DNA of 64,000 bases. Origin: Candidatus Bathyarchaeota archaeon (GTDB lineage Archaea > Thermoproteota > CALKCG01 > B24 > DRYS01). Below are positions 1 to 64,000 of the stretch, in pieces. Location of the stretch: contig JAGTQC010000001.1 of NCBI GenBank assembly GCA_018396535.1, positions 96,001-160,000 on the forward strand, read 5' to 3'. The notes below the pieces were generated by a model that had not been told where the DNA came from, made no database searches, and saw nothing but the letters and a program-made list of their open reading frames with translations. Each line of letters opens with the position of its first letter. The first letter of the stretch is position 1. Position numbers and translations under genes: made by a program.

Positions 1-645
1 GTTAAGGAATCGGCTAGGATCTACCTTGAGTGTGAAGGTGGAAGATTATCGGCTCCAGGAATCATACGTGAAATGCGCAAGCTGATGCCGCGTGAATCGA
101 TACTCGTCACTGAAGTTGGACAAAATCAGATGTGGGCATACCTACACTTCCAAGTACTCATGCCTGGTGGATATATAACGTCTGGAGGCCTAGGGACTAT
201 GGGGTTCGGATTCCCGGCATCCTTAGGAGCAAAGATAGCTAGACCAGATATACCTGTCGTAGATTTAGCTGGCGACGGAAGCTTCCTTATGACTGAGCAG
301 GATTTAGCTACATCGATAGTTGAGGATATACCTGTAACCGTCGTGATATTAAATAACGGTGTATTAGGTATGGTAGCGCAATGGCAGAGATTATTCTATC
401 ACAGGAGATATAGCCAAGTGCATCTAGGTAGGATACCTGATTTCGTTAAGCTAGCTGAAGCATACGGTGCAGAGGGTGTAAAAGTCGAAAATATAGATGA
501 CTTTAGGGAAGCTTTCGCTAAAGCTTTGAAGAATGACGTAACAACGGTGATAGATGTACCTATAGATCCAGAGGAGGATGTACTACCTATGATACCTCCT
601 GGAGGATCATTGAGAGATATGATGTGGAGGGGAAGAGTATCATGA
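1..645 (+). CDS. ilvB: Acetolactate synthase large subunit (5'-partial, starts before the window)
   Basis: Frame is open from base 1. Contains EVGQNQMW, SGGLGTMGFG and the ThDP-binding motif GDGSF...NN, then GMVAQWQ. Confidence 0.96.
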   Translation, partial: VKESARIYLECEGGRLSAPGIIREMRKLMPRESILVTEVGQNQMWAYLHFQVLMPGGYITSGGLGTMGFGFPASLGAKIARPDIPVVDLAGDGSFLMTEQDLATSIVEDIPVTVVILNNGVLGMVAQWQRLFYHRRYSQVHLGRIPDFVKLAEAYGAEGVKVENIDDFREAFAKALKNDVTTVIDVPIDPEEDVLPMIPPGGSLRDMMWRGRVS

Positions 646-1145
646 ACGAAACGAATGAGCATATAATAGCGGCGATAGTAGAGCATAAACCCGGGGTCCT
701 ATTTAAGATAACTAACCTCATAAGGCGTAGAGGATTCAACATATCCAGCATATCTGTAGGCTCTACTGAGAATCCTAGTCTAGCTAGGATTACGATGACC
801 GTAACAGGTGATGAAGCAACGATAGAGCAGGTTATTAAACAGTTGCAGAAAATAATCGAAGTAGTTAAAATATCTAGACTTAATCCATCTGAAAGCGTGA
901 TTAGGGAGTTACTCTTGATCAAAGTCCATGTAGCCGATTCCAGAGCGAGAAGCGATATACTAATCTATACTCAGATATTCCGTGGTAGGATAATAGATGT
1001 AGCTCCGGATAGCATGATAATAGAGGTTACCGGAGGATCGAATAAGATAAACGCGTTTATAGAGCTTATGAAGCAATACGGGGTGAAGGAAATAGCAAGG
1101 ACAGGTATAACCGCTCTAGCTAGGGGTGAAAAGAGCCTGAAATAA
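642..1145 (+). CDS. ilvH: Acetolactate synthase small (regulatory, ACT) subunit
   Basis: VEHKPGVL..I..L..RRGFNI.S.SVG and EIARTG motifs. The ATG at 642 overlaps the ilvB TGA (ATGA). Confidence 0.95.
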   Translation: MNETNEHIIAAIVEHKPGVLFKITNLIRRRGFNISSISVGSTENPSLARITMTVTGDEATIEQVIKQLQKIIEVVKISRLNPSESVIRELLLIKVHVADSRARSDILIYTQIFRGRIIDVAPDSMIIEVTGGSNKINAFIELMKQYGVKEIARTGITALARGEKSLK

Positions 1146-1202
1146 CTGCTCAAATACATAAAATATCTTTATCTTATAGGCGATGATATATTCGAGCGGA
1201 GG

Positions 1203-2135
1203 GTGCGGTATATGTTCTATACATCGATCTATGCTAAGGATGTAGAGTTAGTTTCAAAGTTTCCATGGAAGATCGGTATAGTTGGATTTATGGTATATCC
1301 AGAGCTTCAAAGGACTAATACAGGTGTGGCTGAGAAGTTAAAGTCTATACTGGATGATAGGTTTTTCGACCTTATAGAACTCTACGACGTAAGCGATGAA
1401 GATTGGGAGATACTGGAGAAGTATAGATATAGAGTCGATTTCTCAATAGGTGTTCAACCAGATATTCTTGCTAAGGGGGTTAACCCATCTTCGCTAGATG
1501 AATCTGAGAGAATTAAAGCTATCGAAGTCTTGAAGAATAAGATTAGAATAGCCGGTGAGAGGGGGATAAGATATCTAGCCTTATGCTCGGGACCATTCCC
1601 CGATAGTAATCTAGTTGAGAAAGCGAAGAAGGCTTTAGTTAATACTCTAGTAGAGCTTGCTTCCCATGCATCAAAGTATGGTGTAACGATACTACTGGAG
1701 AGTTTCGATACAAAATGGGATAGAAAGAGGTTAATAGGAAGCTTGGCTGATGCATCCGAGATTTTAGAGAAGGTTAAAGCTAGATATAATAACGTAGCTC
1801 TATTATGGGATTTAAGTCATGGCCCACTTCTCGATGAAAAACCTGAAATGTTGAGTAAGTATCGAGATCTAATAGGACATATCCATATAGGATGTGCTAA
1901 AAGTATCGATGGAAAGCTTCTTGATACACATCCAGGCTTCTATAGACCTGGAGCTATAAACGACGAAAGAGATGTAGCTAGGCTACTAGAAATCCTATAC
2001 GATATAGAGTATAAAGGAGCCATAAGTTTCGAAGTTAGACCAGAGGAAGGACAGGATCCGAGAGAGGTTTTAGCTACAGCTAAATCCGTATTGGTTAGAG
2101 CGTATCAAATATTCCTAGAGAGAAGACTTAGCTGA
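1203..2135 (+). CDS. Sugar phosphate isomerase/epimerase (xylose-isomerase-like TIM barrel, AP_endonuc_2)
   Basis: Metal-ligand pattern LLE...WDLSH...HIH...FEV typical of the family. Confidence 0.8.
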   Translation: MRYMFYTSIYAKDVELVSKFPWKIGIVGFMVYPELQRTNTGVAEKLKSILDDRFFDLIELYDVSDEDWEILEKYRYRVDFSIGVQPDILAKGVNPSSLDESERIKAIEVLKNKIRIAGERGIRYLALCSGPFPDSNLVEKAKKALVNTLVELASHASKYGVTILLESFDTKWDRKRLIGSLADASEILEKVKARYNNVALLWDLSHGPLLDEKPEMLSKYRDLIGHIHIGCAKSIDGKLLDTHPGFYRPGAINDERDVARLLEILYDIEYKGAISFEVRPEEGQDPREVLATAKSVLVRAYQIFLERRLS

Positions 2136-2147
2136 GATGATGATTCT

Positions 2148-3137
2148 ATGCTAAAGATATATCGAGATGAGGATGTATCGCTAGAACCGCTTAAAGATGA
2201 GTTAATAGCTGTTATAGGCTATGGGAGCCAAGGAAGAGCACAAGCACTAAACTTTAGGGATAGCGGATTAAACGTTATAGTTGGCGTTAGATTTGGAGGA
2301 GAATCCTGGAAATTAGCTTCTAGCGATGGGTTTGATGTATATCCAATAGATGAGGCATGCGAAAAAGCAGATGTGATACATATACTTATACCAGATATGG
2401 TTCAGCCTGAAGTATATAGTAAGTATATAGAAGCTAAGCTTAAACCTGGTAAGACCCTAGGATTTGCTCACGGATTTAATATACACTTCAAGCAGATAAT
2501 TCCACCAGGATGTGTGGATGTGATTATGGTTGCACCTAAAGCTCCTGGACCTAAAGTCCGCGAACTATATCTTAAAGGATTCGGTGTACCTGCACTAGTG
2601 GCGGTACACCAAGATTATACTGGGTTTGCTTTGGATAAAGCTCTAGCTATGGCTAAAGCTTTAGGGTGCACTAGAGCTGGCGTCATAGAGACGACTTTTA
2701 AAGATGAAACTGAAAGCGACCTTATAGGGGAGCAGACAGTCCTAGTGGGAGGTATATTAGAGCTTATAAAAAATGGTTTTGAAGCACTAGTCGAAGCAGG
2801 GTATCCAGAAGAGTTAGCGTATTTTGAAGCGTGTAACGAAGCTAAACTTATAGTCGATCTGATATATGAAGGAGGGTTTACGAAGATGCTTAGAAGCGTA
2901 TCAGATACAGCTAAGCATGGTGGTTTAACAGTTGGACCTAGGATCATAGATCAACATGTCAAGGAGAATATGCGTAAAGCTATTGAATACGTGAAAAGTG
3001 GAAGATATGCTGAGGAGTGGATTAAAGAGTATAAGGCAGGTATGCCAAACCTTAAAGCTCTTCTATCGAAGATAGAGAACCATCCTATAGAAATTATAGG
3101 AAGAAGACTACGTAAACTATCAGGCCTAGAAGAGTAG
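2148..3137 (+). CDS. ilvC: Ketol-acid reductoisomerase
   Basis: [22 protein letters not shown] and [10 protein letters not shown] motifs. Confidence 0.97.
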
Positions 3138-3159
3138 AGGTAAACTTTTCCTCTCAATC

Positions 3160-3957
3160 TCAAGTTTTTATAGTTGAAAGCTTATCTAAAGCTTCTTTAA
3201 GTATACTCCAAGTCTTACCATCCATTAGACTTAGACGTCTAGCATACTCTATGAAGCTAACCCTACATTCACCATAATATGGGTTTAATTCCTGTATCTC
3301 CCTTATAACATCAAATATCCTTCCAAACCTTCTGAGCATCCTCAAAGTATATTTCAGTGACGCTGTAGAGTATTTCTCTATATCATCTGGTTTGGCATAT
3401 TCTACCAGCGTTAGAGCAAAAGCCATATAGGATAGATGGTGTATACACTGTATGATAGACATCATTTTGTCATGCTCATCTACAGTTGAGAGTATAACCT
3501 CTAACCCAGTATCCTTTAATAACGATACAAATTTGCTAAGGGATTCATTAGAGCATCTAGCAGGTATAACTACGATCTTAAGCTTCGATATCTTCCTAAC
3601 CGATGGACCAAATAGAGGATGAAGGCTTACATACTCTATACCCTTCGGTAGAATCTTAGAGACTTCTGGTACGACATAAGTTTTCACAGAAGATATATCT
3701 GAAATTATAGACCCAATCTTCAACCAGCTGGATAGCTTAGATATCGTATCTACAACAAACATAGACGGAACAGTAACTATGCATATATCTGCATACGCTG
3801 TAGAGTCGTACCCACCCCAATCGACACCTATACGTCTAGCTACAAGCTTAGCTCTATCTAAATCTCTACTAACTAAGATAATCCTGGATACATATGGTTT
3901 AAGTAGCCGGGATAGGAGACGCCCCATCCCGCCTGAACCTACTACAGCTACAGTTAA
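3160..3957 (-). CDS. tyrA: Prephenate/arogenate dehydrogenase; start upstream of the called ATG and non-canonical (TTA 3957 or ATA 3972)
   Basis: DISSVK, HPLFGP and EHDKMMS..Q motifs. The Rossmann motif VAVVGSGGMG lies mostly upstream of ATG 3927, in an open frame with no ATG/GTG/TTG. Confidence 0.88.
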   Translation of the reverse strand, partial: LTVAVVGSGGMGRLLSRLLKPYVSRIILVSRDLDRAKLVARRIGVDWGGYDSTAYADICIVTVPSMFVVDTISKLSSWLKIGSIISDISSVKTYVVPEVSKILPKGIEYVSLHPLFGPSVRKISKLKIVVIPARCSNESLSKFVSLLKDTGLEVILSTVDEHDKMMSIIQCIHHLSYMAFALTLVEYAKPDDIEKYSTASLKYTLRMLRRFGRIFDVIREIQELNPYYGECRVSFIEYARRLSLMDGKTWSILKEALDKLSTIKT

Positions 3958-5030
3958 GTTACCTTCCTGTATGAACCTAGAATTTTCACGAATAACGCTC
4001 TCCCCCTTAAATCTTCTATAGCTTCCTTACAAGCATCATCATCTCTATGACCTTCGAAATCTACGTAAAACATATATTCCCAAGGTCTACCCTTAATCGG
4101 GCGGGACTCTATCTTAGTCAAATTTATACCTCTCTCCGCGAACACACTTAGAGCTTTATATAAAGCACCAGGTTTATGATGCGTAGAGAATATTATTGAA
4201 GTTTTACACCCATCCATCCTAGGAGAATCTTCCCACCCTAAGAGAAAGAATCTCGTGTAATTATCTCGATAATCTTCTATACCTTTAGCTATTATCTCAC
4301 CTCCATACAATCTAGCTGCAAGTTCTGAACCTATAGCAGCCATGTACTCACTTTCTAACGCCATCTTAACGGCTCGACTTGTACTCGTAGCTTCACGTAT
4401 CTCCACACCTTTAAGAGCTCTTTCTATGAAATTCCTACACTGATTTATAGCTTGGGGATGACTTACAAGTATCTTAACATCTTCTATCTTAATTCCTGGT
4501 TTACCTATAAGGTTGAGTCGTATCCTATGCTCGAGCTCGCCGCATATCTTAAGCTTAGTTTCAAATAGTAGATCTAAAGTCTCGTTTACACCCCCTTCTA
4601 TAGAGTTCTCGATAGGGACTACACCATAATCTACCTCCCCTTCTTCGACTGCTCTAAATACATCCCTTATAGATGGGTATTCTTTAAATTCGATAGACTC
4701 CTCTAACGGGAAGAATCTTCTAGCAGCCTCCTCGCTGAAGCTACCTCTAGGTCCTAGAAATGCTACCTTTGGAGCATTTTGAGATGCACGACACAAATCT
4801 ATAATCCTACGATATATCGACAAAACAGTATCAGGGTTTAAACCAAGTTTTAAAGATTCTAACCTAACATTAGAGAGAACTTCCCATTCCCTAATTAAGT
4901 CAATGACAGGTAACCCCTCTCTACGCTTAATTTCACCTATGACTTTTGCTATAGAAGACCTTCTAGCTAGAAGCTCTACTATACGTTTATCTATCTTATC
5001 TATTTCTCTACGTAGCTCATCTATATTCAT
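3954..5030 (-). CDS. pheA: Chorismate mutase / prephenate dehydratase (P-protein)
   Basis: N-terminal AroQ (LRREIDKID...R...K). PDT motifs LGPRGSFSE, PIENSIEG, SHPQA, NYTRF and an ACT domain with IESRP. Confidence 0.96.
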   Translation of the reverse strand: MNIDELRREIDKIDKRIVELLARRSSIAKVIGEIKRREGLPVIDLIREWEVLSNVRLESLKLGLNPDTVLSIYRRIIDLCRASQNAPKVAFLGPRGSFSEEAARRFFPLEESIEFKEYPSIRDVFRAVEEGEVDYGVVPIENSIEGGVNETLDLLFETKLKICGELEHRIRLNLIGKPGIKIEDVKILVSHPQAINQCRNFIERALKGVEIREATSTSRAVKMALESEYMAAIGSELAARLYGGEIIAKGIEDYRDNYTRFFLLGWEDSPRMDGCKTSIIFSTHHKPGALYKALSVFAERGINLTKIESRPIKGRPWEYMFYVDFEGHRDDDACKEAIEDLRGRALFVKILGSYRKVT

Positions 5031-6123
5031 CCTTTATCACCGTCGGTATCAATCCTTGATTCACGCAGTGATCTGCTATTACGAAGGCTAAGCATGCTTC
5101 TACAACTGGAAGAGCTCTTATACCTATACATGGATCATATTTACCCCATGCTTCTAAATAATCATTTGTCATAGTTTTAAGGTTGATTGTTTCAACCCTC
5201 TTCCTTATGGTAGATGGGGGTTTAAAAGATACACGGACATGTATAGGGCTACCGGTAGATAATCCTCCGAGAACACCTCCACATTTATTGCTCTTTAGAT
5301 AAACTTTACCATCCGATATAACGTAAGGGTCTATGAACTCTGTCCCCTTCATAGAAGCTGCTTCAAATCCTAGACCGATACTTAAAGCTCTAACACCTGG
5401 TATAGCGAACATCATGGAGGCTATATCTACATCAAGTCCATGAAATATGGGATCGCCTAAACCCGGAGGTACATTGAAAGCGAAGACTTCAACCATACTA
5501 CCTATGCTATCACCTTCCTCTATCGAGTGCTTCAACACATCTTCCATACTTGGTATTAATTCAGGTATAGCGCATCTAACAGGGTTTTCATACACCTTAC
5601 GTAATTCATCTATGGTCGGAAGTCTATCAGAACATACACATCCTATCTGGCATACATGACCATAAACTTCTATACCTATTATTCTGAGAAGCTTTTTAGC
5701 TATAGCTCCAGCTATTACAAACGATATGGTAATTCTACCTGAGAATCTACCACCGCCTCTATAGTCGTTGAAGCCCCCGTATCTTACGTAAGCTGGATAA
5801 TCCGCATGACCAGGTCTGGGTTTAACTCTAAAAACCTCGTATGGCCTAGAATCTACATCTCTATTACTCACGATTACGCATATAGGCGCCCCAGTTGTAT
5901 AACCATCCAGAACGCCAGAGACGATCTTAGCTATATCCTGCTCAGTTCTACTAGTAGAGTATGGTGTGGAACCAGGTTTACGTTTATCAAGCTCCCTTTG
6001 TATATCATCTTCACTAAGTTTCAATCCAGCCGGACAACCGTCTATTACAGCTCCTATCAGTATACCATGACTCTCACCGAAGCATGTAAGTGTAAGCCGT
6101 CTACCGAAGCTATTAGCCGACAA
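5017..6123 (-). CDS. aroC: Chorismate synthase
   Basis: FGESHG, RPGHAD and GGGRFSGR motifs. The C-terminal GRHDP signature appears as GKYDP. Confidence 0.95.
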   Translation of the reverse strand: MSANSFGRRLTLTCFGESHGILIGAVIDGCPAGLKLSEDDIQRELDKRKPGSTPYSTSRTEQDIAKIVSGVLDGYTTGAPICVIVSNRDVDSRPYEVFRVKPRPGHADYPAYVRYGGFNDYRGGGRFSGRITISFVIAGAIAKKLLRIIGIEVYGHVCQIGCVCSDRLPTIDELRKVYENPVRCAIPELIPSMEDVLKHSIEEGDSIGSMVEVFAFNVPPGLGDPIFHGLDVDIASMMFAIPGVRALSIGLGFEAASMKGTEFIDPYVISDGKVYLKSNKCGGVLGGLSTGSPIHVRVSFKPPSTIRKRVETINLKTMTNDYLEAWGKYDPCIGIRALPVVEACLAFVIADHCVNQGLIPTVIKDEYR

Positions 6124-7402
6124 TCTTGAACCTTCCTCCTATAGCTTCAAGATCTGCTAAAAACTTAGGGTAAGATTTAGATACTGATTCAAAGTTATCG
6201 ACTATAACTCCTCTACGACTACCTAAACCTATCACAGCTAAGGCCATAGCGATTCTATGATCTCTCCAAGAATATGCGTATCCTCCATCTACACTTCCAG
6301 ATCCATAGATGATTATCGAATCATCATCTACTTCGACTCTAACACCTATACGGATAAGTTCTGATACGATAGCTTTCAATCTATCTGACTCCTTAAACCT
6401 TAACCTTCTACAACCCTTAATCCTTGAGATACCCTTACAAAAACATGCTAGAGCTGCAAGTGGAGGAGCCAGATCAGGCGAATCCCTAATATCTATGTCG
6501 AATCCATTTAGAGGGCGGTTACCCTCTACCTCTACATAATCATCTCCAAAATGAATATTCACACCTAAACCTTCCACTATATCTACTATGCATCTATCTG
6601 GTTGTATATCATACTTAGTTAAACCATATATTCTAACCTTGGATGGAATAATGGAACACGCTACTATCATAAAAGATGAAGAGGAATAATCGCCTGGAAC
6701 TTTACATATCGTAGGTGTAATATATTCCTGTCCAGCTTCAACTCTGAAATAGCTATACCCATCACGATCGATTCTGATTCCAAAATCCCTTAATATGTTT
6801 AGCGTCATATCTACATAACCCTTAGATTCGAGTTCTCCCACAACTTCTAGTAAGGAATCTTTCCTCGCTTTAGGTAAAGCAAAGAGAAGCCCAGATACAT
6901 ATTGAGAACTTATACTACCGTCAATCCAGGTGGATCCACCAGGTATACCTCCACCGAATACGACTATAGGTGGAAGACCATTCATACGTGTAGAGTATAT
7001 CTCTACACCAAGTCTTCTCAATGCATCTAATAGAGGAGCCATCGGTCTCATCCTTAAGGATTCATCACCTGTTAACACCGTTATCCCTGATGCTAACGGT
7101 GCTATAGAGGATAGAAGACGTATAGCTGTAGCAGATCCGCCGCAATCTATGATATCACTAGGTGTTTCTAGATGACCTGAAGATGCTATCTTAAATAGGT
7201 ATTCATTTGACGATACCCTAGCTCCGAAGTTTTTACATGCCTTAACTGTTACGATTGTATCATCGCATATCGATGGATTCTCTATAATCGTATCACCGTT
7301 AGAAAGTAGTGATGCTATAAGATATCTGATCGTATAGGATTTCGACGGCTGGCTACGTATAGAGCCCTCTAATCTCTCGGTTGGTTCAAATAAAACCTTC
7401 AT
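6113..7402 (-). CDS. aroA: EPSP synthase (3-phosphoshikimate 1-carboxyvinyltransferase)
   Basis: PSKS...R, SSQYVSGLL, GDYSS, KESDR, DHRIAM and KSYP motifs. Confidence 0.96.
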   Translation of the reverse strand: MKVLFEPTERLEGSIRSQPSKSYTIRYLIASLLSNGDTIIENPSICDDTIVTVKACKNFGARVSSNEYLFKIASSGHLETPSDIIDCGGSATAIRLLSSIAPLASGITVLTGDESLRMRPMAPLLDALRRLGVEIYSTRMNGLPPIVVFGGGIPGGSTWIDGSISSQYVSGLLFALPKARKDSLLEVVGELESKGYVDMTLNILRDFGIRIDRDGYSYFRVEAGQEYITPTICKVPGDYSSSSFMIVACSIIPSKVRIYGLTKYDIQPDRCIVDIVEGLGVNIHFGDDYVEVEGNRPLNGFDIDIRDSPDLAPPLAALACFCKGISRIKGCRRLRFKESDRLKAIVSELIRIGVRVEVDDDSIIIYGSGSVDGGYAYSWRDHRIAMALAVIGLGSRRGVIVDNFESVSKSYPKFLADLEAIGGRFKIVG

Positions 7403-7410
7403 AATACACT

Positions 7411-8298
7411 CTACTCCTCTCTACAACTGGATACATAACTATTGTTTATATCGACAATCCTAACTTCCCCATCTAGGTTAGACCATACGTCGACTACTCT
7501 ATCTACATCATCATCTTTCACAATTGCAGCTAACGCAGGCCCTTTTCCAGATGGAGAAGCAGCTAACGCTCCAACATTTAAAGCACCTAGCAGTGGATCT
7601 ATATCATAACCTAAAGCTAGAGAGACAGCTAGACCATTAAGATTCATAGCATCCATCCAGTATCCAGCTATAGAGAGACGCCAAGCCGATCTAAAAATAT
7701 TCTCGAACCGTTTAAAACGTGCTACATCTACCTCAGCTGTATAGCATTCGCTTTCAGGTATATGTAATACTACCTTCAACCTACCCCTAATTTTAGATCT
7801 ATGTATGATATCACGAGTAAGGTTATCGGTAATGGTTAATCCCCCAAGCATAGATGCTGATGCATCATCGAAAGCTCCTGTAATCGTAACCCCTGCTTTA
7901 ATAGATGCATTAACAGCCAAGTCTAGAGCAGTTCTTAGTTTATCGTTAAAGTTGGCGAAACGTAACCCCAGAGCTTCAATAGCTGCAAGCACGACAGCAT
8001 TCGAAGCTGCGCTACTACTTTTTAATCCCCTAGCTATAGGTATGCCGGATCTTATCTTAACCTTAGCTTTATATCCATTCCTTAATCCTACATAGCTAGC
8101 TACCTCTGAAAGACACGTTTCCACCAACTTTGTATCTTTCGGTTGGAAACCTTCGAATTCAATGCTAATTCCATCACCGGATTCTATCTCCACACATGCT
8201 TCGAGACGTAAATCTATACTTAAAGCCGCACCTAGACCTGTAGCTAAAGCGTTAACAATAGATATGGCGGCAAAAGTCGTTGCTCTGCCTTTACCCAT
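7411..8298 (-). CDS. aroK: Archaeal (GHMP-type) shikimate kinase
   Basis: AISIVNALATG, IPIARGLKSSSA, TGAFDD and SGKGP motifs. Confidence 0.94.
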   Translation of the reverse strand: MGKGRATTFAAISIVNALATGLGAALSIDLRLEACVEIESGDGISIEFEGFQPKDTKLVETCLSEVASYVGLRNGYKAKVKIRSGIPIARGLKSSSAASNAVVLAAIEALGLRFANFNDKLRTALDLAVNASIKAGVTITGAFDDASASMLGGLTITDNLTRDIIHRSKIRGRLKVVLHIPESECYTAEVDVARFKRFENIFRSAWRLSIAGYWMDAMNLNGLAVSLALGYDIDPLLGALNVGALAASPSGKGPALAAIVKDDDVDRVVDVWSNLDGEVRIVDINNSYVSSCREE

Positions 8299-9148
8299 GC
8301 CTTAGAAGCTCCTCCTCTGCTACTTTGAACATAAGATCTAGCGGTGGAAATATACCGAACCATAACTTGAACGAGTATGCAGCTTGATACACTAGCATAG
8401 GTAAGCCATTAATCGTGATCGCCCCTCTAAGTCTAGCTTCTCTTAGAAGCTGTGTTTCGGTAGGCCAGTAAATCATATCGAAGACTACATGACTACGATC
8501 TATAAGCGATGGAGAAATAGGGTACCCAGGTATAGTCATACCTACAGGAGTGGCGTTGACTATTATATCCGCTTTAGGTATGATCATCCTTTGATCAGAA
8601 TCAGATAAACTGCCATACGTAATTTTAGCATTAGAAGTTAGCGAAGAAAATTTACCAGCAACAGTCTTAGCCTTTTCCACAGTCCTGTTAAGTATTGTTA
8701 TCCTACATGGAATCATAGAGAGACGGTATACTAGAGCTCTAGCAGCTCCACCAGCTCCTATCACAACTATATGGAGCCCATCGAAATTGTTTACGATAGA
8801 TCTTAAGGTTTCAAATGCTCCAATACCATCTGTGGTATATCCTACAAATGCCCCATCAGTTTCTACGACAGTATTCACAGACTCTACCAACGCAGCTTCT
8901 TCGTCGAGCTTATCAAGATAAGAGATTATTTCATTTTTAAAGGGCATCGTTACGTTAAATCCTTTAATTCCAAGTGCTTTCATACCATGGACAGCCTCCT
9001 TAAGCATACTAGGCTTTATATGGAACGCTACGTAAACAGCATTTATCCCTAAAGCATCTATAGCAGCGTTATGTATTATAGGACTTAAGCTATGCTCTAT
9101 AGGATAACCTATAACTCCGTATAAACTGGTGCGACCTGAAAGCCTCAT
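8291..9148 (-). CDS. aroE: Shikimate dehydrogenase
   Basis: HSLSP, NVTMPFK, SVNT, TDG, GAGGAARA and NATPVGM motifs. Confidence 0.96.
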   Translation of the reverse strand: MRLSGRTSLYGVIGYPIEHSLSPIIHNAAIDALGINAVYVAFHIKPSMLKEAVHGMKALGIKGFNVTMPFKNEIISYLDKLDEEAALVESVNTVVETDGAFVGYTTDGIGAFETLRSIVNNFDGLHIVVIGAGGAARALVYRLSMIPCRITILNRTVEKAKTVAGKFSSLTSNAKITYGSLSDSDQRMIIPKADIIVNATPVGMTIPGYPISPSLIDRSHVVFDMIYWPTETQLLREARLRGAITINGLPMLVYQAAYSFKLWFGIFPPLDLMFKVAEEELLRHG

Positions 9149-9849
9149 AGCCCTATCGCTACGTATATTTGTTTAAGTTTATCAATAGGTATTTGATCTG
9201 GAGCCGTTTGATACTCGTAGCTCAGCGATGCATAAGTATACTCTGATCCGTAAAGTGGAGCTAATATACGTGCAGGTAAGCCGTAACGCCCCATAGAAAC
9301 GCAGACGATTCTACCTTTTTTAGAGACATTCATGGTAAACGTTAAGAGAAGCAAACTATCTTCCCAACTTCTAGCGAAAGTAGCTATCTTGCATATATCG
9401 CATCCAGTACCTCTTATGGATTCGAATAATGACGTAAGACTATATAAGCCGGGCGTCTTATCGAAATCATGATATGAAACGATAACCTGAACTCCTGTGC
9501 TCTTAAATCTTTCTACGATCTTCTCTATATCCATAACATCGCGTTCTATATCTACATAATCTACACTAGAGTATACAGCTTCCTCCAATACAGATATCCT
9601 AGACTTCTCACCCCATTTCCAGAATCCTCCATGAGATCTGGCTCTGACAGTAGCTATGACAGGTATACCACTATTCACAGCATAGTTGATAACATCCTTA
9701 AACTTACCTATGTCATCAAGATAATCTAACCTTAATTCCATAAGATCTGCTTCAACTTTACAAGCCTCATCGATTAAATAACGAGCTTCATCTACACCCC
9801 TACAAGGTATAGGTACACATATCTTAGGTTTCAAACTATGATTCATCAC
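9145..9849 (-). CDS. aroD: Type I 3-dehydroquinate dehydratase
   Basis: ELRLD, TVR...GG, SYHDF, Schiff-base KIA and TAP.Q motifs. Confidence 0.93.
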   Translation of the reverse strand: MMNHSLKPKICVPIPCRGVDEARYLIDEACKVEADLMELRLDYLDDIGKFKDVINYAVNSGIPVIATVRARSHGGFWKWGEKSRISVLEEAVYSSVDYVDIERDVMDIEKIVERFKSTGVQVIVSYHDFDKTPGLYSLTSLFESIRGTGCDICKIATFARSWEDSLLLLTFTMNVSKKGRIVCVSMGRYGLPARILAPLYGSEYTYASLSYEYQTAPDQIPIDKLKQIYVAIGL

Positions 9850-10907
9850 CTCTCTATAACACGCATAGAATCAACTAGTATACCAAGATGGCGTGCACCA
9901 GGTTTTACGTATACGAGAACCTCGCATCCAGGTTGCAGTTCAGCTACCGATTTAGATCCATCTGGAGTTATAAGCCTTATAGTCTCAGCATTTTGAAGTA
10001 TAACCTTACCTACATAATCTGCATATACAGCTTCGACTAGTATTAGAGGTCTCCATTCTATCTTAACCCTACATACGTTTACAGGTCTACACTTACCATC
10101 ACGATCGACAATCAGAACATCACTACCTGCTGATAGTTCTGAAAGATATCTTGTCTTACCACCCGGTACGTATATATAGAGACCTACAGGTCCAGCGTTA
10201 ACCCTAAAAGGTCTTGGTTGTACATATGGATTCTTCCACACTTCTGCTTCGACTAGAAAGAGGAAGTTGGATTGACAACCTACAAGCATACCCTCACCCG
10301 GATTCATAAGCTCACAGGTATCTATACATACTCTTGCACCTAAACCTAATGATTTAATCGAGGATATCTTAGCCCTCCTAAGCTCTAAATGTTCAATACC
10401 CTTAAGCGTAGACTTTAACGCTACTATAGATGGATAATCCAGGTCCTTCAAGACCAATCCATCAACACCCAATTCTAATACGTTGGATAGTAATATAGCT
10501 TCATCCAGATTGGATGCTTCGGCTAATATCTTTACCTTTCCTTTAAGCATCGCAATTATATTTTCTAAAGGTATTACATACCAACCTCTACACCTAACTA
10601 ATACAAACTCTAATAGCTTTAATCCTTTCTCGATAGTCCTTGATAGATTTTCTAAATCTATATTAGCATCTAGCTCTAATACGTAGGCTATTCTCTTACC
10701 TTCGGAGATACCTTCAACTAGATCCTCTAAACTATGGACTAGAGATATACCTGAGTTAGTAGATAGGCCCCTACCATCCTGGCTGTAAGGTATAGCTAAC
10801 TTAGATTCTATTATCACGCCATCACATAACTCACCGAGCTTAGCGAGTATACCCTCTACATCCTCGATCCTAGTATTCGAAGGAAGTAGGATCCAAAGTT
10901 CCTTCAC
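9846..10907 (-). CDS. aroB': 3-dehydroquinate synthase II (archaeal AroB')
   Basis: W.VIPLEN, RVCIDT, GEGMLVG, RPFRVNAG, QNAETIRL and ARH.G motifs. Confidence 0.94.
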   Translation of the reverse strand: MKELWILLPSNTRIEDVEGILAKLGELCDGVIIESKLAIPYSQDGRGLSTNSGISLVHSLEDLVEGISEGKRIAYVLELDANIDLENLSRTIEKGLKLLEFVLVRCRGWYVIPLENIIAMLKGKVKILAEASNLDEAILLSNVLELGVDGLVLKDLDYPSIVALKSTLKGIEHLELRRAKISSIKSLGLGARVCIDTCELMNPGEGMLVGCQSNFLFLVEAEVWKNPYVQPRPFRVNAGPVGLYIYVPGGKTRYLSELSAGSDVLIVDRDGKCRPVNVCRVKIEWRPLILVEAVYADYVGKVILQNAETIRLITPDGSKSVAELQPGCEVLVYVKPGARHLGILVDSMRVIER

Positions 10908-10915
10908 TTATCAGT

Positions 10916-11719
10916 TCACCTACCAGCTATTTCCATATATCGTCTATATGCTTCCTCAAAGTCGACTCCTTCATGAACTATACTATATAGGGCGTAAGCC
11001 ATAGCATCAGGAGGTTTTGATTGAAATACATTTCTACCTATGGATACACCTCTAGCTCCCGCCTCCATGGCTTCGTTTACCATCTTGAGAAATGATTTAA
11101 CATCGGGAGATTTAGGCCCACCCGCTAAGACTACCGGCACCGGGCATGCTTCAACAACCTTCTTGAAACTCTTCATATCACCGGTATAAACCGTCTTAAC
11201 CACATCTGCACCCAGCTCTGCCCCGAGTCTTGCTGCATGGGCTACCACCTCTACATCATATTCCGAAGCAATTTTAGGACCTCTAGGATACATCATAGCT
11301 AATAATGGCATCTGCCACCTATCACATAGATCAGATACCCTCCCAAGTTTCCTAAGCATATAATGCTCCTTTTCGGCTCCAAGATTTATATGAATAGATA
11401 CAGCATCAGCACCCAGTAGTATAGCCTCTTCGATAGAGGATACCTGAACTTTCCAATTCGGATCGGGGCTTCTCACCGTACTACCAGATAGATGTATTAT
11501 CAACGCTAACTTGCCATTATCCACATACTTGGCTATACCCTTATGGATAACGATAGCATCTACATAACCATTCTTCAATCTATCTATAGTATACTGTATG
11601 TCCGTCAATCCTTCTACAGGACCTGTAGTTACACTATGATCCATAGGGACTATAACAGTCTTACCATCATTTCTGAATATTCTATTCAACCTCCTATCCT
11701 TACCCATATGAATCCTCAT
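10916..11719 (-). CDS. aroA': 2-amino-3,7-dideoxy-D-threo-hept-6-ulosonate (ADH) synthase, class I aldolase
   Basis: [28 protein letters not shown] and GRNVFQ motifs. Adjacent to DHQ synthase II. Confidence 0.92.
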
Positions 11720-12792
11720 ACTACTCCCTCCCTAACGAGAAGTTCAGCTACAAGGATGGCTCCTTTAGCAGCACCTAAACGAGTATTATGCGAAAGTAAT
11801 ACATATTTTACACCATTCTCTAAAGCTGGGTCCTCTCTTATACGTCCTACTGCTACAGCCATACCCCCATATAAATCCCTATCTAATCTAGGCTGTGGGC
11901 GGAAGGGGTCATCAAAACATATTATAAAACGTTCAGGAGCAGATGGTAAATCTTTATTCCTGAAAACAGATTCACCAAATCTAGTAAATACCTCTTTAAC
12001 CTCTTCTATGGATGCTTTCCGTCTTAACGATGCATAAACCACTTCTGTATGCCCATCCTTGACGAATACACGCGTACATGTGCAGCTAATCTTAAAATCA
12101 GCTGGCTTTATCTTATCGTTAATTAGCGAGCCCAGTATTTTTCTACTTTCCACTTCAACTTTCCACTCTTCACCTCTTATGTAAGGTATAATGTTATCTA
12201 TTATATCTAGCGCTAATACGCCAGGTGATCTACCAGCACCAGATAAAGCTTGCATCGAGGTCATTATAACTTTATCTAAGCCGAATTCATCTAGAAGGGG
12301 TTTCAAGGTTACAACTAACCCTGTAGTCGTACAGTTAGGTATAGGTGTTATGAAACCATTCCACCCTCTACGTTTCTTCTGCAATTCTATAAGTTTCACG
12401 TGGTTATCATTAATACCTGGTACTAGTATAGGTACATCTTCTTCATATCTGAATGCCGACGCGGTGCTTACGACAGCTGTCTCCTTAGCGTATACCGGCT
12501 CTATCTTCAGAGCTACATCCGACTCTACAGCCGTAAATATTATATCAAAATCTGATGGGTCTATGGTAGAGGAATCTTTAACCTCCATATCGATAAACGA
12601 TTCCGGTATAGGCTCATCACAAAACCATCTAACCTCACCTTCAGGTCCTCTCAAAGCTTCTATGTATGGTTTACCAGCAGATCTGGGTGATGCAGCAAGA
12701 CAGTCAACCTTAAACCATGGATGACGATCTAGAGCTACCAGAAACTGCTGACCTACCACACCTGTGGCTCCTATTACAGCTACACTATACAT
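11716..12792 (-). CDS. asd: Aspartate-semialdehyde dehydrogenase (archaeal/fungal type)
   Basis: GATGVVGQ, catalytic PNCTT, QALSGAG, RV.V.DGH and HN...GAA motifs. Confidence 0.96.
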   Translation of the reverse strand: MYSVAVIGATGVVGQQFLVALDRHPWFKVDCLAASPRSAGKPYIEALRGPEGEVRWFCDEPIPESFIDMEVKDSSTIDPSDFDIIFTAVESDVALKIEPVYAKETAVVSTASAFRYEEDVPILVPGINDNHVKLIELQKKRRGWNGFITPIPNCTTTGLVVTLKPLLDEFGLDKVIMTSMQALSGAGRSPGVLALDIIDNIIPYIRGEEWKVEVESRKILGSLINDKIKPADFKISCTCTRVFVKDGHTEVVYASLRRKASIEEVKEVFTRFGESVFRNKDLPSAPERFIICFDDPFRPQPRLDRDLYGGMAVAVGRIREDPALENGVKYVLLSHNTRLGAAKGAILVAELLVREGVV

Positions 12793-12801
12793 CTTTCACA
12801 T

Positions 12802-14034
12802 TCACCTCTTACAGCTAAAGGCTTCCTTTAGCATGGAAAGAGCCATCTCTCTAACCTTCCAGTCAACCAATACAAATATGGTAGACGAAACCGTGTATAT
12901 ACCATGTATATTTATACTTTTCTCGCTTAAAGGACGAGATATACCTGTTATGATCCCGGGTGATTCTTCAAGACCAAAGCCTTTAACAGCTAGCATAGAT
13001 AGCCCTCTACGTACGGCTACAGCTTTAATCCTACCATCATACTTATCTATCAATCCATGAACCTTATCGGCTGCCTGAATACAGTGATCCTCAGGCATGT
13101 ACACTATCATCGATCGATTATCACAGGATAAACCTAGTATATATCCCGTAGAACTTATTATTGATAGGGCTTCGCATAGTATATCTATATGGGAGGGTAG
13201 ATCCTCGCATAAAATAGCTACATAACCTACGGGCTTATCGTATACTTGCATTATATTTAACTCCTTATCTATGCCCCCCTTTATTATAGTACCTTCACTT
13301 TCTAAACTTTCAGATTTAAAGCTTAATACTTTAACATCTATCGATGGATCCTTATACGCTAAAGCTTTTTTATGAATAAACTTAGCTCCTACATCTGCTA
13401 ATACAGATAGGTCGTTCACTGTTATCGTATCTATACGTTTAGGATTCGAGACTATCTTAGGATCTGCCGTCATTATACCATCTACATCTGTTATCAGTAT
13501 AACTTGATTCGCAGAGATCCCTTTAGCTATGAGAAAAGCGGTTGTATCACTTCCACCCCTTCCAAGAGTTGTTATAAACCCGCTTTTAGATCTACCTATG
13601 AACCCTGGTATAACAGGTATGATACCTGAATCAAGCAAAGGTTTAACATGGAGATTTATCCTATCTATCGTCTCATCTAGGGGATATGCGTTACCGAAGT
13701 TTTCATCGGTTACTATCGGCCAGTCGTCATCATATGGATCGAAAAGTCTAGCTTTTAAACCTATAGAGTTAAGTGATGCAACAAATATTCTAGCGCTAAG
13801 TCTTTCACCCATAGATAAGATTTCATCTTTCATTCTAGGATCGCAGCAGTTTCCACATATGGATTCTAAAAGCTCTAGCAATCTATCTGTAGTATCACCT
13901 ATCGCTGAAACTATCACCGCTAACCTATACCCCTTTTTAACAGCATCAGCTACCTTGGATGCTGCTAGCTTTATACGATCAGGTGTAGCTAGACTTTTAC
14001 CACCAAATTTAACTACGAGGGTATTTAGAGACAT
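12802..14034 (-). CDS. lysC: Aspartate kinase with ACT domains
   Basis: VVKFGG.S, TTD.L, GERLS, TLGRGGSD and DVDG..TADP motifs. Confidence 0.94.
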   Translation of the reverse strand: MSLNTLVVKFGGKSLATPDRIKLAASKVADAVKKGYRLAVIVSAIGDTTDRLLELLESICGNCCDPRMKDEILSMGERLSARIFVASLNSIGLKARLFDPYDDDWPIVTDENFGNAYPLDETIDRINLHVKPLLDSGIIPVIPGFIGRSKSGFITTLGRGGSDTTAFLIAKGISANQVILITDVDGIMTADPKIVSNPKRIDTITVNDLSVLADVGAKFIHKKALAYKDPSIDVKVLSFKSESLESEGTIIKGGIDKELNIMQVYDKPVGYVAILCEDLPSHIDILCEALSIISSTGYILGLSCDNRSMIVYMPEDHCIQAADKVHGLIDKYDGRIKAVAVRRGLSMLAVKGFGLEESPGIITGISRPLSEKSINIHGIYTVSSTIFVLVDWKVREMALSMLKEAFSCKR

Positions 14035-14050
14035 TACTATCCATCACCTC

Positions 14051-14071
14051 TATATGCATATGATGCATATA
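14051..14071. promoter_or_regulatory. Perfect 9-bp inverted repeat (TATATGCAT-N3-ATGCATATA) just upstream of the SD of the aspartate kinase/aro operon; possible operator
   Basis: The dyad is directly visible. It abuts GAGGTGA (minus strand, 14044-14050). Confidence 0.4.
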
Positions 14072-14123
14072 CTCTCCCTTACAGCTACCTACTTGTGATG
14101 CAAAGATAACGCATAAATATGAC

Positions 14124-14387
14124 TTATAAACTTATCTCTCCTTCACCGATAGCCCCTTTAGTCGACTTTCGATAAGCTCTCCAAGCCATATATATGGATA
14201 TACCTATAGCTATACCGAAAGCTATAGATATCATCGTAACCGCAACTGTTATCTCCATATACATACCGGAATATTTAAAGCGAGGGAGGAAGTAGAGCCA
14301 TAAAAAATAGAGTATGAATGCTAGTAGAATCAGATTTATGGCTGTTAGAATGACAGGCCTGGATTTACTACCCAATTTGTTCATCAT
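14124..14387 (-). CDS. Small membrane protein with two TM helices
   Basis: Two hydrophobic stretches with basic flanks. Overlaps the upstream gene. Confidence 0.65.
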   Translation of the reverse strand: MMNKLGSKSRPVILTAINLILLAFILYFLWLYFLPRFKYSGMYMEITVAVTMISIAFGIAIGISIYMAWRAYRKSTKGAIGEGEISL

Positions 14388-14625
14388 CCCCTATAGACTC
14401 ACCTCTACAGTACACGATACCTCTAACTCTTCTGAGAAAGTTTGAACATAGAAAGCATTGTATGAATGAAACTTTCTGCTTCAATACTGGGCAATCTACA
14501 GCTTCTTTTTTCATCCTATTCACCATGGTTTTACTAGTCCCCTCCAACTCGCTGATAAGCTCCTTGGGAATCTTTAACGCTTTGTTAACTTGCTCAACCT
14601 TAATCTTAAATTTAGCATCATCCAT
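14368..14625 (-). CDS. Small Cys4 hypothetical protein (C-x11-CxxC-x12-C), likely metal-binding
   Basis: ATG start, charged helical N-terminus, DCP...QCFLC...YC. Divergent from dys. Confidence 0.7.
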   Translation of the reverse strand: MDDAKFKIKVEQVNKALKIPKELISELEGTSKTMVNRMKKEAVDCPVLKQKVSFIQCFLCSNFLRRVRGIVYCRGESIGDDEQIG

Positions 14626-14684
14626 ACCGCTTAACCCATAAATGCTTATAGATCTAAGGGTTATAAAGCTATTCTCTAAGAGTA

Positions 14685-15641
14685 ATGAGTATGCGAGATA
14701 CGCTATTAAGTAGAAGCGTTAAAGACTACCGCTTAAAGGAGTATATGCCCATTAGCGAACTCATAGAATGCATGCAACATAGTGGCGGTTTCACAGCAAA
14801 GAATCTAGCTGAAGCTGTAAGAATACTTTCGGAAGTATTAAGCGATGATAGCTATACTCTATTATTTTCATTTCCAGCTTGCATAGTAGCTACAGGTCTT
14901 AGGGGCGTTATAGCTGATTTCATAAGCAGAGGTCACGTTGATGGTATTGTTACGACAGGCGGGACCATAGATCATGATATAGCTAAGGCTTATGGCAATT
15001 ACTATCATGGATCCTTCGATCTAGACGATATCCTTCTGAATAGACTCAATATACATAGGTTAGGAAATGTTCTGATCCCTATGGAGAATTATGGTTTACT
15101 TATAGAATCTAAGATAACACAGATATTAGATGAGTTAAGTAAGATTAAATGTAGATGGAGTGTACGAGAATTGTGTTGGGAGTTAGGTAAGAGAATAGAT
15201 GATGAAAATTCCATACTTAAAGCGTTATACCTACGTAGGATTCCGTTATATTCGCTTGGAGTTCTAGATTCATGCTTTGGATTCCAATTATTCCTATATT
15301 CTAGAAGAGGGAAGTTTGATCTGGATTTCTGGAGCGATATGGGTAGTCTTCTAGATCAGATATACGAAGCTGAGAAACTGGCTGCATTAATAGTAGGCGG
15401 AGGAATAAGCAAACATACAGTGATATGGTATAGCCAATTTAGAGGCGGGCTAGATAAAGCCATATATGTAACAACTGCGGTCGAATATGATGGTAGCCTT
15501 TCAGGAGCTAGACCTAGAGAGGCGATAAGCTGGGGTAAATTGAAGCCTGAGGCAGATCATGTAGTAGTCGATGGAGAGGCTACGATAATACTACCCATAC
15601 TGCTACTAGCAGTATATGAAAAACTTAGCAAGGATAAATAG
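14685..15641 (+). CDS. dys: Deoxyhypusine synthase
   Basis: GGFTA, TTGGTIDHD, GGGISKH and DGSLSGARPREAISWGK (catalytic Lys present). Confidence 0.96.
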   Translation: MSMRDTLLSRSVKDYRLKEYMPISELIECMQHSGGFTAKNLAEAVRILSEVLSDDSYTLLFSFPACIVATGLRGVIADFISRGHVDGIVTTGGTIDHDIAKAYGNYYHGSFDLDDILLNRLNIHRLGNVLIPMENYGLLIESKITQILDELSKIKCRWSVRELCWELGKRIDDENSILKALYLRRIPLYSLGVLDSCFGFQLFLYSRRGKFDLDFWSDMGSLLDQIYEAEKLAALIVGGGISKHTVIWYSQFRGGLDKAIYVTTAVEYDGSLSGARPREAISWGKLKPEADHVVVDGEATIILPILLLAVYEKLSKDK

Positions 15642-15662
15642 ATTTTAAGTATACAACATTAG

Positions 15663-15684
15663 TATTACACTGGAGAGTGTAATA
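15663..15684. repeat. Perfect 9-bp inverted repeat TATTACACT-GGAG-AGTGTAATA downstream of dys; hairpin or terminator candidate
   Basis: Seen directly 22 nt after the dys stop, followed by T-rich tracts. Confidence 0.35.
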
Positions 15685-15980
15685 ATTACCATTTCAAGTT
15701 TTGTTAAATAATTTTTCACTAATATTATCACAAATAATGGCTTCGTCTGTTGGAGACATACCATTACTGAGCCATCAGTTTAAGTTAAAGTGTAGAATAA
15801 GAACATATGTCTAAGGGCAATACCCATACCAGACTTCTACAGAGATTAAACAGATACGTATAAAGGCATTTTGAAGCTGAAAGTAGAAGACATAGAGTGA
15901 TTGTTGAAATATCCCTATGGTGGAGGTATTTCATATGCTTAGTCCATATTTCCTGATAGTGTAGCCAAATCCGCTGAATA

Positions 15981-16390
15981 TTATTCCTTAGCATCTCTTC
16001 CATATGTCGTTAAAAGCGGTACTAGAATAGAGCAAAGGATTATAAATGCCATACCTAGCATTAACGTATAAGTTGTTCTCCTCTTCAAAATCAGGTAAGC
16101 GAAGATTATTAGTAAATTAGGAATTTATATAGCTGTTAAGGATGATGCCATAGTTACGCCAAGTTTTCCATATCCATATAATTGTAGTATTATACATGTG
16201 CTACTAGTGATATAGGTTCATATCAATCCATCAGTAGAACTATAGCTAATGGTATAAAAGGTACCAAACCTACGATTATTAAGCTTAATGAAACGGTTAG
16301 GAGGCCTGTATATTCGATGCATCTTCTTGTAGATACGCAGTCCATAGGAGGAGCACGGTTATTGCTAATAGAGTTTCTATCCAATACTAA
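15981..16390 (-). pseudogene. Decayed EamA/DMT-family transporter remnant
   Basis: Interrupted hydrophobic frames. YGKLGVTMASSLTAI*IPNLLIIFAYLILKRRTTYTLMLGMAFIILCSILV resembles the EamA C-terminal pattern and has an internal stop. Confidence 0.55.
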
Positions 16391-16408
16391 AGGGGGTATT
16401 CGATACCC

Positions 16409-16813
16409 TTATTTTAAAAGCTTAAGCTTTCCTGTTATTTTATCTACAAGTTCTATCGGAGCGGGCCCTATAGCTAGACATGTTACTGTTTCAGGTGGAA
16501 GCTCCGTTAACCCTTTATCCTTTATCAAAGCTATTGGCAGATTCAATTTCTCAGCTTCACATTTCAATCTTAAAAGCTCTTCCAACGTATTTACGTAAAG
16601 TACTATCTTCCTTTGCCCCTCCTTCATCCATCCTTCCCACCATATAGGTTTATGGACTCTAGCATTTTCCGAAGCCTCGACAGCTGCATGTGCTACTTGA
16701 GCACAAAGCTTACCTCTCGATAAATTCAGATCCAATCTAACGATTATGTTCTGAGTATACTTAAAAGCATTAGATGAGTCGAATGTTTCTATGTAATTAA
16801 TATAATCGTTCAT
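16409..16813 (-). CDS. pth2: Peptidyl-tRNA hydrolase 2
   Basis: [17 protein letters not shown] and D.GLTEL...T.T...IGP motifs. Confidence 0.95.
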
Positions 16814-17124
16814 CGAGGAGTAAGCTTCACCTCTATGTGGACTTCTTCTGGTATTCTTATCCTCATGAACCTTCTCATAAAACTATCGTTGGCAGGCACC
16901 TTTATTAAGCGTTTATGTATCTTTAAAGTCCATCTATCAAACGTATGACTACCTTCACCACATGGAGTTTTCCTAGTTACTATCTTTATACGCTTAGTAG
17001 GTAGAGGTATAGGACCTGATATAGGCACACCTGTTTTCTCAGCTACCTCCTTTATCTCTCTACAGACCTCCTCCAGTTTTTCTAAATTAGTCGATACCAA
17101 TTTAATCGAAGCTACTTGTGACAT
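16810..17124 (-). CDS. rps10: 30S ribosomal protein S10 (uS10)
   Basis: [17 protein letters not shown] and IHKRLI motifs. Confidence 0.97.
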
Positions 17125-17177
17125 AGCCTTCTAACCAAGTGAGAAAGGAATTAAGCGAATATTTTAACTTTTCACTG

Positions 17178-17187
17178 AAATAAAAAA
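17178..17187 (-). terminator. Oligo-T tract after tuf (TTTTTTATTT), archaeal-type terminator candidate
   Basis: Lies 4 nt after the tuf stop on the minus strand. Confidence 0.45.
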
Positions 17188-17191
17188 TGGA

Positions 17192-18508
17192 CTACTTCTT
17201 GACCTCGAGGGGGACCTTCTGTGTTATTTCTTTCACTATACCTGCAGCTATAGTCATGCCCATATCTCTTATAGCAAATCTGCCTAACTGCGGAAATTCT
17301 GAGTATAGCTCTGCTACCACAGGTTTAAGCGGCTGAAGCCTTACTAAAGCAATATCACCGGTTCTAAGGAATGATGGATGATCTTCTATAACTTCACCAG
17401 TTCTTGGGTTAATCTTAGCTATAAGCTCCACAAATTTCACAGGTACAGTAGCAGTATGTATGTGCAACACCGGTGTATAGCCTGCAGCTATAGCAGTCGG
17501 ATGATACACGACGACTATTTGACCTATGAATTCACTTACAACTGTTGGTGGATTATCTAAAGGACCAGCTACATCACCCCTACGGATATCTGTACGGCTT
17601 AACCCCCTAACGTTGAATCCTATGTTATCACCAGGTAAGGCTTCCTTTATCCTTACATGATGTGTCTCTATGGATCTCACCTCACCTATCTTACCTGATG
17701 GAGCAAATATAACCCTATCACCCTCCTTAAGTACTCCTGTTTCAACCCTACCGACAGGGACTGTACCTACACCGGATATGCTATAGACATCCTGTACAGG
17801 TATCCTTAAAGGCTTATCGATAGGTTTTGGCGGAACTTCAAAGTAGTCTAACGCCTCAAATAATGTTGGACCCTTATACCATGGCATCTTGTCGCTACGT
17901 TTAACAAGGTTGTCGCCAGTCCAAGCAGATACAGGTATTATGGGTATCTTGGATACATCGTATCCGACAAGCCTTAGAAGACGTTCTATACCTGATTTAA
18001 CTTCATTGAATCTCGCCTGACTCCAGTTTACAGATGGATCATCCATCTTATTGATAACTACTAGAAGCTGGTTTACACCGAGAGTCTTTAGTAGGAATGC
18101 ATGCTCCCTAGTCTGCCCCTGCGGACCTATACCAGCTTCATATTCACCTTGCTTAGCAGAGACTACTAGTATAGCACAATCAGCTTGACTAGCACCCGTT
18201 ATCATATTCTTTATGAAGTCTCTGTGACCAGGGGCATCTATCAAAGTGAAGAAGTACTTACTAGTCTCAAACTTCATATAACATAAATCTATGGTTAAAC
18301 CTCTTTCTCTCTCTTCCTTGAGTCTATCTAGAACCCATGCAAACTTAAAGGTCTCTTTACCTAGAGCTTTAGCTTGCTCCTCATATTCCCTTATAGTCTT
18401 CTCATCTACAGCCCCTATTAGGTATAATAGGTGGCCCATCATAGTACTTTTACCATGATCAACATGCCCGCATACCACTAAGTTGAGATGGGGTTTACTA
18501 GAGCTCAT
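17192..18508 (-). CDS. tuf: Elongation factor 1-alpha
   Basis: GHVDHGKST, ERERGLTID, DAPGHRDF and NKMD motifs. Confidence 0.98.
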   Translation of the reverse strand: MSSSKPHLNLVVCGHVDHGKSTMMGHLLYLIGAVDEKTIREYEEQAKALGKETFKFAWVLDRLKEERERGLTIDLCYMKFETSKYFFTLIDAPGHRDFIKNMITGASQADCAILVVSAKQGEYEAGIGPQGQTREHAFLLKTLGVNQLLVVINKMDDPSVNWSQARFNEVKSGIERLLRLVGYDVSKIPIIPVSAWTGDNLVKRSDKMPWYKGPTLFEALDYFEVPPKPIDKPLRIPVQDVYSISGVGTVPVGRVETGVLKEGDRVIFAPSGKIGEVRSIETHHVRIKEALPGDNIGFNVRGLSRTDIRRGDVAGPLDNPPTVVSEFIGQIVVVYHPTAIAAGYTPVLHIHTATVPVKFVELIAKINPRTGEVIEDHPSFLRTGDIALVRLQPLKPVVAELYSEFPQLGRFAIRDMGMTIAAGIVKEITQKVPLEVKK

Positions 18509-18538
18509 CTCTGCTCTTGAATATCCTTAGAGGAGCCT

Positions 18539-18547
18539 ATTTATAAA
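18539..18547 (-). promoter_or_regulatory. TATA box (TTTATAAAT) about 30 nt upstream of the tuf start
   Basis: Purine-rich BRE-like bases followed by TTTATAAAT. Spacing fits a short-leader transcript. Confidence 0.55.
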
Positions 18548-18603
18548 CTCTACCTTAAATGAAGTCGTAGTAGAAGTATCGTAAAGTAAAGACTATTCAA
18601 AAC

Positions 18604-19191
18604 CTACCTAGAAGCTGCTGCGATTCTCTCCAACTCGTCCCTTCTTTGTATAGCATATGATCTAGTGCTACCTTCAGCTGCTAATATAAGCTCATCAGCG
18701 AGACATTCATCTATAGTCTTAGGATTCTTCCAAGCAGCTCTCCTAGCACCTTCCACTATCCACCTTAATGCAAGATCTAATCTACGCATAGGCGATATAT
18801 CGACTGCTTTAAAGTATACTATACCACCATATACAACTTTAGTTACATCTTCGCATGGAGCAGCATTCTCTAGGGCTCTTACAAGAACCTCTATGGGGTT
18901 TCTACCAGTTCTTAGGTATATTAAATCAAATGCATTTTTAACTATCCTTATAGCCTTAATCTTCTTACCTGCATTCTTGCCAGGTCTCATAAGCTGGTTT
19001 ACAAGTCTCTCGACTATAGGCACATCTGCTTTACCAAACTTTCTATGTTCGTGCCTACCGCCTGTATACGGTATGATAACAGGCTCAAGACAGATGTATC
19101 TCTTTAAGCTTGGGTCCCTTACCTCTATACCTGTATATTCCCACTTACCGAAGAGCTTAATACCTTTATACAGGAAGTCTATGTTGCTCAT
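18604..19191 (-). CDS. rps7: 30S ribosomal protein S7 (uS7)
   Basis: LFGKW, PIVERL, NAAP.E and VDISP.RR motifs. Confidence 0.97.
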
Positions 19192-19197
19192 ACTCGA

Positions 19198-19623
19198 TTA
19201 CCTCATAGGCTTTTGAACTTTACCTTGAACTAGTAATTTAAGCGGAACACCATTAACCGTCGTAACTTTAAACCTTACACCAGGAATATCACCCATAGAT
19301 CTACCTCTAGTACCACCTATACTCTCTATTATAACCTCGTCATGCTCATCTACTACATTCAAAGCACCATCGCCCGGGAGAAAGGCTGTTACAACTTTAC
19401 CATTCTTTATAAGCTGTACACGTACACATTTCCTTATCGCGCTATTAGGTTGTTTAGATTCGATACCAACTTTCTCAAGAACTATACCTCTAGCCATCGG
19501 AGCGCCTTCTAGAGGGTTGGCTTTAATATCCAACCCTAGCATCTTACGCTTATACTCTCTAAGGCTCCACCTGAATTTCTTTCTCTTCTTCTTAAGATTC
19601 CTAGCTGCAAATTCGCCTGGCAT
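19198..19623 (-). CDS. rps12: 30S ribosomal protein S12 (uS12)
   Basis: [15 protein letters not shown] and [10 protein letters not shown] motifs. Confidence 0.98.
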
Positions 19624-19698
19624 GGCTTAACCCTAACAGCTATCTTACCTAGAAAAGGACGTAAACCGCTTACTTAAAAACTTACCTACGGTTAATGT

Positions 19699-20139
19699 TT
19701 ACGCTTCTCTTATAACAACATTATCTATATCGAGGTAGCGTTTAGCTATCTTTCTAACCCTATCTATATTCTTTCCGTTCTTACCTATAGCTATGCTTTT
19801 ACTCTTCGATTCGACTATAGCTATAGCGATCTTACCTTTGCTTGGTCTTTCAACTATACGAATCTCCTTAACCTTAGCTGGCATAAAAGCATTCATTAAG
19901 AGCTTTATAGGATTATCGCTATACTCCACTATCTCTATAGACTTTCCTAGAATTTGCGATAATCGTTTGACATTAATACCATTTCTACCTACAGCTTTTC
20001 CGATATCTCCTTCCTTAACTATGAATATCACTCTACCTCTTTCACTATCTATTATACAATCTTGGCATTCAATTTGAGCTATAGTCTCGAGTAGAGTTAT
20101 ATACTGCATCTCATCCTTGGTCAACCTTATCTCAGGCAT
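19699..20139 (-). CDS. nusA: Archaeal NusA (two KH domains)
   Basis: GKAVGRNG and IAIGKNG KH motifs. Conserved position after L30e. Confidence 0.95.
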   Translation of the reverse strand: MPEIRLTKDEMQYITLLETIAQIECQDCIIDSERGRVIFIVKEGDIGKAVGRNGINVKRLSQILGKSIEIVEYSDNPIKLLMNAFMPAKVKEIRIVERPSKGKIAIAIVESKSKSIAIGKNGKNIDRVRKIAKRYLDIDNVVIREA

Positions 20140-20145
20140 AATCTA

Positions 20146-20463
20146 TCACCCAAGTTCCATACTTACAAGTTCGAGTATGTTACTATCCCCTGGATCCCTT
20201 ATACCTAAGGCGGATACCGGGAATGGTTTACCACACACTCTACCAAGTTCTATACTCGACCCCTTATAAATGTATATGGGTATTCCTGCAAGTTTACAAT
20301 AGTATGATATGCTATCGGCTAGATCTTTAGGGGTATTCTCAGCTAAAATAACTAGCCTGACCCTCCTGAACATAACGGATTTAAGCGTTGATTTACTACC
20401 TATATATACCCTGCCTGTTCTTACTGCGTTAAGTATCGACCTAGATATCTCAACCGTGGAGAT
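20146..20463 (-). CDS. rpl30e: 50S ribosomal protein L30e, with inferred ATC start at 20463
   Basis: ELG..CGKPF.VS...I.DPG.S motif. The conserved N-terminus (AVRTGRVYIGSKSTLK) is upstream of ATG 20373. The frame closes at TGA 20467-69, and GGAGGT/GGTGA precede the ATC. Confidence 0.92.
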   Translation of the reverse strand: MSTVEISRSILNAVRTGRVYIGSKSTLKSVMFRRVRLVILAENTPKDLADSISYYCKLAGIPIYIYKGSSIELGRVCGKPFPVSALGIRDPGDSNILELVSMELG

Positions 20464-20477
20464 AGCTCACCGACCTC

Positions 20478-23400
20478 CTAGCTTTCATTAGATGATATTC
20501 CCACAGGCTCCATATAAATATCTACAAACCCTGTACCTATTGGAGTTACCTGTCCTACTATTATATTTTCAGTTACACCTTTGAGCTCATCTAGAGCTCC
20601 TCTAACAGCTGATTCCACTATACTTGGTACCGTTATCTCAAATGCAGCTTTAGCTAACGGACTAGGCTTCTGCCCAGCTACTCCATGGCGCCCTATCTGC
20701 GTGATTTTTCCAGTTCTAGTCATCATATCTGCAACAAGCATAACATGTCTCACATCTATATCTAAACCGCCACCTATTCCTTGGAATACATTCATCATCT
20801 CATTTATGATAACAGCTCTAGCCGCTTCTATTCCCAATACATCACAAATTTCGAAGAAATTATTAGTCTCCGTCCTCGACGGATCAACTCCATGAACTTC
20901 GACGACATCTGCAAGGTTAGATCCATCTGCTAGTAGAATCCATTCACCTCTATCCTCAGCTACCTGAATCCTCGCTATACCTTTCACGCCCTTCACGTGA
21001 ATAGATAGTATCTTTGATACCAGTATTCTTAGAGATTGCTCGTCAGCTATCCTGCCATCTCTATATCTAGCTATCACAACACCACGTTCAGGTACTACCG
21101 ATAATTCCACTTCTTTCATCTGAAGTTTATCTGATAGTAAATCGTATGATATACCGCGAGCATTCATCTCATCCACGTTAAGTATAAATTCTATACTACC
21201 AGTATCTATGTCCAGCAGATATTTCGATACTATATCCTTAAATGTTGTATAAACAAGCTCCTGAGCTATCTTAACTGCTTTCTCACGGTCGTAACGATAG
21301 GCTTCGATTAACCTTATAGTCATGATAGGTGTAGACGGTGTTCTACGAGCATCCACAATCTCTATCAATCTAGGTAGACCTAGTGTTACATCCCTTTCCT
21401 TAACACCAGCCCAGTGAAAGGTTCTAAGAGTCATCTGCGTGCCAGGTTCACCTATAGACTGCGCTGCAATTATCCCTACAGCCTCTCCGGGTTCTACCTG
21501 TGCATCTTCATATGCTCTATAAGCTTCTTCTAGTATTCTAGCTACGAGTGTTTTAGATGCTTTAATTTTAATGGATACATCTCGAATATCATCTAGTATG
21601 GATTTAGGTAAAATTTTCTCGAACTTAGATATAAGCTGCTCTATCTCGAATTCCGAAGCAGAAGGCTCCCCTAAACCTATGCCCTTGAGTGTAAGCTCAT
21701 TGCATAATCTAGTTATATTCACAGGTTTACCATGATCACTTTTAGATGGATCGACACCATCCTCACCATATTTAAATTGAACTATAGCACCTAATATATC
21801 GCGTACGGTCCCATCATATTCCACTCTAACAAGTTCTAACGCGTGTATAAGCCTCCTCTGTAAATAACCGCTCTGCTGTGTTCTTACGGCTGTATCTACT
21901 AACCCTTCTCTACCACCCATTGCATGGAAGAAGAATTCTGTAGGAGTTAATCCTTTAAGGAACGAGGATTTAACGAAGCCTCCCGCTTCTGGGTTTGGAT
22001 CTCTAGGTTTGAAGTGCGGCAACGCACGATCCCTTAATCCTCTAGGAACCCTACGTCCTCTCACAGATTGCTGCCCAAGACAAGCAGACATATGCCCTAT
22101 GTTAAGTGCTGAGCCCCTAGCACCAACTCTACTCATTATAACACCTCTATTCTCCATGGTGAATGATGATTCAGCTATTTCATCACATTTCTCCCTAGCC
22201 TTAGCTAGTTCATCCATTATCATTATTTCTAGACTCTCTTCCATGCTTTTACCTGGAAGCTTAAGCAACTTACCTTCCTCAGCTTGTCTTATTATTTCGA
22301 TAATCCTGCGATTAGCTTCATCCAATACTCTACGTATCTGTTCTTCGCTTTCTCCACGCAGTATAAGCTCATCTAAACTATATGAAAAACCTCTCATCGA
22401 AATGAACGTATTCAGGAGCTTACACAGCTTAGTTATGAATATTCTCCCTGCTTCACCACCATACTTCTTTACGTAAACATGTAGTAGCGTATCTGGTTTC
22501 TCTACACCTATAGCACCCTTATCGATAACCCCCTTTATTAGTACACCATTTTTAACGACTATTATACCATCATCAGGACATTCTTCATCTGGGGATGCGT
22601 GTTTATGTTTACATACGGATGATTTGCCAATATAGTTAAAATCTTTAGGTAAAAGTAGACTAAATATTTGTTTACCACTCCATAATGGTTCTGGCTCTTT
22701 AACTATAGGCGGCGGTAAATCGCCCGTATATTCTATAGCAGCTAGGAGCTTCCCAACCTCATCTTTAGTAAGTAAAGTTTCCCTACGAGTTAACAGATAT
22801 CCTGCTGTAAGGTAATCCCTCGTAGCCCCTATTATGGGGGCACCGTATCTAGGGGATATTATCTGTGTCTGGACTTGAGCTAGAATTCTAGCTTCAGCTT
22901 GGGCTTCCTCAGATTGAGGAACGTGAAGATTCATCTCATCTCCATCAAAATCTGCGTTGTAAGGCGTGCATACGGCTAAATGCAATCTAAATGTACGGTA
23001 CGGTAGGACTTTCACTCTATGAGCCATTATAGACATTCTATGGAGTGATGGTTGCCTATTGAACAGAACTATATCTCCATCTCTCAGATGTCTCTCGACT
23101 ATGTAGCCTACATCGAGTTCTTCAGCAATACGCTCCCTATCAGAGAATTCAAGTCTTATACGTCTTCCATCAGGTCTTATAACGTAGACAGCACCAGGAT
23201 GATTAAATGGCCCACGTTTAACAAGCTCCTTCATCTCCTCTATATTCCAAGCAGTAACCTTTTCTGGTACAGTAAGCTTCATAGCTATCTCTAAAGGTAC
23301 ACCGACTTCATCGATTTCTAGGTTTGGATCTGGTGAGATAACCGTCCTGGCCGAAAAATCTACACGCTTACCAGAGAGATTCAGCCTAAATCTGCCTTCT

Positions 23401-24329
23401 TTACCCTTTAATCTTTGAGCTAGAGTTCTAAGTGGTCTGCCAGATCTATGTCTAGCAGGAGGTATACCTGGGGTTTCATTATCAAAATATGTTGTCACAT
23501 GGTACTGTAAGAGATCTGCGAGCTCCTCCCTTATAGCTGTAGGAGCCCCGCTCTCTATACACTCTTTTATCCTTTCGTTTATCCTTACTATATCAACTAG
23601 TTTATGCGTAAGATCATCCTCAGAGCGTATACCGGATTCTAATGTTATAGATGGACGAACTACGAGAGGAGGAACTGGTAATATCTGTATGATCATCCAT
23701 TCAGGACGCGCAACTTCTGGATCAAATCCTAGGAGTCTTAAATCGTCATCAGGTATTCTCTCCAATCTACTCCGTATAGTTGTAGGATCGAGTGATATCC
23801 TTCCTCTTTCGGTAACCTCATAGAAAGACACTGGCTTAACAAACTCTATCTTAACTTGAGGAGACTTACAATGCGGACACTCATATACCTTACTAGCCTT
23901 TTTCACGATGATCCTTCTTAAAGCCTCAGGATACTCCTTTCTCTCTCTCAGTATACGCTTCAATAGCTTATCATATCTAGCTATCTCCTCCTCTGGTAAT
24001 AGTAGACGACCACAATTCCTACAAGTTACAGATAGAAGTTCGTGAACATGTTTCACGAAAGCTACATGAATAACGGGAGTTGCCAGTTTTATAGAGCCAA
24101 AGTGTCCTGGGCATCTAGAAGCAAGGTTGAAACAAGTTTTACATAGCTGTCCAGGTTCGAGGACACCCATCCTACCATCCATTAAGCCTGAAGCGATTGG
24201 CATACCATCTTCATCATATGTATCTGATGTAGTCACCTCTACGACGGAAAGCTTTTGTATATCGGTGGGTGATAGTATACCGAACTTTATACCTGCGATT
24301 CTACACCTAACAATTTCCTCCATACTCAT
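20478..24329 (-). CDS. rpoA1/rpoA2: DNA-directed RNA polymerase largest subunit, fused A'/A''
   Basis: NADFDGDEM catalytic motif and GEPGTQMT (A'' part) in one 1283-aa frame. Confidence 0.97.
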   Translation of the reverse strand: MSMEEIVRCRIAGIKFGILSPTDIQKLSVVEVTTSDTYDEDGMPIASGLMDGRMGVLEPGQLCKTCFNLASRCPGHFGSIKLATPVIHVAFVKHVHELLSVTCRNCGRLLLPEEEIARYDKLLKRILRERKEYPEALRRIIVKKASKVYECPHCKSPQVKIEFVKPVSFYEVTERGRISLDPTTIRSRLERIPDDDLRLLGFDPEVARPEWMIIQILPVPPLVVRPSITLESGIRSEDDLTHKLVDIVRINERIKECIESGAPTAIREELADLLQYHVTTYFDNETPGIPPARHRSGRPLRTLAQRLKGKEGRFRLNLSGKRVDFSARTVISPDPNLEIDEVGVPLEIAMKLTVPEKVTAWNIEEMKELVKRGPFNHPGAVYVIRPDGRRIRLEFSDRERIAEELDVGYIVERHLRDGDIVLFNRQPSLHRMSIMAHRVKVLPYRTFRLHLAVCTPYNADFDGDEMNLHVPQSEEAQAEARILAQVQTQIISPRYGAPIIGATRDYLTAGYLLTRRETLLTKDEVGKLLAAIEYTGDLPPPIVKEPEPLWSGKQIFSLLLPKDFNYIGKSSVCKHKHASPDEECPDDGIIVVKNGVLIKGVIDKGAIGVEKPDTLLHVYVKKYGGEAGRIFITKLCKLLNTFISMRGFSYSLDELILRGESEEQIRRVLDEANRRIIEIIRQAEEGKLLKLPGKSMEESLEIMIMDELAKAREKCDEIAESSFTMENRGVIMSRVGARGSALNIGHMSACLGQQSVRGRRVPRGLRDRALPHFKPRDPNPEAGGFVKSSFLKGLTPTEFFFHAMGGREGLVDTAVRTQQSGYLQRRLIHALELVRVEYDGTVRDILGAIVQFKYGEDGVDPSKSDHGKPVNITRLCNELTLKGIGLGEPSASEFEIEQLISKFEKILPKSILDDIRDVSIKIKASKTLVARILEEAYRAYEDAQVEPGEAVGIIAAQSIGEPGTQMTLRTFHWAGVKERDVTLGLPRLIEIVDARRTPSTPIMTIRLIEAYRYDREKAVKIAQELVYTTFKDIVSKYLLDIDTGSIEFILNVDEMNARGISYDLLSDKLQMKEVELSVVPERGVVIARYRDGRIADEQSLRILVSKILSIHVKGVKGIARIQVAEDRGEWILLADGSNLADVVEVHGVDPSRTETNNFFEICDVLGIEAARAVIINEMMNVFQGIGGGLDIDVRHVMLVADMMTRTGKITQIGRHGVAGQKPSPLAKAAFEITVPSIVESAVRGALDELKGVTENIIVGQVTPIGTGFVDIYMEPVGISSNES

Positions 24330-24333
24330 CCTT

Positions 24334-27300
24334 CTACGACACCTCCTCTACCAAAAGCCTAGGAGCTATGCACAAACTCATAAGCTCTTGAAGTAGAAGT
24401 TTGAATGCATAAGCTACGGTTATAGGGACTATCTTAGCCTGATCTCCACAAATATGACACTTATACTCTCTACGTCTATTATCATAATATCCTAGGAAAC
24501 CGCAATTCTTGCACACATATATAGTTGTAGCATCGGATTCCTCTAACAATCTGTCCTTAAGTAATGCTGCAGCACCGTGAGCTATCAAGCAATCTCTCTC
24601 CATCTCACCAAACCTTAAGCCACCACCTCTAGCCCTTCCTTCAGTAGGTTGACGCGTAAGCATTTGCACCTGCCCTCTGGCCCTTGCATGTATCTTATCG
24701 GCAACCATATGATGAAGCTTCTGATAGTATACGACACCTATGAATATATCGGCTTCAAACTTGTATCCAGTAGTCCCATCATACATTATCTCTCTACCGC
24801 CATACCTAAAGCCGAGCTTTCTAAGAATTTCATCAAGTTTATCTGCAGAATCATTTATGAAAGCCGTCCCATCTACGAATCTGCCAGTTATAGCTCCTAT
24901 CTTACCGGCTACAGATTCCATAAGTTGTCCTACGGTCATCCTAGAAGGTATGGCATGCGGGTTTATTATGATATCTGGGACTATACCATCCTCTGTGAAC
25001 GGCATATCCTCCTGTCTAAACACTACACCTATCACACCTTTCTGTCCATGCCTAGAAGCAAATTTATCTCCAAGTTCAGGAATTCTAGGCTCTCTAACTT
25101 TAACTTTGGCTATTCTATTACCCTGGGCATCCGCAGTTAATATTACTGTATCGACTATAGCGGATCCTCTAGATTTAAGCGAAAGAGACGTATCTCGACG
25201 AGATAGACCATAGACGCCTAATTCACGATATTCCTCCATAAATCTCGGAGGACTTGTTTTACCTACAAGAACATCACCAGTTGAAAGTTCACACTCAGGG
25301 TAGGTTAGACCATCAGGTTCAAGCTTCATGTAATAGCTTTCACCTTTATAGCCTTTCGTCTCTGGTGATGGGACCTCGAACCTATCAGTTTCCCCACCCA
25401 TATACTGGTAGCATTCAGCTTCATATGTCTTGAAGAATGTAGATCTCATCAGACCCCTATCTATAGACGATTTATTAAAGATTATAGCGTCCTCCATATT
25501 ATATCCAGAGTACGATATAATCGCTACTACGACATTCTGTCCAGTAGGCCTCTTATGATAGCCCATAATTTCCATGGGTTTAGTTTGAACTATAGGTATC
25601 TGTGGATAGTGTAGTAGATGCCCGCGACTATCTACCCTAAAGTAATAGTTTGTGGCATAAACTCCTAGGGCTTGCTTAGCCATAGCTGCTTCATAACTAT
25701 TTCTTGGAGAATGGTTATGCTCGGCATAAGGTATTAGCGAAGCACATACACCGAAAATCGTGTATGGAGCTATTTCTAAATGAGTCGTCTCTTCGGAGAT
25801 ATCCTTGTAACTTAAAGCTACTAGACAATTTTCCTCCTCTTCCGCATCTATATATTCTATCACACCCGTATAGATTAAATCATCCCATGTGATTAGACCC
25901 TTCCGTAAAGCTTCTATATGTTCTCTAGTAAGTAGAGGATACCCGTTCTCTACGACTATAAGTGGCCGTCTACATCTTCCTGAATCACAATTTATGTACA
26001 GTTCTTTAACATCTTCAAAATATGCTACATTGACCTCTGGACTTAACTTTCCAGCTCTTCTAAGTTTTTTAAGTTCTCTAATTAGTTCTTTAGGATTATA
26101 TGTGAAACCAAATGGAACACCATCTATATACACACGGGGAGCATTAAGTTTAATGGTACGGTCTGCTTCATCGAACGGTATACATCCGAGCTTAACTAGA
26201 ATTTGTTTAACCTCTTCCACATCAGCTGAAACGGATATATTTGCCATTAAAGCTAGGTTCTTAACTAAACCACAGTTGGATCCTTCAGGTGTTTCGTTAG
26301 GACAAAGACGGCCCCAATGAGTAGAATGTAGATCTCTAGCTTCGAAATTTGGCTGGGTACGACTTAGTGGCGATTGAAGCCTTCTAAGATGACTTAACGT
26401 TGATATAGAATTTGTCCTATCTAAAAGCTGAGTTACACCAACTCTCCCACGTCCCCAGTTCCCTGTAGCTAGAGCATGCTGAATACGTTCAGTCAATATG
26501 CTAGGTCTAACGATCGATCTTAAAGGTATAATTCTACCTTTCTCTAGTTTTCTGTAGAGCTTCTCGAGTTGATAGCTCATATCCTTAACTAAATCCCTGA
26601 ATACTGTTCTGAATAGATCTCCTAGAAGTTGACCTGCAAGTCTTATACGTTTATTAGCATAATGATCTTTATCATCCTGCTTTCTTAAACCTAGACGTAA
26701 TTCTATGATTCTTCTAACCATTTCTGCAAGGAATATTGCTTTAACTCTCCTTGAATCGGGGGTTCTACCTAGGTGTAGGAGGAAGTTTCTATCTAGTATC
26801 ATTAAGGCTCTATTTTTACGTCTCTCAGGAGATTGCGCGAACGCCACACGATTTCCTATATATATTAAGGCATCATCCTGTGTATCTATGCCTGACACTT
26901 TATCAAAAGATGGTTCAAGCCACTGATATATATTGGGATCTAAAGATACAAGTTCTGCTATCTCTCTATCTTTCTCTATACCAAGAGCTTTCATAACTAC
27001 AATGAAAGGCAGTTCTACAGGAACACTCGGCATGGAAACTGTTATTGTTCCATCCTTTTTCATCTTAACTTCAACTTTGGTTCTGTAGCCTATTATGGTG
27101 GAGAACACTTTTGCTCGATATATCTTTGTGTTATCGTCGTAGTCTACTAATATGCGATTAGGTGCTAAATCTTCTATACCGACTATAATTCTTTCTGAAC
27201 CATTTATTATGAAGTACCCTCCTGGATCCTCGGGATCCTCACCTATAGATATAAGCTCATCTTCGGTCATCTGGCTTAGAGGACATATTCTGGATTTAAG

Positions 27301-27693
27301 CATAATCGGTAGATCTCCTATGTATATCAACTCCATCTTGCCTTCTCGACCATCTATTATTGGAGTTACTTCAAGGTATAGAGGGGCGGCGTAAGTAAGG
27401 TTTCGAAGTCTACAATCCATGGGTGTAACTTCGGTTTCTGACCCATCGACTTCAAATACCTTTGGCCTACCTATATGAATCTTACCGAATTTTAACTGTA
27501 TGCTCATTCCTCTAACATAAACCGAGATCCCTCCTATACTTTCGACTATGGAATTTAAATCACGTTCAATAAATTCATTATAAGAGTCGAGATGCTGACC
27601 TGCAAGTTTCCGAGATTGAAAGAAAGCTTTCATTAAGAACCATAGATCCTCTGAAGAAAGCCATACATCCTCAGAGTGTTTATCTGCCGACAT
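24334..27693 (-). CDS. rpoB: DNA-directed RNA polymerase subunit B (unsplit)
   Basis: GGYFIING.E, GDKFASRHGQKG and GGLRFGEMERD motifs, plus a C-terminal Zn finger. Confidence 0.98.
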   Translation of the reverse strand: MSADKHSEDVWLSSEDLWFLMKAFFQSRKLAGQHLDSYNEFIERDLNSIVESIGGISVYVRGMSIQLKFGKIHIGRPKVFEVDGSETEVTPMDCRLRNLTYAAPLYLEVTPIIDGREGKMELIYIGDLPIMLKSRICPLSQMTEDELISIGEDPEDPGGYFIINGSERIIVGIEDLAPNRILVDYDDNTKIYRAKVFSTIIGYRTKVEVKMKKDGTITVSMPSVPVELPFIVVMKALGIEKDREIAELVSLDPNIYQWLEPSFDKVSGIDTQDDALIYIGNRVAFAQSPERRKNRALMILDRNFLLHLGRTPDSRRVKAIFLAEMVRRIIELRLGLRKQDDKDHYANKRIRLAGQLLGDLFRTVFRDLVKDMSYQLEKLYRKLEKGRIIPLRSIVRPSILTERIQHALATGNWGRGRVGVTQLLDRTNSISTLSHLRRLQSPLSRTQPNFEARDLHSTHWGRLCPNETPEGSNCGLVKNLALMANISVSADVEEVKQILVKLGCIPFDEADRTIKLNAPRVYIDGVPFGFTYNPKELIRELKKLRRAGKLSPEVNVAYFEDVKELYINCDSGRCRRPLIVVENGYPLLTREHIEALRKGLITWDDLIYTGVIEYIDAEEEENCLVALSYKDISEETTHLEIAPYTIFGVCASLIPYAEHNHSPRNSYEAAMAKQALGVYATNYYFRVDSRGHLLHYPQIPIVQTKPMEIMGYHKRPTGQNVVVAIISYSGYNMEDAIIFNKSSIDRGLMRSTFFKTYEAECYQYMGGETDRFEVPSPETKGYKGESYYMKLEPDGLTYPECELSTGDVLVGKTSPPRFMEEYRELGVYGLSRRDTSLSLKSRGSAIVDTVILTADAQGNRIAKVKVREPRIPELGDKFASRHGQKGVIGVVFRQEDMPFTEDGIVPDIIINPHAIPSRMTVGQLMESVAGKIGAITGRFVDGTAFINDSADKLDEILRKLGFRYGGREIMYDGTTGYKFEADIFIGVVYYQKLHHMVADKIHARARGQVQMLTRQPTEGRARGGGLRFGEMERDCLIAHGAAALLKDRLLEESDATTIYVCKNCGFLGYYDNRRREYKCHICGDQAKIVPITVAYAFKLLLQELMSLCIAPRLLVEEVS

Positions 27694-27695
27694 GA

Positions 27696-27950
27696 TCAGC
27701 CCTCCGTTACGTATCTATAGGCTATGGCAACCCCTGCTGTAGGGCTTTTACGTCTAACCCTAATTATATCACCTGGTCTACCACCTATTGCTATAACTGC
27801 AGGGTCTGAAACTCTTATTAAAGGCAGTTGGTAAGGTTTTACACCATACTTTTTAAGAACATTCTCAGCATCTATATAACTGAGTAACTCGTGTCTAGGT
27901 ACAAGGAAATGATCGAATATATTGAACTTAAGTTTGGATCTATTTTTCAA
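27696..27950 (-). CDS. rpoH: DNA-directed RNA polymerase subunit H (Rpo5)
   Basis: H.LVP.H, QLP.I..SDP and RKSPTAG...YR motifs. TTG 27950 follows GGAGGT, so it is preferred over the longer ORF. Confidence 0.94.
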   Translation of the reverse strand: MKNRSKLKFNIFDHFLVPRHELLSYIDAENVLKKYGVKPYQLPLIRVSDPAVIAIGGRPGDIIRVRRKSPTAGVAIAYRYVTEG

Positions 27951-28085
27951 GAGAACTGAACCTCCATCACTAGTACCAGAGACTAAACTAGTAGCAGTGT
28001 ATACTTGCTTATAAACGTTACTCAATTGTAATGCATCCTAGAATATTTATTAACCACCCATAAAGCAAATAATTTTCTAGAAGAC

Positions 28086-29429
28086 ATGATGACAAATTTA
28101 GAATGGTACCAAGAGGATTTCTGGGTTAAAGTCTTCACAACGTCACCAGACGCAGTAGATCCCGATGAGAATGTGATATGTACATACTATATAGAACCTA
28201 GAACAGGGATGAGTCTTAAAGATGCAGGCATCTACGTAGCGGCTGAAGAGAGCATAGGTACATGGACCAGAGTGGGCACTATGCAGGATTATGTTCTACG
28301 ATATGCAGCTAAAGTCTTTGAGACCATAGAAGTAGGAGGTGGAGGTATAGTGAAGGTAGCATACCCATTAGATCTCTTCGATCTGGATGCAGGGATATCT
28401 CATATGTTAAGCATAATAGCCGGTAACCTATTTGGGATTAGCGCTGTAGATAATATCAGACTCCTAGATCTAGAGCTACCAAGGGAGTATGCAGAAGTTT
28501 TCAGAGGACCTAAATTCGGTATAGAAGGGGTCCGTAGACTAGTTGGTACTGATAGGAAGCCTAGACCACATTTGGGGACTATTATAAAGCCTAAGGTCGG
28601 ACTTACTGCTAAAGATTTTGCTAAAGTTGCATATGAAGCTGCTATGGGAGGAGTAGATTTCATCAAAGATGACGAAACATTAACGAGTCAGAAGTTTAAT
28701 ACGGTAGAAGATAGGATTACACATGTTATGAATGCCCTAGATAAAGTTAAATCTGAGACAGGAAGAAATGTGCTATACGCGTGCGACATAACGTCAGACT
28801 ATAATCGCTTATTTAAGCATGCAGAGACAGTTTTAGAACATGGCGGAAATTGCGTAATGGTTGATGTACTCTGTACAGGTTATGCTGCTTTGAGAGCTCT
28901 AGCAGAGGATCCATCTATAAAGGTACCTATACATGTACATAGAGCTCTACATGCAGCTATGACTCGTAATCCTAAACATGGAATACATATGATGGTTATA
29001 GCTAAACTTGTGAGGTTAGCTGGCGGTGATCAGTTACATACAGGTACGGCTGTCGGTAAGATGGAGAAGCCTAGAGGACCATCAGATATATTAGATGAAT
29101 GGAGAGGGATAAGAGCTATAAGAAGGATAAACGATATGTTAAGATCACCCTGGTTCCATCTTAAGACTATACTACCAGTTGCTTCAGGTGGTATACATCC
29201 CGCAATAGTTCCAGATAATCTTGAAGCCTTAGGCTCACCAGATATACAAGTCAATGCTGGCGGAGGCATACATGGACATCCTATGGGTAGCAGAGCCGGA
29301 GCTACAGCTATGATGCAAGCTATAGAAGCCTATATGAATGGAATAACGTTAGAAGAATATAGCAAGACTCATGAAGAATTAAGGATAGCACTAGAGTATT
29401 GGGGCTATAAATTTAAAGCTGAAGACTAA
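28086..29429 (+). CDS. rbcL: RuBisCO large subunit, form III-like
   Basis: AEESIGTW, AGNLFG, IKPKVGL, DFIKDDE, HRA.H, HTGT..GKM, SGG and GGG.HGHP. The catalytic and RuBP-binding residues appear retained. Confidence 0.9.
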   Translation: MMTNLEWYQEDFWVKVFTTSPDAVDPDENVICTYYIEPRTGMSLKDAGIYVAAEESIGTWTRVGTMQDYVLRYAAKVFETIEVGGGGIVKVAYPLDLFDLDAGISHMLSIIAGNLFGISAVDNIRLLDLELPREYAEVFRGPKFGIEGVRRLVGTDRKPRPHLGTIIKPKVGLTAKDFAKVAYEAAMGGVDFIKDDETLTSQKFNTVEDRITHVMNALDKVKSETGRNVLYACDITSDYNRLFKHAETVLEHGGNCVMVDVLCTGYAALRALAEDPSIKVPIHVHRALHAAMTRNPKHGIHMMVIAKLVRLAGGDQLHTGTAVGKMEKPRGPSDILDEWRGIRAIRRINDMLRSPWFHLKTILPVASGGIHPAIVPDNLEALGSPDIQVNAGGGIHGHPMGSRAGATAMMQAIEAYMNGITLEEYSKTHEELRIALEYWGYKFKAED

Positions 29430-29486
29430 GTGAAGCCATAGTAAACTTAATATACTATACATGTATGTTTATGTTACTTTATTTTG

Positions 29487-29543
29487 ATGATGAAGGATTT
29501 GGGGACATCTGAGAGCTCCTATGAAGAGTTTGCCGAATGCTGA
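29487..29543 (+). ncRNA. Probable C/D-box methylation guide sRNA
   Basis: C box ATGATGA (29487-93), 15-nt guide, D' CTGA (29509-12), C' ATGAAGA (29521-27), 12-nt guide, D box CTGA (29540-43). AT-rich TATA-like sequence about 35 nt upstream. Confidence 0.72.
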
Positions 29544-30862
29544 CCACTATAATCCTTGATAAGCTTCAAAGTTCTCTCTGCCAACTCTGATATACTTGTA
29601 ATACCTATACCAGAAACAGCAGATGCTACCCTATCGTTTAATGGTCTAACCCAACATTCTGGAATACCCCTTCTACCTAGCATAACACCTAGTATAGATC
29701 CTACGGTAGCACAATTACAATCAGTATCTAAACCAGATAGTAGAGCATAATATAATGTTTTAGTGAAATCTCCTTCACCCCATAGAAGCGATGATGTAAC
29801 TATAGCAGCGTTATTTATGGTATGGACGGGATGGTAACTACTGTATCTTGTAAGTATTTGCTCTATAGCTTCAAACCATGATAATCCTTTACGATACAGA
29901 TCTAAGACGAAGTTTAAGGCTTCAAATAACCTACTCCTAGATGGGATACTCTTTAAACCATCAAGTATTAAATCGAACGGTGATACATGGTAAAACGCCA
30001 GGGATATTAGGGATGCCACGTATAACTCGCCATATATACCGTTCTTAGTATGTGATAGGATAGAATCTTTGAAAGCATAGTTTAGAGCTTGTTCAGGCCT
30101 TCCTGGGGATATGTATCCCCAGAAATCCGCTCTTATCTGGGCACCTATCCATTCACGATAGGGATTAAGGTATGTAGCAGTGTTTGGAGGCTTTAATCCT
30201 ATAACTAGGTTTCTATAAGCAATCCTTTCAGCAGTATATATGGACTTGTATGGTAGATGGAGGAGCCACATCTCACCTATATCGATTGAATCAAAATTGG
30301 ATCCATACCTTTCATAGATTAAGAGATTCATTATTGTATAATCGATATCATCATCCCTTTCGACCATAACGATGCTTCCTCTAGTTAACTTTAAAACATT
30401 ACGACGCTTCTTTTCATCAACTTCGTTAAAAGCTTCAAACGGAATATATGGTTCCCTTAACGGATATTCTCCTATCCTGGATAGAGCATGCTTGATCTGA
30501 TTATATGTCCATCCCTCGATTGGCTTACCTAACATACAACCAGCACATCTACCAAGCCATCCGCCTAGAATCTTATCACGTATAGAATTCATTGGTACAG
30601 GATACTCCTCGAAGAAACCCTGTCTCTCACCTTGTATACTAGACCAGTCTGATGGCTCTATATAGCTATACGTATTTCTAGGCTTGCATGATCCAAGTTC
30701 TGAGTATATATCCATAAGCATATCGATCGAGGTAACGGCAGATATCCGGTTTATGTAATCCTCAACATCTACCGTAAACCCTTCCTCGAATCTTTCTAAA
30801 ACTTCGTATTTCAATAGTAATTTAATCTCATCTAAATTTGCTAGAGTATGTAGAGGCTTCAT
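29519..30862 (-). CDS. ADP-ribosylglycohydrolase family protein
   Basis: GGWLGR.AG..LG.P.EG, DDDIDYT, IGAQIRAD and GLDTDCN metal-binding motifs. Confidence 0.9.
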   Translation of the reverse strand: MKPLHTLANLDEIKLLLKYEVLERFEEGFTVDVEDYINRISAVTSIDMLMDIYSELGSCKPRNTYSYIEPSDWSSIQGERQGFFEEYPVPMNSIRDKILGGWLGRCAGCMLGKPIEGWTYNQIKHALSRIGEYPLREPYIPFEAFNEVDEKKRRNVLKLTRGSIVMVERDDDIDYTIMNLLIYERYGSNFDSIDIGEMWLLHLPYKSIYTAERIAYRNLVIGLKPPNTATYLNPYREWIGAQIRADFWGYISPGRPEQALNYAFKDSILSHTKNGIYGELYVASLISLAFYHVSPFDLILDGLKSIPSRSRLFEALNFVLDLYRKGLSWFEAIEQILTRYSSYHPVHTINNAAIVTSSLLWGEGDFTKTLYYALLSGLDTDCNCATVGSILGVMLGRRGIPECWVRPLNDRVASAVSGIGITSISELAERTLKLIKDYSGQHSANSS

Positions 30863-30958
30863 ATCCTAACTATTGGTCTAATACGTCAATCTATTTAAGC
30901 CTAACATAGCGGAACTAGAAATGTCATCATGAGTAGGAGCAAAATAGATAATCGTAGA

Positions 30959-31642
30959 CTATTCTAACTGATCTTCTAGACGTAAACTCCAAAGAATACC
31001 GCCTAAAAGATGTTTCTGAAACCATTTTTCACGCCAAAGCTTCGTGAAATGTCCGAACCCGGTGTAGAATATCCGCCCGGAACCATAGCCATGACACCAT
31101 GCTAAAGCATAATAATGATCACTTCTTGTACCCTTACTCAGATCTACAGATGAATTATCAAGACGTATAAGTGTATGCGTACGACTAGGATCCCAATCTT
31201 TGAACGTGTATATTTCCTCCACTACTTTAAACCTAGAAGGTAGATGCTTAGTCGATGGGTGGATGTTATCTTCGACTATCACATAAACCTCTTGCGTCCA
31301 TGGATGAGAGTGGAAATATCCTCCAAGCATCTCACCATACTCTTTGAAATTATAGAATGTATCCGCAGCATTATGAACACCTACAAACCCTCTGCCACCT
31401 TTTATAAGCTCTATAATGGTCTTCTTTGAAGATTCTTCGATAGGGGGTTCACCCGTCGTTAAGAATACAAAGCAACTGAATTCTCTAAGTTTATCTTCAG
31501 ATAACTCTCTACAATCCTCTGTAGCATACACATCAAATAGACCTGTACGTTCACCAAGCTTTGTTAGGACCTCTACAGCAGTCGAAATATACGAGTGTCT
31601 AAAACCAGCTGAATGCGTGAATACCAGTACAGTAGGCTTCAT
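30959..31642 (-). CDS. ThuA-domain protein (class I GATase-like fold)
   Basis: VLVFT.SAGFRH, GFVGVH.A.D, GG.F..HP, EEIY and GRIFYT..GH motifs. Confidence 0.88.
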   Translation of the reverse strand: MKPTVLVFTHSAGFRHSYISTAVEVLTKLGERTGLFDVYATEDCRELSEDKLREFSCFVFLTTGEPPIEESSKKTIIELIKGGRGFVGVHNAADTFYNFKEYGEMLGGYFHSHPWTQEVYVIVEDNIHPSTKHLPSRFKVVEEIYTFKDWDPSRTHTLIRLDNSSVDLSKGTRSDHYYALAWCHGYGSGRIFYTGFGHFTKLWREKWFQKHLLGGILWSLRLEDQLE

Positions 31643-31730
31643 ACTATATTTGGTCTATGATATTAGGATAGATAAGGGTTTCACTTCAATATTTTTAAAC
31701 ATAACACATAAACACTATATCTCGGGGTGA

Positions 31731-32987
31731 GTGTCGTATTTGAATAGGCTTGGTATAGGATTCATAGGTTCAGGCTTCGTAGCCAGATTCCATGCAATGG
31801 CTCTTACAGGTATTAGAGAGGCTGAAGTAACGGCTGTATATAACATCAGGGAGGGGAGTGCTAAAAGGCTAGCTAGCTATATAGAAGAGCTTGGCATAGG
31901 CAAGCCTAAGGTTTATACAGATTTAAGAAAGATGCTTTCAGATCGAACTGTAAACGCCGTATGGATACTTAATCCTAATTTCGCTAGACTCGAGGTTGTT
32001 AAGATCATAGCCGAGGAGGCTTCTCAAGGTAGAACCGATCTGGTTGGCGTATGCTGCGAGAAACCTTTAGCTAGGAATGTAGATGAAGCTGAAGAAATGG
32101 TGCGTTTAATAGATAAAGCGGGTCTTCTACATGGCTATCTTGAAAACCAGGTTTTTGCACCTGCAGTAGTGAGAGGTAAGGAGGCTGTATGGAAGTATGG
32201 AGCTAGATATACTGGCAGACCCTATCTATCCAGAGCTGCGGAGGAACATGGAGGGCCGCATTCAGCATGGTTCTGGGATCCTACTCTTTCGGGTGGAGGT
32301 GTACTTCTAGATATGACATGTCACAGTCTTGAAGCTAATCGCTACCTACTACTAGATCCTGAGAAACCGAAGAATTCCCTAAAACCTGTAGTGGTTCAGT
32401 CAATTATAGCTTCTCTTAAATGGAGTAGGGATCCATATACATCCATGCTAAAGGAGAGGTATAACGTAGATTATAAGAAGATTCCTGCAGAAGATTACGC
32501 TCTAACTACCGTAGTGTACGAAGATGATGATGGAGTAATAGTGTTAGCAGAGGCTAGGACTTCATGGAGCTTCGTAGGTCCAGGCCTAAGGCTTACATTC
32601 GAAGTTTTAGGGCCAGAGTATTCTATAACGATAAATAGCCTACAACAAGAGTTGAATGTATTCTTTAGTAGAAATGTGAAGATACCTCCGACTGAAGAGT
32701 TTGTAGAAAAGCAGGCAGCTGAACAGGGACTTATGCCTATTATACCTAACGAAGCCGTAACCTATGGGTATCAGGATGAAGATAGACATATGGTTGAATG
32801 CTTCCTGAAGGGAAAGGAGCCTAGAGAAGATTGGATGGATGGTTTACTGATAGTTCAATTAATGATGGCTGCATACCTGTCAGCTGAGAGAGGCAGGCGA
32901 ATCGCATTTAACCCAGAAGAACTTAGAGGATATAGACCACAGGTGGCTAAAGGTGAATGGAAACCTAAATCTATAATCGAAGTCTAA
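31731..32987 (+). CDS. Gfo/Idh/MocA family NAD(P)-dependent oxidoreductase
   Basis: GFIGSGFVA, CEKP and GGGVLLDM.CH motifs. Confidence 0.92.
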   Translation: MSYLNRLGIGFIGSGFVARFHAMALTGIREAEVTAVYNIREGSAKRLASYIEELGIGKPKVYTDLRKMLSDRTVNAVWILNPNFARLEVVKIIAEEASQGRTDLVGVCCEKPLARNVDEAEEMVRLIDKAGLLHGYLENQVFAPAVVRGKEAVWKYGARYTGRPYLSRAAEEHGGPHSAWFWDPTLSGGGVLLDMTCHSLEANRYLLLDPEKPKNSLKPVVVQSIIASLKWSRDPYTSMLKERYNVDYKKIPAEDYALTTVVYEDDDGVIVLAEARTSWSFVGPGLRLTFEVLGPEYSITINSLQQELNVFFSRNVKIPPTEEFVEKQAAEQGLMPIIPNEAVTYGYQDEDRHMVECFLKGKEPREDWMDGLLIVQLMMAAYLSAERGRRIAFNPEELRGYRPQVAKGEWKPKSIIEV

Positions 32988-33049
32988 CCTTATGGGTTGA
33001 AAAGGGGAAAACCTTAAAGATAAGCTTAGATCTAGTAGAGGCTAGTAAG

Positions 33050-33127
33050 GGGCCCGTAGCTCAGCCAGGATAGAGTGCCGGGCTTTTAACCCGGTGGTCA
33101 CGGGTTCGAATCCCGTCGGGCCCGCCA
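33050..33127 (+). tRNA. tRNA-Lys(UUU), CCA encoded, no intron
   Basis: GGGCCCG acceptor stem, CCGGG-CTTTTAA-CCCGG anticodon arm, GTTCGAATC T-loop. Confidence 0.97.
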
Positions 33128-33436
33128 ACCCTCTACTAAAGCATGACGAAAAGTAACATCTTACTCTAGTTTAGACCATAAATCCTTACTAACAGAATAC
33201 ATGAAGTAATGCATTTTAAAATAATGTAAGCTGTATATCGTACCTGAGGTTAGATATAGAGGCTGCATAAATTTTGAGGATTGGTATAGGTTATGATTAT
33301 AAAAGTTAAGTTGAAGGCGTAATCTAAAGACATAGAGGAAAACTAGAATTACGAGTTACAGTTCTCGCAAAATAACGTTTTCGAAATATCTATATTATAG
33401 CTACCAACTCTGACAAGCTTTGTAAACAGGTTGAAG

Positions 33437-34252
33437 TTATATAATAGATCCTGTATGACGCCGATTCCACTCTTCTATTCTATCCGGTGAGGAGTATATG
33501 TTGACGCGCCCTTCCCTAGCAAATCCTATAAGAGTTAAACCGAAGGTTTCAGCTATCTTTACACCCATACTTGTAGGAGCTGATAACGAGACTAGAATAG
33601 GTATTTTCATCTGAACAGCTTTTATAACTATTTCTGAAGAAAGTCTGCCAGTAGATGCAAGTAGTAGTTTACTAAAATCTAAATTCTTCATCGCAGCTTC
33701 ACCGATAGCTTTATCGATAGCGTTATGTCTACCTATATCTTCGGCAAATGCCACTACTCTACATTCTTCATCTATCAAGGTAGCTGCGTGAGTCCCACCC
33801 GAAACTTTAAAAATAGATGATTTAGAATTTAGTATATCAACTGCTTTAAGAATTGTTTCAATGCTAAATATAATTTTATTAAACCTTATTTTTTGTATAA
33901 CCTCTAATATATGTGACGGAATGCTTTCACTACTATAAAATATAGATATTAATGTTGGTTTTTTAAAGAAATTGAAAAATTTTTCTTCGGATAATTTAAC
34001 ATATGCATTCTTTTCAGAAAACCTAATTTCTAAAATATCTCTAATATCATCTATAATACCATTTGTTAATAGATAGCCTATTATAAGTTCTTTAATCTGC
34101 AAAGGAAGGCAATGGAATGTGACACAGAGATTATTGTTAATGTATAAATTTATGATAGCTTCGACAGCTATAACATCTTTTAAAACTTCAAAATCCATTT
34201 TAGTTTGATTAAATCTTAAAATCTCATGTTCAATAAGCATCTTCTCACCCAC
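33437..34252 (-). CDS. fdhD: FdhD/NarQ sulfurtransferase (formate dehydrogenase accessory protein), Cys loop apparently missing
   Basis: GGTHAA, EDIGRHNAIDK.IG, TGR.SSE and SAPT motifs. Confidence 0.88.
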   Translation of the reverse strand: MGEKMLIEHEILRFNQTKMDFEVLKDVIAVEAIINLYINNNLCVTFHCLPLQIKELIIGYLLTNGIIDDIRDILEIRFSEKNAYVKLSEEKFFNFFKKPTLISIFYSSESIPSHILEVIQKIRFNKIIFSIETILKAVDILNSKSSIFKVSGGTHAATLIDEECRVVAFAEDIGRHNAIDKAIGEAAMKNLDFSKLLLASTGRLSSEIVIKAVQMKIPILVSLSAPTSMGVKIAETFGLTLIGFAREGRVNIYSSPDRIEEWNRRHTGSII

Positions 34253-34746
34253 TCCTAGGGTCTACGACTGAATACTCTCTTCAATCCAAAGAAGGCCTTA
34301 ATAAATTTTTAACTATCACTATCAGTGAATCTACAATATCATATATAGTTTATGTAATAGAAGTGGATGTGTAAACTTTAAAATAATGTTAGCTACATTT
34401 CTATCAGATAATACTTTATTACTCTGAATTTTATCAACGATAATTAATAACTATTGCTTTAAACAACCAATGTTTATTGCAGATGATCAGCTGGCTATAA
34501 TTTACATCAACTGACTAGTAGAATGTTACAAGCAAGTTGAAGATTAGTTGAGATTGCTAGTTAAGCTAGCCTCTACCTTAGATACGTACAGGGGTAGACT
34601 AATGTGTAGACTTTATTTTTGATGAGAAAGAATTGTAGCCCATACTCTATATCGATGAATGCTCTACTAGTAATCCTTTGTCAATACGTTGGCGATAAGA
34701 ATTTAAGAACGATAGATACTTACTTCAGAGATTTTGGGATGAAACA

Positions 34747-35676
34747 ATGAGTCTCCAATCTAGTCTGATAGATAAGATTCAAAAGTTAAAGCGTGAAAAG
34801 AGGGCAATTATACTAGCTCATAACTATCAACGTCCAGAAGTTCAAGATATCGCGGATTTTGTCGGAGATAGCTTAGAATTATCCCTATATGCGATGCAGA
34901 CAGATGCCAGAACGATAGTTTTCTGCGGTGTAAACTTCATGGCTGAAACAGCTGTGATCCTAAACCCAGATAAGAAGGTTCTCATACCGGATATCAATGC
35001 TTTATGCCCAATGGCTTCAATGCTACCAGCAGATCTAATGAAGCTGTATAGGCGTAAGTATCCTAAAGCGAAAATCGTTCTATACATAAATAGTCTAGCC
35101 GAAGCTAAAGCCTACTCTGACGCGATATGTACATCGGCTAACGCAACTGAAGTAGTAGATCAAATAGATTCTGAAGTAGTCCTATTCGGACCTGATATAA
35201 ACTTGGCAAGATATGTACAGATGAAATCTAGTAAGAAGATAATACCGATACCACAATATGGCTTCTGTCCAGTACATAAATTATTCAGTAAGAGAGAGGT
35301 TTTACGTTTAAAACAGATTTATCCAGATGCCGAGGTTATGGCGCATCCTGAGTGTGATCCTGAAGTTTGGGAAGTTGCGGATTTCATCGGTAGCACATCT
35401 AAGATGTATGCAAGAACACTAACGTCTAGAGCGAATAAATTTATCGTAGCTACTGAAATAGGAATATTGCATAGATTGAAGAAGGGTAGAAATGATGCGA
35501 CATTCATACCAGCCTACGAAGAAGCTATCTGCGTAAACATGAGACTTCACACTCTCGAGAAAGTTTATCTTTGTCTAAAAGATGAAAAATATGAGGTAAA
35601 AATTCCAGAAAAAATAGTAGCAAAAGGACGAGAACCAATAGAATTTATGTTTAAGATCCAAAAATACAAAAAATAA
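34747..35676 (+). CDS. nadA: Quinolinate synthase
   Basis: LAHNYQ, FCGV.FMAE, three Fe-S cysteines (CPMA, CPVH, CVNM) and HPEC. Confidence 0.96.
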   Translation: MSLQSSLIDKIQKLKREKRAIILAHNYQRPEVQDIADFVGDSLELSLYAMQTDARTIVFCGVNFMAETAVILNPDKKVLIPDINALCPMASMLPADLMKLYRRKYPKAKIVLYINSLAEAKAYSDAICTSANATEVVDQIDSEVVLFGPDINLARYVQMKSSKKIIPIPQYGFCPVHKLFSKREVLRLKQIYPDAEVMAHPECDPEVWEVADFIGSTSKMYARTLTSRANKFIVATEIGILHRLKKGRNDATFIPAYEEAICVNMRLHTLEKVYLCLKDEKYEVKIPEKIVAKGREPIEFMFKIQKYKK

Positions 35677-35779
35677 TAAATTTATTGTACTTTGATGATG
35701 ATTATTCCAAATATATTCTAACTTACTATCTATACGTTTTAACTATAAGTAATTATAATTTTTACATTGTTATAATTTT

Positions 35780-36598
35780 TTATTTATCATTAATTGTTGA
35801 TTTCTTGAGGATCCTAACGTATTTTTTAAGCTTTGACAGCATTTCTATATCGTTATTAATATTACCTTCTATAATTTGAATTATTTTACTTCCAACTATC
35901 GCACCATCAGCTCCGTTATCGATGATGGCTCTAATATGGGATGGCTTAGATATCCCAAAACCTACGGCTATGGGTATTCTTCCGTTGGATATCGAGGAGG
36001 CTCTTCTTATAAAATTGATACTCTCTTTCCTAAGCCTTTCTCTAGCACCTGTAACGCCGAATACTGAAACTAGATAGGTGAAACCTGAAGAGTATTCGAT
36101 TATCTTCTCTAGACGTTCATCCGATGTAGATGGTGCAGCGAGGAATATGGTAGCTACATCGTATCTATCAGCTACGGCTCTATACTCCGAGGACTCCTCG
36201 ATAGGCATATCTGGGACGATTACACCATCGATTTTATTCTCTCTAACATTATTAAAGAAATTTTCTAATCCCATCCTGAATATTATGTTATAATATGTTA
36301 ATATAATGATCGGTATATTTGGATGCATTATATGAATTCTTCTAGCTAAATCTAGAACCTTAGATGGCCTTACACCAGCTTTTAATGCTCTTAAAGTAGC
36401 ACGTTGGATAACTGGTCCATCAACTATCGGATCTGAAAACGGTATGCCAAGCTCGAGCATATCGATTCCACCTTCGATTAGTGCATGGACTATCGCTAAT
36501 GTATAGCTTAATGTTGGATCCCCACATATGATAAATCCTATTAACGCGCCTTCACTACGCTTCTTCAAATTCCTAAATTTTTCTTCTATAAGCCTCAT
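35780..36598 (-). CDS. trpA: Tryptophan synthase alpha chain
   Basis: [20 protein letters not shown] and VGFGI motifs. Confidence 0.95.
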
Positions 36599-37794
36599 AT
36601 CCTAACACCTAGACATTTTGCAATAACTTCAACATCCTTATCTCCTCTCCCAGATAACGTGACAACTATTATATCATCTCTACTCATATTTGGTGCAATC
36701 TTCATAGCGTAAGCCAGTGCATGCGAAGGCTCTAAAGCTGGTATTATACCCTCACTCCTCGATAACTCAAGGAAGGCGTTTACAGCATCCATATCTGTTA
36801 CAGCCACATACTTAGCACGCCCTATTTCCTTTAGGAACGCATGTTCAGGACCAACACCGGGATAGTCTAGACCAGCTGATATACTATGTGTTGTCATTAT
36901 TTGTCCATCATCATCCTGCAAGATATACGTTCTCATACCATGGAAGATACCTTCTGAGCCAGCGCAGAGAGAGGCTGCATGCCTTCCAGTCTCTATACCC
37001 TCGCCTGCGGCTTCAACACCGTACATCTCAACATCTGGATCGTCTAAGAATGGGTAAAACGCGCCTATAGCATTGCTGCCACCGCCAACACAGGCGATTA
37101 ATACATCCGGTAGCCTACCCTCCTTCTCTAGGATCTGCTTCCTAATCTCACGCCCTATAATGCTCTGAAAATCTCGGACGATCATTGGGTAGGGATGTGG
37201 CCCGACAACAGAACCTATGAGATAGTATGTTGTCTGAACATTAGTAACCCAATCTCTAAGGGCTTCATTAATCGCATCTTTAAGGGTCTTTGAACCTAAT
37301 TCAACTGGATGAACCTTAGCGCCGAGAAGCTCCATCCTAAAAACGTTCAATCTTTGCCGCTTCATATCCTCAGAACCCATGTATATCTCTGCCCTTAAAC
37401 CTAAAGCAGCACAGGCCATAGCCGTAGCAACACCATGCTGGCCTGCACCTGTTTCAGCTATCACCCTCTTTTTACCCATCCTCTTAGCTAAGAGGGTTTG
37501 CCCAATAGTATTATTTATTTTGTGTGCACCACCATGAGCTAAGTCCTCACGTTTTAGGTAAATCTTAGCCCCACCAAGCTTCTTGGTTAGGTTCTTCGCA
37601 TAGTATAGTGGTGTTGGTCTTCCAGCGAACTCTGAAAGATAATATCTTAATTGCCTCTGAAATCTCTTATCCTCCTTTGCTAATAAATATGCTTCTTCAA
37701 GCTCCATGAGAGCCGCTATGAGGGTTTCGGGAACATATCTACCTCCAAATCTACCATACTTCCCATCTATCGGATACTCGCTTAGCTTAGGCAT
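36595..37794 (-). CDS. trpB: Tryptophan synthase beta chain (TrpB1 type)
   Basis: KREDL.H.GAHKINN (PLP Lys), AETGAGQHG and [11 protein letters not shown] motifs. Confidence 0.97.
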
Positions 37795-37798
37795 TTCC

Positions 37799-38310
37799 TC
37801 AACCCTCTCTTAACTCTAATAATGAGGGAATACTTTCATATCTAGTTCTGAGATAAAGCTTAACGCTATTAGAGGTAATGAGTGTAGATAGTTCGACCGC
37901 AAATATCGTGCTTCCGACATTCTCAAGCCTTAGACCGTCAGCCATTATAACCAACTTAGGATGCAACATACCTCCAACCCCTCTACATATAGATCACTCA
38001 TCGACAAGCTATCTATGAAACATAGAGTATCACCTTTCAAAGTAGTATATGGATCAGCCTCTATAGCTTCTATAACATGTACTCTTCTAAAGATCTCATC
38101 CATATCTTCGAATAATTCCCTGCGAATTTCGAGAATTTGTTCAAGGCTTTTGAAAGCTGTGACCATAACCCCTATGACAAATAGTAAGACAGCTTTCAGG
38201 AACTTGAAGATAACGAAACTGAATAAGTCTATCCCAGCCTTAACCGAGATGCCTACATCCTCCAGCTTAGTTATCTCATGTATCTCAACTCTAACTTTCC
38301 TCATAGGCAT
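37799..38310 (-). pseudogene. trpF: Frameshifted, degenerate phosphoribosylanthranilate isomerase
   Basis: N-part RKVRVEIHEITKLED.....AGID matches VKICGIT..ED...AGAD with the Cys lost. The C-part is in another frame, HPKLVIMADGLRLENV (= P.ILAGGL..ENV), ending at TGA 37799. It sits in the trpF position between trpC and trpB. Confidence 0.8.
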
Positions 38311-39097
38311 TCACCAAACTAGCAACGAATTCTCTGATATCTACAGCAGACATAATGGCTGTACCAACTAGGAAAGCATCTACACCACATCTCTTCAAAA
38401 AGCGTACATCATCCGGCGATCTTATACCACTCTCACTAATGATCGGCCTATTTCCTATCTCAACTCTACTAAACTTCTCTAGAACATTTTTTGTCGTATT
38501 TATGTCGACTTTAAATGATCTAAGATCCCTATTATTTATTCCAATCATATCTGCGTCTGTCGATAAAGCTGACCTAAATTCTTCTATATCATGAACTTCG
38601 AGTAGAACTTCAAGCTTTAGTTCATGGGAAAAGTTTATCATACTTTCAATATCTATCTCGCAGTATCCCCGTTTAAAGAGCCCCATTATTAGGAGAACTG
38701 CGTCAGCGCCTAAAATGTATGCAGCATCTATCTGGCATCTGCTTAGGATTATATCCTTCATGAGTATGGGAACATTAACTAGTGAACTGACCTTAGCTAA
38801 GGTTTCAAGCGAACCCGAGAAATATCTCGGCTCAGTTAAGATAGATATTCCTACAACCCCCGCTTCAACCATATCCCTAGCTATACCCTCAACATCTCTA
38901 TCAGTTCTCAAAAACCCGGATGATGGAGATGAAAACTTAATCTCCGATATTATAGCAGCCCTCCTACAACTTAGTATAGCTTCCTTCAGACTTTTTCTAG
39001 GACGTTGGATAAGCTTGGTTACGGAGCTGACATTATAATATCCGCTTTCTATATTCTCTACGGCTGCTTCTGCTAGAAGATCGAGGAAGTCACCCAT
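38291..39097 (-). CDS. trpC: Indole-3-glycerol phosphate synthase
   Basis: ISEIK..SPS.G, SILTE..YF.GS, LMKD, GINNRDL and SESGI motifs. Confidence 0.95.
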   Translation of the reverse strand: MGDFLDLLAEAAVENIESGYYNVSSVTKLIQRPRKSLKEAILSCRRAAIISEIKFSSPSSGFLRTDRDVEGIARDMVEAGVVGISILTEPRYFSGSLETLAKVSSLVNVPILMKDIILSRCQIDAAYILGADAVLLIMGLFKRGYCEIDIESMINFSHELKLEVLLEVHDIEEFRSALSTDADMIGINNRDLRSFKVDINTTKNVLEKFSRVEIGNRPIISESGIRSPDDVRFLKRCGVDAFLVGTAIMSAVDIREFVASLVNAYEES

Positions 39098-40151
39098 ACT
39101 TCTTCTCAAGCTCCTCAAGTCTCGAGAAGTCACCGCCATATCTCTTAATCAACTCTCTAAGCTTCTTATACGCAGACCCGCTCTCGATAGACTCAAACGC
39201 AAGATCTACACCATGTTTAAAGTCATCAGCCTTACCTCCAATGATCAGTGCTGCTGATGAATTTATGAGGACCATCCTGAGCTTCGGATCATCGATGTCA
39301 GGGCTACAGTATAGTAGTCTAAACGAGTCCTCGACATACTCTTCAGGGTTATATACAACTATGTCAAGCAATTCAGCAGGCTTCATACCAAAGTCTTTAG
39401 GAGTGACTTCAAGAAACTCTACACTATCATACTTTAGCCAAGCTATGGATGTTCTACCAATAATCGATATCTCATCAAGCCCATCAACTCCATGAACCAC
39501 CATAACCTCCTCAGAGCCAAGCTTCTTCAACACAAGCACAATAGGTTTAAGCCAAGCTTTATCGAAGACACCTAGGAGCTGCGCTTTAACCCCAGCCGGA
39601 TTTGTTAGAGGCCCGAGGATATTGAAGATTGTTCTTATACCGATCTCCCTACGAGGTCCAGCAGCATACTTCATCGCAGGATGGAATTTTGGCGCGAATA
39701 TGAAACCTATACCTAGATCCTCTATAGCCCTTTCAACAATCTCTGGCTCGACATTCAGGTTTAATCCAAGGCGCTCTAGAAGGTCAGCGCTTCCCATCTT
39801 ACTAGTCACGGATCTATTTCCATGCTTAGCTACAGGTACCCCGGCACCAGCAGCGACGAATGCTGCTAAAGTACTTACATTGAAAGTCCTTATCTTATCT
39901 CCACCTGTTCCACATGTATCTATTATCCGCCCCTTAATGCTTGGCCTGATAGCATTGCAGAATTCCCTCATAACTGAAGCAAAGGCTGTTATCTCCTCCA
40001 CAGTTTCACCTTTCATCCTCAAAGCAGTTAGGATAGCTGCTATCTGAGCTGGTGTGGCATTACCGCTCATTATATCCCTCACTACTTCACATGCTTCTTG
40101 ATATGTTAGATTCTGACCTTCAACAACCTTCTTTAAAGCGTCAACTATCAT
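39090..40151 (-). CDS. trpD: Anthranilate phosphoribosyltransferase
   Basis: DTCGTGGD, FNVST and KHGNRSVTS..GSAD motifs. ATG 40151 overlaps the trpG stop. Confidence 0.96.
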   Translation of the reverse strand: MIVDALKKVVEGQNLTYQEACEVVRDIMSGNATPAQIAAILTALRMKGETVEEITAFASVMREFCNAIRPSIKGRIIDTCGTGGDKIRTFNVSTLAAFVAAGAGVPVAKHGNRSVTSKMGSADLLERLGLNLNVEPEIVERAIEDLGIGFIFAPKFHPAMKYAAGPRREIGIRTIFNILGPLTNPAGVKAQLLGVFDKAWLKPIVLVLKKLGSEEVMVVHGVDGLDEISIIGRTSIAWLKYDSVEFLEVTPKDFGMKPAELLDIVVYNPEEYVEDSFRLLYCSPDIDDPKLRMVLINSSAALIIGGKADDFKHGVDLAFESIESGSAYKKLRELIKRYGGDFSRLEELEKKYG

Positions 40152-40738
40152 AGCTCCTTCACCCATTTTAGAAAATTTCCAATAATCTTCCTACCCTCGT
40201 TAGTCAGTATGGATTCTGGATGGAACTGTATCCCTTCTATCGGATAGGCCCTGTGCCTAACTCCCATAATCTCGCCATCCTCAATGGATCTCGCGGTAAT
40301 CTCGAAACATGGTGGCAAGGAAGATTCATCGCAGACAAGTGAGTTGTATCTTGCAGCCCTAAATGGGTTTTCCACATTTTTGAAAATCCCTCTTCCATCA
40401 TGCAGTATTAGACTTACTTTCCCATGCATAATCCTCTTAGCCGGAATAGTCCTTCCGCCGAAGACACATACTATTCCTTGATGACCCATACCTATACCTA
40501 AAGTTGGCACCTTAATACTCAAGTTCAACAGAATCTCTGGACATACTCCAAAATACCTTCTATCAGTCGGTTTTTCTGGTCCAGAAGAAATAATTATCCT
40601 ATCTGGGTTAAGCCCCATTACCTCCTTCAAAGTTATCTTGTTAATTCTCCGCACTAATGGTTCGTAGCCTAGCTCGCCAACATAATGGGCTAGAATATAT
40701 ACGAATGAATCATAATTGTCTATTATAAGAACCTTCAT
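40148..40738 (-). CDS. trpG: Anthranilate synthase component II with catalytic Cys replaced by Gly
   Basis: IDNYDSF and QFHPES are present. The nucleophile elbow reads LGIGMGHQ instead of LG(V/I)CLGHQ. Confidence 0.9.
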   Translation of the reverse strand: MKVLIIDNYDSFVYILAHYVGELGYEPLVRRINKITLKEVMGLNPDRIIISSGPEKPTDRRYFGVCPEILLNLSIKVPTLGIGMGHQGIVCVFGGRTIPAKRIMHGKVSLILHDGRGIFKNVENPFRAARYNSLVCDESSLPPCFEITARSIEDGEIMGVRHRAYPIEGIQFHPESILTNEGRKIIGNFLKWVKEL

Positions 40739-40754
40739 CTAAACCCCCTTCTAA

Positions 40755-42080
40755 CTAATGATCAGACATCTCCAGAGCCTTCATTAGGGCTTTAGCTTTA
40801 AACTCTGTTTCAAACCATTCTCCCTCAGCCGTGGAGTCAGCAACTATACCGCTGCCGACCTGTATATGCAACCTGTTATCCTTAGCGAATAAAGTGCGTA
40901 TAGTTATCGCAAAGTCCATATTACCATTATACGAGAAGTATCCTACAGCACCAGCGTAGGGCCCCCTGCGAGTATATTCAAGCTCCTCAATAACCTCCAT
41001 AGCTCTAACCTTTGGTGCACCAGATACTGTACCAGCTGGAAAGATTGCTTTAAATACGTCGAAGCGATCACAATCTTCTCTAAGTTTCCCAATAACCTTA
41101 GAAACCATATGCTGTACATGACTGTATCTATAAATTTTCATAAATTCTGCAACTTTTACGCTACCAAATATTGAAACTTTACTTAGATCATTTCTAGCAA
41201 GATCTAAAAGCATTATGTGCTCAGACACCTCCTTTGGATCTTTAAGCAGTTCATTCTCTAAGATACGATCTACTTCTGGATCACCAGTTATGGGTCTTGT
41301 TCCAGCTATAGGGTAGGATTCGATTAAACGATCTTCTACTCTAACGAGAGTTTCCGGGCTTGAGCCTATTATGAAGCGATTTCCCATTTTGAGAAAATAC
41401 ATGTATGGTGAGGGATTTATCATTCTTAAATTTAGATAGAATCTTTGGAAATCACCCTTAAAGTTTGAACTATATCTTTTAGATAAGACGACTTGAAATA
41501 CGTCTCCTGAGGAAATATACTCCTTAGCTTTATCGATAAGCCTGTTATACTGATCTCTCTCGATATTTAGTCTAGGCGTTGAAAACGATAAGCTAACTGT
41601 ATCTACTTCTCTATTAAGTCTTTTTACAATTTCACTATACCGATCATTACCTCTATAGAAGTAGAATGCTTCACCAGTCATATGATCGACAATTATGCCA
41701 TCATCGTACACGCCCATCTCGATATCTGGAAAACCTAGATCATCTATAGAAATATTCGGCAAATTCTCCCAGTAACGTACGGCATCATAAGAGATATATC
41801 CAACCGCTCCACCGATATATCTAAAGTATCCATTACAGGGCTGATATGAATCAATCAAAGACTTAATAACGTACATTGGATCACCAACCTTTAGACAATC
41901 TCCAGCAATACGTGCAACCCCATCCTTAATAGTTAACGTTAACTCTGGTTCAAAGCCTATGAAGGAGAATTTACCCCTATCACCATCAATGGACTCAAAG
42001 AGGAATACATAATCGTAGTCCTCGTAAAGCTTAAAGAAGATATCTGACGGTTGCATCCGTGGAAGCTTCTTAAAGCTCAC
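40755..42080 (-). CDS. trpE: Anthranilate synthase component I
   Basis: NPSPYM, SSPE, PIAGT, EH.ML.DLARND, PAGTVSGAPK and GIVADS motifs. Confidence 0.95.
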   Translation of the reverse strand: MSFKKLPRMQPSDIFFKLYEDYDYVFLFESIDGDRGKFSFIGFEPELTLTIKDGVARIAGDCLKVGDPMYVIKSLIDSYQPCNGYFRYIGGAVGYISYDAVRYWENLPNISIDDLGFPDIEMGVYDDGIIVDHMTGEAFYFYRGNDRYSEIVKRLNREVDTVSLSFSTPRLNIERDQYNRLIDKAKEYISSGDVFQVVLSKRYSSNFKGDFQRFYLNLRMINPSPYMYFLKMGNRFIIGSSPETLVRVEDRLIESYPIAGTRPITGDPEVDRILENELLKDPKEVSEHIMLLDLARNDLSKVSIFGSVKVAEFMKIYRYSHVQHMVSKVIGKLREDCDRFDVFKAIFPAGTVSGAPKVRAMEVIEELEYTRRGPYAGAVGYFSYNGNMDFAITIRTLFAKDNRLHIQVGSGIVADSTAEGEWFETEFKAKALMKALEMSDH

Positions 42081-42179
42081 AGGTTCATAATCCCTACGTC
42101 TAAGCTTTCTTAGAACACCAAACTAGATCACCCATACACATCACCATTCATAACAGCTGAAGATGTGATACAAAGAACT

Positions 42180-42216
42180 ATTTAAATCTTCTTTGAACAA
42201 AAATGAACAATGAACA
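42180..42216 (-). promoter_or_regulatory. trp operon promoter: TATA (TTTAAAT) with purine-rich BRE, preceded by three TGTTCA hexamers
   Basis: Plus-strand tgaaca at 42194, 42204 and 42211, and tttaaa at 42181-86, about 100 nt upstream of trpE. Confidence 0.5.
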
Positions 42217-42339
42217 TACATCCATAAACAATACCATCCATCACAGAACACCACATAGATAATAACGGTTACCCCTCTACGAAACATATCGATTATCAGT
42301 CTTAAAGATTAATCCATAATAGTATCTCATTATCAGGTG

Positions 42340-42690
42340 ATAATTATCCTCCCATATTTGAAAATGATACAATATTTTACTCAAAGGATACGCTTTCAAA
42401 AATAGTGGGAGGAGGAAGGTATATTATCTAAAAGACAATTTACGATGCCAGCAGAGATAACATTGAAGAAGCTTTAGCATCAGATAATGTTGAGGTTTGG
42501 ATAAATATGATAGTTATATAGATAATCAGAGAGAACAGTTAATATTGTAAGAATAGAAAAAGAGGGGCAAGTAGCGCTATTACCGGCTGGAGGTATGCTT
42601 ATAGAGATAGATTCTCTGTGTTAAACTCTGAGATAATCGATTTTGAAGAGAAGACCTGGTAGAGATAGACGCGGACCATGCATGAATATG
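42340..42690 (+). pseudogene. Heavily decayed fragment resembling the C-terminal half of thioredoxin reductase
   Basis: Broken frames LSKI...YII*...EEALASDNVEVWIN.IV and TVNIVRIEKEGQVALLPAGGMLIEI resemble TrxB '...V..V......L.VDGVFIEIG'. Confidence 0.35.
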
Positions 42691-42802
42691 GATTACTTAG
42701 GAGTGTATGCTATTGGAGATGTAACAAGTATACCTGAAAAGCAGATAGTAGTTGTTACCTAATGGGAGATGTAAGGCAGCGCTATCAGTTTTCAAATACT
42801 TT

Positions 42803-42890
42803 TGGTGCGGGGGGTGGGATTTGAACCCACGAAGGGCTACCCCACAGGGTTCTGAGCCCTGCGCCTTAGACCAGGCTTGGCTACCCCCGC
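42803..42890 (-). tRNA. tRNA-Leu(CAG), long variable arm, CCA encoded
   Basis: GCGGGGG acceptor stem, CAGGG-CTCAGAA-CCCTG anticodon arm, GTTCAAATC T-loop. Confidence 0.97.
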
Positions 42891-43653
42891 TCCGAGTTCG
42901 TGAGTATTCCATGCTATTCTCAGATTTAAGCTTTGAGAGTGTACCTATCTCCATCTGGATTAACTCTTCCATAAATTATTTGAGAAACTTGTTTATGGAA
43001 TCTGAATCTGAGGAGCCCCATCTTAAGGACTTCTCTAACCCTATCAGAGACGGCGAGGTTGAAGAAAACCGACTTAAGCATGCTTGATATATCGTTTCCG
43101 AACCTCGGACTAAGTATCGATACATAATAGATCCAATATTTAATCCTTGAGCTTTACTACTCTTATCCTCCTCTGAATTCGTCGGAAATCTCGTTAGGAT
43201 TTATTTCTCTTGATTTCGATGGAAAGAGTGGTGAAATTGCTGGTCTAGATGGAGGAGGTGAGATATATGCATCGATATATACGGCTTCTATCTTCTCTAA
43301 TTCATCGGTGGATGTAATGGTTCATCTTCGATTCATCTTAGGCTATCTCTATATTCCCTCTAGCTGATCGAGAATTAGTGCTTCGTAGATATTGTCCAGT
43401 AGTTCTAGCCTCCGGATGAGGGGCTTCTGAAGTATCTTCGGCACAGGCTTATAGCTACTTCTACGCATCGTATACTGGAGTATCGATAGGGGCTCGCCCA
43501 CGAGATTCTTCAACATTTTAGAAGCTGATTGATGAGTCATTTCTGAACTGTGCATTTTAGATTAAGCTTAGCTACTCTGCATTTCACCAGGTATTTATGG
43601 CGAGGAATTGAGGGAGGATTTAGGTTTATTCGAATGATGTGAATTCTAGGTGA

Positions 43654-44736
43654 TTAGTATATTATGGTTTCTAGTTTATCTTCTTTAATAGCTTTTTTTA
43701 TTTCCCTAGCTATCCTTCTTCCAGTCGACATTGGTTCGTTATAATAGAATACTGAGTACGGTGATCCTGATGTATAGAGGTTTGTTCCCGCCACTATTCG
43801 AGCAGATACTTCGAATACTATAAACCCTCTCTTCGGGTTGTATATGGTTTCTATACAGAATGGGCCTACGAGCCCCGGATGGAATAGCTTTCTCGAAGTT
43901 GAAACCAGCCTTACAGCTATCTCTAGTAGATCGATTAGGAGCTTCTCTCTTAATACTACAGGTTGATTACCTGTAACAGTGAAATCTAGGTAGTCTTCGA
44001 TAACGTCGGGCCAACCTCTGTATACCTCATCTATAACCTCTAATCTACGATCTATACCTAGAAGTTCTAAACTTCCATAACCTATTCCAGGTATGTTAGG
44101 TCTTCCTAATGGGCTTAGGAAAAAGTGTGGATAATATCTAACTCCAGCTATATATTCTTCGATAACGTATCCTTCTCTATACCCTAATTTTTGAAGCTTT
44201 GATTCGAGATCGTATCTATTAGAAGCTGTAAAGTATCTTGATCCACCTTTAGCTCCATGTAATTTAACTATAACTCTACGATCGACTTCGAACGGCGAAT
44301 CGTATACTTTAGGTGTAGGTATACCAGCTTCATCAAACCATCTCCTCTGTCTTCTACGATCACCCTCCCATAGCAAGGTTAACCTATTACCAAACATCGG
44401 TACTAATAGGTATTCGAGTATATTATCAGCTCCGATATACTCTACGAAAGAGCCGTGTGGTATGATTATAGCATTCTCCTTCATAAGCTTCTCCTGGATA
44501 TCCTTGTTCAGGATATCCTTGTAATCGTCGATCTCTATAAATATGTCCGGTTTAGCAATAGGGAAACTCTCATAGTATGGACGGTTCCTAGCTGTACTTA
44601 TACCTATAGTAGCGAAGCCTTCCATCCTAGCTCCATGGAATATCTGAAGAGCTGAGTGGCTACATACCGTTGCTATCTTAATATCGTTCTCATCATACCT
44701 AGATAGTATGGTAGATATATCCGCCATGGATATCAT
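43654..44736 (-). CDS. purP: Formate--AICAR ligase (FAICAR synthetase), PurP
   Basis: SHSALQI..GA..EGF, IPHGSFVEY, GAKGG, GPFC.E and RIVAGTN motifs. Confidence 0.93.
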   Translation of the reverse strand: MISMADISTILSRYDENDIKIATVCSHSALQIFHGARMEGFATIGISTARNRPYYESFPIAKPDIFIEIDDYKDILNKDIQEKLMKENAIIIPHGSFVEYIGADNILEYLLVPMFGNRLTLLWEGDRRRQRRWFDEAGIPTPKVYDSPFEVDRRVIVKLHGAKGGSRYFTASNRYDLESKLQKLGYREGYVIEEYIAGVRYYPHFFLSPLGRPNIPGIGYGSLELLGIDRRLEVIDEVYRGWPDVIEDYLDFTVTGNQPVVLREKLLIDLLEIAVRLVSTSRKLFHPGLVGPFCIETIYNPKRGFIVFEVSARIVAGTNLYTSGSPYSVFYYNEPMSTGRRIAREIKKAIKEDKLETIIY

Positions 44737-45872
44737 GTAACTACTTCACCTAATCTATCTTGTTTTATAGCTTCCTTAATCTCTAGAGCTATCCTTCTTC
44801 CTACACTCATAGAGAAACCCCATAAATCCTCAGTATACGGCGTATATTTCACTCCAGGTGATCCAGGTACTCTAACGCTTACATCATAGACTACTATATC
44901 CTCTCTCGGAGGGCCTGGTGTAACTACGCTTTGAAGAGCAAACGGACCTATAATCCCTGGAGGATATTCTCTTCTCGCTATATCTACAAACTTTTCGGCT
45001 AATTCAAAAGCTCTTTCTAGCAGGGATTCTCTAACTGTACAAGCGATATGACCAACTTCTATATTCTTAACTTCAACATACTTGAGCACCTCTAATTGCT
45101 CAGGTGCAGGTATTCTTATTATGCCATCGAGATTACTCTGTCTACGCATATCTACACCTATAAGTTCAACCTCATCTGTTAGAGGAGAGTAGAAGAAGTT
45201 GAAGTTGAAGTATGCTCCTACTACGAACTCTTCTATCCTAGCTCTATGGAGGCTAGCTTCTGTTACCAACCCGCTCTTCAATAGTCTTGAAGCTTTTTCT
45301 TCATAATCCTTAGGAGATGACGCTAGGAAGAAGGCTCTTTCAAAACTTCTGAATGCTTCGGATGCTTTAACTATGACCAACCTATCTATATCGGATGGAT
45401 CCTTAAATATCTTAGGTGTGGGTATGCCTGCTTTCTCGAGTAGATAGTATTGCCCACGCTCTACATCTCTTTCCTCGATCTTAAGTAGAAATCTATTACC
45501 GAATACGGGTATGTAGAATTCATCTTCCAACGCTTTATAGCCTACATAAACGCATAAAGATCTATGAGGTATAAATACTGTATTTCTACGTATTAATTCT
45601 TCCTGTACATTACGTGATACTATTTCTCTAAATTTATCGAGAACTATGAAATCGTCTACTATACCGACATTATACTCGTAGATTTTCCTTGATCTGAAGT
45701 ACTTTGTATAGGTTTTCTCCCGGCCTTTCTCACATACTACTATGGTCTTAAACCCTTCATCCTTAGCTCCACGACATACTTCTAAGGCTGAATGACTTCC
45801 GAGAACACCTATACATATATTTCTAGTATCGTATCTTTCGAGTATACTATTTATATCCTCTCTAGATATCAT
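44733..45872 (-). CDS. purP: PurP-like paralog (ATP-grasp)
   Basis: GSHSALEV..GAKDEGF, FERAFF, RESLLE and IIGPFALQ motifs. Confidence 0.9.
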   Translation of the reverse strand: MISREDINSILERYDTRNICIGVLGSHSALEVCRGAKDEGFKTIVVCEKGREKTYTKYFRSRKIYEYNVGIVDDFIVLDKFREIVSRNVQEELIRRNTVFIPHRSLCVYVGYKALEDEFYIPVFGNRFLLKIEERDVERGQYYLLEKAGIPTPKIFKDPSDIDRLVIVKASEAFRSFERAFFLASSPKDYEEKASRLLKSGLVTEASLHRARIEEFVVGAYFNFNFFYSPLTDEVELIGVDMRRQSNLDGIIRIPAPEQLEVLKYVEVKNIEVGHIACTVRESLLERAFELAEKFVDIARREYPPGIIGPFALQSVVTPGPPREDIVVYDVSVRVPGSPGVKYTPYTEDLWGFSMSVGRRIALEIKEAIKQDRLGEVVT

Positions 45873-45955
45873 ATTCTAGGCATTTTCTATCCGTGAGCTT
45901 TCGAATATAAGAATTATGCTTCAAGATCGGGCTTAGATCATTTTGAATGGTGCAC

Positions 45956-46420
45956 CTACCTAACTACGAGAACCGGACACTTTGCTTTTCTTACTATAGC
46001 TTCAGCTATATGACCTAAACCTGGTATTGATACAGGTTTATCCCTACCGCCTATTACGAGTAGATCATAACCCTTCTCAGCTTCTCTAAGTATCTCTTCT
46101 TCAGGCTTCCCCTTCTTAACTACGAAATCTACGGATACTCCGTAAGCTTCTGCTTCAGCTAGGGCATCTTCCATAATCTCGTGTATTCTTCTAAGCTCTT
46201 CCCTACCTATAGATTCATGCGGTATGAAACTTATAGTAGCAGGAGTACCTACACCTACAGTTATATCGTGGTGAATCCTAAACGGTTTTATCATAGGGGT
46301 ATCTGTAACGTAGAGTAAATGAATTTCAGATGGTTCGCTAAGTTTCTTGATAAGTTCTAGAATCATTTTGTATGCTTTCAAACTTGTAGGAGAGCCATCG
46401 AATGCTACTAGTATCTTCAA
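45956..46420 (-). CDS. Universal stress protein
   Basis: KILVAFDGS, G.P.EEI...A...DL.VIG and G..A..IVR.A.CPVLVVR motifs. TTG start at 46420. Confidence 0.92.
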   Translation of the reverse strand: MKILVAFDGSPTSLKAYKMILELIKKLSEPSEIHLLYVTDTPMIKPFRIHHDITVGVGTPATISFIPHESIGREELRRIHEIMEDALAEAEAYGVSVDFVVKKGKPEEEILREAEKGYDLLVIGGRDKPVSIPGLGHIAEAIVRKAKCPVLVVR

Positions 46421-46500
46421 TTGAACCACATCCTTATAGATATACAATGAAGCGGAGAGATTTAAAAATTCGATATCCTGAGGCCTATTAGGATAGTATA

Positions 46501-47757
46501 CTATACTCCTCTACGACCTATAGTCCTCCAGACCATTAGAGCTGTAGCTATCCTACCTACTATCGATATGATATATACGATTCTAGTAGCCCATATCAAT
46601 CCTATATATCCTTCTATGATGTTAGCGATATAACCGCCTATGAATGAACCTACGGTTGTCGTTATACCTACGAATACATTGTAGATCGCTATCCTTTCTC
46701 CACGTTCAAATTCGTTTACTATTCCTAATAGGTATGTAGTATATGCTGTTTCACCTAGAGCAGATATTAAGCCTAAAACTATGTTATTAGCTATAAGTAT
46801 CGATAGCTGACCTGTAATCTCTGCGAATAGGTATGATGTAGGAACGATTATGAGCGCCGAGCGATAGAGTGTGATTACTCGTTCACAGCTATATCTGTTT
46901 ATAACCCTATCCACATACCTCTGAATCAGAAGCGAGGATAGACCCTGGGATATACTGAGGATAGTTAGCATAGCAGGCGGAAGCTTTAGTATACTCTGTA
47001 ATGTTATAGGGAATATAGGCCAGGCTATCGATAACGCGAACGATGCTATAGCATTCACTTTACAGAATTCGTAGAAAACTCCATCTTTCTTAAGAGATTT
47101 TAAATCGTATAGATTGAGTATAGGCTTCTTAATCTTCACCCTGGTTCTCCTATCTTCCTTAACATATAGAATTATCAAGCTTGATACTATACCTATGGAG
47201 CCTGCGGTTAGGAGAGGTATCTTATAAACGTCTTTTCCGGATGCAGTGATCGTCGACGATATCCATCCAGATAATGCCGCGGCTATTATCGATCCTGCAA
47301 GACTCCAAAGCCTTATATGTGCTACGACTCTAGCTCTATCGATCGATGTAGTATTATCACCTATAAGTGCTGTCCATACTGGTGCAACAGCTGATGCAGC
47401 TAAAGTCTGTATTACTATCAAGACTAGGTATACACCTACGCTATCGGTATATGCTATTAGTATCCATGTTAAAGCTATGATTATACTACCAAAGAATATT
47501 ATCGGTACCCTCCTACCTATGCTATCACTAAGCCTACCCCAGAAGGTTTGAAGGATGGATTGTGTAAAATTCGTCGTAGATCTTATTAGACCCATATCAC
47601 TCGGGTTAGCGCCTAGTAGTATAGGATATACTGTTATGAATGGGGCAACCATACCATCCACTAGGGATGATAGTATAGATTTTACGAATAGTATTCTCAG
47701 GTTTCGATGTATATGATCCCTATCCTCCACCACTGCTAATTTTAACGGTCTATACAT
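46501..47757 (-). CDS. MFS transporter
   Basis: About 12 TM segments and motif A WGRLSDSIGRR. Confidence 0.92.
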   Translation of the reverse strand: MYRPLKLAVVEDRDHIHRNLRILFVKSILSSLVDGMVAPFITVYPILLGANPSDMGLIRSTTNFTQSILQTFWGRLSDSIGRRVPIIFFGSIIIALTWILIAYTDSVGVYLVLIVIQTLAASAVAPVWTALIGDNTTSIDRARVVAHIRLWSLAGSIIAAALSGWISSTITASGKDVYKIPLLTAGSIGIVSSLIILYVKEDRRTRVKIKKPILNLYDLKSLKKDGVFYEFCKVNAIASFALSIAWPIFPITLQSILKLPPAMLTILSISQGLSSLLIQRYVDRVINRYSCERVITLYRSALIIVPTSYLFAEITGQLSILIANNIVLGLISALGETAYTTYLLGIVNEFERGERIAIYNVFVGITTTVGSFIGGYIANIIEGYIGLIWATRIVYIISIVGRIATALMVWRTIGRRGV

Positions 47758-47786
47758 AAAGCCTGAAAATAAGTATTCTATCTAGA

Positions 47787-50700
47787 TTATACTTCTATCG
47801 ATATATAGTATAGCTCGATTATTTCTGAGAATTTTATCATAAAACCTATATTAACCCAGTTACCGTCGAACCAGATATATACACGTTTACCTTGATAATC
47901 GAGTTCTAAGATTAGAGCTTGTATAACCTGTCTTATATATGCTAGATCTTCAGATCCGCTACACTTTACATTCTCTACTCTAACCTTTACATGAGGGTAT
48001 AAGGCTTCAGCTTCGATTATCGTTAATCCTAGATCTCTTAGGATCTTCTTTAGCTCGGCTATCTTCTCCTCTCTTCCGAGAGTATATCTGCCGTGCCCCA
48101 TATTCTCTAAAGCCTTCAATCCTGCTATACGTACCTCACCGGGATTCTTCGGATTAGATATAACGTAGGAGCCGATCTCCTGCTTCTCAGCATCTACCGC
48201 TACAACCATAGCTGGTAATACTAGATCCCGCTCCTCACCATAGAATGGAATGATATATACGAGGTTACGTTCTATTACGTATAATAGTATATTACTATAC
48301 CTCCAGTTTGGATGGAGTGTAAGCTCCCTCTTAACATCTGGGCTATTACTTACAACAGATAGAGCTGTCCATGGACCTATAACAGTCCTATCCTCAAGAC
48401 TTAGGAAATATATGTTTCCAAGCATATGTCCTGATGGAGCTATATACATACCTGCTAGATTCCTTGATGGACTCCTATACCATTCTACAAGTCTTACAGC
48501 ACACCATGTCTCCTCACCCTTAAAGCGTATGGTTATGTATCTTACATCTTCGAATAATGCTCCGGTTTGAGTTCTAGTGAAATCGTAGAATTGGTTACTC
48601 TGCCATTTAGAGAAATCTTCTTGGAAATACCAGTTGTAGCAATCTATCTGCGATTCTAGTAGCTCTTCAGGATACTTTAATTGTTTCTTAATCCACTCCG
48701 GTATAGGCTTGGACCATATGTTATACTTCGCTCTATAATACTCTGTTATATAGTCGCTTCTATATTCTTCGAGGAGATAGCCATCCATAACCCCGCTATG
48801 AAGGTCGACTAGTACGAAACCTATCAGCCTCTGTATACCCTTATACTCGTGGGATGGCCAATCTAGGTAATCGTGGGGAGGAGGCCATGAAACCCATAAC
48901 CAATATAGTAGGTATACGTTACCATCCTCACCGAATACTACATATCCACTATCAGTCGTATATAGATTGGGTAATAGCAGTTTAGATATTCTCTTCCTAC
49001 AATCTCTATCTACCAGAGCTTTTACATCTCCGTAGATGCCTTGAGCGAAATCCCATCTAAACTCCCAGAAGAATTTCCAAAAACGCCACAATCCTCTATA
49101 TATGTAATCTGGTGGACCATCATATCCAGGTGGCCCGGTATACCCTGGTAGATGTATTTCTTGGAAGCCTGAGACGCCTATATATACTTCATCAACCTCC
49201 TTCCATAATCCTCCCTCGCCATAGTATAACGTAGGATGTATCGTTAAGTTTAGTAGATCTTTAACATCTACTATCTCTGCAGAAGTAGAGTCTAGAGCTA
49301 GGATCTTTTCTGAATGTGTTAGTATGAGATGGTTAGCTCTCCATACATCTACATCCCCAGCGTATGGGGGTCTAATGGGTGTTAGTACTGCTACCCAATA
49401 CTCCTTCCCGTTCAAGTATACTATATCTATGATAGCCTCATCTATAGACATCCAGTTAACACCTACGTACGGCCTAAGATTGAGTCTAGCTGCTTCAGCT
49501 GTGAATATCCTAGTTCTCTCAAGTATACGAGTATCGTTTATCGATATAGAATTTACACCGACTATTTCGATATTATCTACAGCATAAGCCCATTTTGTAA
49601 ATCTTATAGTAGGGAGGTATGATGGGATCCAGAGATATTCGTAGGCTTTACCTTGCATCTGAGTTTCGATAGCTAACTTAGCATATATACTCGGTGATAC
49701 TATACATACGATAACCATAGCTATGGATATTATAGTGCGTAAATCGTATTCATGAATCAACCTACGGTGTATCCTATAAACTGTATAGTAGATACGCTTA
49801 CTGTAAACCGATAGTTTGAAAATTATAGCCAGACATAGGAGTATCGTAGAAGCTAGGAGTATCGTTAATGTATGGTATGGTGTAGAAGCATCGAAAACAC
49901 TCATCGGAGCTTTCAAGAAGACTACTACTAGCGACGATGATAGTATGAATAGTATGTTAGCGAGAACTCTGATCACCGATGATGAAGATGGTAGACCTAG
50001 ATGCCTAGATATCATTATAGACGCTATATCGCCTATAGATGCTAGAATTAATCTTATAACCCATATAGCTACTAATATGTAAGTGAGGGTATAGAGTATG
50101 TTATAGATTTCTAGATTCAACGCTTCGCTTATAGGATAATCTACTGGTGTCACATATGTGGGGGCTATCCTCTCAGATAGGATCGATATTATCCTAGATA
50201 TTGCTCCATAGAGGTTTAAGCCATACCTATTTATAGAGTATATTATAAGGTCTAGCTTGACTGCTAATTCGATACCAAATCTTATTACGATTATGAAAGC
50301 AGCTATAAACTTCACCACCATCCATAGAGCACCGTAAGGTATTAGACGTATTTTATCATTGAATTCAACCTCATCCACACCTATCATCGAGGGTTTAAGA
50401 ATGAATCTGTGATCGTATGAAACACCTACTAAACTATCCCTACTACCTGTGAATATCCATATGATAGGAAGAAGTTTACTTCTAGTATAGATATGCCTCC
50501 TACCATCCCTACCCATACCTACATGTATCCTTGGATCGCTGAGCACTACTATAGAAGCAACTAGGAGAGCTGTAAGCATGAGTACCCCATCTATAAACCT
50601 GATGGATAGGATGTTTAAGCCAGCTTTAGATAATACATAGCTATACTCTATATCTAGGGATAGAGAATAATCCATAGTTAATTTGAATACCGGTAAACAT

Positions 50701-50948
50701 ATCGATGGTAGGGTTATTAGGTATACAAGCACCATCCATCTGAAACCTACTACTCCATACAAAGCTATAGACACTATAACGAAGGGTATAGCTAGAGATA
50801 GAATGTTAATCAGAATAGCTACGAATAGTATAGGATAGCTTATAGGATTATCAAATACGTTTAACTGTTTCAGAAGCGATAAAAGTATGAGAGAATAAAC
50901 TACGACTATAGTTATCGTAGCTAAGCTTAGCGTCCTATACTTCCTCAC
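47787..50948 (-). CDS. Large membrane protein, divergent UPF0182-like
   Basis: About 9-10 N-terminal TM helices, then a soluble domain with T.WAY, W...HL..TH, P.LYYGE and QL.YPE.L...Q, reminiscent of UPF0182. Confidence 0.65.
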   Translation of the reverse strand: MRKYRTLSLATITIVVVYSLILLSLLKQLNVFDNPISYPILFVAILINILSLAIPFVIVSIALYGVVGFRWMVLVYLITLPSICLPVFKLTMDYSLSLDIEYSYVLSKAGLNILSIRFIDGVLMLTALLVASIVVLSDPRIHVGMGRDGRRHIYTRSKLLPIIWIFTGSRDSLVGVSYDHRFILKPSMIGVDEVEFNDKIRLIPYGALWMVVKFIAAFIIVIRFGIELAVKLDLIIYSINRYGLNLYGAISRIISILSERIAPTYVTPVDYPISEALNLEIYNILYTLTYILVAIWVIRLILASIGDIASIMISRHLGLPSSSSVIRVLANILFILSSSLVVVFLKAPMSVFDASTPYHTLTILLASTILLCLAIIFKLSVYSKRIYYTVYRIHRRLIHEYDLRTIISIAMVIVCIVSPSIYAKLAIETQMQGKAYEYLWIPSYLPTIRFTKWAYAVDNIEIVGVNSISINDTRILERTRIFTAEAARLNLRPYVGVNWMSIDEAIIDIVYLNGKEYWVAVLTPIRPPYAGDVDVWRANHLILTHSEKILALDSTSAEIVDVKDLLNLTIHPTLYYGEGGLWKEVDEVYIGVSGFQEIHLPGYTGPPGYDGPPDYIYRGLWRFWKFFWEFRWDFAQGIYGDVKALVDRDCRKRISKLLLPNLYTTDSGYVVFGEDGNVYLLYWLWVSWPPPHDYLDWPSHEYKGIQRLIGFVLVDLHSGVMDGYLLEEYRSDYITEYYRAKYNIWSKPIPEWIKKQLKYPEELLESQIDCYNWYFQEDFSKWQSNQFYDFTRTQTGALFEDVRYITIRFKGEETWCAVRLVEWYRSPSRNLAGMYIAPSGHMLGNIYFLSLEDRTVIGPWTALSVVSNSPDVKRELTLHPNWRYSNILLYVIERNLVYIIPFYGEERDLVLPAMVVAVDAEKQEIGSYVISNPKNPGEVRIAGLKALENMGHGRYTLGREEKIAELKKILRDLGLTIIEAEALYPHVKVRVENVKCSGSEDLAYIRQVIQALILELDYQGKRVYIWFDGNWVNIGFMIKFSEIIELYYISIEV

Positions 50949-51018
50949 AGGGCTTTCTATCTATACTCCACACTATTAAACCTTTTATTCTAAATGAGTA
51001 GGAGGTATCAGGATAGGG

Positions 51019-51648
51019 TTGAAGAGTAGGGGTATAGTCTTTACGATCATATTAATGTCTATATCTCTCATCATACTTACTAGCTTCGGTAGATCTGAGG
51101 AGATAGCATATCCGCTATGGCTTAAACCAGGTGCTACTATAGTATATTATGGAAGATTAGGTATCGGCGAGGGGGTATTGGAAGCCACTGTGAAGTGGTA
51201 TGTAAGGAGTATCGATGCAAATAACATTATCCTAGAATCTACTATCGAATCGACTAGTTTAAGAACATCTATATCGAGAGTATTCAGTGTATCGGTAGAT
51301 ACAGGTAGGATCCTATCTATAAATGGGGAGGATGTGGATCCAAGTAGATTCTTCCTATGGATCTATCCTCCACCGAATGTAGGAGATGTAGTAGAGATAG
51401 AGGGGATCCAATATAGGATAACGCGTACGGATCGTGTAAACGCTTCTAATAGGGTATGGGAGTGTATAGTAGCTAACGCTACTATAGATAATACCTGTAT
51501 TCGTGGAAGCGTAGTTAGATGGTACGATATAGAAACTGGAGTACAGGTTAGAGTCTATATGAAGTTATCCTTCACATATAAGTTTAAGGGAGAGAATACA
51601 ACATCCTCGGCTGAAACAGATCTTATAGTATTATCGATATCATCATGA
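51019..51648 (+). CDS. Secreted beta-rich hypothetical protein
   Basis: N-terminal signal peptide (MKSR plus hydrophobic stretch). Contains WLKPGA..VY and WYD.ETG. Confidence 0.75.
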   Translation: MKSRGIVFTIILMSISLIILTSFGRSEEIAYPLWLKPGATIVYYGRLGIGEGVLEATVKWYVRSIDANNIILESTIESTSLRTSISRVFSVSVDTGRILSINGEDVDPSRFFLWIYPPPNVGDVVEIEGIQYRITRTDRVNASNRVWECIVANATIDNTCIRGSVVRWYDIETGVQVRVYMKLSFTYKFKGENTTSSAETDLIVLSISS

Positions 51649-51659
51649 TGAGTGCTATC

Positions 51660-52448
51660 CTAGCCGATAATCCTAGGTATCGTTACATATATTAGCATCC
51701 AAGCGAGTACTGTTATACCCTGCATTATGAGTGTACGTCCTCTATCGAGTTCTGCAAGCTTACCGACACCTATACCTGAAACCGTTATAACCCATATGGG
51801 GAAGGCGTAGAATAGTATATTCGATGCCTGAACTATGATGGAATTTCTCCATACCTCATCAGCTATAACGTTCAACCTATCTAAACTATTCCATACAGCT
51901 ATCTGATGCTTCACAGCTTGTATAGATGATAGTAGTGTTAGAACCTCTATCCTAGATGTTATCCTATAAGTTACATCAGGTACAAAGGGTAGGAGGATGA
52001 CCTGGAGTAGAGATGATATTATGTATGCTGTAAACGAGAAGCCTACACATAGTATAGTTCCAGGGAAGCTTCTCTCACCACCTAGAAGCCATGATGATAA
52101 GTATAGAATAACGGCTGTGATCAGGAAGTTTATACCGAGGCTCACAGTATTGGATATGAAGTTCATCAGCGTAGTCATAGGCCAGCCGTAGATATCTACG
52201 AAGGTGAAGCTTTCACCAACCTCTACATCATAGTATATGATCTTCGTAGCTTGGAGTAGTACATACGATAAACCAGCAGATAAACCAGTTAGTACGAATA
52301 GGAGGAGTACCCATAGATAATCTGGGTCTTCGAATACCTCATCATACACGTCATACGGCTTGAATAGTACTTTAAAACTCCATACACCCCTACCGCAAAT
52401 CCAACGTTTAGCCCTCGCTACTAGACCTTCTTCCACGCCTCTTCTCAC
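51660..52448 (-). CDS. Yip1-domain membrane protein
   Basis: VLFKP..V...V motif followed by about 5 TM helices, with LLGGE.SF. Confidence 0.75.
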   Translation of the reverse strand: MRRGVEEGLVARAKRWICGRGVWSFKVLFKPYDVYDEVFEDPDYLWVLLLFVLTGLSAGLSYVLLQATKIIYYDVEVGESFTFVDIYGWPMTTLMNFISNTVSLGINFLITAVILYLSSWLLGGERSFPGTILCVGFSFTAYIISSLLQVILLPFVPDVTYRITSRIEVLTLLSSIQAVKHQIAVWNSLDRLNVIADEVWRNSIIVQASNILFYAFPIWVITVSGIGVGKLAELDRGRTLIMQGITVLAWMLIYVTIPRIIG

Positions 52449-52830
52449 CTATAGATATAGCTTCTCTAGGTAGGAAGGCTATAAGCTTCCTCTCAGCTAG
52501 CCTCCTTAGAAATAGGAGGAGGGGTGTTTCAGCTTCCACCTTAGCTAGCTTATATTTAGAACATATCCTAGATAATATATCCTCCACACTATTCCTCCCA
52601 TCCATATTCAACCATATGAATGAACCTATATCATCTAGGTTTAACCTCTTCTCCTTCTTAACACCCCCACCCTTCCTAACAACTATATACACACCCCCAT
52701 CCGCATACTCACCCCACTCTACTATAGGGTTACGTACAGGTATCAGCTTCATAAAATCCTCTCTTGTAGGAGCTTCTCTACTCTCCCTGCGCCTCCTCCT
52801 GAAAAGCTTAGCGAAGATATTCGGAGACAT
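52408..52830 (-). CDS. PqqD-family / RiPP recognition element-like protein
   Basis: LNLDDIGSFIW..MDG..SV.DI...I...Y....EAE..L..FL..L....LI is the PqqD winged-helix signature. Confidence 0.85.
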   Translation of the reverse strand: MSPNIFAKLFRRRRRESREAPTREDFMKLIPVRNPIVEWGEYADGGVYIVVRKGGGVKKEKRLNLDDIGSFIWLNMDGRNSVEDILSRICSKYKLAKVEAETPLLLFLRRLAERKLIAFLPREAISIGEKRRGRRSSSEG

Positions 52831-52843
52831 AGCTTAACCACCT

Positions 52844-53767
52844 TCAATGACATCTTAAATTCTCGAAGACTTCATTCATAACCTTTTCGATAGCCTCTCC
52901 TAAACCCTTCTCCTTAAGGATAGAGAATGCGTACAATCTATCCATCATATCGCAGATCCATACATAGGTATAACCATCCATAGGCTTCTTTAATAAACCC
53001 CTTCTAAATGAGAGAGGGTAGAGGTATCCTTCATGACCGAATACATCCACCTGCATAGGCTTCCTCCATATAAGACCTTTTAAAGTCTTACCTAGAAATC
53101 TACGATACTTCTCCCTAACCCAATCCTCCAGCTTCTCCTTCTTCAAAACCCTACTAGCTAACCCAACCCTCTCAAACCCTATATAGCCATACCTAGATTC
53201 GAATAGCAGGTATATATCGGCAGGATAGAATCTCCTATCTACGAGTTCGAAATCTACAGGTATCTTCAACTCTATATCGAAGATCCTCCAAGATAGGGTG
53301 CTATCCCCGGGGTGGCAATCAAAGTTTGATAAAACTCTCTCAGAGATAGCCTTAACCCTATCATACTCCTCTCTATCGAAGTGGAATCTCAATATAAAGC
53401 TACGCATACTTCTATCACAGTTAAACACGTATATGAAACCCTCCCTACCACCGCGGTAGTAGATATACGATGCTAAATGCCCATTAATCCTACCCTCACC
53501 TCTACTAGCTACTTTGAAATCCGGATCCTCCTTCCTACCCTTAGATTCCAGATCCTTAAGAATCCTCCTAGGATCGGGTGTCTTACTCTTCTTAAACCCC
53601 TCCCATCTAACCTCTAACCTAGGCTTATAATCATCAAACCTAAGATAGCCACGCTTAGAATTACCCCCCTCAACCTTTATAACCCAATCCTCAGGTATGG
53701 AGCATGATATACGATGCCAACTAAACCCTACTAATTCGATACTCTCAGGAGACACAGCTGCTAGCAA
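52844..53767 (-). CDS. Hypothetical protein with two internally similar domains, co-operonic with PqqD
   Basis: Repeated motifs: FSW..ISCSIPEDW vs SW..FDIELKIPVDF, INGH vs VFGH, and FNCDRSMR vs WICDMMDR. Confidence 0.8.
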   Translation of the reverse strand: MLAAVSPESIELVGFSWHRISCSIPEDWVIKVEGGNSKRGYLRFDDYKPRLEVRWEGFKKSKTPDPRRILKDLESKGRKEDPDFKVASRGEGRINGHLASYIYYRGGREGFIYVFNCDRSMRSFILRFHFDREEYDRVKAISERVLSNFDCHPGDSTLSWRIFDIELKIPVDFELVDRRFYPADIYLLFESRYGYIGFERVGLASRVLKKEKLEDWVREKYRRFLGKTLKGLIWRKPMQVDVFGHEGYLYPLSFRRGLLKKPMDGYTYVWICDMMDRLYAFSILKEKGLGEAIEKVMNEVFENLRCH

Positions 53768-53845
53768 CTTAAATATCGTATAGAGCGAAGATAACCTTTT
53801 TCCATAAAGACATATTTAGAGGAGGTGTAGAGTATAACTAGCCTA

Positions 53846-53920
53846 TGGGCCGGCCCGGATTCGAACCGGGGATCTCCGCGGTGTGAACGCGGCGTCTTAA
53901 CCAGGCTGGACCACCGGCCC
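53846..53920 (-). tRNA. tRNA-Val(CAC), CCA not encoded
   Basis: GGGCCGG acceptor stem, CCGCG-TTCACAC-CGCGG anticodon arm, TTCGAAT T-loop. TTTAAA about 30 nt upstream. Confidence 0.96.
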
Positions 53921-54018
53921 GCATCGATAATATAGACCAACTCTTCACTTTAAATACTTTCACTCAGTTAATCAGAGTTTGATAAACATCTCGACCCATG
54001 ATTATGATCTAGGAGATC

Positions 54019-54186
54019 CTATCTCTTAATAGCTGGCTCCCTATGCTTCCATCTAAGATTATAGGATTTACAGTTCCTACACTTCTCAGCGTTAGGACTA
54101 TTCCTAACACCACACTCCCTACAGATCTTTACGTATAGCCTCTTCCTCATAGCTATCTCTCGTTTAACAGGGTCTCTTATAGGCAT
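54019..54186 (-). CDS. rpl40e: 50S ribosomal protein L40e (below the ORF-track size cut-off)
   Basis: MPIRDP...KICRECGVRN...AEKCRNCKSYNLRWK, 55 aa. Confidence 0.93.
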   Translation of the reverse strand: MPIRDPVKREIAMRKRLYVKICRECGVRNSPNAEKCRNCKSYNLRWKHREPAIKR

Positions 54187-54323
54187 AGAGCCTCCTCTCC
54201 GTAGGAGGGAGTCTAGAATCTCTATATAAAGGCTTTGCTTGATAATTTGTAGGCTAAACTATCCCAGGGTTCGAAGTATATTTTATATTTATATCTAAGC
54301 TCTATTCCAGAGTGAAGGAGGAT

Positions 54324-54527
54324 ATGCCTAGAGAGGTATCAGACGTAGAGGAGTTTGTTAAGTTATCTGAGAAAGCTGAATACTGTTTAGTTAAGACTAA
54401 CCATAGGGATGGATCTGTTAAATTAAAGCTTAGAACCAAGAGGTATCTATACACTCTTAAAGTTAAGGATGCGAATGATGCTGAAACAATACTGAAGAAG
54501 ATCAAATGCAGTGTTAGAAGGATATAG
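54324..54527 (+). CDS. rpl38e: 50S ribosomal protein L38e
   Basis: MPREV.D.EEF...VKLKLRTKRYLYTLK. GGAGG SD before ATG 54324. Confidence 0.9.
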   Translation: MPREVSDVEEFVKLSEKAEYCLVKTNHRDGSVKLKLRTKRYLYTLKVKDANDAETILKKIKCSVRRI

Positions 54528-54560
54528 ATATTAGCCGAGACCCCCTATTGGTGTATACGT

Positions 54561-55493
54561 ATGAGTAGAGTAGCCGTAGTTAAAGATCTTGAAGATAGGA
54601 GGAGAGGGTTAGCGAAGGCTTTAGGTTTGATAGAGGATGATATCCTAGCTAGCCTATATGGTAGACCTAGAATATTGATTAAACCTAACTTCGTAAGCGC
54701 ATATAGCTATCTATCAGCAACACCTGTAGAATGTGTCGAAGAGATAGTGAAGCTTCTACTAAGCTTAACGAACGCGAAGGAGGTTTTAGTAGCTGAAACA
54801 CCTACTATAGGTAGTTTTAGAGAAGCTATCAAGAGATTCGGGTATGAGATGTTGAAGGATACCTATGGTGTAGAGTTATGCGATTTAGATGAATACGGAT
54901 TCGATGAGGTAGAGGTGGTAGATAGTATGGGGAGATCGTTCACCATACCTATATCTAAACTCGTAATGGATGCAGATTTCAGAGTCTCCGCTGTAAGACC
55001 TAAAACACACGATGTAGTCGTAGTAACTTTAACTATAAAGAATATAGTCGTAGGCTCTATCAAGAGGGAGAGCCGCCACCTTATACATCAAGGCTACTGG
55101 CAGATAAACTATAACATCGCTAAGATCGCTACATACGTTACACCTCATTTAGCAGTAGTAGATGGATTTGAAGCTATGGAGGGGGATGGGCCTGTAAACG
55201 GTAGACCTAAAAAGTGGGGTGTATACTTCGCTTCTACAAACCCTATATCGCTAGATTCGATAGTAGCATACGCTATGGGGTTCGATGTATACGATATAGG
55301 CTACCTATACATCCTATCGCTATGGGGTTATGGTGAGATAAACCCGGATAGAATAGGATTATTAGGAGATCCTCTAAAAGATATCGCTACGATATTCAAA
55401 CCGCATAGAAGATTTAGGGAGCAATTGAGGTGGAGGGATCATATAGATACTATCATGAAGCTTCCTAGAGGGATACGAGCATCTACTAGCTGA
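54561..55493 (+). CDS. DUF362-domain protein
   Basis: LIKPNFV, KTH....TL..KN..G and VDG..AMEGDGP..G motifs. Confidence 0.85.
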   Translation: MSRVAVVKDLEDRRRGLAKALGLIEDDILASLYGRPRILIKPNFVSAYSYLSATPVECVEEIVKLLLSLTNAKEVLVAETPTIGSFREAIKRFGYEMLKDTYGVELCDLDEYGFDEVEVVDSMGRSFTIPISKLVMDADFRVSAVRPKTHDVVVVTLTIKNIVVGSIKRESRHLIHQGYWQINYNIAKIATYVTPHLAVVDGFEAMEGDGPVNGRPKKWGVYFASTNPISLDSIVAYAMGFDVYDIGYLYILSLWGYGEINPDRIGLLGDPLKDIATIFKPHRRFREQLRWRDHIDTIMKLPRGIRASTS

Positions 55494-55495
55494 AT

Positions 55496-56731
55496 CTAGG
55501 CTCCATACTTATGCGTTAGATTCACTATATCTAGTAGGATCGGCATAAGATCTAGACCTCTAATCCTACCGAGACCACCTTTACTACACACCCTCTCTTC
55601 AAACCTACCTATATCATCCACACGTACATCAGGACCAGCTATAGCTATAGGTACAGGATCTGCTGAATGAGTCCTTATACTACAAGGTGTAGAATGATCT
55701 GCTGTTAACGCTATAACATAATCCTCTACCTTATCTATAATCATGTAGAGAGCATCATCTATACGCTCTATTAACTCTATCTTCCTCCTATAATTCCCAT
55801 CCTCACCAGCTAGATCTGTAGCTTTAAAGTGGAGGTATATTAGATCATAGCTTTCCAAAGCCTTAACACAGGCATCGACTTTAGCTTTAAAATCACTCTC
55901 ATAAGTACCTGTAGCACCCTTCACATCGATTACATCCATACCTACATACCTAGCTACACCCTTATAGAGCGGGCCTCCAGCAATACAGCAAGCCTTTAAG
56001 CCATATCTCTCGGTAACCCTAGGTATAGGCTCATAGAAGCTAGCACCCCTGATGAGGAGAGCGTTAGCTTGAAGCTTCCCCTCAGAAAACCTCCTCCTAT
56101 TCACCTCAGCTTTAGAGAGTATCCGGTATGCATCCATAGATATACGGTTTACAAGCTCAGCCGTTCGTTTAGCTTCTACACTCCCATCTAGAGGTTTACA
56201 TACTAGTATAGGAGCGCCATCCCTCTCAGGATCGGTATCCGATACTAACCAAGATAAACCCTCACCGCGAATTACAAGCACACCTCTATGCTCGACACCT
56301 GGATAGAAACGTAGCTCAACACCAGGTATCCTCAACTCCTCATCTAACAGCTGGAACAGTATACGCGAATCATCACCCCCAATCCTCCCAGCCCTCCTAT
56401 CTATAACCATCAGATTATCATCTACGGTAGCAAGATTCACCCTAAACGTAAGATCCCCAGGTTTAACATCTATACCTATACCTAGAGCTTCGAACACCCC
56501 TCTACCCTTATAATATTCATATGGATTATAACCGAATATAGCTAGATGAGCTGGTGCACTTCCAGGTCTAACACCTGGAGCTATAGGATCCATAATACCG
56601 CATACACCGTTAGCAGCTATGAAATCCATAGAAGGCTTCCTCGAAGCTTCTAAAGGTGTTCTGAAACCTATATCCTTTATAGGTCTATCCCCTAATCCAT
56701 CGCATACCACTAGTATAATCTTCGCAGACAT
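55496..56731 (-). CDS. apgM: 2,3-bisphosphoglycerate-independent phosphoglycerate mutase (archaeal)
   Basis: DGLGDRP, PGS..AH...FGY, DRRAGRI, TADHSTP and HS.DPVP motifs. Confidence 0.95.
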   Translation of the reverse strand: MSAKIILVVCDGLGDRPIKDIGFRTPLEASRKPSMDFIAANGVCGIMDPIAPGVRPGSAPAHLAIFGYNPYEYYKGRGVFEALGIGIDVKPGDLTFRVNLATVDDNLMVIDRRAGRIGGDDSRILFQLLDEELRIPGVELRFYPGVEHRGVLVIRGEGLSWLVSDTDPERDGAPILVCKPLDGSVEAKRTAELVNRISMDAYRILSKAEVNRRRFSEGKLQANALLIRGASFYEPIPRVTERYGLKACCIAGGPLYKGVARYVGMDVIDVKGATGTYESDFKAKVDACVKALESYDLIYLHFKATDLAGEDGNYRRKIELIERIDDALYMIIDKVEDYVIALTADHSTPCSIRTHSADPVPIAIAGPDVRVDDIGRFEERVCSKGGLGRIRGLDLMPILLDIVNLTHKYGA

Positions 56732-56745
56732 AGCATAGACCTCCA

Positions 56746-57138
56746 CTACTCTGGAAGCTTAGTACCACACTTTATACAAAACCTATTCTTAGGATCGTTC
56801 GGGTAGCCGCAGTTAGGGCAGATCTTAGGGGTTATAGGAGCCGGTTGCGGTTTAGCTATGAGTGGGGGAGCGGTAACCTCAGGTTTAGCTTTAGCTGGCG
56901 GCTCATAATCAACCTTCAACAATACCACATCACCTATAGATTTAACCTGGCTCCAAGGTATATCCCTCTCAGTATCTCCATACCTTATGGTTAGAGCTAG
57001 CTCTACACGATCATCCAGTAATCTAAACGATATATCCTTAACCTCGCCTACTATATATCCACGCTGCTCGATAACCTTCTTACCTACAACCTCACTCTGC
57101 CTCACATACCTAACCTCAGTATCGCCGTTCAACCCCAC
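56746..57138 (-). CDS. PRC-barrel protein with Pro-rich linker and C-terminal double zinc ribbon
   Basis: VGKKVI...G..VGEVKDI and IPW..V..IGDVVLL, then CPNCG...N.FC.KCG. Confidence 0.85.
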   Translation of the reverse strand: MGLNGDTEVRYVRQSEVVGKKVIEQRGYIVGEVKDISFRLLDDRVELALTIRYGDTERDIPWSQVKSIGDVVLLKVDYEPPAKAKPEVTAPPLIAKPQPAPITPKICPNCGYPNDPKNRFCIKCGTKLPE

Positions 57139-57266
57139 CCTACAACTGTAGGCTATATACTAATAAGGTTTCTCCAAGCATAGAGGCTAAGCCTAATCTT
57201 CAACAACTGCAAAGTTTAAATCCTAGTAGATATCGAATTAGATCATCGAATACCTGGGGTTAAGCC

Positions 57267-57566
57267 TTGCCTAAAGGTAGGCTATGCGATACTAGATGCG
57301 AATTCTTCAGATGCCGTCAAAAAGCATTTAAACAACGTAGTGGCATAGCATGGTGTACCATATCCGGAGACCCATGTATAGGATATAAATGTAACTACGC
57401 ATTCTGCGAGAAACGGAAGATGCTTAACGATGGGAGCTGCGGGTTAACTATAAAAAGTGGGAGTAGCCTAAGTCTAGAAGAGATAGAGAAGGAAGCTATA
57501 CCTAAACCGTCGATTAGAGTTAAAGGTAAATTGAGTAGAAGAATAAGATTCGAAGATATAGTATAG
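57267..57566 (+). CDS. Cys-rich hypothetical protein (8 Cys)
   Basis: C..RC.FFRC...WC...GD.C.G..C.YA.C......G.C pattern. Confidence 0.75.
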   Translation: MPKGRLCDTRCEFFRCRQKAFKQRSGIAWCTISGDPCIGYKCNYAFCEKRKMLNDGSCGLTIKSGSSLSLEEIEKEAIPKPSIRVKGKLSRRIRFEDIV

Positions 57567-57678
57567 TTAACATTAAACATAATAAGATATAAAAACCACA
57601 ATTTTTATACATTCCTAAATCAGGTAATATACATCCAAATAAACCTTTTAACTCCTACATGTATATGGCTCTAACAGT

Positions 57679-58455
57679 ATGGGGAGAATATTCTGCGCGG
57701 GGGAGTACGCCCTACTATACCTAGATAGAAGGAGGAAGTATATCGTTAAACTAGAGGAGGGTAAACGTTTTCATACACATAAGGGCTTCATAGAGTTAAA
57801 CCAGATTATAGGTAGACCAGAAGGTATAGTCGTTAGGAGTAGTATAGGGGTCGAATTCCATGTATTCAGACCCTCACTATGGGATCATGTAGAGAAGTAT
57901 GAGAGACCTACACAGATACTATACCCAAAGGATATAGGTTTCATAATAGTCTACGCAGATATAGGTCCAGGCTGTAGGATTATAGAATCTGGTGTAGGAT
58001 CAGGAGCATTAACAAGCTTCCTAGCATACCATGTAAAACCTACAGGTAGGATCTACGGATATGATATAAACCCTAGGTTCATAGAGACTGCTAGAAGGAA
58101 TCTAGAACGTACAGGTCTCATAGAGTATGTAGAGCTTAAACTCGGAGATGTATATAAGGGAGTGGATGAAGAAGATGTAGATGCAGCTATACTCGACGTA
58201 CCATCACCATGGCTAGCTTTAGATTCGATATATAAGTCTCTCAGATCAGGAGGATTCCTAGTCAGCTTTAGTCCAACTATAAACCAGGTTGAAAAACTCG
58301 TAGAATCTATAGAGACGCATAGAGGATTCCTAGTCACAAATATATTGGAGATACTCACTAGAAGCTATAAGGTGAAGAAGGGGGAGACAAGACCTGAAAC
58401 TACTATGATAGCGCATACAGGCTACCTATTATTCGCTAGGAAGAGAGTACTTTGA
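57679..58455 (+). CDS. trmI: tRNA (adenine57/58-N1)-methyltransferase
   Basis: TQI.YPKD, IESG.GSGALT, LD.P.PW and HTGYL motifs. Confidence 0.95.
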   Translation: MGRIFCAGEYALLYLDRRRKYIVKLEEGKRFHTHKGFIELNQIIGRPEGIVVRSSIGVEFHVFRPSLWDHVEKYERPTQILYPKDIGFIIVYADIGPGCRIIESGVGSGALTSFLAYHVKPTGRIYGYDINPRFIETARRNLERTGLIEYVELKLGDVYKGVDEEDVDAAILDVPSPWLALDSIYKSLRSGGFLVSFSPTINQVEKLVESIETHRGFLVTNILEILTRSYKVKKGETRPETTMIAHTGYLLFARKRVL

Positions 58456-58457
58456 AA

Positions 58458-59357
58458 TCATAAACCCAGCATAGAAGCTACATACTCAGGATCATACTCC
58501 ACTAGATCATCTAGACTTGAACCTACACCTAGAAAGTATATAGGCTTCTTAAGCGTATATGCTACGTTAAGTATAGCTCCACCCTTAACATCTGCATCCA
58601 CCTTTGTTATCACAGCTCCATCCACACCTACATAGCTATCGAACTCCCTCGCCTGATCCACTATACTATTACCTGTGAGGGCGTCACCTACGAATACACT
58701 CATATCAGGGTTTACAACTCTTACAATCTTCCGCATCTCATCGAGGAGATTACGCTTAGTCTGCATCCTACCAGCAGTATCTATGAGGACGACATCCATC
58801 TTCCTCGCTCTAGCATATTGTACAGCATCAAAGGCTACGGCTGCAGGATCGCTTCCATAAACCTGCTTAACTAGATCTACACCCACCATCCTAGATAGTA
58901 TCTCAAGCTGCTCGATCGCCCCAGCTCTAAACGTATCGCTACAAGCTAATACAACTCTAAACCCCCTACCCCTAAGCCTCCACCCAATCTTAGCTATAGT
59001 TAGAGTCTTACCTACACCATTAACACCTAGAAATAACACTATATACGGTTTAATAGATTCCTCTACAACTTCATCGAACCTTTTATCAGGCTTCACCGAT
59101 TTAAGAATATCGAGAATCGATTCCCTCAATACAGATTCCACCATACCTCTCCTATCAGAGAATCTACTAATCCTTACACCTGTAATCCTATTCTCGATAG
59201 AGCTGCATAGAGCTTCGGCTACATCTAGAGCTACATCCGCTTCTATAAGCGAGTATTTTAGCTCATCTAGATATCCATGTATATCCTCAGGTTTAAGCTC
59301 TACCTCTACTATTACACTCCTAAATCTATCTAGAGCTTTCCTAATAGCTTCAAGCAG
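58458..59357 (-). CDS. ftsY: SRP receptor FtsY, with inferred CTG start at 59357
   Basis: GVNGVGKT, DTFRAGA, DTAGR and TKVD..KGG motifs. The N-domain (L.EADVA..VAE) lies upstream of ATG 59144. The frame opens after TAA 59382. Confidence 0.93.
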   Translation of the reverse strand: MLEAIRKALDRFRSVIVEVELKPEDIHGYLDELKYSLIEADVALDVAEALCSSIENRITGVRISRFSDRRGMVESVLRESILDILKSVKPDKRFDEVVEESIKPYIVLFLGVNGVGKTLTIAKIGWRLRGRGFRVVLACSDTFRAGAIEQLEILSRMVGVDLVKQVYGSDPAAVAFDAVQYARARKMDVVLIDTAGRMQTKRNLLDEMRKIVRVVNPDMSVFVGDALTGNSIVDQAREFDSYVGVDGAVITKVDADVKGGAILNVAYTLKKPIYFLGVGSSLDDLVEYDPEYVASMLGL

Positions 59358-59799
59358 TCCTCCCGCCCTCCATAGACCTACTTAACTCTGCAAGCCTCCT
59401 CCTAGCTTCCTCCAGCTTCGCGATAACGTTAACTAACTGCTGCTGTAGGTTATCTCTAAACTTCAATATATTGTTAGCCCTCTCCTCTATTATCTTAATA
59501 GCATCATCAACCTTCTTCTCTACATACACGTTACCACCCATATTTAACAAGACATTCTCCACATCGATTATAGTACACTTGATATACGATCCAGAACCTA
59601 TCGACACCAAAGCCTCTATATTAGGCTTCTCATTCTTAAGAGCATTAAGTGTATCGCATGTCTGCCTATGCTCGCTATAAGATGCTTCAGCTAAACTCAA
59701 CCTCTGCCTAATACTCTCCGCAGTCTGCTCTAGTATCGATATCTCTGCTACTAGCTGCTCCAACTCCTTCTCTATCCTACTACGACTATCCATCCCCAT
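59350..59799 (-). CDS. pfdA: Prefoldin alpha subunit
   Basis: Coiled coils flanking LVSIGSGSYI...V...G...YVEK. Confidence 0.93.
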   Translation of the reverse strand: MGMDSRSRIEKELEQLVAEISILEQTAESIRQRLSLAEASYSEHRQTCDTLNALKNEKPNIEALVSIGSGSYIKCTIIDVENVLLNMGGNVYVEKKVDDAIKIIEERANNILKFRDNLQQQLVNVIAKLEEARRRLAELSRSMEGGRTA

Positions 59800-59980
59800 C
59801 TACATCCACCCTCTCCACCCTTATATTACGTCTCTTAACCCTATGGTGGCTGCCAACTTCAGAGTAAAGCTTCTCTAAAGCATCTTCAAGCTTTAAAGCT
59901 CTAACCTCTTTACTAAACCTAGTCTTGAATATACCGATCCTATAGGAGCAGGTTATCCTAAACCTCTTAACCTCACCCAT
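59786..59980 (-). CDS. rpl18a: 50S ribosomal protein LX (eL20/L18ae)
   Basis: F.KEVRAL..E.A.EK.YS..GS.H.VKR..I motif. Confidence 0.92.
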   Translation of the reverse strand: MGEVKRFRITCSYRIGIFKTRFSKEVRALKLEDALEKLYSEVGSHHRVKRRNIRVERVDVDGDG

Positions 59981-60020
59981 ACCATTCTATCTAACCTTGA
60001 ATAAACCCTCTAAATTAGCT

Positions 60021-60701
60021 TTACTCCTCTATACGAAAAGCTTCTGTTACACGAGCTAGCTCCGAACCCCTAGTATTATCGCTTACTAGAAGCCCATAGC
60101 TATTCGCTACTACACCTATCTTAATAAGGCGGCTTCCATAATTCACCGTACCCTTATAGACAGGAACCTTTAACAGATTCCTAATGAGATCCTCCTCCTC
60201 AGATAATATCATCGGATCGACTAGAACCCCTCTATTAGTTGCAACAGCTAGACTACCTGTATAGGGTAGATTCTCTATACTACCAGTTTCAACCTCTATA
60301 TCTAGCGTATCCGATATCACCCTAACCTGCTCCCTAGATAATCTTAGACCAGAAATGCATCCCAAATCGTTTACAAGAAGAAAGTTACCTATAGCAGTCC
60401 ACTTAGTAGGTAGAACATCAACCCTTATATCACCAGGTATAGAAGCCTTTATCCTCTCAAACTCATCATCACCTACCAATGGTGAGAGAAGGATGCCTCT
60501 AGAGTTAGCAACCGTAAATATACCTAGAAGATCTGACTTATAGACTGTAGTTTTAACAACCGTATCGACTTTAAAAGTCTCTAGGAGTAGTTTAACATCC
60601 TCATCCATAGTGGATTCTGGACATATAACAAACCTATCTGTTACCCTAAAGTATATACCTATACAGGATCTACCATAGAAGCTGTAGTGGGATACCGGCA
60701 G
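60021..60701 (-). CDS. eif6: Translation initiation factor 6, with inferred CTG start at 60701
   Basis: ANS.G, GN....ND, GTVN.G and G.EL motifs. The conserved first repeat (FYG...IGIY...TD) is upstream of ATG 60608. Confidence 0.92.
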   Translation of the reverse strand: MPVSHYSFYGRSCIGIYFRVTDRFVICPESTMDEDVKLLLETFKVDTVVKTTVYKSDLLGIFTVANSRGILLSPLVGDDEFERIKASIPGDIRVDVLPTKWTAIGNFLLVNDLGCISGLRLSREQVRVISDTLDIEVETGSIENLPYTGSLAVATNRGVLVDPMILSEEEDLIRNLLKVPVYKGTVNYGSRLIKIGVVANSYGLLVSDNTRGSELARVTEAFRIEE

Positions 60702-60707
60702 AAGAAT

Positions 60708-60986
60708 CTACACCCCCTCTACAGGGTATACCGTATATATATTCTCCTCCTTCACAACCCTAACCTTCACTCTACGAGGAGGCTTCTCCCTCCCCCTACT
60801 CCATATCAATCTATTCAATTCGTTAGATATCCTTACACGCTCCTCCTCTACGTTCACTTTAAGATGGCGCTTGATAAACTCCCTCACTATCTTAATAGCT
60901 GTCGGAGCTCTATCAGTCCATGGAGCTCTCCACGCATCTCTAAGAGGGATCGTATATATCCTCTCCTCGGTAGAGCTATCACTCAT
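60708..60986 (-). CDS. rpl31e: 50S ribosomal protein L31e
   Basis: ERIYTIPL, RA..AIK.VREF..RH and N..IW.RG..KPP motifs. Confidence 0.96.
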   Translation of the reverse strand: MSDSSTEERIYTIPLRDAWRAPWTDRAPTAIKIVREFIKRHLKVNVEEERVRISNELNRLIWSRGREKPPRRVKVRVVKEENIYTVYPVEGV

Positions 60987-61001
60987 ACCCGACCACCTAG
61001 A

Positions 61002-61157
61002 CTATGCGCCTATTTTAACCCTCCTCCAATGCCTCCTAGTAGGTGTAAACCTAAACCTACCTAAAGTTTTCGCTACAACCCATAGGGGGACAGCCCTACT
61101 CCTCCTCCTCTCAGCTATGAGACGCCTCTTCTTAGCGGCAGGCTTGTATCTAGCCAT
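61002..61157 (-). CDS. rpl39e: 50S ribosomal protein L39e (below the ORF-track size cut-off)
   Basis: MARYKPAAKKRRL......RAVPLWVVAKT......PTRRHWRR, 51 aa. Confidence 0.94.
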   Translation of the reverse strand: MARYKPAAKKRRLIAERRRSRAVPLWVVAKTLGRFRFTPTRRHWRRVKIGA

Positions 61158-61159
61158 AT

Positions 61160-61492
61160 CTATAGCCTCCATATGCGTGTCTCACGCTTCTCGGTCGATA
61201 CAAGCTTAAGTAGTATTTTCTTTAATACATCATCTGTGATAGGTGTAGGTATACGCCCAGATTGAGCAGCTTTTATAAGCTCAAGCTCTAACTGGCGGAC
61301 AAACTCAGGTTTAACCATCCTGAGATTAGCTAGCCTCTGCCTAGCTTCAGGTGTAAGTATCTGAGCTAGAGCTATCTGTATACTCCTCTCACGCTCAGCT
61401 TTAAGCCTCTCCTCTTCAGCAGCCTTCTGAAGCTCTAATAGCCTCCTACGTTTAAGCTCCTCGAATTCAGCATCATACTCCTCGTAGCTCAA
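61160..61492 (-). CDS. PDCD5-family DNA-binding protein
   Basis: ILTPEARQRLANL.MVKPE and ITD..LK..L motifs. Confidence 0.93.
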   Translation of the reverse strand: MSYEEYDAEFEELKRRRLLELQKAAEEERLKAERERSIQIALAQILTPEARQRLANLRMVKPEFVRQLELELIKAAQSGRIPTPITDDVLKKILLKLVSTEKRETRIWRL

Positions 61493-61944
61493 CTCCCGTA
61501 ATACCTCCCGATCTCGGGTAGAGGCTTCTTCTTCAAAACCTCGTGGGCAACCTTATCTAGAAGCGATCTACCTCTAGATGTTAGTATCCTACCCTTATTC
61601 CCATACTTCTCGACTAGACCAGCCTTCTCAAGCTGTTGAAGTATAGTCCTTATAATCTTCCTACTAGCCTTCCTAGAGTGAGCCGGAGCCCTACCCCTCC
61701 TCCGTCTATCAGAATACATGCACGCTAACCTCTCTATACCTATAGGCCCATTCATATAGATCTTCCTCAAGATAGATGCAGCTCTTATATACCACCAATC
61801 ACTTCTCTCCGGAGCCTTCTCCTTAGCTACACCAGTCTTAACTTGCAGATACCACTGCGGCGGCGTTAACTCTTCTACACCCTTCAGTATCTCCGCTAAC
61901 CTCTCCAGTAGATCTATAGGGCGTACATCGTATACTGTAGTCAT
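61489..61944 (-). CDS. rps19e: 30S ribosomal protein S19e
   Basis: VKTG..KE..P...DWWY.RAASILRK.Y and IIR.ILQQLE.AG motifs. Confidence 0.97.
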   Translation of the reverse strand: MTTVYDVRPIDLLERLAEILKGVEELTPPQWYLQVKTGVAKEKAPERSDWWYIRAASILRKIYMNGPIGIERLACMYSDRRRRGRAPAHSRKASRKIIRTILQQLEKAGLVEKYGNKGRILTSRGRSLLDKVAHEVLKKKPLPEIGRYYGS

Positions 61945-61985
61945 ATTCTCTCCTAGAATTCAGGAAATTCTAAATATCCTGTATA

Positions 61986-62909
61986 TTAGTATTCCTCTGC
62001 TATAACCTCGAATATCCTATGCTCGTAATCATATAACGTTTTCGCAGCATCGATGAACCTGGTATACTCATCGTATGATAGATCCCATTTCAAGATGTAT
62101 TCAACCCCACATCTACCGATTATAACAGGTACTCCTACACTAACCTCACCCAGTCCATCAATATCTATGATAGAAGAGCAGCAGAACAGCCTCTTCTGAT
62201 CCAATAGTATAGATTCCACTAATTCAGCAGTATGGTAGGCGGGGCCGTACACGGTCGCACCCTTCCTCCGTATAACTTCCAGAGCAAAATTGAGAAGCCT
62301 AGACTCTATCCTAGCTCTATAATCAACTGATACCATAAATGGTTTACCATCAACCTTAACCATACTGAATATAGGTACCTGATGCTCTCCATGCTCTCCT
62401 ATAACGTATCCCTCTATCCTATCCAATGGTATAGAAAGCTCCTCTGAGAGTATCAATCTAAACCTAGCAGAATCGAGCTGACATCCACAACCTATAAAGC
62501 AACCCCTAGGTAGACCTAGGATACGGTAGATTAGATAATTCATAACATCCACAGGGTTTGTTAGAGTGATAAAGATAGATTCTACTCTATGATCGAGGAG
62601 TTTACGAGCAACCCCAGCTAATATCCTAGCATTATCCTCAGCTAGCTGCATCCTAGATACCGTATCCCTCGTCCTAGGCTTACCTGCAGCTATAACTACC
62701 ACATCTGATCCAGCTATATCGCTATAATCGCCAACTCTAACCTTAGGCTTACCATGTATAGCTATAGCTTGAAGTATATCGTAAGCGTGACCTACCGCTA
62801 CATCCGAAGCTATATCCAGTAATACAAGCTCATCCACTATACCTCTTACAGCTAGCTCATATGCTATACATGATCCTAGAGTACCTACACCTATGATCGA
62901 TACCTTCAA
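61986..62909 (-). CDS. mdh: LDH-like malate dehydrogenase
   Basis: KVSIIG.G..G, AAGKPR, TNPVD, LDSARF and GEHG motifs. TTG 62909 overlaps the Elf1 stop (TTGA). Confidence 0.88.
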   Translation of the reverse strand: MKVSIIGVGTLGSCIAYELAVRGIVDELVLLDIASDVAVGHAYDILQAIAIHGKPKVRVGDYSDIAGSDVVVIAAGKPRTRDTVSRMQLAEDNARILAGVARKLLDHRVESIFITLTNPVDVMNYLIYRILGLPRGCFIGCGCQLDSARFRLILSEELSIPLDRIEGYVIGEHGEHQVPIFSMVKVDGKPFMVSVDYRARIESRLLNFALEVIRRKGATVYGPAYHTAELVESILLDQKRLFCCSSIIDIDGLGEVSVGVPVIIGRCGVEYILKWDLSYDEYTRFIDAAKTLYDYEHRIFEVIAEEY

Positions 62910-63169
62910 CTCCCACCTACCTCTCCTAGATTCAGCTTTCCAGAATACACCATATCGGTCCATGCACCATACGCATCGACTATAGACATATACGGTTTAA
63001 CCTCAACCTCACCTCTAGCACCACATGAACTACATACGACGATAGCTATACCCCTACTCTTATCTATATTCACTGAGACGGATCTACGACCACAAAGAAC
63101 GCATGGGAAAACCTTAGGTAGAACCCTTACCACCCGCTTTATAACCTTCCTCCTACGCCTCCTACCCAT
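62906..63169 (-). CDS. elf1: Transcription elongation factor Elf1
   Basis: MGRRRRRK...LPKVF.C..CG...C..CG.....VD.Y..W.D motif. Confidence 0.92.
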   Translation of the reverse strand: MGRRRRRKVIKRVVRVLPKVFPCVLCGRRSVSVNIDKSRGIAIVVCSSCGARGEVEVKPYMSIVDAYGAWTDMVYSGKLNLGEVGGS

Positions 63170-63294
63170 ACCCATACACCTTTCAGAGTAGAACCTATAC
63201 TAACTTCAAGGTATACACCGTTTTTAAAGTTAGCCCTCTCTATGGAGGGTAAGCCTTAAGTTCTAGGACCTATCAAAGTAGAGGTGGTGTAAAT

Positions 63295-63633
63295 ATGTCC
63301 TTCTACCAGTATATAGACTACCTGTTAAAGGAGAGGAAGAATCTCGAAGATAGGATTAAACATATGTCTAAAGCAGAGTTGGTACAACTTGGTAGACAAC
63401 TCCTCGCTACGTATAGGCAAAGTTTGAAAGGCTTCGATGAATGGTTTACAAACTTCTATGTCATGGATAAAATGGATATAGATATGCTTAAAGATGTGGT
63501 ATTGAACCTTATGCGTATAGGATTCCAGCTCCTAGAGTATGATAGGTATATAACATGGCTATGGTATGAGAAGGAGGAAGCTGAGAGACGTAAGATGCTT
63601 GAGAATAAGGGTAATCAAACCCATATAGTATAG
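63295..63633 (+). CDS. DUF2153-like helical protein
   Basis: SLKGFD.W......M...ML.DV.......LLEYD resembles crenarchaeal DUF2153. Confidence 0.6.
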   Translation: MSFYQYIDYLLKERKNLEDRIKHMSKAELVQLGRQLLATYRQSLKGFDEWFTNFYVMDKMDIDMLKDVVLNLMRIGFQLLEYDRYITWLWYEKEEAERRKMLENKGNQTHIV

Positions 63634-63666
63634 GTTAGCTATAGCATCGGTATAAAGGGTGTACTC

Positions 63667-64000
63667 ATGGATTGTCAACCCCAACTCTACACATACCAGA
63701 AATACCTGAACCAGTACCGGTTAAGCTCGATGCATATTCTACAGCTTTAATACTAGTAGATCTACAGAACGATTTCCTCCATCCTAGAGGAGCGTTATAC
63801 ATGGGTAATGAAGCGCGTAGGATAATAGAGCCTACTAGGAGGCTTATAGATAAAGCAGTATCTAGAGGGGTACGCTTAATCTACACTCAGGATTGGCATC
63901 CGCCAGATTCACCTGAATTCCATATATGGCCTAAACACGCTGTTATGAATACATGGGGTTCAGAGATAATAGATGAGCTTAAACCTACACCTGCATCCTT
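63667..64000 (+). CDS. Isochorismatase/nicotinamidase-family cysteine hydrolase (3'-partial)
   Basis: ALILVDLQNDF...GAL, YTQDWH, WP.H....TWG.EII.EL.P. The frame runs off the window. Confidence 0.9.

Follow-up and report, generated by a model that had tools for sequence, protein, structure and literature searches.

Near-cognate start codons beyond AUG, GUG and UUG are used by only a handful of genes in Escherichia coli. The bacterial examples (AUU in infC; CTG, ATT, ATC and ATA in translation table 11) combine a single mismatch, the initiator tRNA and a Shine-Dalgarno (SD) sequence, and they are mis-called by gene finders limited to ATG, GTG and TTG. The efficiency of ATT is ~0.3% of that of ATG (Hecht 2017, as quoted in PMC10666635). 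For archaea, the set of start codons given in a review ends at AUG, GUG and UUG, and Sulfolobus aIF1 is reported to reject AUU (PMC4705826); in our literature search, frequent CUG starts were nowhere described for archaea. Here we describe three genes, rpl30e, eif6 and ftsY, that resemble the bacterial examples in these respects. They lie in a 64,000-nt stretch of DNA from a Candidatus Bathyarchaeota archaeon (hereafter referred to as the window) and, judged from sequence, are very probably intact genes that start at AUC (rpl30e) or CUG (eif6 and ftsY). The genes, their upstream neighbours and their SD sequences are as follows:

20146–20463, minus strand: rpl30e coding sequence from ATC (20463–20461) to the stop at 20148–20146, 105 aa (L30e profile; ATC in congeners)
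20473–20479, minus strand: SD of rpl30e, AGGAGGT (SD run of 7; aligned spacing of 10 nt to ATC)
20478–24347, minus strand: rpoA (unsplit), upstream of rpl30e (Rpb1 domains 1–5 in one 1289-codon frame)
60021–60701, minus strand: eif6 (aIF6) coding sequence from CTG (60701–60699), 226 aa (PF01912; CTG in congeners)
60711–60719, minus strand: SD of eif6, GAGGGGGTG (aligned spacing of 11 nt to CTG)
60708–61001, minus strand: rpl31e, upstream of eif6 (PF01198)
58458–59357, minus strand: ftsY coding sequence from CTG (59357–59355), 299 aa (TIGR00064; alignment to outgroup ATG)
59367–59371, minus strand: SD of ftsY, GGAGG (aligned spacing of 9 nt to CTG)
59350–59799, minus strand: pfdA (prefoldin alpha), upstream of ftsY (PF02996)

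Codon-by-codon reading of the minus strand confirmed AGGAGGTCGG-TGA-GCT-ATC(20463) for rpl30e, GAGGGGGTG-TAG-ATT-CTT-CTG(60701) for eif6 and TGGAGGGCGGGAGGA-CTG(59357) for ftsY. The earliest in-frame ATG codons are at 20373, 60608 and 59144, respectively, and a start there would remove 30, 31 and 71 codons; the original prediction, which had given these readings and counts, was right at every coordinate. No in-frame ATG, GTG or TTG is present between the upstream stop and those first ATGs. The conserved N termini begin 1–9 codons after the in-frame stop, and in all three genes the profile matches open at positions 2–6, corresponding to residues 5–12 of the stop-to-stop open reading frames (ORFs). 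Because the profiles match from these positions, the conserved N termini lie upstream of any canonical start. The L30e equivalog NF002172 scores 120 bits (cut-off 77), with profile positions 2–99 aligned to residues 5–102 of the rpl30e ORF; the eIF-6 profile PF01912 is covered from position 2 to 196 of 197 by residues 8–205 of the eif6 ORF, which also scores 171.3 against the aIF6 equivalog TIGR00323 (cut-off 137.75); and the FtsY equivalog TIGR00064 scores 294.2 bits (cut-off 260.7). The segments ahead of the first ATGs are 66–90% identical at the amino-acid level to those of a congener, and their nucleotide differences are concentrated at third codon positions. This conservation goes beyond chance.

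The original prediction had pointed to orthologous loci, in some of which the same position might carry a canonical codon. Once aligned, the CTG codons of eif6 and ftsY fall at the position of the ATG, TTG or GTG start of relatives, and the ATC of rpl30e lies at a fixed SD spacing. The arrangement is kept in three species of the genus (this genome, G001 and G002) for all three genes, and outgroup genomes carrying eif6, ftsY or rpl30e have a canonical start available in each. At the position of the eif6 CTG, itself kept in all three species, other families have TTG-CCT or ATG-CCC, and G011 has GTG; the next residue is Pro or Ser. In family f2, the rpl31e TAG is followed immediately by the TTG start of eif6. 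Outgroup FtsY proteins start M-L-E-K-L-K or M-F-E-R-L-K, with their ATG aligned to the ftsY CTG; the codon is ATG in G019, G025 and G027, and TTG in G023. A canonical start is absent from ftsY in 7–8 of the 14 gene-bearing genomes of the order, spread over four families (G001, G004, G005, G008, G006 and G009 being further such genomes). For rpl30e, the ATC and its 10-nt distance from the SD are likewise kept in the three species; the ATC lies within 2 residues of orthologous starts, and the case for a homologous position is weaker than for eif6 and ftsY. Three codons 3′ of the ATC, G001 and G002 carry GTG in place of the GTT found here, and because of this GTG in the congeners the ancestral start of rpl30e could have been GTG. 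A near-cognate start of rpl30e at ACG (20457) is another candidate in this genome. Two other proposals were discarded: ATT as the eif6 start (used in one NCBI record) is GAT in both congeners, and GTA or CTA as the ftsY start would lie inside pfdA, lack an SD at usable spacing and not be near-cognate.

Each start is preceded by an SD, with spacings of 10, 11 and 9 nt for rpl30e, eif6 and ftsY, compared with a peak of 7–10 nt (mode 9) for the ATG genes of this genome. The eif6 spacing is a borderline value for this genome. The SD of rpl30e overlaps the rpoA stop TAG (20480–20478), which is separated from the ATC by 14 nt; that of eif6 is directly 5′ of the rpl31e stop TAG (60710–60708), which lies 6 nt ahead of the CTG in the same frame, and its counterpart in G002 is GAGGAGGTG; and that of ftsY is inside the 3′ end of pfdA, whose stop TGA (59352–59350) overlaps the ftsY start by 8 nt, the 9-nt spacing being identical in G001 and G002.

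This genome (G000) was compared with a congener over 1160 genes, with a threshold of at least 15 unshared conserved codons ahead of the canonical start. Coding-type conservation ahead of any canonical start was found in 45 ORFs, for which differences by codon position were distributed 330:271:704 in the upstream segments and 2317:1763:4664 in the gene bodies. Upstream matches of 5–15 codons were dropped as non-coding (~1:1:1 by codon position), and the ORF comparison across the window was uninformative unless shadow ORFs were removed. About 17–19 of the 45 ORFs have near-cognate starts (CTG in ~10; ATC, ATA, ATT or ACG in the rest), and the remainder are second exons or broken genes. At least 17–19 of the 1160 compared genes (~1.5%) need such a start, among them genes for MetRS, the stalk protein P1, Rad50 and a TIM-barrel protein, which the screen also picked up. 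Of 19 proposed starts, 15 are at an aligned SD spacing of 9–10 nt (15 of 17 when the SD run is at least 4).

An SD-anchored enrichment over all codons preceding the canonical start was noisy because the SDs of nearby canonical starts contaminate it, and refined versions were used. In 27 such ORFs, 8 of 14 CTG codons were preceded at 9–10 nt by an SD run of 5 or longer, against 0.59 expected (~14-fold). Over all 1160 N-terminal windows, the share of codons with such an SD was 7.9% for CTG, 10.6% for ATG and 12.6% for TTG, and 1.8% for background codons. Among strongly SD-led starts the CTG excess was about 8, compared with about 1–8 for GTG, and TTG stood at ~30%; CTG is there at least as common as GTG, and overall it is used about as often. 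At homologous codons, CTG in this genome is TTG in G001 for P1, the TIM-barrel gene, LivG and an ABC-2 permease, exchanges that alone are no proof of start function because both codons encode Leu and the change is synonymous as well; in a GNAT gene, one homologous codon reads ATA, GTG and ATT across three genomes. The same was seen in a genome belonging to a different family of the order (the G011 comparison covered 0.80 of 1.85 Mb). On the strength of the gene count, the CTG–SD enrichment and this second family, the original proposal of relaxed start selection at the level of the lineage holds.

The window contains a fourth gene of this kind:

3160–4026, minus strand: prephenate dehydrogenase gene (tyrA), no usable canonical start (first ATG, 3927, inside the GxGxxG loop)

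Its candidate starts are ATT (3993), ATA (3972) and TTA (3957), and NCBI records of the species give proteins of 255 aa (ATG), 270 aa (ATA) and 277 aa (ATT). Exon 1 of cbf5, tyrA, and the LeuA-like and CooC-like genes lack a single-mismatch codon where one would be expected and have TTA or GTT there, and the near-cognate rule is incomplete on account of these genes.

In the mechanism we propose, the start would be a codon one base off AUG behind a precisely spaced ribosome-binding site, and the ordinary initiator Met-tRNA (CAU) would pair with two of its three bases. Each of the three starts would in addition receive a ribosome that has just terminated on the upstream gene, −8 to +14 nt away. 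Such delivery might also be the whole explanation: a ribosome finishing rpoA, rpl31e or pfdA would restart at the nearest acceptable codon, with no independent recruitment and with the level set by the upstream gene. We regard this version, a variant of the proposed mechanism and not exclusive of it, as rather unlikely. The distances of −8, +6 and +14 nt between upstream stop and start (ftsY, eif6 and rpl30e, respectively) speak for it, as does the proximity (no more than 20 nt) of 12 of 19 near-cognate starts to an upstream same-strand stop, compared with 28% of canonical genes. Short overlaps, including −8, support coupling in archaea (PMC10666635), and the 8-nt overlap of ftsY fits the criteria of that study. 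However, coupling drops sharply beyond very short distances (PMC10666635), making eif6 at +6 and rpl30e at +14 borderline, the latter marginal. The other 7 of the 19 starts, for example MetRS (+100), PdaD, GH4 and S17e, are not near a called upstream stop, and nearly all near-cognate starts have their own SD at 9–10 nt, which pure reinitiation would not need. As for the coupling named in the original prediction, starts close to an upstream stop are enriched, but such closeness is not required.

The initiator tRNA is canonical and single-copy (A1:U72, GGG:CCC anticodon stem, CAU), and a pattern search of the whole genome for initiator-like anticodon stem-loops found the CAU initiator only. aIF1 is present and intact; in the genus, a usually basic residue in its loop-1 region is Val, and the Glu of the I-I-E-G-I motif is replaced by Asn, whereas other families with a CTG-started ftsY have the usual residues at those positions. 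The small-subunit rRNA was not found with RF01959 in the assembly, a 14-contig metagenome-assembled genome (MAG), nor was the 16S 3′ end in the portions of G001 and G011 that were retrieved; the anti-SD was assumed from enriched GGAGGTG motifs rather than read from 16S. We infer that CUG and AUC starts are decoded by Met-tRNAi.

Leu-tRNA initiation at CUG has been reported in mammals. By analogy, the elongator tRNA-Leu(CAG), whose anticodon stem here is likewise GGG:CCC, could decode the CUG starts and leave an N-terminal leucine. This is very unlikely: such stems are common among the tRNAs of this thermophile, occurring in ordinary elongators for Lys, Asn, Cys and Leu; tRNA-Leu(CAG) is class II and begins with G; and a single mismatch-tolerant initiator would account for the ATC, ATA, ATT and ACG starts as well.

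A start at the first downstream ATG, with truncated proteins or decaying genes and upstream similarity that is simply conserved DNA, is highly improbable. Such products, of 195, 228 and 75 aa, are exactly what Prodigal-type calls in JGI/IMG, ENA and Logan contain, but in them 30 of the ~100 residues that form the L30e fold would be missing, as would the first blade of aIF6 and the greater part of the FtsY N-domain. The genes are single-copy in the genome and essential, the lost segments show the coding-type substitution described above, and conservation of the arrangement reaches the family and order levels. NCBI records extend the three proteins, inconsistently, to a 105-aa L30e (ATC), a 226- or 228-aa aIF6 (CTG or ATT) and a 299-aa FtsY (CTG); the L30e, recorded on this contig, opens M-STVEISR, and the 299-aa FtsY record opens M-LEAIRKAL. 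That automatic annotation truncates the proteome, as originally stated, is therefore true of the JGI/IMG, ENA and Logan calls but not of the NCBI records.

Recoding, in which the rpl31e TAG is read through into eif6 or an upstream exon is joined via a tRNA-type intron, is extremely improbable. The rpl31e TAG does share its frame with eif6, and the genome has startless ORFs resembling second exons (for example, aIF5B, SAM synthetase and cbf5). By contrast, rpl30e is out of frame with rpoA and ftsY with pfdA; upstream genes ending 14, 6 and −8 nt from the starts leave no room for an exon or intron; family f2 starts eif6 with TTG right after the same TAG; and ARAGORN found no suppressor or Pyl tRNA. 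The chance that ATC and CTG arose from ATG or TTG through mistakes in sequencing or assembly is negligible, for although the 14-contig MAG has some other genes broken relative to the congener, the same codons recur in two congeneric species (for ftsY, also in three other families) and several sources supply identical products, on as many as 10 independent contigs.

Near-cognate initiation is very probably a property of the lineage, the order tolerating a first-position C besides U and G, which would make CUG a routine minor start codon. We tentatively suggest, as a possibility short of a probable one, that the order's machinery has lost discrimination against first-position C. CUG would be a regular fourth start as common as GUG, in ftsY since before the families diverged and freely interconverting with UUG, and behind this would stand a change in aIF1, aIF2 or the 16S P site that is specific to the lineage, rather than gene-by-gene accidents. 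Should CUG and AUH starts be commonplace across a widespread, uncultured order, calls limited to ATG, GTG and TTG would cut short or overlook a few percent of its proteins, including core proteins such as FtsY, aIF6, L30e, MetRS, P1 and Rad50, and would distort protein-family alignments, structure predictions and completeness estimates. The lineage would also be a natural experiment on start-codon fidelity of the aIF1/aIF2 type, with tight dependence on an SD at 9–10 nt.

Compared with E. coli, near-cognate starts here involve ~1.5% of genes, with CTG no rarer than GTG among SD-led starts. The factors are the archaeal aIF1 and aIF2 rather than IF3, and the autoregulatory logic of infC is not evident, aIF6 being an anti-association factor and not one of start-codon fidelity. 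Archaeal initiation at UUG and GUG likewise tolerates a first-position mismatch to CAU on SD-led mRNAs (PMC4705826); beyond that set, essential genes here use CUG and, less often, AUC, AUA, AUU and ACG. Termination–reinitiation in archaea likewise concerns operon-internal starts that overlap or lie near the upstream stop, and ftsY corresponds to its −8 overlap. The starts in that work are canonical, with non-canonical ones considered only as a possible source of odd overlaps (PMC10666635), whereas one in three near-cognate starts here lacks close coupling. Eukaryotes, too, prefer CUG among non-AUG codons, and the homologous pairs eIF1/aIF1 and eIF2/aIF2 set fidelity. However, CUG initiation in eukaryotes relies on scanning and on Kozak context and for the most part yields alternative isoforms, whereas here CUG would be the only start of the protein, positioned by an SD duplex at 9–10 nt.

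In G000, the genome carrying the window (1.41 Mb in 14 contigs, 41% G+C, 93% complete; the window is C1:96001-160000), rpl30e, eif6 and ftsY all lie on the minus strand of the window, and profile searches placed the family N-termini of L30e, aIF6 and FtsY directly after the upstream stops.

Start regions of the three genes (canonical, ATG/GTG/TTG; near-cognate, one base off ATG)
rpl30e, minus strand: AGGAGGTCGG TGA GCT ATC(20463) TCC ACG GTT GAG...; first canonical start ATG 20373, 30 codons downstream
eif6, minus strand: GAGGGGGTG TAG ATT CTT CTG(60701) CCG GTA...; first canonical start ATG 60608, 31 codons downstream
ftsY, minus strand: TGG AGG GCG GGA GGA CTG(59357) CTT GAA GCT ATT AGG...; first canonical start ATG 59144, 71 codons downstream

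The L30e profile NF002172 matched ORF residues 5-102 over profile positions 2-99 (120 bits; cut-off 77), the eIF-6 profile PF01912 matched residues 8-205 over positions 2-196 of 197, and the FtsY profile TIGR00064 scored 294 bits against a cut-off of 260.7, with the SRP54 N-domain matched too. Codon reading and profile searches thus confirm the original prediction that the conserved N-termini of the three proteins precede the first ATG/GTG/TTG, and its counts of residues lost from a canonical start (30, 31 and 71) are exact. Its interpretation, relaxed start selection in this lineage, is supported by the comparisons below.

We compared the orthologous loci across 30 related genomes. In all three species of the genus, eif6 reads TAG-(ATT or GAT)-CTT-CTG-CC, with the first ATG 33 codons in; the ATT is thus not conserved, whereas the CTG is. 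Other families of the order carry a canonical start at the CTG position (TAG-TTG-CCT, ATG-CCC, and GTG in G011), and all 13 outgroup genomes having the gene show one at the aligned N-terminus or further upstream. The ftsY CTG, 9 nt from GGAGG in all three congeneric species, aligns with an outgroup ATG or TTG (M-L-E-K-L-K, M-F-E-R-L-K, M-F-N-R-L-K). For eif6 and ftsY, the expected alternation of ATG/TTG in relatives with CTG here was therefore found. No canonical ftsY start is present in G000, its congener G001, or the order genomes G004 (CTG where its sister genome has TTG), G005 and G008 (both CTG-TTC-GAA), G006 and G009; in the second congener, G002, the sole canonical candidate is a poorly placed TTG within pfdA. 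A canonical ftsY start is hence missing from 7-8 of the 14 order genomes having the gene, in four families, and genus g6 uses a GTG two codons upstream. The rpl30e ATC is kept in all three congeneric species, each time at a spacing of 10 nt from GGAGG or GGGGG. In the two congeners a GTG follows three codons further on, 19 nt from the Shine-Dalgarno (SD) motif, at the codon where G000 has GTT (20454). For rpl30e in G000 a non-canonical start is unavoidable, and ATC is a stronger candidate for it than ACG 20457. Assembly error as the source of these codons was rejected, because they are conserved in relatives and identical products occur on up to 10 independent contigs.

To place these genes genome-wide, 1160 orthologous stop-to-stop ORFs were compared between G000 and a near-whole genome of G001 (1.46 Mb, ~78% amino-acid identity). 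Since homology upstream of the first canonical start may be mere conserved DNA, only codons unshared with other ORFs were kept and differences were tallied by codon position. In the 45 ORFs whose pre-canonical segment spans 15 codons or more, the tally was 330:271:704, the same pattern as in gene bodies (2317:1763:4664); segments of 5-15 codons gave ~1:1:1 and were therefore discarded. Three classes can be told apart among the 45 ORFs: near-cognate codons with an SD, second-exon-like ORFs, and genes broken in G000 only. The first class holds ~17-19 genes, or ~1.5% of those compared; within the window it accounts for 4 of 55 genes, the fourth being tyrA.

Genes of the near-cognate class, by codon
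CTG: ftsY, eif6, stalk protein P1 (no canonical start codon over the entire ORF), MetRS, Rad50, LivG-type ATPase, PHP phosphoesterase, TIM-barrel isomerase, metallophosphoesterase, ABC-2 permease
ATC: rpl30e, PdaD, probably PolD DP2
ATA: DUF488 protein, GNAT acetyltransferase (without detectable SD), S17e (11 upstream codons, thus taken from the shorter-match list)
ATT: LysE-like protein
ACG: GH4-like enzyme

The second-exon-like ORFs are cbf5 and the following three, which begin mid-domain right after a stop in both G000 and the congener; each resembles the second exon of an mRNA with an intron more than a gene with an unusual start codon.

aIF5B, G000:C12:4066-5712, minus strand
SAM synthetase, G000:C8:171078-172223, minus strand
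radical-SAM gene, G000:C11:41491-42336, plus strand

The NuoE/NuoF-like (G000:C13:56983-59867, minus strand) and URO-D-like (G000:C7:190042-190849, plus strand) genes are several ORFs in G000 and continuous in G001; gene decay or a local fault in the assembly is the probable reason.

Among 501 pre-canonical codons in 27 unsplit ORFs, 21 had a strong SD (run length 5 or more, spacing 9-10 nt), of which 8 were CTG against 0.59 expected. Over all 1160 N-terminal windows, a strong SD preceded 12.6% of TTG, 10.6% of ATG, 7.9% of CTG, 3.0% of ATC and 2.4% of GTG codons, against 1.8% of background codons. The excess over background at spacing 9-10 was ~80 for ATG, ~39 for TTG, ~8 for CTG, ~4 for ATC and ~1 for GTG, and at spacing 7-11 it was 136 for ATG, 65 for TTG, 8 for GTG and 6 for CTG, so that CTG and GTG are about equally frequent among SD-led starts. 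TTG is unusually common in G000, at about half of ATG among strongly SD-led starts, and GTG barely exceeds background. Aligned spacing was 9-10 in 15 of 19 proposed near-cognate starts, and ATG genes spread over 7-10.

Start selection had also been proposed to depend on the SD or on coupling to the upstream gene. All near-cognate starts save one have an SD of their own; coupling is enriched yet not obligatory. Genome-wide, an upstream same-strand stop lies no more than 20 nt away for 12 of the 19 near-cognate starts, compared with 28% for canonical genes. The distances are -8 nt for ftsY/pfdA, +6 nt for eif6/rpl31e (set by hand, as rpl31e is masked by a shadow ORF) and +14 nt for rpl30e/rpoA. 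Of note, rpoA (window 20478-24347, minus strand) is a single 1289-codon frame with Rpb1 domains 1-5, undivided here in contrast to the A'/A'' split of the RNA polymerase largest subunit in most archaea.

Start codons also turn over between relatives. The G000 CTG corresponds to TTG in G001 in the P1, TIM-barrel, LivG and ABC-2 permease genes, and one codon of the GNAT gene is ATA in G000, GTG in G001 and ATT in G011. Given that UUG makes up ~30% of strongly SD-led starts in G000, a first-position C-T transition is the obvious mutational route to CTG starts. In 0.80 Mb of G011, from another family of the order (median 50% identity), homology extended upstream of the first canonical start by 15 codons or more in 12 of 435 ORFs, and by 8 or more in 18. 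Among these 18 are an AroA gene with CTG (SD run 7, spacing 9) and a gene for a GPN-loop GTPase in which no canonical start comes before the P-loop. These cases and the distribution of ftsY make the trait order-wide. Near-cognate starts are thus a lineage-level habit, as proposed, in ~1.5% of compared genes and with CTG enriched behind an SD.

Neither the initiator tRNA nor aIF1 of G000 points to a cause of this tolerance. G000 has one initiator tRNA with canonical marks (A1:U72, a GGG:CCC anticodon stem, anticodon CAU), and our search of G000 found no initiator-like tRNA with another anticodon. aIF1 (SUI1), found in all but one of 30 genomes searched, is intact in G000. Its loop-1 region carries two genus-specific substitutions, whose distribution does not follow that of the trait.

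Several genes sit outside the near-cognate rule. The first ATG of tyrA (prephenate dehydrogenase, window 3160-4026, minus strand), which overlaps the end of the pheA fusion gene, lies within the GxGxxG loop, and the frame holds no canonical start before it. TTA, two mismatches from ATG, occupies the relatives' TTG start position in tyrA and in cbf5 exon 1.

tyrA start candidates, minus strand: ATT 3993, ATA 3972 and TTA 3957 (TTG in G001, TTA in G002), the TTA 4 nt after a weaker SD-like AGGT
cbf5 exon 1, G000:C1:62638-62874, plus strand: TTA 8 nt after an SD
LeuA-like synthase, G000:C1:93399-94952, plus strand: the DTTLRDGEQ motif is part of a 79-codon stretch that precedes every canonical start; GTT (93399) where relatives have GTG, as in rpl30e
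CooC/MinD-like ATPase, G000:C1:10669-11457, minus strand: P-loop upstream of any canonical start

The last two lack a recognisable SD with a near-cognate codon; a TATA-like box just upstream of the LeuA-like synthase suggests that it may be leaderless. Elsewhere in the window, synteny of ~33000-43600 with the two congeners is weak or absent: similarity is to G001 only, at 41-67% identity, and most of the ORFs lack a counterpart in G002. Because the stretch is flanked by tRNA-Lys (~33050) and tRNA-Leu(CAG) (~42800), it may be a variable island.

The claim that automatic annotation truncates the proteome holds for the JGI/IMG, ENA and Logan records (shortened products of 195, 228 and 75 aa) but not for NCBI, which carries L30e on this contig as 105 aa from ATC (M-STVEISR), aIF6 as 228 aa (ATT) on this contig and 226 aa (CTG) on another assembly, and FtsY as 299 aa from CTG; its tyrA records for the species have three differing lengths and N-termini. 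The sequence facts are thus implicit in public annotation, though inconsistently. Reviews on archaeal initiation list only AUG, GUG and UUG (PMC4705826) and report rejection of AUU by aIF1, and the literature searched held no account of CUG or AUH starts being frequent in archaea. Near-cognate starts as such are already familiar; the novelty lies in how often they occur, where CUG ranks among them, how strict the SD geometry is, and their persistence in core genes across order-level divergence.
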